Positions 1 to 64,000 of a DNA stretch of 64,000 bases are shown piece after piece (within the stretch, counting starts at the first letter, position 1; every line of letters begins with the position of its first letter). Below the pieces are notes generated by a model. It saw only the letters and a program-made list of their open reading frames with translations. It had not been told where the DNA came from and searched no databases. The DNA comes from Chiloscyllium plagiosum (taxonomy: Eukaryota). The translations under genes and the position numbers were made by a program. The DNA lies in the NCBI RefSeq assembly GCF_004010195.1, contig NC_057751.1, positions 16,979,585-17,043,584 on the forward strand, given 5' to 3'.

Positions 1-944
1 GGCTGCAGGTCAGGAAGGCGGTGCCGGGCTGGAAAGATCCGAGTGAGACAAGGTGGGGGGAGGAGGGATGAAGAAACTGTGGTTCATCCCCTGTGGTTGG
101 AGGGTTCCCAGTCGGAAGATAAGATGCTCCTCCTCCGACCGTCGGGTTGTTGTGGTTTGGCGGTGGATGAGTCCAATGCCCTGCATATCCTCGGTGGAGT
201 GGGAGGGGGAGTTGAAATGCTGTGCCACAGGTTGGTTGGGTTGGTTCGTCCGGGTGGCCCAGAGGTGCTCTCTGAATCGCTCCGCAAGTAGGCTGCCTGT
301 CTCCCCAATATAGAGGAGGCCACACCGGCTGCAGCGGATGCAGTAGATGATGTGGGTGGAGGTGCAGGTGAATCTGTGGCGGATATGGAAGTTTCCCTTG
401 GGGCCTTGGAGAGAAGTGAGGGGGGAGGTGTGGGCGCAAGTGTTGCACCTCCTGCGGTTGCAAGGGAAGGTGCCGGGAGTGGTGGTTGGGTCGGTGGGGG
501 GTGTGGATCTGACAAGGGAGTCGCGGAGGGAGTGGTCTCTACGGAAAGCTGATAGGGGAGGGGAGGGAAATATATCCTTGGTGCTGGGGTCTGTTTGGAG
601 GTGGCGGAAGTGACGGCGGATGATGCGCTGTACATGGAGATTGGTAGGTGAGGACCAGTGGGGTTCTGTCCTGGTGGCGGTTGGAGGGGCGGGGCTCAAG
701 GGGGGAGGAGCGGGAAGTGGAGGAGATGCGGTGGAGGGCACCGTCGACCACTTCGGGGGGGAAATTGCGGTCCTTGAGGAAGGAGGCCATCTGTGTTGTA
801 CGTATTTTGTACTGGTCCTCCTGGGAGCAGATGCGGCGGAGACGAAGGAATTGGGAGAATGGGATGGCGTTTTTACAGGGGGCAGGATGGGAGGAGGTAT
901 AGTCCAGGTAGCTGTGGGAGTCGATTGGTTTGTAGTAGGTGTCC
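1..944 (-). mobile_element. Penelope-like element fragment (RT C-terminus and GIY-YIG endonuclease)
   Basis: ORF 10..981 contains CNRRRCNTC...FTCTSTHIIYCIRCSRCGLLYIGETG...RFREH, the PLE linker plus GIY-YIG motif. Confidence 0.9.
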
Positions 945-1695
945 GTAATTTAGCATGGCCAATCCATCCTAACCTGCACATCCCTGAGTACTATGGGTAA
1001 TTTAGCATGGCCAATCCACCCTAACCTGAACATCCCTGAACACTGTGGGTAATTTAGCATGGCCAATCCACCCTAACCTGCACAACCCTGAACACTATGG
1101 GTAATTTAGCATGGCCAATTCACCTTAACCTGCACAACCCTGAACACTATGGGTAATTTAGCATGGCCAATCCACCTTAACCTGCACAACCCTGAACACT
1201 ATGGGTAATTTAGCATGGCCAATCCACCCTAACCTGTACATCCCTGAACACTATGGGGCAATTTAGCATGGCCAATCCACCCTAACATGTACATCCCTGA
1301 ACACTATGGGGCAGTTTAGCATGGCCAATCCACCCTAACCTGCACATCCCTGAGCACTATGGGTAATTTAGCATGGCCAATCCACTCTAACCTACACATC
1401 CCTGAACACTATGGGGCAATTTAGCACGGCCAATCCACCCTAACCTGCACATCCCTGAGCATTTTGGGTAATTTAGCACGGCCAATCCACCCTAAACTCC
1501 ACATCCCTGAACACTATGGGTAATTTAGCATGGCCAGTTCACCCTAACCTGCTCATCTTTGGACTGTGGGAGGAAACCCACGCAGACATGGGGAGAATGT
1601 GCAAACTCCACAGACAGTCACTTGAGGCTGAAATCGAACCTGGGTCCCTGATGCTGTGAGGTAGCAGTGCTAACCACAGAGCCACCGTGCCGCCC
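945..1695 (-). mobile_element. HE1-type tRNA-derived SINE with internal 52-53 bp unit expanded to 12 copies
   Basis: tRNA-like head (reverse complement of GGTTAGCACTGCT...GGTTCGATTTC) at about 1625-1695. Units recur at 951, 1003, 1055 and so on to 1526. Confidence 0.85.
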
Positions 1696-2049
1696 TATTA
1701 TCCAGTGGCCATATTGTTTCTGGTTAGTTATGCTGGAACATTCTAATAGAATGTCATTGCCTGGAATTGCACCTATGCATAGGTAAGGCATCAGATGGAA
1801 GGGGGCTGGTGAAATAAAATTCTCCAAGGAATCACCAAAATCCCAGGACAAAAGGGGTCAGAAATCACATTAGCTAGGAGTTATACATCTCCTTTAACAT
1901 CGTAAATCATCTGAATGTGTTTCAGTGGGATGTTATCAGACAAAGATTGACGGCCAGCTCCCTCAAGAGATACTAGCAAAGGGGTCTATAAGTTGGTCAA
2001 AGATGTACCGTAGGTTTTAAGCAAATCAAAATCGTTATGGTCTCGGCCC

Positions 2050-3115
2050 AAAGATCTGAAATCCAACCAAAAACAGAGACTGCTGGGAAAACGAGAGAGC
2101 TCCTCGGCTGCTGCCTGACCTGCTGTGCTTTTCCAGCACCACTCTAATCTCGAGTCTGTGGAGAGAGAGAGCCGAGTTAGCGTTTCAGGTCCAGTGACCC
2201 TTCAGTAGCTCGGAGAAGGTTGGCATACAGGCTGAAGATAGGATGGGGGGGAAGGAGTAAACCGTGGACAGAGAACAACAGTTGGACAGACAAAGGAATG
2301 GGTAAAGGTCAGCTTAGGAGAATGAATAGCTGCTAACGGGGTCTGACAATTGGACGGGGTTGGGTAAGGGTATGGGAGAAAGTGCTCAGGCACCGAAATT
2401 ATTGAATTCGGCAATGAATCCCGAAGGCTGCAGGGTCGCCAATGAGGTGCGGCACTTCCAGCTTGCGCTGAGCTCCGCTGGAGGCTGGTGGGAAGCCTGA
2501 GACAGAGATATTGGCTGGGGGAGGGGAGAACACGGTGTGCGCTGAAGTGGAGGCGCAGGGTCGTTTCTACGGTCTGAAAAGGGGTCGCCCAATCTACACT
2601 TTGTCTCCCATGTCGACTACAGCAGTGGGGAATCCTCGGTTGAGGAAGACGGTGGACATTTCGGAGGCCTCCCCCATGTAGACGTTGGCATCAGAACGGA
2701 TGCGATGGAGACAGAGAAACGGAGAGAATGGACTCCTGACAGGAGACGGGGCATGAGGACATGTAGTGAAGGCAACTGAGGGAGTTTGTACTGGAAATTG
2801 GTGGCCAGCCTAGCCCCAGAGGTGGGAACAGAGGTGTCGAGGATGGGAAGGGAGGCGTCGGACAGGTGAAGGTGGGAGCGAGGCGGAAATTGGAAGCGAC
2901 ATAGAGAAACTTCTCCAATTCCGGATGAGAGAGGGAAGCAGCGCCAATGATGTCAGCGGGTAAACTGGAGAAAGGGTTGTGGGTGAGGGCCGGAGTAGGC
3001 CTGGAACAAGGAATGTTCCACGTAGGCCCATGTGGTACCCGTGGCCATACCACCATCAACCTGAAAAAGGGAGGAGGAGTTAAAAAGAGAAGTTGTTTCA
3101 GATGAGGACAAACAG
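2050..3115 (-). mobile_element. Degenerate Penelope-like element (terminal repeat and RT remnants)
   Basis: Remnant peptides DIIGAASLSHPELEKF and ATLQPSGFIAEFNNF, plus the PLE terminal motif GCTGCCTGACCTGCTGTGCTTTTCCAGC. Confidence 0.7.
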
Positions 3116-3164
3116 GCAGAAATCTAAAGCTGCAGTGATCTCGGAAATGACTGCCCCCTCAGAC

Positions 3165-3745
3165 CCCTTGGTAGCCCACAAACCCACTAACACACTAAAA
3201 CAGCAGCTAATGAATGTGAAAGACCCTTTACAGACAACAAGCAAAACTAATGCCATTTACAAAATACCGTGCAAGGACTGTAACAGGCAGAAAACTAGCC
3301 ACCAGGATACATGAGCATCAACTAGCCACAAAACGACATGACCCACTCACACTAGTATCCTCACATACGGATGAGGAAGGACACCACATTGACTGGGACA
3401 ACACATCCATCCTAGGACAAGCCAAATAGAAACACGCACGAGAATTCCTAAAAGCGTGGCATTCCAACCGGAACTCTATTCACAAACACATCGAGTTAGA
3501 CCCCATCTACCACCCCCTGAGAAAAGGAACCGGAAGTGACTTCACCACCGGAAATGACATCACCAACCCAAAAGAACCCCAACCATATAAATAGAAAGCA
3601 GGAATTGTCAGCAGTGCTTCGCCCGGAGGCTCACTGAAGATGTGACCCACTAGGGTGACGAAATGTCTGGAAATGAACCTTCCAGCTCAGCGAGCAAACC
3701 TACAGCCAGAACCTCAAGCTGAGCTACAAATCTTCTCAAAACCTG
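3165..3745 (+). mobile_element. Penelope-like 3' fragment (GIY-YIG) with terminal repeat carrying a hammerhead motif
   Basis: AHKPTNTLKQQLMNVKD...NAIYKIPCKDC, then CTGAAGA-T-GTGACCC..GGGTGAC-GAAATGTC at about 3635-3667. Confidence 0.85.
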
Positions 3746-3859
3746 CTGCAGTGCAATTGTCTGTCCTTGGCTTAAGGCCGCGTGAAGCAGGAGGAAAGGA
3801 GGATCACATCTAGCACGGGAGAGGACGATGGAGATGACTATTGGAGGCCAATCAGTTCA

Positions 3860-4925
3860 AGGCCTGGACATCACTGCAGGGATTGCTGTGGACAGAGTAC
3901 TCGATGCAAACATCTTCAATGACCGTCCCTCCATGAAAAGCTCAAAAATGGGGATGTGACTGTGGCAAAGCCTTCACGACTGATGCCTGCAAGGAGACCT
4001 GGCAACATTCAGGCTTGGCGTGCTACGTGGCAAGAAACATTCTCACCACAGAAATACAATCAATGACCACCTCCAACAAGACCATCTTCAAGTCAGAATC
4101 TGGCCAATGTTGGGGATACAAAAACGACACCAAGGGATATTGGGGGATATTGGAATGGAGTTAGACTGTGAACTGTGGACGTCTTGATGCTCAACAACTT
4201 TACCACCTCTAAATAACGCCCCCCCCCCCCACTATTACAATCTGAGGGATAGCCTGGACGAGAAACTGAAGTGGACCAACCATACTGTGGCTACAAAAGG
4301 AGGTCACAGGTTGTGAATCCTGCACCTCCTGACACCCCACCCCACCACCCACCATCAGGAGTGTGTGTGATGGAATACTCCCCCCTTGCCCTGGATGGGG
4401 GGGGCAGCTCCGACAACTCTCGAGAGGCCTGACGCCATCCAGGGACAAAGCGACCTGCTGGATCATCATCCCATCCGCTAGCTTCAACATGCACTTACTT
4501 AACTCTTACTAATCTCTGGGATTTGCGACCATGAAGAGCTATGGATGGTGAGTCGGTGTATGTATGAAAGGCTGAGTTGAAACAGCTCCATGAATCAGTA
4601 AGTGATGAAGGGGCAGGTGGGAACGGGGAGGTAAGCTCACAATCGGGCCGACTGTGATCTTATTGAATGACAGAGCAGACGAGTGGCTGACTCTTGCTCT
4701 TGTTTCTTACGTTCTCTCCCTCCACCACTGGCACAGAATGGCAGCAGTGTGTACCATCCACAAGGTGCACTGCAGCAACACACCCTCCAACAGCTCCAAA
4801 CTCATGGCGACTACCACCTAGAAGGACAAGGGGCAGCACATACACGGGAACACCACCCCCCCTGCAAGTTCCCCTCCGAGTCACTCACCATCCTGACTTG
4901 GAAACATATTGCCATTCCTTTAGGG
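3860..4925 (+). mobile_element. Degenerate CR1-group (L2/Crack-like) LINE fragments
   Basis: MEYSPLA-type remnant and 3' region similar to the copies at 59.2-59.8 kb and 62.2-62.9 kb. Confidence 0.55.
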
Positions 4926-4939
4926 TTGCTGGGTTACAG

Positions 4940-5612
4940 TTATAGAGATGTACAGCACAGAAACAGACCCTTCACTCCAACTCGTCCATGCTGATCAGTT
5001 ATCCTAAATTAATCAAGTTTGAATTGGCCCATATCCCTCTAAACCCTTCCTATTCATCTCCCTATCCAGACGCCCTTTAAATGTAATTGTACCAGCCTCC
5101 TCTGGCAGCTCATTCCATACACGTACCACCCTCTGCGTGAAAACGTTGCCCCTTAGTTCCCTTTTAAATCTCTCCCTTCTCACCCTAAACCTATGCCCCT
5201 CTCGTTCTGGACTCCCCCATCCCAGGGAGAAAAGACCTTGTCTATTTACTCTATCCATGCCCCCTCAGGATTTTCTAAACCTCTCTAAGGTCACCCCCTT
5301 AGCCTCCGACGCTCCAGCGAAAACAGCTCCAGTCTATTTAGCCTCTCCGTGTAGCTCAAACCCTCCAACATCCTTGTCAATCTTTTCTGCACCTTTTCAA
5401 GCCTCACAACATCTTTCCTACAGCAGGGAGACCAGAACTGAATGCAGTATTCCAAAGGTGGTCTAACCAATGTCTTATACCTGACCTCCAGACTCCTATA
5501 CTCAATGAACTGACCAACGAAGTCAAGTGTACCACATGCCTTTTTCACTATCCTATCTACCTGCGACTCAAGGAACCATGAACCTATACTCCGAGGTCCT
5601 TCTGTTCGATTA
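4940..5612 (-). mobile_element. CR1/HER1 LINE 3' fragment
   Basis: LVRPPLEYCIQFWSP...LEKVQKRLTRM...LERRRLRG and FTQRVVRVWNELP. Confidence 0.9.
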
Positions 5613-6559
5613 GATGTGCCAAATCCACCCGCATTGCAGTGGTTCAAGAACACAGTTCAAGGGCAATCACAGATGGGCAATAAATCCTGGCTTCACGCAA
5701 CGCTGACATACCAGGGGCAGATGTACAACAAGTTGAAAATGAAGATGAGAATTTTAAATCGGACGCAATGCTGGGCCAAATGCCAAAGAAAGTCAGCACA
5801 AGCAGCAGATACAAGTTCAGGGAGGGCAAGGAGCAGGTTTGGACGGAGGGGGCAGGGAAAAGAAATCAGGTCACATTAAATGAGAAAGCAGACACGGGAT
5901 TAGAAGAGGAATTCAGTTTTTTTTTTGACACTGTATCGGCTGAAGATATTGAATTGTTTGTGACTGTTCCAGTCCATTTCCATCAGTTAAAACACGCCTG
6001 AAGGGGTTTGACAGACAAACAGTTCTCGCATTAATGCTTGCGGACTCTGTGAGCAATCAATCAGCAGTCTCTGCTGTGCCTGATCCCACTATCGCCTGGA
6101 TGTCCTCTCACAATCTCCTGGCTGTGTGCAAGTGTGGGGCAACAGGGCTTAGTTTAACTCTAACCTATCGCCCCAGGATCAGGAGTATGGAACAGGGTCA
6201 TCATAAATCTGTCAGAAGCAGTTTGTACAGTGTAGCATCGACTCAGAGTTCCTGCAGTTCCCACTGAAATCAGGTCAGGGGACGCCACCAGCTAACTATT
6301 GGAACGGTTTCTAGCACACTGAAAGTCATGTGGAAGTACGCTGATTGAATTTCTAACAGATTCTCAACAGTTCCGTTTCATTTCATGATACGCTGGGCCA
6401 GACCTTTCCAATGGGCCACTTGTTGCTGAGCCAGACCACTGGTCCCCACCCTAATGCAGGCCCTCAGCCTTAATCTTATGCTTGTTCACAACCTCTGGCT
6501 GGATGCAACACCTTTGTAAGGTGGGGAAAGGGACTCGCAAATCTCAACTTTGGGAGGCT

Positions 6560-7875
6560 TTGCAGAGTTGTTATGGTGCAGAAGGAGCTATTCAGTCCAT
6601 CATGCAAACGGGCATCACCACCCAGTCTCAATCTCCTGCTCTATCCCCATTCCCTTGCACACTCCTTCAATCCAAATAATTAGCCAAGGCCCACTTGAGT
6701 GCTTAGGTTGAACTTGTCTCCAGCACTTGTGCAGGCACTCTTTTCCATATCCTAACTACTCGCTGCACAAAAAACCTTTTTCCTCCCATCGCCCTCGACT
6801 TGTTTGCGCGTCATTTTAAACCTCATTCCCCTTCCTGTTACCAGCGGGTACAAATGCTCCCTGTCAAATCGGTCCAGCCCCCCCTCCTGCTTTTGTAAAG
6901 CCCTCTCAGCCTTCTTCTCTGTGAGGAGAACAGTCCGAACGGCTTCAATCTGCCCTCAGAAGTTTCTCATACGTGGGGCCATCCTTGCAAATCAGTTCTG
7001 CACTCTGGTCAAAGCATTCATACCGTTCCTATAATACAGCACGGAAACAGACACCTCTGCTCAATGGGTCCATGCCGACCACAATCCGAAACCAAACAAA
7101 TCTCACTTGCCTGTGCTTGGCCAATATCGCTCTGAACATTTCTTACTAATATACTTATCTAAGTGTCTTTTCAATGTTTTAACTATACCCACATCCACCA
7201 CTTCCTCTGGAAGTTCATTCCCACACGAACCACTCCCTGTAAAAGACTCTCATGTCTTTTTGAAATCTTTCCCCTCTCACCTTAAAAATGTGACCCCTAT
7301 GCTTAGAGACGTAGAGGATGGAAACAGACCCTTCGGTCCAATGCATCCATGCAAACCAGATATCCTAACTTAATCTAGTTCCATTTGCCAGCACTTGGGC
7401 CCATATCCCTATTCATATACATATTCAGATGCCTTTTAAATGCTGTCGTTGTACCAGCCTCCATCACTTCCTCTGGCAGCTCATTCCATACACATCTGCG
7501 TGAAAACTTTGCCCCCTAAGTCCCTCTTAAATCTTGCCCCTATCACCCGAAACTTATGCCCTTCTAGTTCTGGACTCCCCCCACCCCAGGGGAAAAGACT
7601 TTGCCTATTTACCCTATGCATGCCCCCTCATGATTTTATAAACCTCTATAAGGTCACCCCTCAGCCTCTCACGCTCCAGGGAAAACAGCCCCAGCCTATT
7701 CAGCCTCTACCAATAACTCAAACCCTCCAACCCAGGCAACATCCTTGTCAATCTTTCCTGCACCGTTTCAAGTCTCACAACATCATCCCTATAGCAGGGA
7801 GACCAGGACTGAATGGCAGCATTCCGAAAGTCGCTTGACCAGCCGCAGCACGGCCTCCCAACTTCTGTACTCAGT
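6560..7875 (-). mobile_element. Several nested or degenerate CR1 3' fragments
   Basis: IQSWSPCYRDDVVRLETVQERLTRMLPGLEGLSY and repeated CR1 3' tails. Confidence 0.75.
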
Positions 7876-9067
7876 GTAAAACTGGCTTCTCGGAATTGGT
7901 TTGATTTGGAGGAGCCGGTGTTAGACTGGGTTGCCAAAGTTTAAAAAACACCTAACACCAGGTTACATGCCAACAGGTTTAAGTGGAAGCACTAGCTCTT
8001 GGAGCGCTGCTCTTTCATCAGGTGGTTGTGGAGAATTGGTTTGCATGCAAACTCCATGTTAACCCGTGACAGAGGTGCTACCAGCAGAGCTATCAAACTG
8101 GAGCAGACGCTGAGCGGGGTGGAGGGCAATCTTTGACGCGGGTACAGACTGATTCGTATCTACTATGGTATTGGTGTGAGACCCTTAACACAGTAAAGCA
8201 GGTTAGCCGCCAACACTGATGGGGAAGTCACCGGTCAAGTGGAGAGCATGGCCCCAGTGTGCTTCTGAGTAATTCTTTTCTTCGGAACGAGCTGGCGATT
8301 CATCAGACTGGTCAGCTTCTGATTTGCTGAGGCTCAAGGATCAGGGACAGCGTCCGTCTGATTCAAGCCCAGCCAGACTCCCCTCTGCACAAGAACCTGA
8401 GCATTCAAAACGCGACCGGATGCCGATTTTTAACGTGAAGACTTCTCGGCTCGGCTCGGCTCAAGGGCTGTCTGAATATTGTCCTAGAGTACAGACGTGT
8501 TGTCCTAGAGTAAATTCCTCGCAGGGAAACGTCCACTTCATGTACCATAATTGCCTCAATCGTATTCGTACTCAGATATAATGACATGACTGATTACGAT
8601 CAGGAGGCCAAAACTCTTCCCTGCCTTTTCGGAGCCAGCAACATTTCTTGTGACTGGATTGCTTGCGCTGGTTGAGATGAGATCACTCCAGTTTGGGAAG
8701 GTTTGCTTTCTCTTTCCTTGCCTCGGTGTTATTAAATCTGACCCTAAATCAGTAACTTTGCAGACATACAGAAAACCGGTGGAGTGGGAAATAGGGAAAG
8801 AGGGTGGTTTCAGTTTGCAAGATGACACAGATGGGAGGTGGGATTCAGTCCGGATAAACACGAGGGAGATGCACCAAGGCAGGACAAACAAGGCAAGGGA
8901 ATATGTAATGGAGACAGTAGGACCCTGGGAAGCACTGAGGATCACAGGGACCTTGGTGTGCATGTCCAAGGTAGCGCGACAGTTGGATAAAACGGTTAAG
9001 AATGGTTAAGTGGATGGGATTCTTGCTTTTCCTGGGTGAGGCATAGAGTTTAAAAGCAGGGAGAGCA

Positions 9068-9255
9068 GGGCGGCATGGTGACTCAGTGGTCAGCACTGCC
9101 ACACTTGATTCCACCCTCGGGTGACTGTCAGTGGGGACTTCTGCCCGTGTCTGTGTGCATTTCCTCCTGTTTCCTCCCACTGTCCAAAGATGTCCAGGTT
9201 GGGTGGATTGGCTATGCTGAGTTGTTCAGTGTACAGGGATGTTCGGGTTAGTGTT
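9068..9255 (+). mobile_element. Degenerate HE1-type SINE
   Basis: GGCGGCATGGTGACTCAGTGGTCAGCACTG head and TCCAAAGATGT core. Confidence 0.6.
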
Positions 9256-9299
9256 AGATTCGGGTCCTCCGAGCCAAAGTCCCCATCACGAAGACCACC

Positions 9300-10590
9300 A
9301 TCATTCCCGTAAGCCTTAGTGACTACTGCCCAGTGGCTCCGACCTCAATCAGAAGGAAGTGCTTCGAGAGGCTGGTCATAGCCCAGTCTCCCAGCCTGCC
9401 TCGATCCTCCACAATTTGCCAACTGATGTTACAGGTCCATTTCCCTTGTCCTGCACTCATCCCTGGAGCATCTGGAGGACAAGGACACCTACAGGGTCAG
9501 ACTCTTGCTCACCAATTAGAGCTCCTCCTTCAACAACATTATCCCCTCCAGAATGATCTCAAAACTCTGTGTTCTAGGTCTCCGCTCTGCCCACTGTAAC
9601 TGGATCCTCAGCTTCCTGGTGCACAGACCGCAATCACTTCCTCCGCGATAACACTCAACACTGCAGACCTCCCCCCCCACCCAAAGGATGTGACCTCAGC
9701 TTCCTACTGCACACTGTATACCCACGACTGTGTTGCCAAATTCCAAATGAATGCCATCGACAAGTTCGCCGATGACACCACTGTAGTGGGAGGGATATCT
9801 AACAACGACAAGTCAAAATACAGAACAGAGATAGAGGGCTCAGTGATGTGGTGCAATGAGAACATCCTCTCTCTCAATGCCAGCAAAACTAAAAGAACTG
9901 ATCGTTGACTTCAGAGAGAAAGGAGGAGGACACAGCCCCCATCTACATCAACAGAACGGAGGTTGAGAGGACGGAGAGCGCATTTCCTTAGAGCGACAGT
10001 GACAGACAATCTATCCTGATCTGCCCATGTCGATGCGACGGTCACGAAGGCTCAACAACGCCTCTTCTATCTCCGGCGGCTCAGGAAATTCGGCATGTCC
10101 ATACGGACCCTCACCAACGTTTACAGATGCACTGTTGAAAGCATACTGTCTGAGTGTATAATGCCCAGGACTGTAAGAAACAAACTACAGAAGGTGGTGT
10201 GCACAGCCCACACCATCCATGGGCCCCATCTACACCACTCAGTGTCTCGGAAAGGCTGCTAACATCATCAAAGATCCTTCGCACCTCGGGAATGCTCCCC
10301 TACAATCTCTTCCATTAGGCAGAAGATACAGAAGCCTGAACTCACACACCAGCAGGTTCAGGAACAGCTCCCTCTCGGCCGTTATTAGACTGATGAATGG
10401 ACTCTCTAGACTTCAATAATGCTGACCTTGCTAAGTTCGCTCTCACTTAGTGCATACCCTGTGCAATCTAATCTGTATGCCTCTGTCTTAATCTTTCTGA
10501 TCTGTACAGCCTTGCTTACTGTGACCTGTCTGAGCTGCTCATAAACAAAGCTTTTCACTGTACTTCAGTACACGTGACAATAAATAAATT
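9300..10590 (+). mobile_element. Rex1/Babar-type LINE RT and 3' end, decayed
   Basis: KCFERLV; YTLYTHDCVAKFQMNAIDKFADDTTVVGGISNND...WCNENILSLNASKTK; SRFRNS; 3' tail AAGCTTTTCACTG...AATAAATAAA. Confidence 0.8.
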
Positions 10591-11435
10591 GGGGCGGCAC
10601 GGTGGCTCAGTGGTTAGACTAGTGCCAGCGACCCAGGTTCGATTCCCACCTTGGGTGCATTAGTCAGAGGTCAATATAGGGTAGGGGAATGGGTCTGGGT
10701 GGGTTACTCTCCGGAGGGTTGGTGTGGACTTGTTGGGCCGAAGGGAATCTAAATCTCAACTCAAGTTGGATTAGCCATGGGAAACGCAGGATTATCGGGA
10801 TGGGTCTAGGTTGGGCACTCTTTGGAGGGTCGGTGTGGACTCAATGGGCCGAATGGCCAGCTTCCACACTGCAGGGATTCTACGATTCTAGATTTATGCT
10901 GGAACTGGATAAAACATTGGTTCGGCCGCACAAAGCATCGTGTGGAGTTCTGCAATCTACATTATAAGAGGGATGTGATAAATCTGGAGAGGGGGCAGAG
11001 GGAGATCAACCGCAATGTTGCCGAGGGGCTGGAGAGTTTCAGTTATGAAGAGAAATTGGACAGACTGGGATACAGCAGAGGAGACAAGACTAAGATGTAT
11101 AAAGTTATGAGGGCATATCCGGGGTAGACTGGAAGAATGTTGACGGAAGGTTCAAAAACCAAGGGGCATAGATTTAAGGAAATGAGCAGGAGCTTCAGAG
11201 GATATGTGAGGGAAACCATTTTTTCACCCGAAGGATGGTGGGGAATCTGGAGCTCACTGCTTGCAAGGATGGTTTAGGGAGAAATCCTCAGCACATTGAA
11301 GAAGTATTTAGATGTAATAACATGGGGTAAGAGCTGGCAAATGGAATTAGTATAGTTAGGTGGCTGTTTTTGACTGGAATGGATGTGATGGGCCCAAGGG
11401 TGTTTATCTATCTGTGCTGTACATTTCTATGATGG
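10591..11435 (+). mobile_element. SINE fragments (10591-10890) followed by a degenerate CR1 3' fragment
   Basis: GGGCGGCACGGTGGCTCAGTGGTTAG...GGTTCGATTCC head, then LDKTLVRPH...LERGQR CR1 peptide. Confidence 0.7.
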
Positions 11436-12064
11436 TTAACCTTCAAGGAAATTCTGTGTTTTTATTTTGCTTTTATAAAGTTATGGGTTTGAGACTCGCT
11501 GTAGGATGTTCCAAGCAATAAGAGATTGGAAATGTCTCTCTCTGGCTACTGAATCAACAACATACCAGGGGCAAGACCAATGGGAGGGCAGGGAGATGGG
11601 AGTTTGAAGTGAAGCTGACAACAATGTTGAAAATTTTAATAATAGGGTTCACAAGGAAAAGACAGAGTTGCATAATGCAAAAGGAGAAATGTCTGGAAAT
11701 TAAATTCAGGGGTTGTTTCAGGAAGCTTCTTGGTAGAGTCATAAAGTCACAGAAGGAGGTCATTGGCCTGTCCCTCAGTCCGAGGATGACTCCTACTCGG
11801 AGCCGCAGCTTTCTGTTGTTGGTCTCTACACAACCGGACAGGCTGAACCTCAACCTATAAATCTTGCGGCACATGGTAGTGGATTGCAGACTGCAAGATT
11901 GGCTTCCTTTTCTAACCTCCCCTGCCATTGCTGTGCCCCGACATCAAGATGTTAAGGGTCAAACCCCAACCCCCACCCCCCCATACTTCTTTCAGACACA
12001 CTTTCAAGGCTGCGACCACAGTTCTGCAGAATGTCAATAGATACGCAGCATCAATGGCGATTTC

Positions 12065-12370
12065 ACCAGTTTCCTTATTGCCCCTCCACCTCCAAGGTCC
12101 AACTTGACACCGTCCTCTTGAACTGTCCTACCTGTCCATCTTCCTTCCCACCCATCTGCTCCACCCTCCCCTCCGACCTATCACCATCACCCCCCCCCCC
12201 CCACCTGCGGCTACCTATCACCTCGCCAACTACCTCACCAACTACCCTCACATTTATCCCTCAGCCCCCTTCCTCCTCCCTCCCATCCCCACATTCTTGA
12301 TGAGGGGCTGATGGCGGAATGGTCAAACTCTTCGGATGCTATCTGACTTGCTGTGCTTCTCCAGCTCCCC
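12065..12370 (+). mobile_element. Penelope-like 3' terminal fragment
   Basis: Pyrimidine-rich PLE 3' region ending GGATGCTATCTGACTTGCTGTGCTTCTCCAGC. Confidence 0.6.
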
Positions 12371-12949
12371 GTTCCCCCCACACTCGGAGGCACGAAGGTA
12401 GTGGAGGGTGAAAATGAGCGCAAAGTGACCTTGTTCCGAGCAAGCGTGAACATGCCAGGAAGCCCATCCTTTGGAAATGGAGGAGGTCGCGGTGTTATTT
12501 TGAAACAAAAAAAAGCCACAAGTCACAGAAATCCCACTGTAGCGGATTCTTAACGTGGAGCTCCCCAACTGGGGAAAGCATATGGTGCAGCCTGTTTCAG
12601 AGACCACTTGTGGAGGGGACCACCTGTTCACTCTGTGACCATGAGGTTAATGCAAATACCAACAGAACAATTCATTGCCTGGCACTTAATTTAAAATGCA
12701 ATTTTAGTAGGGTGCGATTTGTGAATTTCTCAATGGATTTGCAGTGGGGTGGGAGGGCATCATCCTCCAGACTTGGCCAGTGCTCGTTTCCAAAGGTTGC
12801 AACACACATCACAAGTACTTGTTAGGAAACATATGTTGTTGTTTTTCAAATTCAGATTCAAACTGCTCCTGAATATTGCTTTCCCTTGTCGGATTGGTGC
12901 ATGCAGCTGTCGGTCTCCCCCTCTCGCTGTTGCAAACCGCAGGCATGAT

Positions 12950-14120
12950 GCTTTGGGCGGGACCTGAGGGGTGAGGGGGTGGGGGGGAGATGCCTCCCGT
13001 GGATTGGTCGCTGCGGCCGTCAGTCGAGGACGCTCACCACTCAGCGAGCGTCACCCGAACCGCCCCCCCAATTCTGATTGTGCAGGAGCGCTGTCAATCA
13101 TAGCGCACCTGATTCTGATTGGCCGGGACGTAGCCACCACCGTCTGGGGTATGACGGATTGCTTGTTGGTTATACCGCCCCTCGCTTCGAGTGAGAGCAG
13201 CCCATCAATCATCGCAGCCCGCCTTCTGATTGGAAAGGCGAGCCGTCAATCATACCCACTATTGTCCTGATTTGACGAAAGCACCGGCAGTCATCCCACC
13301 ACGCTTGTCATGGCACCGCCACTACAAGCACACCGCCCCTCACCCGATTGGACGAGCCGCACGTCAGTCAGTCGAACCGTTGCGCCTGGGTGGGCAGGCC
13401 CAGCGTCACTCGCCCCGCCTCTCGCCCGGAGTGGGCTAAACGCCCGTCCGTCAAAGGGCGCACCACTCCAATTGGCCAGCGGGGCTGTCCATCAGCTGTA
13501 AGCCCCTCCTCCCCATACAAGTATGGGACAGTAGAATGAAAGTTTTGCTGCTGGCAGCTCCGTCCAAATAATCACGCTGCGCGGGAAACCGGGGAGAGGC
13601 GGGGGGGTGGGGTTGCATAAAAAAAAAACAGAGTGGGGGAAAAAAAACCGAGGAGGGGCGGGATGAGGCCGGGAAGTACCGTCGGCGATTGGCCGTCCTC
13701 TTTCCAGGCGCTTAAACAATTTTCTCATCCGTTTTCTTTTCTCTCTCTCTAAACTTTCTTAAAAATACAAAGCGGGGGAGGTGGCGTCGAACGATTGAGG
13801 GATTGGGGGGGAAGGGGAAAAATCCGTTGACGGACGGAGGTTTGGTGGGTGGACGTGGGAAGAAGGCGGGCGGTGATTGGAGGGAAGGCCGGGTTTGAAT
13901 GAGTGAGCGGGCCGGCGATTGGTCAGCGGGCGGCGGCGGCGGCGGCGGGGTGGCCCGGATGTCGGCGCGCGCGCGCCTGTCGGTTATTGTTTGAGTGAGA
14001 GGGAGAGGGCAGTCAGTCAGAGAGAGAGAGAGAGAGAGAGGACAGCGGAACATGGTGAGTGAGTGAGTGCTTCCCTCCCGGCACCGGCACCACCCCATCC
14101 CCCTCCCCACCGGGGGTGGG
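12950..14120 (+). promoter_or_regulatory. CpG-island promoter and 5' UTR of H2AZ2 with multiple CCAAT and GC boxes
   Basis: CpG-dense. ATTGG/CCAAT near 13003, 13118, 13229, 13347, 13469, 13688, 13802, 13876, 13918; GC boxes near 13413 and 13655; (GGC)n near 13930. Confidence 0.85.
14052..14054 (+). CDS. H2AZ2: Histone H2A.Z.2 exon 1 coding part (ATG only)
   Basis: AACATG|GTGAGT at the end of a CpG island. An ATG-only first coding exon is the known H2A.Z gene structure and is in phase 0 with exon 2. Confidence 0.9.
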
Positions 14121-14148
14121 GATGTCCCGTGGACTCAAGGCCCCCCCC

Positions 14149-14440
14149 AACACCTTTCAGATTTTGTGTAGATATCTCTCCCTCCTCCTGACTATAACTA
14201 ACACCTTTCAGATTTTGTGTAGATATCTCTCCCTCCTCCTGACTATAACTAACACCTTTCAGATTTTGTGTAGATATCTCTCCCTCCTCCTGACTATAAC
14301 TAACACCTTTCAGATTCTCTCTCTCTCTCTCTCCCTCCTCCTGACTATAACTAACACCTTTCAGATTTTGTGTAGATATATCTCCCTCCTCCTGACTATA
14401 ACTAGCATAACCTTTCAGATTTTGTGTGTAGATATCTCTG
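14149..14440. repeat. 51-bp tandem repeat, about 5-6 copies, in H2AZ2 intron 1
   Basis: Unit AACACCTTTCAGATTTTGTGTAGATATCTCTCCCTCCTCCTGACTATAACT. Confidence 0.9.
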
Positions 14441-17395
14441 TCCTGATCATAACTTATCTTTCAGATTTTATATTTCCTCCTGATCATCACTATTACCATT
14501 TAGATTTTACGTACTTGTGTGCATCTATGTCTGTGTTTATGTGAAATCTTCAACCTCTTCGTGACCATAACTATCATAATTTACCAGTTGTTACGTACAA
14601 GTGTGTATGATGGTTAATATAAGATATGTTTGTGTAGAGACCCTTCCCCCGCCCCCATTTCCGATCATAAGATTATATTCTGATTTGATGTAATTTTATA
14701 TTTGTGTGCACATATGTATATGTGTGTATAAACTATGGTTTTGTGATGGTTGATATGAGAGATGTTTATGTGTGTGTGGAAAATCTTCAAACTCCCCCTT
14801 TCCCTTCATGATTATAACTAACATTAAATCTAATTGATTTATTATGAATTTTATATTTTATATGTTTGTATATGTATATAGGATGTATAGTTTGTGAGAT
14901 GTGTGTGTGCAGAAAGCACCCCTGCCCCCATCTATGCCTCTGGCCATGATAACTGTCATGATAACTATCAACTGTCATTTACATTCGTAGTATTTTATAT
15001 ACATGTGTATATGATGGTTTATAAGTGAAATGTGTATGTATCTTGTCAGTATGATGGGTTATATCTCTCCCCTGAACCATCATTCCTTCTTATTTGTTAT
15101 TTTCATCAGTGTCTCTCTCCCCCCAACCCCCTTCGTATTTATTTTCTTTGGGGAATGGTTTTGATTTTTATTTTCCATTTCTGCTTTTCCCATTCTGAAG
15201 TTCTCCTCTTGTTGGTGGTTGTTTTTTTTTCTCCCTCTCTACCCCCTTCCTCATTTATTTGCAATCCTGGCAACATGAGTTTTTTTAAAATCTGCTCTCT
15301 ATATTTCCCTCCTTTTTTGTGTCTCCATTCCCCTGCAGAGTTTCTGTTCCTCTGATGTCTCCCTCTGTCTGACCTACCTTTCTTCTCTCTGTTTAGCCCC
15401 CTCTTGCTCATTTACTCCCCTCCCTGTCTGCATCCCCCCCATCACCAAAAAAGCTCATCTTTGACATGTTTTCCGTTTATTTAATCCACTTTTTCCATAG
15501 TACTGATGGCATCTTGTTTATAATGTGCTTGTCCTAAAGGTTCACAGCTGCTGACTAAATTTGCAGTTTATCAGTTGGGTTGTCCTTTTCGTTTTGCATT
15601 TGGTGTCTATAAATAATTGAATAGTACACAATGTAAATGTTGCTTTCGTCAGAGATTATGGTCTTGTGCTCATCAGGACTGAAATGCAAGAAAAACCATC
15701 TTGGAGCTATGACATTGAAAGTTGTCCCGAAGTCTCCGTTTTATAATTCAGACAATTTTCAAGTTGTGTCTTGTTTCCTTTGAACGTCGGTGTAACTTTT
15801 AAAATACAGCAAATTGTGCCACTCAGGTTAGTTTAGTTATGAAATTGCCTTGTATTGTTTTGCTTAATCGCTGGCAAGGTCTCCTTTTAGGGAAAATCAA
15901 ATTTAAATTTAATTTCTCCTTTGCAAGGATCGATTGGAAATTTTATTTGCTTCAGCCCAGTCTCGGATCTGTAGCGTAGAGGGTTATATAAGGGTTTTCA
16001 TGATGAGTATGATTAGTTTGGACTGTTAATGTAGCTTAACATTTAAAATGGGCAGGCAGTTAAACTAAGCAATAGGAATTTATTTTCTTTGAATTAAGTT
16101 TCAAGTGCTCTGTATTTATGGATGAATTTGACCTCAGATATTCAATACCCAAAATGTGCACCGAGACAGAATGTTACCAAGTGATCTGAATTTTGTCAAA
16201 ATACCTTTATGTAGTTTTTCAGAGCTGCATTCACTTTTTGAATTCCTGAGAGATCACGTTTATTATCTTTGTTAAGTTTATATATCTGAGCCACCAAATT
16301 GAATTCCTGGACGTTGGCACTGTCCAGTTTGCAGTTTCATAGTACAAACCTTGGATCAGTTTTATTTGCAATTGTGATTGAGGGCAATGATTCCCAAAAG
16401 CAGTGGGGTGTGAGTTGAAATGTCCTGAAGTAATCATTCCCCACCCCCGAGTGCACAGGCATGCACCACCACAAACATTGGAATGGGATTATAGTGGGGC
16501 GAAACATTTGGGAAGGAAGGGTTGACATTATGTAGGTGAAGGGTGCACTTGTCTGGTTTTGGGCTGAATCACATTGATTTTATTGGTGATGTTTCAGTTG
16601 CATCTATCATCTCAGGCGGTAGCAGCAACTCAAAGTCAAGGTTTAATTGTATACTCGGGCTGGGTAATTCTCTCCTTGGTTGTCAGTATATTCTTGTCTT
16701 AAAAAAAACCTAATGCCTTATCTTGACAGTTAACAGTAGATCCAATAGAAATCTATTTTGCTTCAGATTGTTGGCTTGTTTACATATCCCATTTCAGGTT
16801 TTGATGATGCTCATGTCTGCAGCTAAGGTGTCCACGTTGCTGTGTTTTGAGGCAAATCTATGAACCCAAATGTTTTAGTTAATCTTGAGAGTTGGGCATC
16901 GATGCTAAGTAGGATTAGAAATCGTGAATTCCAGTGTGTTGCAAGTAGCCTCATTGTCTTAAAAGTTCTTTGCAGATACATTTTGTTTCCTGAATTTCTT
17001 TACTATATTTGGAAGACTGGACCAGTATCTCCAATTGTGAAGTGCCCGCAGTTGCACACTTAAAAGGTATTCATTGTACCTTGAATGAGATTTTTGAGTA
17101 ACAACTTTTAACATTGCAGTGATAAAAAAAACTTGCCTAGTCGAAATAAAAATGCAGCTGTTTATACAATTGTCTTCCTAGCTTAATTTTGACACCTAGC
17201 TGCTATTTCCACAAAAGATGTTGAACCTGTCTTGTGAGATTTCTAATGAGCTTTAAAGTGAATTTTGTCTCTTTGTTTTGTTGAAACACATACATCTAGA
17301 TTTCAAAGAAAGTTTCAACATTAAATTTACAGAATATAAATTTATAGTCTCAGACATCAATAACATGCTGGTCTAATATGGCGCTCGAATATATT

Positions 17396-18298
17396 GTAAG
17401 AGAACAGGCAGGAGGCTGGAAAAACACAGCGAGCCAGGCAGCACCAGGAGGGGGAGAAGTTGACAGTTTGGGTGTAACCCTTCATCAGGACTGGAGGTGG
17501 GTGTAGGAGGAGCTGCCAATAAAGGGGAGTGGCAGGAGCAGGGTGGTGAAGTGGAGAATAGGAAAGTCTGGTAGAGGGTTACGATCTGGTTGGTCAGTGG
17601 GATGAATGCATTTGGTTAGTGGAAGGGAAGAGGCTGAGTAGGGAGGTGGGGGGCAAGGAAGGGAGGGTATTTGAAATTGGTGAGCTCCATGTGGAGTCCT
17701 CCTGGCTATAGATGAAGTGGTGTTCCTCCAGTCTGAGGTTTGGTTCATTGTGGCAATGGAGGAGGCCACGGATAGTCATGTCAGAAGGGGAGTGGGAAGA
17801 GGAATTAAAATGGGCAGTGACTGGGAGGTCTGGTCGGCCCCTGCGGGCCCAGCTGAGATATTTGAAGAGAAGCAGGTGAACCTCTGTCTCACCTGGAAGG
17901 GCTGTTTGGGGCCTAGATGGAGGTGTGGTGTACCAGCAGGTTTTCCGGTTGCAGTGGAAGGTACCTGGGAGTTCGGGTGGGGTTGGTGGGGAGAGTGGCA
18001 CAAACCAAGGACTGTTGAAGGGAACGGTTCTTGCGGAAGGCACAGAGGAGTGGGGAGGGGAAGATGTTCTTGGAGTTGGACTTCCATGCCTCCCTGCCGC
18101 CACTGGATTCATTCCTCCCATTGACCAACTAGGATGTACCCTCTACCTGACTTCACCACCCTGCCCCCACCACCTTTTATCTGCAGCTCCCCCTGTGCCC
18201 ACCCCGTGTCCTGAAGAAGGGTTATATCCGAAACATCGACTTCTCCCCCTCCTGGTGCTGCCTGGCTTGCTGTGTTCTTCCAGCCTCCTGCCTGTCTA
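17396..18298 (-). mobile_element. Penelope-like insertion with about 190-bp inverted termini and 13-bp TSD, in H2AZ2 intron 1
   Basis: GIY-YIG remnant (PVTAHFNSSSHSPSDMTIRGLLHC). Termini are reverse complements. TSD GCTCGAATATATT (17383-17395) and GCTGGAATATATT (18299-18311). Confidence 0.85.
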
Positions 18299-18484
18299 GC
18301 TGGAATATATTAGCACTGTTTTGTGATGACCAACTGCAGACATTTCTATTGGAAGTTAAATTATAGTTTATTTTTTTGAACAACCCAGTTATATCCCTAT
18401 AAACTTATAAAAGCATAACTTTGCCATTATTCATTTCCGTGTACAAACATTTTTTGCTATATTGATTCTGTCTGTCTTTGGCAG

Positions 18485-18562
18485 GCTGGCGGGAAAGCTG
18501 GGAAGGACTCGGGAAAGGCCAAGGCGAAAGCAGTTTCCCGTTCTCAGAGAGCAGGATTACAG
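18485..18562 (+). CDS. H2AZ2: Histone H2A.Z.2 exon 2 (AGGKAGKDSGKAKAKAVSRSQRAGLQ)
   Basis: ctttggcag acceptor and CAG|gtacgg donor, 78 nt. Translation is the H2A.Z N-terminus with KAKAKA (Ala14, Z.2 type). Confidence 0.97.
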
Positions 18563-19674
18563 GTACGGTAGGTTTTGTGATCCCAGTAGTTTTCACAAGC
18601 GAGTAAAAGATGTCCTTTCAGAGCTGGGGCCAAGACTCCCAATTAATGTAGACAGTGCTAGTGAAATTAATTTAGAAGAAAACAATATCAATTTCCATAA
18701 GTGCATTTAACGTAAATGGTATTCTCAACTGACAGCCTGATTCTGATCTTTATGATGGGCTGGTTGAGGATGTTATCCCTAAAGAACCTGTTATACGATA
18801 GCATTTTAAAGAGTTGCGTCCTTATTGTACGACTCCAGTCATTTGATGGTTTCCGGTTCGGTCTTGTTTTACTAGCCACTCCTAATGCCATGAGATGTTG
18901 CCTGTCAATGGTGACTCTTCTTCCCCATACTCTTAACATTCTGTTTTTGAATGAGAATTTGCATCACGCCTGCAGTTGAATTCTGAAGCAGTCTTTCTGG
19001 AAGAAACTGAACAGAGTGCCTGAGTTTATTGACAATTTGCAGTTGCTTCATGGTGTTTTCAGTAGCTCTTGTTCGCTCAACTGATGACTGGGATATGGCT
19101 GACAGTACAGCAACTGGTCCAATTCAGTCTATCCTGTTTTGGGAGTGACATTTTCTCATTGGACAGATTTTTAGATTTCTTACTGCCATTCTGAAGGCAT
19201 TCAGTGCAGTCAGGAATATGTTGCTGCTTAATGTTAGTCTACTGAATTGGTCGGACACTGGTATCTGTCATGATATGGGCTTAAAGGGGAGAGGAAAATC
19301 AGCTGCACTTGTCCATGCAGGGCGTTTGATTAAAATATTTGCAAATGTTTTAGCTTCATACTATCTATTGCCCGTTTCTGTTGGTGTTTTAGCATGCAGG
19401 TAATCTTGTGTATTCCTTCTCCCGAGTAGTTCCAAGGTATGACTGACACTGCTTTCAGCACACCTTTTCCCAATCCCCAGTGAGGGCCATCATACAGTTT
19501 TGCTGGGCCATTTTGTTTTTTTCAAAAATATACCATATTCAAAGAGATATTTAAATCTGGTTACTAAAGCAGTTCGGTCCTGTAGAGTAGCGTGTGGAGA
19601 AACCAACAAATATTGGAGTTTGACTTCATCCAGCAAACAAACCCAAAGCACTTCTTATTTACATCACATACTAT

Positions 19675-21520
19675 TTAGAGTCATAGGGATGGACAGCACG
19701 GAAACAGACCTGTCCATGCTGACCCAGATATCCCAACCCAATCCAGTCCCACCTGCCAGCACCTGGCCCATATCCCTCCAAACCCTTCCTATTCATATAC
19801 ACATCCAAATGTTGCAATTGTACCAGCCTCCAGCACATCCTCTGGCAGCTCATTCCATACATGTACCACCCTCTGTGTGAAAAAGTTGTCCCTTAGGTCT
19901 CTTTTCTACCTTTCCCCTCTCACCCTAAACCTATGCCCTCTAGTTCTGGACTCCCCCACCCCAGGGAAAAGACCTTGTCTATTTACCCTATCCATGCCCC
20001 TCATAATTTTGTAAACTTCTATAAGGTCACCCCTCAGCCTCCGACGCTCCAGGGAAAACAGCCCCAGCCTGTTCAGCCTCTCCCTGTAGTTCAGTTCCTC
20101 CAACCCTGGCAACATCCTTGTAAATCTTTTCTGAACCCTTTCAAGTTTCACAACATCTTTCTGATAGGAAGGAGACCAGNNNNNNNNNNNNNNNNNNNNN
20201 NNNNNNNNNNNNNNNNNNNNNNNNNNNNNNNNNNNNNNNNNNTGTATAAGTCCTGCAAAGATTTGCTTTCTCAAAATGCAGCACCTCGCATTTATCTGAA
20301 TTAAACTCCATCTGCCAATCCTCAGCCCATTGGCCCATCTGGTCCAGATCCTGTTGTAATCTGAGGTAACCCTCTTCGCTGTCCACTACACCTCCAATTT
20401 TGGTGTCATCTGCAAACTTATTAACTGTATCTCTTGCTTGCATCTAAGTCATTTATGTAAATGAAAAAAGCAGAGGGAGCAACACCGATCCTTGTGGCAC
20501 TCCACTGGTCACAGGCCTCCAGTCTGAAAAACAACCCTTCACCACCACCCTCTGTCTTCTACCTTTGAGCCAGTTCTGTATCCAAATGGCTAGTTCTCCC
20601 TGTATTCCATGAGATCTAACCTTGTTAATCAGTCTCCCATGGGGAACCTTGTCGAACACCTTACTGAAGTCCATATAGATCACATCTACTGCTCTGCCCT
20701 CATCAATCTTCTTTGTTACTTCTTCAAAAAAAACTCAATCAAGTTTGTGAGACATGATTTCCCACGCACAAGGCCATGTTGACTATCCCTAATCAGTCTT
20801 TGCCTTTCCAAATATATGTACATCCTGTCCCTCAGGATTCCCTCCAACAACTTGCCTACCACCATGGTCAGGTTCACCAGTCTATAGTTCCCTGGCTTGT
20901 CCTTCGCACTCCTCTTGAACAGTGGCACCACGTTTGTCAACCTCCAGTCTTCCAGCACCTCACCTGTGATTATCGATGATACAAATAAATATCTGAGCAA
21001 GAGGCCCAGCAATCACGTCTCTAGCTTCCCACAGAGTTCTCTGGTACACCTGATCAGGTCCTGGGGATTTATCCACCTTTACCCGTTTCAAGACATCCAA
21101 CACTTCCTCCTCTGTAATCTGGACATTTTGCAAGATGTCACGATCTATTTCCCTGCAGTCTATATCTTCCATATCCTTTTCCACAGTAAATACTGATGTA
21201 AAATACTAGTTTAGTATTGCCCCCATTTTCTGTGGCTCCACACAAAGGCCGCCTTGCTGATCGTTGAGGAGCCCTATTCGCTCCCTAGTTACCCTTTTTG
21301 TCCTTAATATATTTGTACAAACCCTTTGGATTCTCTTTAATCCAATTGCCAAAGCTATCTCATGTCCCCTTTTTGCCCTCCTGATTTCCCTCTTAAGTAT
21401 ACTCCTACTGCCTTTATACTCTTCTAAGGATTCACTCGATCTCTCCTGTCAGCCCTGACAGGAATATACTTTCTCTGGATTCTCATTATCTCATTTCTGA
21501 AGGCTTCCCATTTTCCAGCC
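19675..21520 (-). mobile_element. CR1/HER1 LINE ORF2 (RT) fragment spanning a small N-gap
   Basis: VDKSPGPDQ, VVPLFK..DKPGNYR, IYMDFSKVFDKVPH, VTSGVPQGSVL, KFADDTKIGG; frameshifted. Confidence 0.93.
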
Positions 21521-21529
21521 TACATACAA

Positions 21530-21750
21530 AAATAGAAATTGCTGGAAACAACTCAGCCGGTCTGGCAGCATCAGTGGAGAGAAATCGGAGTTAACGTTTT
21601 TAGGGTTGAGTGACCTTTCCTCCGAGCTCAGGGGGGTTCTAAGGGAGGGTCAAACGACCTGAAATGTTAGCTCTGATTTCTCACCACAGATGTTGCCAGG
21701 CCTGCTCCAGCAGTTTTTATGTTTGCCTCTGATTTACAGCATCCGCAGTT
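21530..21750. mobile_element. Palindromic Penelope-derived mini-element (older, degenerate)
   Basis: GGTCTGGCAGCATCAGTGGAGAGAAATCGGAGTTAAC is inverted as GTTAGCTCTGATTTCTCACCACAGATGTTGCCAGGCC. Confidence 0.65.
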
Positions 21751-21754
21751 AGAA

Positions 21755-22410
21755 CATAGAGCAGTACAGGCCCTTCGGCTCAATTTGTTGTGCCGACCTT
21801 TTATCCTACTTGAAAAATTAACCACGGGCCCTTCATTGTACTGTCATCCATGTGCCTATTTAACAGTCATGGAAGTCTCTATCTATCTACTCTGTCTATT
21901 CCTCTCATCATTTTGCACACCTCTGTCAGGTCACCTCTCATCCTTCTTCACTTCAGTTAGAAAAGCCCTAGCTCCCTCAATCTTTCTTCATCATTCATGC
22001 CCTCCAGTCCAGGCAACATCCTGGTAAATCTCCTCCGCACCCTTTTTAAAGCTTCCACATCCTTCCTATAATGAGGCGACCAGAACAGTGTGGTCTAACG
22101 GCTTTATAACACTGTAGCATAATCTTATGACTGTTGAACTCTGTCCCCCTGCTAACGAAAGCCAAAACACCATACGCCACCTTAACAACCCTATCAACTT
22201 GGGAGGCAACTTTGAGGGATCTGTGAACATGGACCGCAAGATTCCTCTGTTCCTCCACACTGCCAAGAATCCTGTCTTTAACCCTGTATTCTGCAGTCAA
22301 ATCCGACCTTCCAAAATGAATCACTTCCACTTTTCCAGGTTGAACTTCTGCCGATTCTCAGCCCAGCTCTGCATCCTGTCAATGTCTGGTTTCAACCTCC
22401 CACAGCCCTC
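21755..22410 (-). mobile_element. CR1 LINE fragment
   Basis: EVIHFGRS...VHVHRSLKVASQVDRVVK. Confidence 0.85.
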
Positions 22411-22713
22411 TGTTTTGGGTTTTATGTACTACTTATACACATTCGAGGCACCGGGAAGGTTCAGTAACTGAATGACTCCCACTGTACTTTAGTAGAAAGA
22501 CCTTGGCAGCTGGTGTCCCAAGCTTTAAGACATCCCTCAGCACATCGACCTGGGCCTTGTAGTTCTGCTGGGCTGTTGTCCTAGGTGGTTATCCAGGCTT
22601 GGACCACTTTGTCAGCCTTCTGTTCCACTGAGCACAGCACAGTTGTGGATCTGTGCTTCACAATGGAGGTTACTATCCCTGGAGAAGCAATCACCTGTCC
22701 AGTGTGTTCTGGT

Positions 22714-22902
22714 TGAGAGTGCGGTGCTGGAAAAGCACGGCCGGTCAGGCAGCGTCCGAGGGGCAAGAAAACCGAAGTTTCGGGCAAAAGCCCTCTGCCA
22801 GGGCTTTAATTTCCTGCTCCTTGGATGCTGCCTGATCTGCTGTGCTTTTCCAGCGCCACTCTCTCGACTCTGATCTCCAGCATCTGCAGGCCTCACTTTC
22901 GC
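22714..22902. mobile_element. Palindromic Penelope-derived mini-element with 15-bp TSD
   Basis: Inverted arms. TSD CCAGTGTGTTCTGGT (22699-22713) and CCAATGTGTTCTGGT (22903-22917). Confidence 0.85.
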
Positions 22903-23612
22903 CCAATGTGTTCTGGTGCCCAGACCAGCTGAAATTCCTGATATGACTGCTGTGCCCTTCAGGATTTAATCAACTCAGTCAGCAGGATGGTGAGGCCGTT
23001 TAAAGATATGTCATGCTCTTCTGGAAGTAATATTCATCTTGGACTTCCCTTGATATGATTTGAATGGAAGCCATAACTTTCTGCAGTCTGAGAGAGCTCA
23101 AGGGCTACTCCATTCACTCCTTGCTGTTGGGTTTGTGAGGTTAGCCAGTCCCCACATTCAAGGGGAATGCTAGACGCACCCTGACCCTTGCTGCACATGT
23201 GCAGATTTCAGAGCCTCAGCTAATGCAGTGCTTCATGATCACTCCCCTGAAAATGGATTGACTGTCCCTGGCAAGGTCTTGAAAGGTGCCAACGAATCAA
23301 ACTTGAGTCGGGGTGGGAAGACCTTCTGAGTTTGTCACATTTTCCTCTTCTGGTCTCTGCGTCTTGATGTCCGTAACACTTTGTTCATCTGGCAACAAGT
23401 GTGGTGACCACAGAAGCTGAGAGGTCAGGTTTGTAGAACAGCAAAGTGGCTGAGATTGGCTGGCTAACTTGCATAAAATCATAAAACCGACATCTCAGCT
23501 TCTTTCTCAATAACCCTAGTGTGTATGTTAAGAGTGAAGAGGAGAGGATCCTCCTGTGCACTAACTGTTAAATGCTATGCAAGTGGCAGTTGACATGGAC
23601 GTATGTTAGTGA

Positions 23613-24308
23613 CTTTAGATTAGATTCCCTACCGTGTGGAAACAGGCCCTTCGGCCCAATCAGTCCACACCGACCCTCCGAACAGTAACCCACCCAAACC
23701 CATTTCCCTCTGACTAAAGCACCTAACACTAATGTAGCACGGCCAATCCACCCTAACCTGCACATCCCTGAGCACTATGGGTAATGTAGCATGGCCAATC
23801 CACCCTAACCTGCACATCCCTGAGCACTATGGGTAATTTAGCATGGCCAATCCACCCTAACCTGCACATCCCTGGGCACTGTGGGTAATTTAGCACGGCC
23901 AATCCACCCTAACCTGCACATCCCTGAGCACTGTGGGTAATTTAGCATGGCCTATCCACCCTAACCTGCGCATCTTTGTAACTGTGGGAGGAAACCAGAG
24001 CACCTGGAGGAAACCCACGCAGACACAGGGAGAATGTGCAAACTCCACACAGTCACCCAANNNNNNNNNNNNNNNGGCCAATCCACCCTAACCTGCACAT
24101 CCCTGAGCACAATGGGTAATTTAGCATGGCCTATCCACCCTAACCTGCACATCCCTGAACACTGTGGGAGGAAACCAGAGCACCTGGAGGAAACCCACGC
24201 AGACACAGGGAGAATGTGCAAACTCCACACAGTCACCCAAGGTTGGAATCGAACCGGGGTCCCTGGCGCTGTGAAGCAGCAGTGCTAACCACTGAGCCAC
24301 CATGCCGT
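23613..24308 (-). mobile_element. HE1-type SINE with about 5 internal units; part duplicated across a 15-N gap
   Basis: (TAGAT)n tail at the left, tRNA head at the right. The sequence at 23980-24060 is repeated at 24160-24240. Confidence 0.85.
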
Positions 24309-24537
24309 CCTTGTTTTAGTTTTGGTTGTTCTATCAATCAAATTCCTAATTTGCTCAAGTCTGTTTGTTTGGGATTGCTTAGAAATCTAGAGAATAGAAG
24401 CTCGAGTGGGACGTTTGGCCCCAAGGACACTATTAACCACGTTGTATGTAATGTGTGAGGTTGTGAAGAAAGGGGTCAGAAGGTAGTGAGTGTATTAACA
24501 GCTGCAGAATTCTTGAAGGCTGTTTAATGTTAACACT

Positions 24538-24554
24538 GCCACTAGATGGTGCTG
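24538..24554 (+). promoter_or_regulatory. Candidate CTCF site
   Basis: GCCACTAGATGGTGCTG resembles the CTCF core. Motif match only. Confidence 0.45.
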
Positions 24555-24852
24555 CAACTGCACGTATACAGACACACACTCACACTCACTCTTTCTCATA
24601 TTCAACACACACACACACACACACTCTTGTTGTGCAACATCTCTTCAAAATGCCAGATTTACAAGCAAATGTGTGGATGTAAATGCTGAATGACAGTGGT
24701 CCCAGCGTTGTACCTTCTGGAACACCATATCCAATCTTTAGCCAGTCTGCGCAGTCCCCCTGTGGCTGGTGGAGGAGGTGGTATGAGCGGAAATCTGATT
24801 TGTGTTTTTTTTCCTCTCCAGTTTCCCATTCCATTCAGTCAAGTCAAATTCA

Positions 24853-25352
24853 NNNNNNNNNNNNNNNNNNNNNNNNNNNNNNNNNNNNNNNNNNNNNNNN
24901 NNNNNNNNNNNNNNNNNNNNNNNNNNNNNNNNNNNNNNNNNNNNNNNNNNNNNNNNNNNNNNNNNNNNNNNNNNNNNNNNNNNNNNNNNNNNNNNNNNNN
25001 NNNNNNNNNNNNNNNNNNNNNNNNNNNNNNNNNNNNNNNNNNNNNNNNNNNNNNNNNNNNNNNNNNNNNNNNNNNNNNNNNNNNNNNNNNNNNNNNNNNN
25101 NNNNNNNNNNNNNNNNNNNNNNNNNNNNNNNNNNNNNNNNNNNNNNNNNNNNNNNNNNNNNNNNNNNNNNNNNNNNNNNNNNNNNNNNNNNNNNNNNNNN
25201 NNNNNNNNNNNNNNNNNNNNNNNNNNNNNNNNNNNNNNNNNNNNNNNNNNNNNNNNNNNNNNNNNNNNNNNNNNNNNNNNNNNNNNNNNNNNNNNNNNNN
25301 NNNNNNNNNNNNNNNNNNNNNNNNNNNNNNNNNNNNNNNNNNNNNNNNNNNN
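24853..25352. other. Assembly gap of exactly 500 N
   Basis: N run counted from line coordinates. The round size suggests a scaffolding join of unknown true size. Confidence 0.97.
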
Positions 25353-26454
25353 TGTGAGAGAGAGTGTGTGAGAGAGAGTGTGTGCACGTGTGTACGAGAG
25401 TGTGTGTACATGAGAGAGAATGTGAAAGGGATTTGGCGTCCCTTTGACGTGGAGGCAATGCCAACAAGAAGGAAGCCAAGGCAGGATCAGCGCAGTTTTA
25501 AAGGCCGACGTTGCAGCTTTCCCATGCGGAATGCGGGTTTCACTCCCTTAATTCCCGTTGCCACCAGGAACTTGGCGAGGGTATGTCCGCTGTTGCATTG
25601 ACAGATCCCTCCTTCCTCTGCCCAGCTTTTTAAAGCCTAACTCAGGTTTAAGGGTTGAGCCTGCTTTCGAATGGTAAAGGCTGCCGCCCGTGGATGGAGT
25701 GCTGACGAATGATCAGAAGGCAATTTATTACCAGGAGGAGAGTGTTTTTAGTTTGTAGAATAGTGTTTGCATGGATATTCTAAGGACCACGGCATCTTAC
25801 CTTCCTGTGTTGTCTTGGCTCCTGAGCAGGGAACAGCTTGTGGATGTGAACGATACTGAAAGAAACCTTTGGACTGTTGGAAGGGGAAGTGGCATCGCTC
25901 ACCAGTAAAATACCCGAAGCAAATCAGTTTTATTTTCTCTGGCAGGGGTGGTTGTCAGCTGTGGATTTGACCAGCAACTAAGAGACTTTGCAGTTAATGT
26001 ACCAGTGTCTCGTGCACAGAGGTGAATCGAGCCTGGAGGAGGGGCATTGAGAAACAGCAAATCGGGAAACTAGCTTCCAATGAAATGTGTGGCCGGACGT
26101 GTCAGTGAATGAGTCAATAATAATGCCAGCACCATCTCTTTGCAATACTCTGTCCTTTAACACATTCATTCTAAGTTATGCCACTGATAAACCATTTATT
26201 GAGCACTTGATGAATATAAAGTCTATAAGCAAACTGCTCCAATTAACACTCGTCAACTATGCAATGATGCATGGTGTGATTTATCTATATCATGATTTAT
26301 TTTAGAGTTTGGAATTTGAACTAGTGACACATGGGCTTTGGACTGTATACAATAAAGGGTTTTATGATTACCTTGTCAGTTTTGTTTTCTGGAGCCGTGA
26401 ATCTTTTTGGAAATGGGCGTGAGAGAAACTCCTCAGGTAATGGTAGGAATTTGT

Positions 26455-26916
26455 CATAGTCATAGAGATGTACAATACAGAAACAGACTCTTCGGTCCAA
26501 CTTGTCCAATCCTAAAATAACTGACCTAATCTTGTGCCATTTGCCCGCACTTGGCCCGTATCCCTCTTGAGGCGAGAGTGTGGTGCTGGAAAAGCACAGC
26601 AGGAGACAGCATCTGAGGAGCAGGAAAATCGACATCTCCATCAAAGGATCAGGAAACCTCCCTATTCATATACCCATCCAAATGTTGCCATTGTCCCAGC
26701 CTCCACCACTTCCTCTGGCAGCTCATTCCATACACGCACCACCCTCTGCATGAAAACGTTGCCCCTTAGGTCTCTTTCCCTTCTCACCTTTAACCCTTCA
26801 GACCTTTATTGGTCAGAGTATTGAGTACAGGAGTTGGGAGGTCATGTTGCGGCTGGACAAGACATTGGTTTGGCCACTGTTGGAATACTGCGTGCAATTC
26901 TGGTCTCCTTCCTATC
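26455..26916. mobile_element. CR1 fragments in both orientations with a nested PLE terminal fragment
   Basis: CR1 tail on minus, then LRLDKTLVWPLLEYCVQFWSPSY on plus up to the N-gap at 26917-27340. Confidence 0.75.
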
Positions 26917-27340
26917 NNNNNNNNNNNNNNNNNNNNNNNNNNNNNNNNNNNNNNNNNNNNNNNNNNNNNNNNNNNNNNNNNNNNNNNNNNNNNNNNNNNN
27001 NNNNNNNNNNNNNNNNNNNNNNNNNNNNNNNNNNNNNNNNNNNNNNNNNNNNNNNNNNNNNNNNNNNNNNNNNNNNNNNNNNNNNNNNNNNNNNNNNNNN
27101 NNNNNNNNNNNNNNNNNNNNNNNNNNNNNNNNNNNNNNNNNNNNNNNNNNNNNNNNNNNNNNNNNNNNNNNNNNNNNNNNNNNNNNNNNNNNNNNNNNNN
27201 NNNNNNNNNNNNNNNNNNNNNNNNNNNNNNNNNNNNNNNNNNNNNNNNNNNNNNNNNNNNNNNNNNNNNNNNNNNNNNNNNNNNNNNNNNNNNNNNNNNN
27301 NNNNNNNNNNNNNNNNNNNNNNNNNNNNNNNNNNNNNNNA

Positions 27341-27850
27341 CAAACCACTATAAATGCCGGAGGAAAGGTCACAGAAGCGCTTCACAGGAGGCTCCCAAGC
27401 CCTGAGGATGTCACCGAGACAGGGGACGAAACATCTGCAACACACATTCCCAGCTCGGCGAGCAGAACCACAACAACAGGCTTGAGTTATAAATAAAGTC
27501 TGAACCCTCTCCAGCTCGATACGATCCTTTCCGTAAGGGAGGAACCAGAACTGGACACGGTGCTCCAGAAGGGGCCTCTAATGTCCTGTACAACCTCAAC
27601 ATGACATCCCAACTCCTGTACTCCAAGTCCTGAGCAACGAAGGCCAAAACATCTTCTTAACCACCCCACGTGTGATGCAAACGTCAAAGAATGATGTCCC
27701 ACTATATCTAGGTCCTTGTGTTTGACAACACCACCATTAATTGTATAAGCCCTACCCTCGTCGGACAGGGCATTTACCCAGATTGAACGCCACCTGCCGT
27801 TTTTCAGCCAGTTGGCAGAGATCCCTTCCTAACCGTAGAAAACCCTCTCT
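27341..27850. mobile_element. Penelope terminal repeat (27341-27490, +) with hammerhead-like motif, then a CR1 fragment (-)
   Basis: CTGAGGATGTCACC..GGGGACGAAACATC near 27402; AQDLEYRSWDVMLRLYRTL. Confidence 0.7.
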
Positions 27851-28021
27851 GCCATGTCACCTCACTTGCAGTCGCCCGCAGAACTTCAACATTCTGCTTC
27901 TGGCTTGTGTGACCAAGGAAAGATTTACGTGCCGAAGTTTAACGCTTGCACGTTTAATTCACAAGATGGAGGGATTCACTCTGCAAAACGAATAGAGAGA
28001 CTGGGCTACATTCTTGGAGGA

Positions 28022-28660
28022 TGAGATGGAGACGTACAACACGGAAACAGACCCTTCGGTCCAACCCGACCCCGATATCCCAACCCGATCTAGTCCCACC
28101 TGCCAGCACCCGGCCCATATCCCTCCAAACCCTTCCTATTCATATACCCAGCCAAATGCCTCTTAAATGTTGCAACTGTACCAGCCTCCACCACATCCTC
28201 TGGCAGCTCATTCCATACACGTACCACCCTCTGTGTGAAAAGGTTGCCCCTTAGGTTTAGGGTGAGAGGGGAAAGATATAAACGAGACCTATGCCCCTCT
28301 AGTTCTGGAGTCCCCGAGCTCAGGGAAAAGACCTTGTCTATTTACCCTATCATAATTTTGTAAACCTCTCTAAGGTCACCCCTCAGCCTCCGACGCTCCA
28401 GGGAAAACAGCCCCAGCCTGTTCAGCCTCTCCCTGTACCCCTTAGGTCTCGTTTATATCTTTCCCCTCTCACCCTAAACCTATGCCCCTCTAGTTCTGGA
28501 CTCCCCGAGCTCAGGGAAAAGACCTTGTCTATTTACCCTATCCATGATTTTATAAACCTCTCTAAGGTCACCCCTCAGCCTCCGACGCTCCAGGGAAAAC
28601 AGCCCCAGCCTGTTCAGCCTCTCCCTGTAGCTCAAACCCTCCAGCCCAGGCAACCGCATC
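28022..28660 (-). mobile_element. CR1 3' fragment with internal tandem duplication and 40-bp micro-inversion
   Basis: 28252-28437 is duplicated at about 28443-28628. See findings. Confidence 0.85.
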
Positions 28661-29034
28661 CAAATACAAAATTCACGCCATGTTAGATTTCAAACATCGC
28701 TATGAGGACAGAGCAAGGGGCAGAACGGGAACGCACCTGGCGTATAGCAACCACGGGAGTTCCTTGGGATCTCACAGCTCAACAACGTGAGCCCATTCGA
28801 GAAAGATGACAAGAATAAACTACGGTGTCCCACCCAGTCAAATACAGGGCTTAAAACATCGCTGTGCTCCAAAGTGATCAGTCAGCGGCCGGGGATATTG
28901 GTACCCTCGAACTGAAGAAAAAGCTGTTCGGCTAAATTCAGGAAGAATGGAACTTTATGGGTTAGACCATAAAGCCTAGACGGTCAACAAAGCTATGCGT
29001 GCTTTCCGGAGAGAGAGCAGAAATAAATGCAGTA

Positions 29035-29530
29035 CTGATTGCCCCATTACAAGGAGGACGTGGAAGTATTGGGAAAAGGTGCAGAGATTTGCCAGGATGT
29101 TGCCTGGTCTGGAGGGAAGGTCTTAGGGGGAAAGGCTGAAAGACGTGGGTCTGGTCTCATTGGAAAGAAGGCGGCCAAGAGGAGGGATTTGATCGGGACC
29201 TACAAGATGATCAGAGGATTAGATAGGGTAGACAGGGAGTCTTTTCCCGAGGATGATGACAGCGGCTTGGACGAGGGGGCATAACTACAAATTGAGGGGT
29301 TTAGATTCAAGACAGATGTCAGAGGCAGGTTCTTTATGCAGAGAGTGGTAAGGGCGTGGAATGCCCTACCTGCTAATGTAGTCAACTCAGCCACATCAGG
29401 GAGATTTAAACAATCCTTGGATAAGCTCACGGACGATGATGGGATAGTGTAGGGGGATGGGCTTAGATTAGTTCACAGGTTGACGCAACATCGAGGGCTG
29501 AAGGGTCTGTCCTGTGCTGAAATGTTCTAT
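29035..29530 (+). mobile_element. CR1 3' fragment
   Basis: PHYKEDVEVL...DLIGTYKMIRGLDRVD. Confidence 0.85.
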
Positions 29531-29879
29531 TAAAGACAAACATCATGTGCTCGATTCCGCAGTTGTGCTCATCAGAGATAACGTCACCGTTCAGGAGAGA
29601 TTTTCGATCAGGACCTTTTAAAATAGAAATCCCTGCTTTGTGGACATTGAGGCGGTTTCCCCTTTACCTCACAAGCCTTCCTTTCAACGTTTCTGCCTCC
29701 AGTGTCCCACGCACACTTGCCCATCAGTCTTCAGTTCTAAGTCGCTGTTTCCAAAAGGAGTTATTTTCAGATTATACCCTGCAGGAAATCATTCCAATAA
29801 ACAGCTTTCACGTACTACACGAGGGAGAGATTCGGAGTTGGGAAAAGCTAGATTTCATGGGATTCAGCCAACTTGAATA

Positions 29880-30356
29880 AAGTGTAGCCTTTATTTCAGT
29901 CATCCAGTCATTTCAAGTTGAGGCATCCTGGTATTTCTTATTAGGAAAGATCAGCACACTCGTTGTTATTGAGCAGTCAAGAACATCATCCCCGAGTAAC
30001 TACTTCTAAACATCCCCAGGAAGCACTGCTAATGTTTGAAAGGACACACTGTGGAGACATGATTTTTAAAAAATGGTTTTATGAACGGTTTTATTGTATA
30101 AAACACACTTGCGTAATCTAATTGTTGACAAACTGCTGTATGTTCTAGTTATATTTTCATACAGCTTTATATCTAAACCATAGGACATACAAACAGGTCT
30201 TTCGGATTATATCGAACACTAAAGTCATCTCCTAAAACTCTTCCCATTTTTATTTTAACTATTTTTAAAAAAAATATGCCAAGTATCCCCAGGTTTCTCC
30301 TGTCCAAATTACAGTACGACAGTAGGGAGGAAGAGGGTAGATTCAAAGCTGGATTT
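29880..30356 (-). other. H2AZ2: Probable H2AZ2 3' UTR with candidate AATAAA signals
   Basis: AT-rich and repeat-free. TTTATT on + (AATAAA on -) near 30250, 30090 and 29890. Confidence 0.6.
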
Positions 30357-30418
30357 TTATGCTGTCTTTTGCTGTCCCTTCTTCCCAATCAGAGACTTGT
30401 GGATGTGGGGAATCACAC
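30357..30418 (-). CDS. H2AZ2: Histone H2A.Z.2 exon 5 coding part ([20 protein letters not shown])
   Basis: Minus-strand cttgcag acceptor and TAA stop. C-terminal KTA (Ala127) is Z.2 type. Total CDS 3+78+114+130+62 = 387 nt = 128 aa plus stop. Confidence 0.97.
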
Positions 30419-31516
30419 CTGCAAGAGGAAGTGAAACAGACACGGTATAATAAATTCACAGCTTAGAATAAGTGTACTGTTTCAGGTCAAATGTTATCTC
30501 CTCCCCTGCTCGATCATTCTGGGAGCCGGGACAGTTCCTCACACATTGGAAACAACAACCTACAGCAATTAAAACTGAACATTATTCTTCCAATCAGCTC
30601 CAAACTAAAATAACCCATAACCTAATTGCTCCCAATATTCCTAGATAACTGATCAAACATTACCTATTGACTATTTAGAATTGTTGCATTGTGAACACTG
30701 ATTGTTTAAATATGATTTACCATCTCGCTGAGAGTAGTTTCTATATTTCTACTATTATTATCAGTAACATTCTCAAGAGGAAAATAGCTCGCAAGTTATT
30801 CAGGAGAAGGCATATCGGAGAACTTCCAATCCAAAATACCTAAGCAAAACATGATTGAAACAAGAAATGAAGTTTTAAAAACCAAAAGTCCTGCCTCTGA
30901 AGCTCCTCTGTGATCTATTATGACCATCGTGAATACCAGAGAAACAGCACGGCAGACTGGTATTGCCAGGAATGGAGGGACACACTCGATAACGAGTGAT
31001 GTATGACTGATAGTGAGGCTGGGCCGGAAACAGAGACAAGGATCAAAAGTTTTGTGCAGCTCGGAAAGAGTTAATATTTCCGATTCTTAGCCACAGGTAG
31101 AGTTCTGCACCATCTATTGCAAGGAGTTTAGGCAATATCATCAGCAGGCCAAGAATGGGCATTAAAAGAGGACATACCTCATACTGAGTCCATAAGGGAT
31201 AGCAATCTGGACTAAGGGCTCATGATTTCCCCTCACAGTAAGGCTGGCTAGCAGTAACCAGTTCAAAACAAATAATAAAAAACCAGCAAATGACAGAGCT
31301 TCCTTGTTCTGACAGCACAGCTCTGTAAAGTGCAGGGATTCACCAGCTAATCACGAACAAAGAGGCTCGCCATTTTCCTCCTCCAATTTGTGACCTTGCG
31401 ATGGTGTGTGGAGTAATGCTTCATTAAATTACATCTTGCCACCAAACGGACGACTGCTAGGGCAGCGGGTTCAAAGGCCCGTTCCTCAGAGCAGCCATTC
31501 ATTTAAATTAATCGTC

Positions 31517-31558
<42 letters not shown>

Positions 31559-32253
31559 GCAGAACTGGAATGCTCTGCCTGTCATCTGCAGCAGTTCAGT
31601 GACGTACACCAAGTCTGGTACCAGGGCTCACTGAAATCAGAAACTTAGAAGGAAGGAAGGAAAAGCTGAATTATCATTGCATGATCTTGCATCTCAGCAG
31701 GTAAAGCTTGCAAGGTGTCAGCTAGCACGGTTTAAGGGGAAAAAAAGTGTAATAATCTTTAAAAAACATTATTACTAAAAACTGCTCAACCCTGGGCTAC
31801 ACTGAAACCATTCACAACTTAACCATCAGCACAATTAACATTCACTCCCAATAGCAGACTGGCAATTAAGTGCTGGTAACATAAATTTGGTAAGATAATA
31901 CTATCTGTAAATGAAAACTAGAACATCTAGGAAACTCAAAATGCTAAAAGTGTGAGCGAGCGAAAGGAAACCTCTGATTTCCAACATTTAGAGGAAAAAA
32001 AAGTGTTTTTTCCTAACTTGAACAGTGGACACTAAACAAGAACTATTAACAAACCCAAGCTCCCTTTTCTTAACGACCTGAACCCAACTGTTAAAATGCT
32101 GCTCCAATAACACAATTATTAAACATCAAAACCACGTAATCGCTCAAAGACCAAACAGTCTACTTGGGATCAGGCAATTCATCTCAGGCCGAGCCAGGCA
32201 AATCAGGAGTTACGTGCAAAACTGCTACGAGAGAGGACAAGTTTAACACATAC

Positions 32254-32383
32254 CCCCACCAGCAATGGTTGCCTTGATCAGCGAATCCAGCTCCTCATCA
32301 CCTCGGATGGCCAACTGTAAGTGACGTGGCGTGATGCGCTTTACTTTCAGGTCCTTTGACGCATTGCCTGCCAACTCCAACAC
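32254..32383 (-). CDS. H2AZ2: Histone H2A.Z.2 exon 4 ([43 protein letters not shown]+G)
   Basis: Minus-strand ccgtag acceptor and G|gtatg donor, 130 nt, ends in phase 1. Translated by hand. Confidence 0.97.
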
Positions 32384-33129
32384 CTACGGAGCATAAGGTA
32401 GCGCAGCATTTCAAAAGCACGACAGCATCTTCAAACAGCAGAAAGCCAAAACGTTCCCACCTGTCCAAAGTCGGAATTTCAACAAGCAGCCGGTGCTTTT
32501 TGTGTGGTGCAACGCTGCTTATGTTGCTAAACATTTAAAAAAAAAGCCAATGCTCGCTCCGGGAAGAACAAAGATGGGAAATAAATTTGGCACCCAACAT
32601 CTTCAACTCCACATGCCCTTATATTCTCTGTGTTCAAATGAGCCCTACATCAGAGCTAGAACGTTCTGTCTTTCTACCAGTCTGTATAACCTTGCCCCCT
32701 GGAAGCATCCTGCTCAGTCCCCCTCCACGGTTTCAGCCCTTTAGCCAGTCCCTTTAGCTCCCTACTCTAGCTTTGCCATCTATATCTAGTTCGCTCAGAA
32801 CCTGTTGAAAGCAGACGGGATCCTATAGGCACACAAGGTGAACAGGGGCTCAGGTTCAAACCCCTTCAAGGCTCCGAGAAGCCGACTGCTTTGGCAGTGG
32901 TCTCTCTCTGTACATCTCAATCACTGCCTTGAGCTTCACCTCACCAGCTTCACTACTGTTGGTCACCGAGCTCCTGCCTTGTAGCCTTTTCTGTCACAGT
33001 ATTTCTGTTTTGCCTCGTGCTACCCAGTGCCGGGAGATTATTGGATTCCCCGATCCTCCCGTTTATCCCTGCTCAATGCTGCTTTTGTCACAAATCCTGC
33101 AAGTCAGAAGACTACTGTCACCGTTTAAG

Positions 33130-34600
33130 ATAGTATGGTGTGCAATTCCCAGTCTCCCTCCGATAGGAAGGATGTTGAAAGATTGACAAGGATGTTGCCA
33201 GGGTCGGAGGGCTTGAGCTACAGGGAGAGGCTGAACAGGCCGGAGCTGTTTTCCCTGGAGTGTCGGAGGGTGAGGGGCGACCTTATAGAGGTTTACAAAA
33301 TCATGAGGGGGGCATGGATAGGATATATAGATATAGATGAAGGTACTAAAAGTACTATTAGCAAATTTGCTGATGACATAAAGCTGGGTGGCAGGGTGAA
33401 ATGTGAGGAGGATGTTCGGAGAATACAGGGTGACCTGAACAGGTTAGGTGAGTGGCCAGATGCATGGCAGATGCAGTTTAATGTGGATAAATGTGTGGTT
33501 ATCTACTTTGGCAAGAACAGGAAGGCAGATTACTACCTAAATGGAGTCAAGTTAGGTAAAGGGGCAGTACAACAAGATCTAGGTGTTTTTGTACATCAGT
33601 CAATGAAAGCAAGCATGTAGGTACAGCAGGCCGTGAAGGCGGCTAATACCATGCTGGCCTTCATAACAAGAGGAATAGAGTATAGGAGCAAAGAGGTGCT
33701 TCTGCAGCTGTACAGGGCCCTGGTGAGACCACACCTGGAATATTGTGTGCAGTTCTGGTCTCCAAATTTGAGGAAAGACATTCTGGCTATTGAGGGAGTG
33801 CAGCGTAGGTTCACGAGGTCAATTCCTGGAATGGCAGGATTACCTTACACTGAAAGACTGGAGCGACTGGGCTTATATACCCTTGAGTTTAGAAGCCTGA
33901 GAGGGATCTGATTGAGACATATAAAGATTATTAAAAGGATTGGACACTCTGGAGGCAGGAAACATGCTTCCGCTGATGGGTCAGTCCCAAACCAGAGGAC
34001 ACAGTTTAAAAATAAGGGGTCGGCCACTTCGAACACAGCTGACGGGAAACTTCGCCCAGAGAGTGCTGGGAGCGTGTAATGCTCTGCCCCAGAAGGCTGT
34101 AGAGGCCAAGTCTCTGGATACTTTCAAGAAAGAGTTGGATAGAGCTCTTAAAGATAGTGGAATTAAGGGTTAGTGGAGATAAGGCAGGAACAGGATACTG
34201 ATTGAGGATGATCAGCCATGATCATAATGAATGGTAGTGCTGGTTTGAAGGGCAGAATGGTCTACTCCTGTACCTATTGTCTATTGTCTTTTCCCTGGGG
34301 TGGGGGAACTAGAGGGGCATAGGTTTAGGGTTAGAGGGAAAAAGATATGAGAGACCCAAGAGGCAACTTTTTCACAAAGGGTGGTACGGGTATGGAACGA
34401 GTTGCCAGAGAAAGTGGTGGAGGCTGGTACAATGACAACATTTAAAAGGCATCTGGATGGGTACATGAATAGGAAGGGTTTGGAGGGATATGGGCCAAGT
34501 GCTGGCAAATGGGACTAGATTTGTTTAGGATATCTGGTTGCCATGGACAAGTTGGAGTGAAGGGTCTGTTTCCATGCTGTACACCTCTCTGACTCTCCTT
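33130..34600 (+). mobile_element. Nested CR1 LINE fragments in H2AZ2 intron 3
   Basis: KFADDIKLGG...WQMQFNVDKC; LYRALVRPHLEYCVQFWSP; two distinct 3' tails. Confidence 0.9.
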
Positions 34601-34808
34601 GGAGAAAGTGAGGACTGCAGATGCTGGGGATCAGAGTTGAGAGCGTGGTGCTGGAAAAGCGCAGCAGGTCAGGCAGCATCCGAGGAGCAGGATAATCAAC
34701 GTTTCGGGCATAAGCCCTTCCTGATGAAGGCCTTGTGCCCGAAACATCATTTCTTCTGCTCCTCGGATGCTGCCGGACCTGCTGTGCTTTTCCAGCACCA
34801 CACTCTCT
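34601..34808. mobile_element. Palindromic Penelope-derived mini-element with central CTGATGA hammerhead-like core
   Basis: GAGAAAGTGAGGACTGCAGATGCTGG tail, arms of about 80 bp, centre CTGATGAAGGCCTTGTGCCCGAAACATC. Confidence 0.85.
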
Positions 34809-34987
34809 ATGACTCCCTTTGTCTATGGAGATTGCCAGAGGTGCTTAGTGTGGAGAAAGATCAGACTAATTTACATTAAAGTAGTCAGGGGCGTTATCAA
34901 CAAACGAAGTATGGGTGGTTACCTTGTTTTCACTAACAGACTTCTCATACTAATGGAAGGAAACAGAAAGCCTCCACCAGGACTCAC

Positions 34988-35101
34988 CTCAGCAGTGAGA
35001 TACTCAAGGATAGCTGCACTGTACACTGCAGCTGTAGCACCCACCCGTCCATGGCTAGTGGTACGAGTCTTCAAATGCCTATGAATACGACCTACAGGAA
35101 A
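34988..35101 (-). CDS. H2AZ2: Histone H2A.Z.2 exon 3 ([38 protein letters not shown])
   Basis: Minus-strand ttcttccag acceptor and GAG|gtgagt donor, 114 nt. Thr38 (LKTRTT) is Z.2 type. Confidence 0.97.
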
Positions 35102-35830
35102 CTGGAAGAAAGAATACCAAGTGAAACCTCGACTGGAACTAAAAGGTGCACAACATCGGAAACACTCCCACTGGTACTCACCACTGTTACAGGTGCCTTC
35201 CACTCCAAATGACCCACACTTCAAAGATATTCGATTAAAGCAACAAAACGCTGTCTTTCTTCACGTAGTTGTTAAAATTTCACATCTCACTTTTCCAACC
35301 ATTCATCTTCAGACTCCCTGTGCCTCAGGATTTCTCCTGTGAATTGCAACTCCGACCTCAGGGAAGGCCCACAGACGGCGACACTGTATCCTATCGAATG
35401 CCTTTGAACCCCTGACAAAACTCTTGACTGGCTTGCTCTGTTAAGCCACTTAAGGATGGGTTCCTCTCGAGAATTTGTTTCTGAAGGCTGTACGTAGCTT
35501 GGAAAGAACATCTCCCGACAGAGGTAAGGCAGCAACAGACACAGAGGGCGAGTGCAAGCCAGAATCCGAGAACATACAGGGACAGGGAACCAGTTAGAGA
35601 AAAAGACAAAAGATGCTGGTGTTGTTCTCTTCACCCAGCAGTGTCACAGAGAGGGTGACATTGGCTGATGAGGCAAGTCACTATGATCTGGATTGCACTG
35701 TCCAAAGAGATGGTGAAAGGAGTTTTAACAGTAACTTGCAGCAAGGCTGTGGCTGAAGGGCAAAGAGGAATCACTCCGATCGGTCCCATCGAAGAGGTAA
35801 CTGTGGGCTGGATCAGCTCCCTCCATTCTA

Positions 35831-36030
35831 TGGAGGAGAAAGTGAGCACTGCAGATGCTGGAGATCAGAATAGTGTGTGTGTGGGGCTGGAAAAGCACAG
35901 CAGGTCAGCCAGCATCCGAGGAGCAGGCGAACTGACATTTCAGGTGTAAGCCCTTCGCCCCGAACCGTCGATTCCCCTGCTCCTCGGATGCTGCCTGACC
36001 TGCTGTGCTTTTCCAGCCCCACACTCTCGT
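35831..36030. mobile_element. Palindromic Penelope-derived mini-element with 14-bp TSD
   Basis: TSD CTCCCTCCATTCTA (35817-35830) and CTCCTTCCATTCTA (36031-36044). Confidence 0.85.
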
Positions 36031-36924
36031 CTCCTTCCATTCTAGATCTTACAATTCTTCGACATTTACTAATCCCCCACCCCCCAAATGTTGTAGATGA
36101 GACATCCATCAAAACATAGGAGAATAATAACGGTGAAGTCAGATTTCCTCAGAGAAAGGCAGCAAGAAGATTTAAGGAGGAGGAGGTGGAACTCCCGAAT
36201 TGCAAGGGTGGTCAAGGCAGTAACTGTTGGGGAGATGCAGAGAGTTCCTCAAGAAATCGGTCTTTTATTTGCAAACAAAAAACCGTGACACTGAGAAAGC
36301 AGATTCTCGAATGCCCCCGAACCTCACGGTCCGTGGATTCTTATACCTTTTTGTACTGTGTTTCTGTTAGCTTATCAGCATGTCTAACTAAATTCATCAA
36401 AGTATCTCCCTCCAGCTACACAACAAACCAGTGATATTAGTTCCCATTATCCCTTTAGTTGTACATTCTACTTAGTGTTATTCTAATGTCACGGTTAGAT
36501 GTTTAGTGCTAACTCTTGTAACAATGGTCTTCCATTCCAGAGCTTACTTAATATTCTCCTAATGTCATGATTAGATATTTATTACCAGCTCCGCTACAGT
36601 GATCGTCCATTCCAGACTAACCGGTCATGTCAGATATTTAGCTATTCCATCTATCACAATAGTCTCCCGTCTCAAGCTGACTCTACTAACTATTAATTAG
36701 ATATTTCAATGTCATATCCCAAATATTTACAGTCCCAATCCTGTCATAATAACACTTAAAGCAAGTTTCGCTGTTATTACTTGCGTTCTCTCATCTCTCC
36801 ATAGTGACCTTTCAGCCTTAACCTTACTCTGCTAATTGGTGTAAGAGTGTCCCACTATGGTTATCCCATCCAGTGGTCTCCATGCTTTAACCCTTCCCAT
36901 GCTTTCATGTTTATTTTCCATACC

Positions 36925-38125
36925 CTCAGATTATCTTGTATGTCTCTGTTAAGTCCCCTCTCAACCTTCTCCTCTCTAACGAAAACAGCCTCAAGTCCCT
37001 CAGCCTTACCTCATAAGACCTTCCCTCCCATACCAGGCAACATCCTGGTAAATCTCCTCTGAACCCTTTCCAAAGCTTCCACATCCTTCCTATAATGCGG
37101 TGACCAGAACTGTACGTAATAATCCACGTGCGGCCGCACCAGAGTTTTGTACAGCTGCAGCAGGACCTCATAACTCCGAAACTCAGTCCCTCTCCCAATA
37201 AAAGTTAACACACCACATACCTTCTTAACAACCCTGTCAACCTGGGTGGCAACTTTCAGGGATCTGTGTACATGGACTCCGAGATCTCTCTGCTCATCTA
37301 CACTACCAAGAATTTTAGCCCAGTATTCTGCATTCCTGTTACTCCTTCCAAAGTGAATCACCTCCCACTTTTCCGCATTAAACGCCATTGGCCACCTCTC
37401 AGCCCAGCTCTGCAGCTTATCTATGTTCCTCTGTAAACCTACAACATCCTTCAGCAATATCCACAACTCTACCGACCTTAGTGTCATCCACAAATTTGCT
37501 AACCCATCCTTCTTCGCCCTCATCCAGGTCGTTTATAAAAATGACCAACAGCAGTGGCCCCAAAACAGATCCTTGCAGTACCCCACTAGTAACTGAACTC
37601 CAGGATGAACATTTCCCATCAACCACCACCCTCTGTCTTCTTTCAGCTAGCCAATTTCTGAACAACATCCGCTAAGTCACCCTCAATCCTATGCCTCCGT
37701 AGCCTACCATGGGGAACCTTATCAAACGCCTTACTGAAATCCATGTACACCACATTAACCACTTTACTCTTATCCACCAGGAGACTGAGTGGGGGGGGGG
37801 TGAGGCATTTTTGCATTAGAGGCACGCAGTATTTTTCCCAGGGTTGGGGAATCAGCCACTCTGGAAGGGCATCAGTTTAAGGCGAGAGGGGCGAGAATAT
37901 AAGGGAACCTGAGGGGCAACTGTTTGTACACGGAGGGTGGCACGCAGGTGGAATGAGCAAGTGGTTGAGGCGGGTACAATGGTGCCAGTTGAAAGGCATT
38001 CGGACAAGTACATGGGTAGGAAAGGCTGAGAAGGATGTGGGGCAGGGACATGGGGTTAGCGTGGGCGGCCATTTTGGTCGGCATGGACCGGTTTGGCCCG
38101 TTTCCGTGCTGTGGGGACCCCGTGA
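36925..38125. mobile_element. CR1 RT fragment (-, 36925-37775) and degenerate CR1 tail (+, about 37820-38125)
   Basis: [53 protein letters not shown]. Confidence 0.88.
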
Positions 38126-38794
38126 CTAAATATTTTTGCCACGCTTTCTTCTTATTCGTTCACAGGATGTGGGGGTGAGAGTCACTAGCATTTATTGGCC
38201 ATCCCCCAGAGGGCGATTAAGTGCTGACCACAGGGGCTGGAGTGGCAGATAGGCCCAGACCAGGCCGTTTCCCTCCCGAAAAGGCAGGGTCATGGCCCAG
38301 CGTCCTCCCCCCCCCATCCCCGAACGTGTGCCGCTTTCGAATTCAGGCCCAGCAGGATTTAAGACCATTCCCAATAGGGTTCAGGTCCCCGGAAAGCTGC
38401 CAGGGTGAAGAGTCTAGCGGCACTGCTGAGAGAGCGGCAACCCTGGGCCGTGACTGTTAACATGAGCCGCGCTTCGGTGGAGCGTCGGTGACCGTTGAGG
38501 GAAAACTGGGAGCGGTGGAACCGCACACCAATGCTGGCGGGTGTAGTCCAGTGACCCCTGTTCAGTACAGTCACAGAAACGTCAGGTCTCTCTCTCTCTC
38601 TCTGCCTCCAGCAATGCCCAACTATCGTCTGCGCTTTGATCAGCGTGGACCGGGGGCTCCAGAATTTGTCCCCATCGGTATTCCCGAAGGAAGACTGAGA
38701 CGTGCAGGGCGGCTGCAGCCCAGTTGCCTTTGAGTTTGTCCCTTGGCTGGGTTTTGTCTAACCTTCTAACCTCGAATCTGATGTTTGACTCAGT

Positions 38795-38917
38795 CACGTA
38801 GTGGGTTTTGAGAAGATTTGGAGCTCAACTTGAGGTTCTGGATGTAGGTTTGCTCGCTGAGCTGGAAGGTTCGTTCCCAGACGTTTCGTCACCCGACTAG
38901 GTCACATCCTCAGTGGG
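38795..38917 (-). mobile_element. Penelope terminal repeat with minimal hammerhead motif (38876-38917)
   Basis: Minus strand CCCA-CTGAGGA-T-GTGACCT AGTC GGGTGAC-GAAAC-GTC-TGGG. Same family as 3635-3745. Confidence 0.75.
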
Positions 38918-38939
38918 TGAATCACTTAACGTTACTCAA

Positions 38940-39340
38940 ATCTCCAACACCAGTGTTATGGAAACTTATAAATAATAATCACACAACACCAGGTTATAGT
39001 CCAACAGGTTTAATTGGAAGTCACTCATGTGACTCAGCCAACGTTGTCTATAATACACGTTGCAGGCAAGGATGCCCGGAGGCATGGTACATGGGGAAAC
39101 CGAGCAAAGGCCACGACAACTGATGAATGGGCACCGCACAACAATCAACAGACAGGAGGGTTCCCTCCCAGTTGGGGAACACTTCAGTGGTCCAGGACAT
39201 TCAGCCTCGGACCTTCGGGTGACCATCCTCCAAGGTGGACTTCGGGACAGGCAGCAGAGGAAAGTGGCCGAGCAGAGGCTGATAGCTAAGTTCGGTACCC
39301 AAAGGGAGGGCCTCAACCGGGACCTTGGGTTCACGTCACA
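38940..39340 (+). mobile_element. Penelope-like GIY-YIG fragment with inverted terminal piece
   Basis: HSCDSANVVYNTRCRQGCPEAWY; MNGHRTTINRQEGSLPVGEHFSGPGHSASDLRVTIL. Confidence 0.88.
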
Positions 39341-39989
39341 ACACATACTCTCTCTCACACACACACAGATAGACACATGTGCACTCACACTCACTGACCC
39401 ACTCACACACACGCGCACAGACACAGACATACACACGTGCGGATACTATGTCAGATAAGCAGAATTCTGAAATACACAGACCCCCGGAGTGGATTCCAAT
39501 TCTCTGCAATCCTGTTCTCAGGTTGTTCTCTGAGTGGGGCTGAGTTCCCTCTCGATACACCCCTAACTCCAACCGAGTGCCCTAAACAGGAATAATAGGG
39601 TTACAGAGTCAGCGCGTGGGGGTGGGGGGGGGTTAAACACACAGTCTAATTTACACTCTCCGAAAATGCATTTCATTTTCAACCCTGTTGTGCTTTTAGA
39701 CTGCGTAGGTGTTGATTATTCACATAGCCAGAAACCTCGGTGCGATCGAATGAAGGAACGTTTTGAGATGCCACGTAGGAACTAGGGTGGGGCCCGTCAG
39801 CATATATTACACTGGGAGCCTCACTCCCTCTTAGCTTAGAGATCAGGAGTTCCCGACGCAATTCAATCAGTCCAACTCAACAATCTCAAAGTGGGACGCA
39901 CTTTATTCCTCCACGGGATCATCGATTATTTAACCTGCCTACCATTCGCTGTTCCAATGTGGTAACATCCTCATAAACACACCCTCAGC

Positions 39990-41185
39990 GGAGGTCAGTT
40001 CCATCCTGTCTGGATGTGTCCCGACCTGGTAACGGTGACTGTGTACCCATTCAAGGTCGGAGAGGGTTACAGAGAGTGGTGAACCTGGCACGGACACTCA
40101 CAAAGGCCAACCTCCCATCGATAGAATCCATCTCCCAGGCCCGCGGTCAGGGAAAGGCCGCCAGCATTCTCAAAGCTCCATCCCACCCTGGCAATGTTTT
40201 TCTACAGCCTCTACCATCGGGGGGAGAAGGTACAGAAGGCTGAACACACACACACACACACACCAGCCGGTTTAGGAACAGTTTCTACCCTACTGTTGTT
40301 AGAACACTGAATGGACTCGCAAACTCTTAACATTCGCCTGGACCTGTGTTTTTGCTGCTGTTTACCTAATATTTACTTATCAATGCTCCTTAACTCTGTG
40401 ATCTGCCTGTATTGCTCACTAAACAAAGCTTTTCACTGTGTCTCGGGACACGGGACAATAAATTCATTTCAATTCAATATTCCTCCAAGGGGCATAGAGA
40501 GAGTGGATAGCCAGAGAATTTCTCCCCAGGGCACCCCATCCAACACTCCCAGGACAGGCGGGGGAGTGAAGGTGATTGGAGGAAGGTTTCGGGGGAGATG
40601 TCAGAGGTCGGTTCTTTACACAGAGCGCGGTGGGAGTAGGGTCAGAACAGCAGAGGATCCTGGGATTGTATTCGTTAGCGTTCAGAAGGTTAAGGGGAGA
40701 TCTGATAGATACTTACACGATGGCTTAGAAAGGGTGGATGCTGGGAAGTTGTTTCCGTCAGGCAGGGGAGACGAGGACCCGTGGGCGCAGCCTTAGAATG
40801 AGAGGGGGTCAATTTAGAACGGAAACGAGGAGACGTTTCTTCAGCCAGAGAGTGGTGGGCCTGTGGAATTCATTGCCACGGCGCGCAGGGACATTAAACG
40901 TCTTCAAGGCAGAAATCGATAAATTCTTAAACTCGCAAGGAATTAAGGGATACAGGGAGAGTGGCGTCGAAATACCCATCAGCCATGATTGAATGGCAGG
41001 ATGTATTCGATGGGCTGAATGGCCTTACTTCCACACCTATGTCTTATGGTCTGAGAGACACTAAGGACATTTAAGCGACTCTTGGGTAGGCCCGTGGATG
41101 ACAGTACAATGAAAGGCTATGGAGGTTTGTCTGATCTTAGAGTAGGCTAAAAGATTGGTACAACATCGAGGGCCGAAGGACTGTT
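39990..41185 (+). mobile_element. Rex1/Babar 3' fragment (to about 40480) followed by CR1 3' fragments
   Basis: LQRVVNLARTLTKANLPSIESI...HPGNVFLQPLPSG; RRFFSQRVVGLWNSLP. Confidence 0.75.
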
Positions 41186-41689
41186 CAAATGTCTCAGGCT
41201 CTTATCGCAAGACATTTCAGCAGAGCTCGCCGCTGTTCGGCCGCGTGAATCGTCAGCCCTGACTTACGAGGGGTCATGTTTGACCGGGCCTGCTCAAAAC
41301 GCTCTCCGCGGGAGCTGGGGACCGGAACACCCAGTAGGGCAGGGAGACCTCTCTTCCCGAGGGGAGAAAGATTTGAAAAAGACGGGCAAATGTTTGACAC
41401 GGGGAGCGTGTGGGATGAACGTCTGGAGGTGGGATGAACGTCTGTTCAAGGGTTGGAGGGCTAGGGGCCAGGAACGGGCAGGCAGGACGAGTTGGGTTTG
41501 GGAGGACAGGACTGGTTGGGCCGAAAGGTCTGTTTCCCATGCTGGGTGTCTCTTATCAGGTCCCCTGTCCTCCCCCACCCCCCCCGCCCCCCACACCATC
41601 CCGCCTCTCCTCAGCTTTCCCTAAAGGGAACGATCTGAGTGGATTGGGAACCAGCAACCCCTCAAACAGGTGGACTGGTGAGGTATGTT

Positions 41690-42437
41690 ACACAGCACGA
41701 AAACAGACCCTTCGGCCCGACGTGTCCGTGCCCACCCCAGACATCCGAACCTAATCTAGTCCCTTACTAGTCCATATCCCTCCAAACTCTTCCTGTACAT
41801 TAAACCATCCAAATGCCTTATAAATGTTGCAATTGTACCAGCCTCCACCACATCCTCTGGCAGCTCATTCCATACCCGTACCACCCTCTGTGTGAAAAAG
41901 TTGCCCCTTAGGTCTCTTTTATATCTTTCCCCTCTCACCCTAAACCTATGCCCCTCTAGTTCTGGACTCCCCCACCCCAGGGAAATGACTNNNNNNNNNN
42001 NNNNNNNNNNNNNNNNNNNNNNNNNNNNNNNNNNNNNNNNNNNNNNNNNNNNNNNNNNNNNNNNNNNNNNNNNNNNNNNNNNNNNNNNNNNNTCCTGTAC
42101 TCAATACTCTGACCAATAAAGGAAAGCATACCAAACGCCGCCTTGACTATCCTATCTACCTGCGACTCCACTTTCAAGAAGCTATGAACCTGCACTCCAC
42201 GGTCTCTTTGTTCAGCAACACTCCCCAGGACCTTACCATTAAGTGTATAAGTCCTGGTAAGATTTGCTTTCCCAAAATGCAGCACCTCACATTTATCTGA
42301 ATTAAACTCCATCTGCCACTCCTCAGCCCATTGGCCCATCTGGTCCAGATCCTGTTGTAATCTGAGGTAACACTCTTCGCTGTCCACCACCCCTCCGATT
42401 TTGGGGTCATCTGCAAACTTACTAACTGTACCTTCCT
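41690..42437 (-). mobile_element. CR1/HER1 fragment spanning the N-gap at 41991-42092
   Basis: Same orientation on both sides of the gap. KFADDPKIGG...WQMEFNSDKC; FFTQRVVRVWNELP. Confidence 0.9.
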
Positions 42438-43299
42438 GTGGGAAAGGTTTCAGAAAGGAGTTCTGCTTTGATTGTGTCACATTCTGTTCGCGTCAACTTC
42501 AACGCACTGATTATTGTAGGTTGAAAGAGTTCAACAGGAGATGAAACCGTAACCGTAAAATCAGCCGTAACTCTGCCTGGAATTAATTCCGAAGGAAGCT
42601 AAATAAGCCCGTACCTGGGAACTGCAAGGGATCCGCCGCACCCTGGGGCCAGGGGCATTGAAACCACACCAGCAAACCTTTTTGCGGCCGCTCCATCTCT
42701 GTCACAAGTCCCAATTTGAGAGTACGCCAGAAGTTAACTGTCTTAAAACTTAACCCCCAACGCAGGGAGGGTAACCAACTGCGATGGTTTCTGCACGCAA
42801 GACGCCCAGAAAAAAAAATCGTCTAAGGTATCACATCGTGGAGCCGAAAGCAGGGAAATTTGTCAAAGATCGATGGATAGGTTTGTCACGGGTGGCCCCT
42901 GTGCAGTTGGAAGCTTGCAGGTAGCGAGCAAGGACAGAGAGACCCCGAAAAGACTTAGATTTATTCCCCCATCCCCCCCCCCCCCCACAATCTTTGGCAG
43001 GACACCAGCTCAGCTACAGGATTGGCTCCAAAGACAGAACTTATTCCGTAGCCAAGCTGAGCTGTGCGGTGGGACTCACCGACGTGGGAGGCCTCTTGAT
43101 GTGGCTACCACACGCAATTGCAGTGGAAATCATCTGTAATTGCCAGCGAGATCTCTGAATAAAGTCGCCACGTTAAAGGTAACTCGCGGTGACTCACCTG
43201 CGACAGGATTGAGTTTTAACAATCGCGTCTGTCTGTTTGCGGACGTGAACCTGCGTGGGATTTGTCACGGGGGCGTAGGCCGACAGAATCGTTCGGATC

Positions 43300-43582
43300 C
43301 CCCTGCAGCATGGCAACAGGCCCTTCGGCCCACACCGACCCTCCGAAGGGTAACCCGCCCAGACCCATTTCCCTCTGACCAGTGCACCTAACACTGCGGG
43401 CAATTCAGCCAATTCACCCTGACCGTGCTCATCGTTGGATTGTGGGAGAAAACCGAAGCAATCCCCACACAGAAACAGGCGGGAAAAAATGTGCAAACTT
43501 CAGAGAGTCACCTGAGCTGGGAATCGAACCTGGGGTCCCTGGCGCTGTGAGGCAGCGGCGCTAACCGCTGAGCCCCCGTGCC
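43300..43582 (-). mobile_element. HE1-type SINE (diverged)
   Basis: Reverse-complement tRNA head at the right, HER1-like tail at the left. Confidence 0.75.
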
Positions 43583-44095
43583 AATCCCCAGAGCCTGGCG
43601 TCCCAACCTGTTTGGCCATCCTCAGTCCCCAGGGATCAGCGTTGAGCTTGGGAAGGGTGGGCTTGGAGAATCAGAGTGAGTCTGGGACTGCAGTTGGAAG
43701 CCAGTTTGGGAAGGGGTGGTGGGGGGGCAACAATACTTTGAACTTCACCAAATGGTCAGCCTGTGACTTTTCCGGGCGTGACAGACTCATTGCTATCTGT
43801 CAGTCTCCATCGTTCATTCAGCCCGTTGCCCGTAAAATAATGGAACATTTGGCCCATTCGCGCTTGACCTTCCCAATTATCCAGCTGCTGGATGTCATCG
43901 GTCAAGGAAACATGAGGCATCCTTTTTCCATCCACTCCTGAGAACTGAAATGTTTTGGTGTCAAAACAATTCTGGTGAAAAGGACAGATTGTCCCATCCT
44001 GATCCTGATGGAGGAAACCCACACGGCTTGGGAAGAATGTGCAAACTCCACACAGACAGTTGCCCCGAGGCTGGGATCGAACCCTCCCCATCCAA

Positions 44096-44612
44096 CACAC
44101 ACGCACACACCCGCGCACACGCCCACACACCCACACGCTCACACACACACACACCCACACACACACCCACACCCCACACACACACCCACACACGCCACAC
44201 CCACACACCCCACACCCACCCACCCCACACACACACACCCCACCCACACACACCCCACACACACACACACCCCACACACACACCCAGACACATGCACACA
44301 TACTCACATTCACACAAGTAGCCCTGTGCAGACTGGAGACTGAGCCCCGTGCAGACTGGAGACTGAGCCCAATTCGGCCAGGAGACTGGGCCTGGTGCAG
44401 CCTGGAAACTGAGCCTTATGCAGACTGGAGCCTGAGCCCCGGGCAGACTGGAGACTGAGCCTGGTGCGGTCTGGAGAATGGGCATTGTGCGGTCTGGAGA
44501 CTGAGACCCCTGCAGACTGGAGATTGGGCCCCGTGCAGACTGGAGACTGGGCCTGGTGTGGACTGGAGACTGATCCCGGTGTGGCTTGCAGACCCGTTGC
44601 TGGCACAGACTA
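44096..44612. repeat. CA-rich microsatellite (to about 44315) then a 23-bp tandem repeat
   Basis: Unit approximately GCAGACTGGAGACTGAGCCCCGT, about 11-12 degenerate copies. Confidence 0.85.
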
Positions 44613-45039
44613 GGTCGTCAGGAACTGTAATTTGAATTCATTCTTTTTACGTCTTTAGCCTGCAGCTGGATTTTCATTTGTGATTCTTTGAACTTTGTAT
44701 CAAACGCTTAAGAATCTGTACGATGATATCTTGCAACTAAGATGGCACCATTAACAAGGACACTGCAAACTTTTCACTGCCACCGTTGTAGTGCAAGTGA
44801 CAATGAAGCCAATTCAACTGAAATGTGAGACAGTCACTGTATTTCATAACTTTTCCAAACAAATCTGCTTCTTGTGCTGTGGCCTGGGAATGCCAGCACA
44901 TGCACAGACACACATGCACACAGACACACACCCCCGCCCACACACACACATACAGACACACACCCCCGCCCACACACAGACACACATGCACACGCCATTC
45001 TCTCAATTGCCTCAGTCCCACTTTAACCGGTGCTTTCCA

Positions 45040-45390
45040 ATTCTGGTCTCCCAGACGCTGTGAAACTTGAAAGGATTCAGAAAAGATTTCCCAGGATGTT
45101 ACCAGGGTTGGAGGGTTTGAGCTACAGGGAGAGGCTGAAGGGATTGGGGCTGCTTTCCCTGGAGCGTCGGAGGCTGAGGGGGTGACTTTTACAGAGGTTT
45201 ACAAAATCCTGAGGGGGCATGGATAGGGTAAATAGACAAAGTCTTTTCGCCCTGGGGTGGGGGAGTCCAGAACTAGAGGGGCATAGGTTTAGGGTGAGAG
45301 GGGAAAGATATAAAAGGGAGCTGAGGGGCAACTTTTTCATGCAGAGGGTGTATGCAACGGGCTGCCAGAGGAAGTGGCGAAGGCTGGTAT
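45040..45390 (+). mobile_element. CR1 3' fragment
   Basis: Encodes LERIQKRFPRMLPGLEGLSYRERL. Confidence 0.85.
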
Positions 45391-46112
45391 AATCGGGAAG
45401 GGGTCAGCGGGATGTGCGCCAACTGGGGAGGGGGGCGAGATGGGTTTGGGAGATCCGGACAGGTCGAGGGAAAAGGGGTCGTGCTGCTGCAGGGAAACGC
45501 GGGGGAAGTGGCGAACCTGGAATGGGGAGGGGTGAGGCTGACTGGATCAAAGCTGACGAGAGAGGGGTAAGGAGAAGACCTCCTCTGGTTGAGGGCAGCG
45601 CGGAGCTGGAAGAAGTTGACAGGGCAGCTCAGGCAGAATTGCGGGCAAACCGGGCAGGAGCAGATCTGATAGACGCAGCTCGAGCGACGATGTGGGGGAG
45701 CCGCTGTCGGACTGGGGTGAACAGGAGTTTGAAAGGTAGGCCACGCCAAACCACGCAGATTTATTAGGAAGCACTAGCTTTCGGAGCACCGCTCCTTCGG
45801 CGAGGTGGGCCTGAAGCGAGATGGAAACAGGGGAGAGTGTTCCCTCTGGAGGGTTAAACCTGAAGCTAAGGGACGGAGCTTCAAGAATAAGGCGAGGGGA
45901 GCAGACTTGGGACTGAATTGGGGTGGGAGCTTAAACCTCGGTCAGGGGGCTCATCAAACCAGTTTGCAGGTTTAAGCGACTCAGAGTGCAATGAGGGTTA
46001 GTCAGATCTAAGGGGAGGGGAGTGGATGGAGGGGCTGAAGGGCCTGGCCTGTGCCATGTCCAACCATCGCAGGTTACACTCCAACAGGTTTATTTGCAAA
46101 TCCGTGACAGCA

Positions 46113-47096
46113 GCCAGCACAGAGTGGGGAGGGAGTCCCCCCCAGCAGGGAGCACAGAGTGAGGAGGGAGTCCCCCCCCAGCAGGGAGCACAGAGTGGGG
46201 AGGGAGTCCCCCCCAGCAGGGAGCACAGAGCGGGGAGGGAGTCCCCCCAGCAGGGAGCACAGAGTGGGGAGGGAGTCCCCCTCAGCAGGGAGCACAGTGG
46301 GGAGGGAGTCCCCCCCAGCAGGGAGCACAGAGCTGGGAGGGAGTCCCCCCCAGCAGGGAGTACAGAGTGGGGAGGGAGTCCCCCTCAGCAGGGAGTACAG
46401 AGTGGGGAGGGAGTCCCCCTCAGCAGGGAGCACAGAGTGGGGTGGGAGTCCCCCCAGCAGGGAGCACAGAGTGGGGAGGGAGTCCCCCCCAGCAGGGAGT
46501 ACAGAGTGGGGAGGGAGTCCTCCCCAGCAGGGAGTACAGAGTGGGGAGGGAGTCCCCCCCAGCAGGGAGCACAGAGTGGAGAGGGAGTCCCCCCCAGCAG
46601 GGAGCACAGAGTGGGGAGGGAGTCCCCCCCAGCAGGGAGCACAAAGTGGGGAGGGAGTCCCCCAGCTGGGAGCACAGAGTGGGGAAGGAGTCCCCCCAGC
46701 TGGGAGCACAGAGTGGGGAGGGAGTCCCCCCAGCAGGGAGCACAGAGTGGGGAGGGAGTCCCCCAGCTGGGAGCACAGAGTGGGGAGGGAGTCCCCCCAG
46801 CAGGAAGCACAGAGGGGGGAGGGAGTCCCCCCAGCAGGGAGCACAGAGTGGGGAGGGAGTCCCCCAGCAGGGAGCACAGAGTGGGGAGGGAGTCCCCCCA
46901 GCAGGAAGCACAGAGTGGGGAGGGAGTCCCCCAGCAGGGAGCACAGAGTGGGGAGGGAGTCCCCCAGCAGGGAGCACAGAGTGGGGAGGGAGTCCCCCCA
47001 GCAGGGAGCACAGAGTGGGGAGGCATTCCCCCCAGCAGGGAGCACAGAGTGGGGAGGGAGTCCCCCAGCAGGGAACACAGAGTGGGGAGGGAGTCC
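46113..47096. repeat. G-rich minisatellite, 32-35 bp unit, about 29 copies
   Basis: Unit CAGCAGGGAGCACAGAGTGGGGAGGGAGTC(C)4-7. Confidence 0.95.
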
Positions 47097-47244
47097 TGCG
47101 ATCTGAACGGCTTCCTGGAGTTTTGCCCTCAGGGTGCACATGACACTTCCCTTTCCCTTGTTTATAACTGACACCGAGACCAACAACACACACAGCAGCT
47201 GCTGACTCGGATCTGGGCGGACAGGAGGTCAGTGTTTCCCCCGG

Positions 47245-47744
47245 NNNNNNNNNNNNNNNNNNNNNNNNNNNNNNNNNNNNNNNNNNNNNNNNNNNNNNNN
47301 NNNNNNNNNNNNNNNNNNNNNNNNNNNNNNNNNNNNNNNNNNNNNNNNNNNNNNNNNNNNNNNNNNNNNNNNNNNNNNNNNNNNNNNNNNNNNNNNNNNN
47401 NNNNNNNNNNNNNNNNNNNNNNNNNNNNNNNNNNNNNNNNNNNNNNNNNNNNNNNNNNNNNNNNNNNNNNNNNNNNNNNNNNNNNNNNNNNNNNNNNNNN
47501 NNNNNNNNNNNNNNNNNNNNNNNNNNNNNNNNNNNNNNNNNNNNNNNNNNNNNNNNNNNNNNNNNNNNNNNNNNNNNNNNNNNNNNNNNNNNNNNNNNNN
47601 NNNNNNNNNNNNNNNNNNNNNNNNNNNNNNNNNNNNNNNNNNNNNNNNNNNNNNNNNNNNNNNNNNNNNNNNNNNNNNNNNNNNNNNNNNNNNNNNNNNN
47701 NNNNNNNNNNNNNNNNNNNNNNNNNNNNNNNNNNNNNNNNNNNN
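47245..47744. other. Assembly gap of exactly 500 N
   Basis: N run counted from line coordinates. Confidence 0.97.
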
Positions 47745-48234
47745 AGTGTGTGTCTGTGCGTGTGTGTCTCTGTGCGTGTGTGTCTGTGCGTGTGTGACAC
47801 TGTGCGTGTGCGTGAGAGTGTGCAACAGCTTCCCTTTACCCCCACCCTCCCAGTCCCCCTCAACCCACAATCCTGTGCAGCCCGGGTGAAGGGCGGGGCA
47901 CCCCAGAGCACCCTGGGAATGGCCACAACGAACGTCCCAGAGAGAGAGAGAGTGTCACCCCCTCACCAGGGCCAGGTGTTCGGGACCCCCCCCCCCTCCC
48001 AAACCTCCCCTCAGCTCCAGGTGCAACAGAGCAAGGCTTGGGGGGGTGCACAGGCTGGTGGTCCAGGAGGGCCACACGTTGGCATCAGTTATGTCAAAAA
48101 CATCTCTTGCCTCCTCCCACCGGCCAGGCCCTCACCCTGAGAGGCTGGGAGCTCCGAGTCGGCTCATCTCCCAGAGAACAGTCCATGTTCCCGGCCATAG
48201 CAGACGGAGTTAAAATGCGGGATACTTCACATCA

Positions 48235-48880
48235 CGGGCAGGTCCTGGGGAATGTTGCTGAACAGAGAGACCTTGGAGTGCAGGTTCATAGCTCCTTGAA
48301 AGTGGAGTCGCAGGTCGATAGGATAGTGAAGAAGGCGTTTGGTATGCTTTCCTTTATTGGTCAGAGTATTGAGTACGGTGTTGGGAGGTCATGTTGCGGC
48401 TGTACAGGACATTGGTTAGGCCGCTGTTGTGTGCAATTCTGGTCTCCCTGCTACAGGAAGGATGTTGTGAAAGGGTGCAGAAACGATTGACAAGGATGTT
48501 GGAGGATTTGAGCTACAGGGAGAGGCTGGGGGCTGTTTTCCCTGGAGCGTCGGAGGCTGAGGGGGGGGGGGGGGGTGACCTTTATAGAGGTTTATAAAAT
48601 GGTGAGGGGGCACGAATAGGATAACTAGGCAAGGTCTTTTCCCCTGGGGTGGGGGAGTCCAGAACTAGAGGGGAAAAGTTTTAGGGTGAGAGGGGGACCT
48701 GAGGGGCAACTTTTTCACGCAGAGGGTGGTACGTGTATGGAATGAGCTGCCAGAGGATGTGGTGGAGGCTGGAACAATTGCAACATTTAAGAGGCATTTG
48801 GATGGGTATATGAATAGGAAGGGTTTGGAGGGATATGGGCCGGGTGCTGGTAAATGGGGAGTAGATTGGGTTGGGATATC
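48235..48880 (+). mobile_element. CR1/HER1 3' fragment
   Basis: QRDLGVQVHSSLKVESQVDRIVKKAFGML; VRVWNELPEDVVEAG. Confidence 0.9.
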
Positions 48881-49928
48881 TGAAGTCAAGATGTTAGCCC
48901 AGATCCAATGGTCTCGGGGGGGTGAGGTGGGAGAGGTTAAAGGTGACAGAGTTCCCCTCCCCTTAATGGAAGTCGACCTGGGAGGGGTGTGCCAGCAGGG
49001 AATCGAGAAAGGACTGCTTTCTCCTCCTTCCAATGAGGATTTCAAATGGGATCATTCTGTACCTCCCAGGTGGGGGGAATGAAAAAGCCCAATTCTTGAC
49101 AGTTTCAACCTCTTCCAGATTTGGATTTTTCTGCATGGTGTCAGTTTCTTTTTGTTTTTGGGGTGGGGTTGGGAGAAATAGCAGCCAGGAAGGAAATTGG
49201 ATTAAACGTTTATCTAAATCCTGCCCCCCCCCCTCAACACCTCCCTCCAATAAATCCCTGGAAAGCTTGCAATTTTCTCACACAACTCGTCAAATATCCT
49301 GTCATTTCAGGTGAAATGTCCATGATAGCTGAGACAGGATAAGGTTTGTGAAATGAAAGGCAGTGGATTTTCCCTCTCCTCCTCCTGGTGGGGTGTTTTT
49401 TGTGTGTGTGTGTGTGAAGGGATGGGGAGGGAGGGTGAGGAAAGCCATCTGGAAATCAGGTGAACAAGAAACAACCCCCTTCCCTCTCAGCCTCCCATCT
49501 CCAAATATATATAAAGCTATCTCCCCCACCCAATCTCTCCCATCTCTGATCATCCTTACCTTCTGAAAGCCGGCGTTTCAGCGACTCAGATGCATTGCAG
49601 TCTTGCCCTGGTCTCCGCCCCTGTCATTTCTCCTGTGTGGGTGTGTGAACACAGCCCCTTTTCCCCTTCACCACACCTTCCCCCTCAGCTCTGCATGAGG
49701 GAGCATAGTGCTGAAGCTGAAATCTCTTCCTGCAGAAAGGCACACACACTCACCAGCTTTACAGGAGCCTCCCTCAGCTCTGTGAGGGAGTGCACCTCGC
49801 AGTCTAATACCCCCCTCCTCCTCCTCTTCAGCTGCCTGGACAAAGCCAACAGAAATCCTCTCTCTCTCTCTCTCTCTGTATCAGTCTGCAAAGAGCTTAT
49901 CTCTCTCTCACACATACACAGCCTTTGG

Positions 49929-49942
49929 GCGCCCTCTGCTGG
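49929..49942 (-). promoter_or_regulatory. Candidate CTCF site
   Basis: Minus strand CCAGCAGAGGGCGC is a close match to the CTCF consensus, in unique sequence. Confidence 0.55.
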
Positions 49943-62234: not shown

Positions 62235-62885
62235 ATCCCTAACTGTCCCCTTGAGAAGGTGGGGAGGGGGGGGGGGGTGAGCTGCCATCTTGAACCCCCA
62301 TCTTGGTGTAGGCACCCTCAGGGAGGGAGTCCCAGGATTCTGACCCAGCCACACTGAAGGAAACGGCCGATATAGTTCCCAAGTCGGGACGGTGAGGGGC
62401 TCGGAGGGGAACTTGCAGGGGGTGGTGGTGTTCCCAGTGTACCTGCTGCCCCTTGTTCTCGACGGAAGTGGCCGTGAGGTTTGGAAGGTGATGTCTGAGG
62501 AGCCCTGGGGAGTTGCTGCAGTGCGTCTTGTAGATGGTACCCACTGCTGCTACTGAGCGTCGGGGGGTGGAGGGAGTGGGGGTTTGTGGGTGTGGGGACA
62601 ATCGAGCGGGGGCTGCTTTGTCCCTGGATGGTGTCGAGCTTCTCGAGTGTTGTTGGAGCTGACCCCCCCCCCCAATCCAGAGCAAGTGGGGAATATTCCA
62701 TCACCCCCTCCTGACTAGGGCCTTGTCGATGGTGGGACGGGGCTTTGGGGAGAGTCAGGAGGGGAGTTGATCGCTCCCAGCCTCTGACCTGCTCTTGGAG
62801 CCATCATATCTCTATGGGCTGGTCCAGTTCAGCCTCTGGTCAATGGTAACCCCCAGTACATTGACAGTGGGGAGATTCAGTGACG
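62235..62885 (-). mobile_element. CR1-group/L2-like LINE 3' fragment
   Basis: MMEYSPLALD...APTTLEKLDTIQ; similar to the copy at 59.2-59.8 kb. Confidence 0.7.
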
Positions 62886-63184
62886 GCAATTTGTACTCTT
62901 TTATTTGTGGGTGCCGTGAGACCAGTACAGAGTCATACAGCACAGAAGCAGATCCTTTGATCGTACCTCTATGTTCCAACTAGCACTAAACCATTTGTCC
63001 GCAAGCATTTCTTGCCCATTGGCAATTACGGGTTAACGCGAATGCTTTGGGCCTGGAGTCATGTCTAGGCCGGACCAAATAAGGGTGGCAACTTCCTTAC
63101 GCAAAGGGAACTTGGGGGGGGTTTCCGACAATCCCGAATGATCATTCGATTCTTAATTCCAGATTTTTACTCAACAAAGAATGT

Positions 63185-63985
63185 TCCAGAACAGGAACAG
63201 GCCCTTCGGCCCTCCTGCGCTGATCCAGATCCTCCATCTAAACCCGTCGCCTATTTTCTCAGGGTCTGTCTCCCTCTGCTCCCTGTCCATTCATGGATTG
63301 GTCTAGATACATCTTAAGTGACAATATCGTGCCCACCTCTACCACCTCCACTGGCAACGCGCTCCAGGCACCCACCGTCCTCTGCACCCACGCAATATCC
63401 CCCTTAAATTGTCCCCCTCTCACTTTGAACCCGTGACCCCTAGTAATTGATTCCACCCCCCTCCCCCCCCCCGGGGGAAAAGTTTCTTGCTATCCCCCCT
63501 GTCTATTCCTCTCATGATTTTGTAACCAATGAAAGTAATCCTAACCTACTCAACCTCTCCTCATAGCTAGCTCCCTCCATACCAGGCAACAGCCCGGTGA
63601 ACCTTGGATAAAACCAATTACTGCGGATGCTGGAATCTGAAACCAAAAGGGAAAATGCTGGAAAAATCTCAGCAGGTCTGGCAGCATCTGTAAGGAGAGA
63701 AAAGAGCTGACGTCTCGAGTCTCACTGACACTTTGTCAAAGCTTTTGACTCGGAACGTCAGCTCTTTTCTCTCCTTACAGATGCTGCCAGACCTGCTGAG
63801 ATTTTCCAGCATTTTCTCTTTTGGTTCCTGGTGAACCTCCCCCTGCACCCTCTCCAAAGCGTCCACATCCTTTTGGTAATGTGGCGACCAGAACTGTACG
63901 CGGTATTCCCAAATGCGGCCGAGCCAAAGTCCTATACATCTGTAACATGACCTGCCAAGCATTGTACTCAATACCCCGTCCAAGC
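63185..63985 (-). mobile_element. CR1 3' fragment interrupted by a palindromic mini-element (63605-63826)
   Basis: EYRVQFWSPHYQKDVDALERVQ. Insert has inverted arms and TSD CCCGGTGAACCT (63593-63604) and CCTGGTGAACCT (63827-63838). Confidence 0.88.
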
Positions 63986-64000
63986 AGGCCGTATTATGCT

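Follow-up and report, generated by a model that had tools for sequence, protein, structure and literature searches.

How can the two halves of a conserved histone gene come to lie on opposite strands? In the stretch of the Chiloscyllium plagiosum genome analysed here (64,000 nucleotides of NC_057751.1, hereafter the window), exons 1 and 2 of an H2A.Z.2 gene are found on the plus strand and exons 3 to 5 on the minus strand. Every intron is of the GT...AG type, and the coding parts of 3, 78, 114, 130 and 62 nt (387 nt) encode the 128 amino acids of H2A.Z.2 followed by a stop codon. A first-pass annotation of the window had described five intact exons with canonical splice sites that give this protein across two strands, and translation together with a check of the GT-AG borders bore it out. 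The observation of a split five-exon H2A.Z.2 is confirmed, nothing in the exons, copy counts or gaps being at chance level. The parts of the gene are as follows.

12801-14300, plus strand: CpG-island region (CpG o/e up to 1.16), the putative promoter of H2A.Z.2
14052-14054, plus strand: coding part of exon 1 (ATG) with GT donor, from the splice and translation check
18485-18562, plus strand: exon 2, residues 2-27, with Ala14 (H2A.Z.2 type); translation, PDB match, single copy
18563-24852, plus strand: 5′ part of intron 2, ending at the cut end of a piece of exactly 61,000 bp
34988-35101, minus strand: exon 3, with Thr38 (H2A.Z.2 type); translation, PDB match, single copy
32254-32383, minus strand: exon 4; translation, protein search of the genome
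30357-30418, minus strand: exon 5, ending ...QQKTA stop, with Ala127 (H2A.Z.2 type); translation
25353-30356, minus strand: 3′ UTR and downstream flank, with AATAAA starting at 30254, 30095 and 29895

H2A.Z.2-type residues occur in both halves, which favours one gene. The marker at residue 14 is KAKAKA as against KAKTKA, a motif given in an excerpt of PMC7290884, and A127 is named in an excerpt of PMC8567233. The products of exons 2 and 3 are letter-identical to the PDB chains 6m4d_C and 3waa_C, both of which are named histone H2A.V. When the genome was searched with the exon 4 protein, two of the 74 matches were at the H2A.Z level, namely the present gene and a paralog on C32. The paralog, the sole other H2A.Z, carries exons 2-5 collinearly on a single strand and is of the Z.1 type (Thr14, Ser38 and Val127, ending in QQKTV); it represents the separate H2A.Z.1 gene. 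The first-pass annotation had also considered that the halves belong to two paralogs. Such an origin, or one from left-overs of two haplotype copies, would be compatible with the two copies of a 497-bp overlap described below, as these may derive from two alleles. However, the DNA of exon 2 and that of exon 3 each match the genome once, in accordance with the annotated lack of second exon copies in the window, both halves are of the Z.2 type, and the paralog has exons 2-5 of its own. We reject two paralogs, and of all explanations weighed here this one, haplotype left-overs included, is given the least credence.

The surroundings of exon 1 are those of an ordinary gene start: a sequence scan of 12900-14100 revealed 10 CCAAT/ATTGG motifs and seven GC boxes, and the plus strand also carries a PURB-like gene upstream of H2A.Z.2, where human PURB is placed in the same way. 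On the far side, no neighbouring gene was found that would fix the orientation; Pfam recognised no family above cut-off in 150 of the 155 listed repeat-free ORFs in 25353-64000, in a scan that would miss short exons. Cyclophilin was tried as a synteny marker and is uninformative, its nearest match lying ~430 kb upstream. Contigs of C. plagiosum or related sharks were sought with the protein of exon 4 and the exon 3 reading frame, with no usable match. A literature search found nothing related on H2AFV and trans-splicing, nothing on H2A.Z gene structure in cartilaginous fish and nothing on the present locus.

The block that contains exons 3 to 5 (25353-47244) is bounded by two gaps.

24853-25352: 500-N scaffolding gap, bridged by no listed contig
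47245-47744: second 500-N scaffolding gap

Both are present as annotated, and the block and the piece behind it begin at 25353 and 47745 with the TG-rich sequence described. Runs of exactly 500 N account for 11 of the 70 N runs across 664 kb. According to excerpts of PMC9292758, 3d-dna and SALSA2 insert gaps of 500 N by default, and Hi-C scaffolding more commonly gives rise to inversions and misjoins; an excerpt of PMC11514472 adds that debris cut out of an assembly is no proof of an assembly error. The piece with exons 1 and 2 measures exactly 61,000 bp and an unplaced scaffold, C99252 (G000:C99252), exactly 28,000 bp, sizes that look like Hi-C editing cuts. Within ±300 kb, three of the ten pieces between 500-N gaps are whole multiples of 1,000 bp.

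The continuation of the first half is found in the unplaced scaffold. Base 24852 had been predicted to adjoin 47244, and the annotation conceded that no overlap backs this join. Indeed, the 12 gap-flanking ends compared (1.5 kb each) share repeats only, with no direct overlap of 24852 and 47244. Instead, the public-run contig X5 passes 24852 straight into base 1 of C99252 with no base lost. The loose end of X5 behind 24852 has one match in 3.56 Gb, C99252:1-30, and its motif is absent from the window with up to three mismatches allowed. A contig that matches 24630-24852 and extends more than 1.2 kb further was present in two of four runs; the X1 and X5 contigs reach ~1,266 and ~1,209 letters beyond 24852, the letters compared with the genome being those of X5. 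X3 has zero depth ahead of the first gap, and X8 matched 24815-24852 only. Among the joints listed from public-run contigs, none connects 24852 with 25353.

The X1 and X5 overhangs stop short of a segment shared by C99252 and the interior of the block, where the linking overlap lies. C99252:1318-1814 corresponds to 36922-36426 of the window read on the minus strand, with 490 of 497 bases identical. The features around it are:

35102-36223, minus strand: 3′ part of intron 2, beginning with ~110 bases that continue an old repeat ending at C99252:1317
36225-36922, no strand assigned: whole copy of a ~700-bp LTR-like repeat, the rest of the family being 82-87% alike
36426-36922, minus strand: the overlap (490/497 with C99252:1318-1814), which joins both gene halves in sense and leads to exon 3
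36923-47244, no strand assigned: part P, a mosaic that starts with a truncated LINE piece and likely lies outside the gene

We call the repeat LTR-like on account of its length, its shared ends and the short duplications that flank other copies of the family. The flank before the overlap and the flank after it occur once each. The seven differences between the overlapping copies lie somewhat above the allelic rate of 20 in 3,470 (P=0.03 if counted as seven events, P=0.16 as five). Both junctions at which the two copies part company, 36922|36923 in the window and 1814|1815 in C99252, are free of N.

An older repeat interrupted by the LTR-like repeat ties the two sides together. The C99252 side before the LTR-like repeat and the window side after it are two halves of this one element. 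In 23 of 25 family copies, the best match of the second half starts −2 to +10 bases from the end of the first. These copies are related to each other, and the seed was the one with the highest score for both flanks; only 16 of the 25 passed the shuffled 99th percentile, as did one of 33 in a first, unseeded set. The flank of P does not run on into the older repeat (one of 130 copies). The target-site duplication of the LTR-like repeat is ambiguous, the C99252 flank fitting slightly better than that of P. A correspondence between the length of the overlap and how the old repeat is spaced within the high-copy unit of C99252 was tried and is not real (offset ~1,050).

An assembly error is the most likely origin of the split, as the first half of the gene continues into the cut-out C99252 and this scaffold overlaps the second half in the orientation expected of a normal gene. 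That the opposite-strand layout is an artefact of some kind appears very probable to us. The particular form that we favour, and consider probable, is an ordinary collinear five-exon H2A.Z.2 gene broken by the assembly inside intron 2, with its second half laid backwards. The true path would lead from exon 2 through 24852, C99252:1-1317 and the LTR-like repeat to exons 3, 4 and 5, giving an intron 2 of ~9,428 bp that is removed by normal cis-splicing. Presumably, the draft broke at the LTR-like repeat and rebuilt it once from each side, the two versions probably representing different alleles. In C99252, the rebuilt end would then have been attached to a high-copy, satellite-bearing repeat (from base 1815 on); in the window, it would have been attached to unrelated sequence (from 36923 on). 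Finally, Hi-C editing may have cut C99252 out and placed the 21.9-kb scaffold with exons 3-5 next to the first piece, turned the wrong way round for the gene.

Locally, a real insertion or a real inversion would be expected to leave these same junctions. In the case of an insertion, the gene would again be intact and collinear and the whole block 25353-47244 would have been flipped between its gaps, as the first-pass annotation proposed. The insertion would consist of C99252 from 1815 on, further unplaced sequence and P, placed between two direct copies of the 497 bp in an intron 2 of at least 46 kb; as a variant, the two junctions could sit on two different insertion alleles. Both junctions lack N, orientation is unreliable in a block bounded by 500-N gaps, and the unit that follows C99252:1814 is a family dispersed on many chromosomes that could be mobile. 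However, this unit is entered mid-element, the overlap segment preceding it in none of 29 fetched copies, and the end of C99252 does not lead into 47244 read backwards. Moreover, P is itself a mosaic. Its initial LINE piece is presumably of the CR1 type. Further inside, 39341-40472 is duplicated in the unplaced C85712 with different flanks on both sides, and among the top 40 candidates no second near-identical copy of 25430-26440 or 40473-43300 was found. The resemblance of 38973-39340 to 53145-53513 was rejected as a link, both belonging to a young repeat family.

Base composition points in the same direction. The sense T>A skew amounts to 0.18 in intron 1, 0.11 in the first piece of intron 2, 0.15 in C99252:1-1184, 0.13 before exon 3 and 0.17 in intron 4, as against 0.03 in P. 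The skew is a weak test because that of intron 3 is likewise low (0.03). The GC content of P (0.525) agrees with the next piece downstream (0.519), the introns being at 0.41-0.48. P looks unlike an H2A.Z.2 intron in GC and strand skew, and the flip of the whole block is therefore the weaker version of an artefact; we regard it as unlikely. The annotated misorientation is partly supported: the 500-N gaps, the cuts at round kilobases and the lack of a listed 24852-25353 bridge speak for an artefact, whereas the predicted join of 24852 with 47244 finds no support.

A real inversion would require that staggered breaks in intron 2 duplicated the 497 bp in inverted orientation at both ends and turned exons 3-5, disrupting H2A.Z.2 on an allele that probably coexists with a normal one. 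Such an event would give the order and direction that the assembly shows for the first piece, C99252 and the block (plus strand), the near-identical duplication with its seven differences is inverted at both ends, the junctions contain no N, and P suits the next piece in its present orientation. Against this, the far-side flanks, which should be former neighbours, are unrelated (the P flank is followed by C99252 from 1815 on in one of 130 copies), and no second copy of either flank was found. The far end of C99252 reaches neither 25353 nor any of the 22 piece ends within ±300 kb. In addition, a fresh duplication would be identical rather than differ at seven sites, and every exon and splice site is intact. 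We therefore judge a real inversion improbable, more so than an insertion in a flipped block.

If the layout were real and the gene nevertheless functional, a plus-strand transcript of exons 1-2 would have to be trans-spliced to a separately started minus-strand transcript of exons 3-5. The halves are intact and in phase, dispersed repeats common to both parts of intron 2 (11 matches) could pair in RNA, and P contains weak CpG-rich patches (o/e up to 0.86) from which the second transcript might start. Yet such splicing requires a real inversion first, and a continuous cis path can be traced via C99252, along which the sense skew is unbroken. Furthermore, a sequence scan detected neither a CpG island nor a GC box in 35102-36922, there is a single set of 3′ exons with few if any alternatives, and the shared repeats are ordinary family members. 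Trans-splicing is hence extremely improbable in our view, and hardly any weight falls on its combination with an old staggered-break inversion whose 497-bp ends diverged at seven sites while obligatory trans-splicing kept the gene intact. Compared with the two together, an inversion allele on its own, with no trans-splicing, is the more probable.

Biologically, the locus is ordinary, an H2A.Z.2 gene next to PURB, and the practical value of the analysis lies in correcting the assembly. C99252:1-1317 would supply the 1.3 kb that intron 2 lacks; the intron had been predicted at 18 kb or more and is most likely ~9.4 kb long. Gene models built on the present chromosome assembly would truncate H2A.Z.2. 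Split genes near 500-N gaps in this assembly can stem from joins within scaffolds, and flipping a block is therefore not always the repair. A real inversion, if true, would mean that a conserved histone variant has a null allele, and trans-splicing would be a major surprise, as it would be obligatory for a core histone gene in a vertebrate.

The gene resembles vertebrate H2A.Z.2 (H2AZ2/H2AFV, histone H2A.V) in Ala14, Thr38, Ala127, its five exons and its polyadenylation signals. It differs in the assembled orientation of exons 3-5 only, with no protein difference in the parts compared. Staggered-break inversions in Drosophila leave inverted duplications at both breakpoints. Here, an inverted duplication of ~0.5 kb likewise flanks the turned segment on both sides, whereas the far-side flanks are unrelated, the inner path does not lead back to 25353 and the divergence of the copies is roughly that of alleles. 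The locus resembles Drosophila mod(mdg4) in that, in the given sequence, one protein is encoded by 5′ exons on one strand and 3′ exons on the other. However, excerpts of PMC6237743 describe more than 30 alternative 3′ exons with promoters of their own and a terminator in the last common intron. In contrast, the shark gene has one set of 3′ exons (exons 3 and 4 being single), no promoter-like island in the scanned stretch 35102-36922 ahead of exon 3 and a probable cis path via C99252. Artefacts of Hi-C scaffolding of the 3d-dna or SALSA2 type share the uniform 500-N gaps, the cuts at whole kilobases, the misoriented short scaffold and a cut-out unplaced sequence, C99252, that abuts the chromosome piece base for base. 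The present case differs from these in that its root cause likely precedes Hi-C: the input scaffolds would already have contained two joins without N, where a duplicated repeat ends, and flipping the block between the gaps would therefore not restore the true intron.

The five exons of H2A.Z.2 lie where the first-pass annotation had placed them and sum to 387 nt, which corresponds to 128 aa plus a stop, with GT-AG at every intron:

14052-14054, plus strand, coding part of exon 1
18485-18562, plus strand, exon 2
35101-34988, minus strand, exon 3
32383-32254, minus strand, exon 4
30418-30357, minus strand, exon 5

The translation of exons 2 and 3 is exactly identical to PDB chains named H2A.V. 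Both halves of the gene carry H2A.Z.2 residues (Ala14, Thr38, Ala127); positions 14, 38 and 127 and the KAKAKA motif are taken from PMC7290884, and A127 is named in PMC8567233. The DNA of exon 2 and that of exon 3 each match once in the 3.56-Gb genome. The sole other H2A.Z-level match to exon 4, among 74, is on C32, where a paralog has exons 2-5 in order on one strand and Thr14, Ser38 and Val127. Since exons 2 and 3 are single-copy, both halves are of the H2A.Z.2 type and the C32 gene is distinct, with its own exons 2-5 and other residues, an origin from two paralogs is ruled out and the halves are one gene. The C32 gene (38458992-38460997, minus) is compact and of the H2A.Z.1 type, its exons 2-5 spanning about 2.1 kb; its exon 1 was not found. 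Dozens of H2A-like matches, about 66% to exon 4, are spread across 6.8 Mb of C50 (loci L010-L032) and likely represent a replication-dependent histone cluster.

Contigs from four public runs of three studies were compared with window 24630-26440, and the joint from 24852 to 25353 was not among the joints listed. Contigs of runs X1 and X5 match 24630-24852 and extend about 1,266 and 1,209 letters further; run X3 has zero depth in the 24852 region. Thirty letters of the X5 overhang have a single match in the genome, bases 1-30 of the unplaced scaffold C99252. In run X8 the match is restricted to 24815-24852 (38 bases, beside a T run) and preceded by 755 other letters, possibly an insertion allele of intron 2 or another locus. 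C99252 is exactly 28,000 bp long; the piece with exons 1-2, whose end is 24852, has a length of exactly 61,000 bp. Counting up to 300 kb to either side of the window, 11 gaps measure exactly 500 N, which is the spacer that 3d-dna and SALSA2 insert by default according to a passage of PMC9292758, and three of the ten intervening pieces are whole multiples of 1,000. The same passage states that Hi-C does not reliably orient short sequences, and part of PMC11514472 that debris by itself is no proof of assembly error. We infer that C99252 and the piece with exons 1-2 formed a single input scaffold that was cut at a bin edge, C99252 being put aside. As 24852 would thus continue into base 1 of C99252, the adjacency of 24852 with 47244 that had been predicted would not be the direct one. 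The gap-flanking ends overlap in nothing but common repeats. Further upstream on C42, 156-121 kb and 121-62 kb before the window, pieces of exactly 35,000 and 59,000 bp stand between 500-N gaps, and genes in them may be cut likewise.

C99252:1318-1814 and window 36922-36426 (minus) are identical at 490 of 497 bases. This overlap lies within an LTR-like repeat of about 700 bp, and as the remaining family copies are just 82-87% alike, the two copies probably represent a single locus that the assembly shows twice. In the window the repeat is whole and runs on to exon 3 in sense; in C99252 it breaks off at base 1814. The C99252 flank just before the repeat aligns to an older repeat in 25/25 copies, and in 23 of these the window flank just after it starts at -2 to +10 bases from that point; 16/25 copies exceed the shuffled 99th percentile in the continuation test. 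This test is supportive, not independent: the 25 copies are mutually related and were seeded from the lone passer among 33 in a first test, a copy that also matched the C99252 flank by itself better than any other. Of 130 copies of the window flank above 36922, only 1 continues into older-repeat sequence. As the halves of the older repeat join via the C99252 flank and not via that above 36922, the ancestral order was most likely C99252:1-1317, repeat, exon 3. Intron 2 would then measure 9,428 bp, not the roughly 18 kb or more expected earlier.

Base composition varies along the path. On the sense strand, T>A skew reaches 0.11-0.18 along intron 1, the initial part of intron 2, C99252:1-1184, the segment that precedes exon 3, and intron 4. 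Window 36923-46100 has a skew of 0.03, yet intron 3 shows the same value. GC in 36923-46100 (0.525) is like that of 47745-64000 (0.519) and unlike that of the introns (0.41-0.48). A 51-bp minisatellite occupies 14149-14439 at the start of intron 1, and a 35-bp minisatellite (29 copies, 93% matches) 46108-47096 near the end of the block.

Beyond its base 1814, C99252 passes into a long high-copy unit at mid-unit; behind the unit stands a 10-kb satellite array with a period of about 60 bp:

L060:1815-10000, L061 and L062 (C99252), dispersed repeat unit plus satellite, about 9,000-10,000 candidate places, 85-96% alike

Its best copies lie on C8, C5, C7, C11 and unplaced contigs; in the 29 copies retrieved, the overlap never precedes the entry point. 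C99252 ends inside a repeat that goes on in the same manner in 19/19 copies. Since none of the 22 piece ends within 300 kb starts with this continuation, the block 25353-47244 is not the remainder of the C99252 scaffold. From 36923 on, a truncated LINE piece is joined to the overlap via about 6 bases of microhomology. Window 39341-40472 matches L136:2907-4040, in the middle of the unplaced C85712, at 99% identity, with 660 bp at 100%; the neighbours of this 1.1-kb duplicate differ on both sides, and it is likely a gap-filling or joining error. That a scaffold of only 22 kb holds two such duplicates points to errors of gap filling or joining. Both junctions, 36922|36923 and C99252 1814|1815, are N-free; were they real and bounding an insertion, the whole block would have been flipped by scaffolding and intron 2 would span at least 46 kb, which we consider unlikely. 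The best explanation, and a fairly probable one, is that the exons of H2A.Z.2 are collinear and spliced in cis, with 9.4 kb for intron 2, that a repeat was rebuilt with a false join at each of its two ends and that the exon 3-5 scaffold was laid down backwards. Taken together, these two explanations make it highly probable that the opposite-strand layout is an artefact and not a real feature; to this extent the earlier proposal of misorientation by scaffolding stands, with its flip of the entire block ranked second.

A gene of the PurA family, located upstream of exon 1 at a distance of about 50 kb, shares piece and strand with exons 1-2:

L039:3902-4819 (C42), strand of exons 1-2, PURB-like gene, intact single ORF, 305 aa, beginning 49 bases past a 500-N gap

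Its protein is identical to a Pur-beta-like protein recorded for the bamboo shark Chiloscyllium plagiosum. In human, PURB is also situated upstream of H2AZ2 and points the same way. On the other side, window 59501-61100 is CpG-rich (o/e up to 1.13) within CA/CG-rich low-complexity sequence, and a Pfam scan found no Pfam exon nearby. About 43-48 kb past the window end, tandem copies of a 50-bp unit, about 99.7% identical, fill 5 kb (L047:2572-7585); they reflect either a very recent expansion or an artefact of gap filling.

A genuine inversion with staggered breaks would account for the duplication being inverted and for the order seen in the assembly. However, the flanks on the far side have no relation to each other, the inner path fails to lead back to 25353, and the overlap copies show 7 differences, close to the allelic rate of 20 in 3,470; we regard such an inversion as improbable. 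Trans-splicing of exon 1-2 and exon 3-5 transcripts requires this inversion and is very improbable. In vertebrates it is of low frequency and artefact-prone, as part of PMC4824033 puts it, and our literature search on H2AFV trans-splicing or cartilaginous-fish H2A.Z gene structure found nothing relevant. H2A.Z.2 has just one set of 3′ exons, and a sequence scan of 35102-36922, before exon 3, gave neither CpG island nor GC box, with weak islands further up. In contrast, mod(mdg4), as described in a portion of PMC6237743, has many alternative 3′ exons with promoters of their own.
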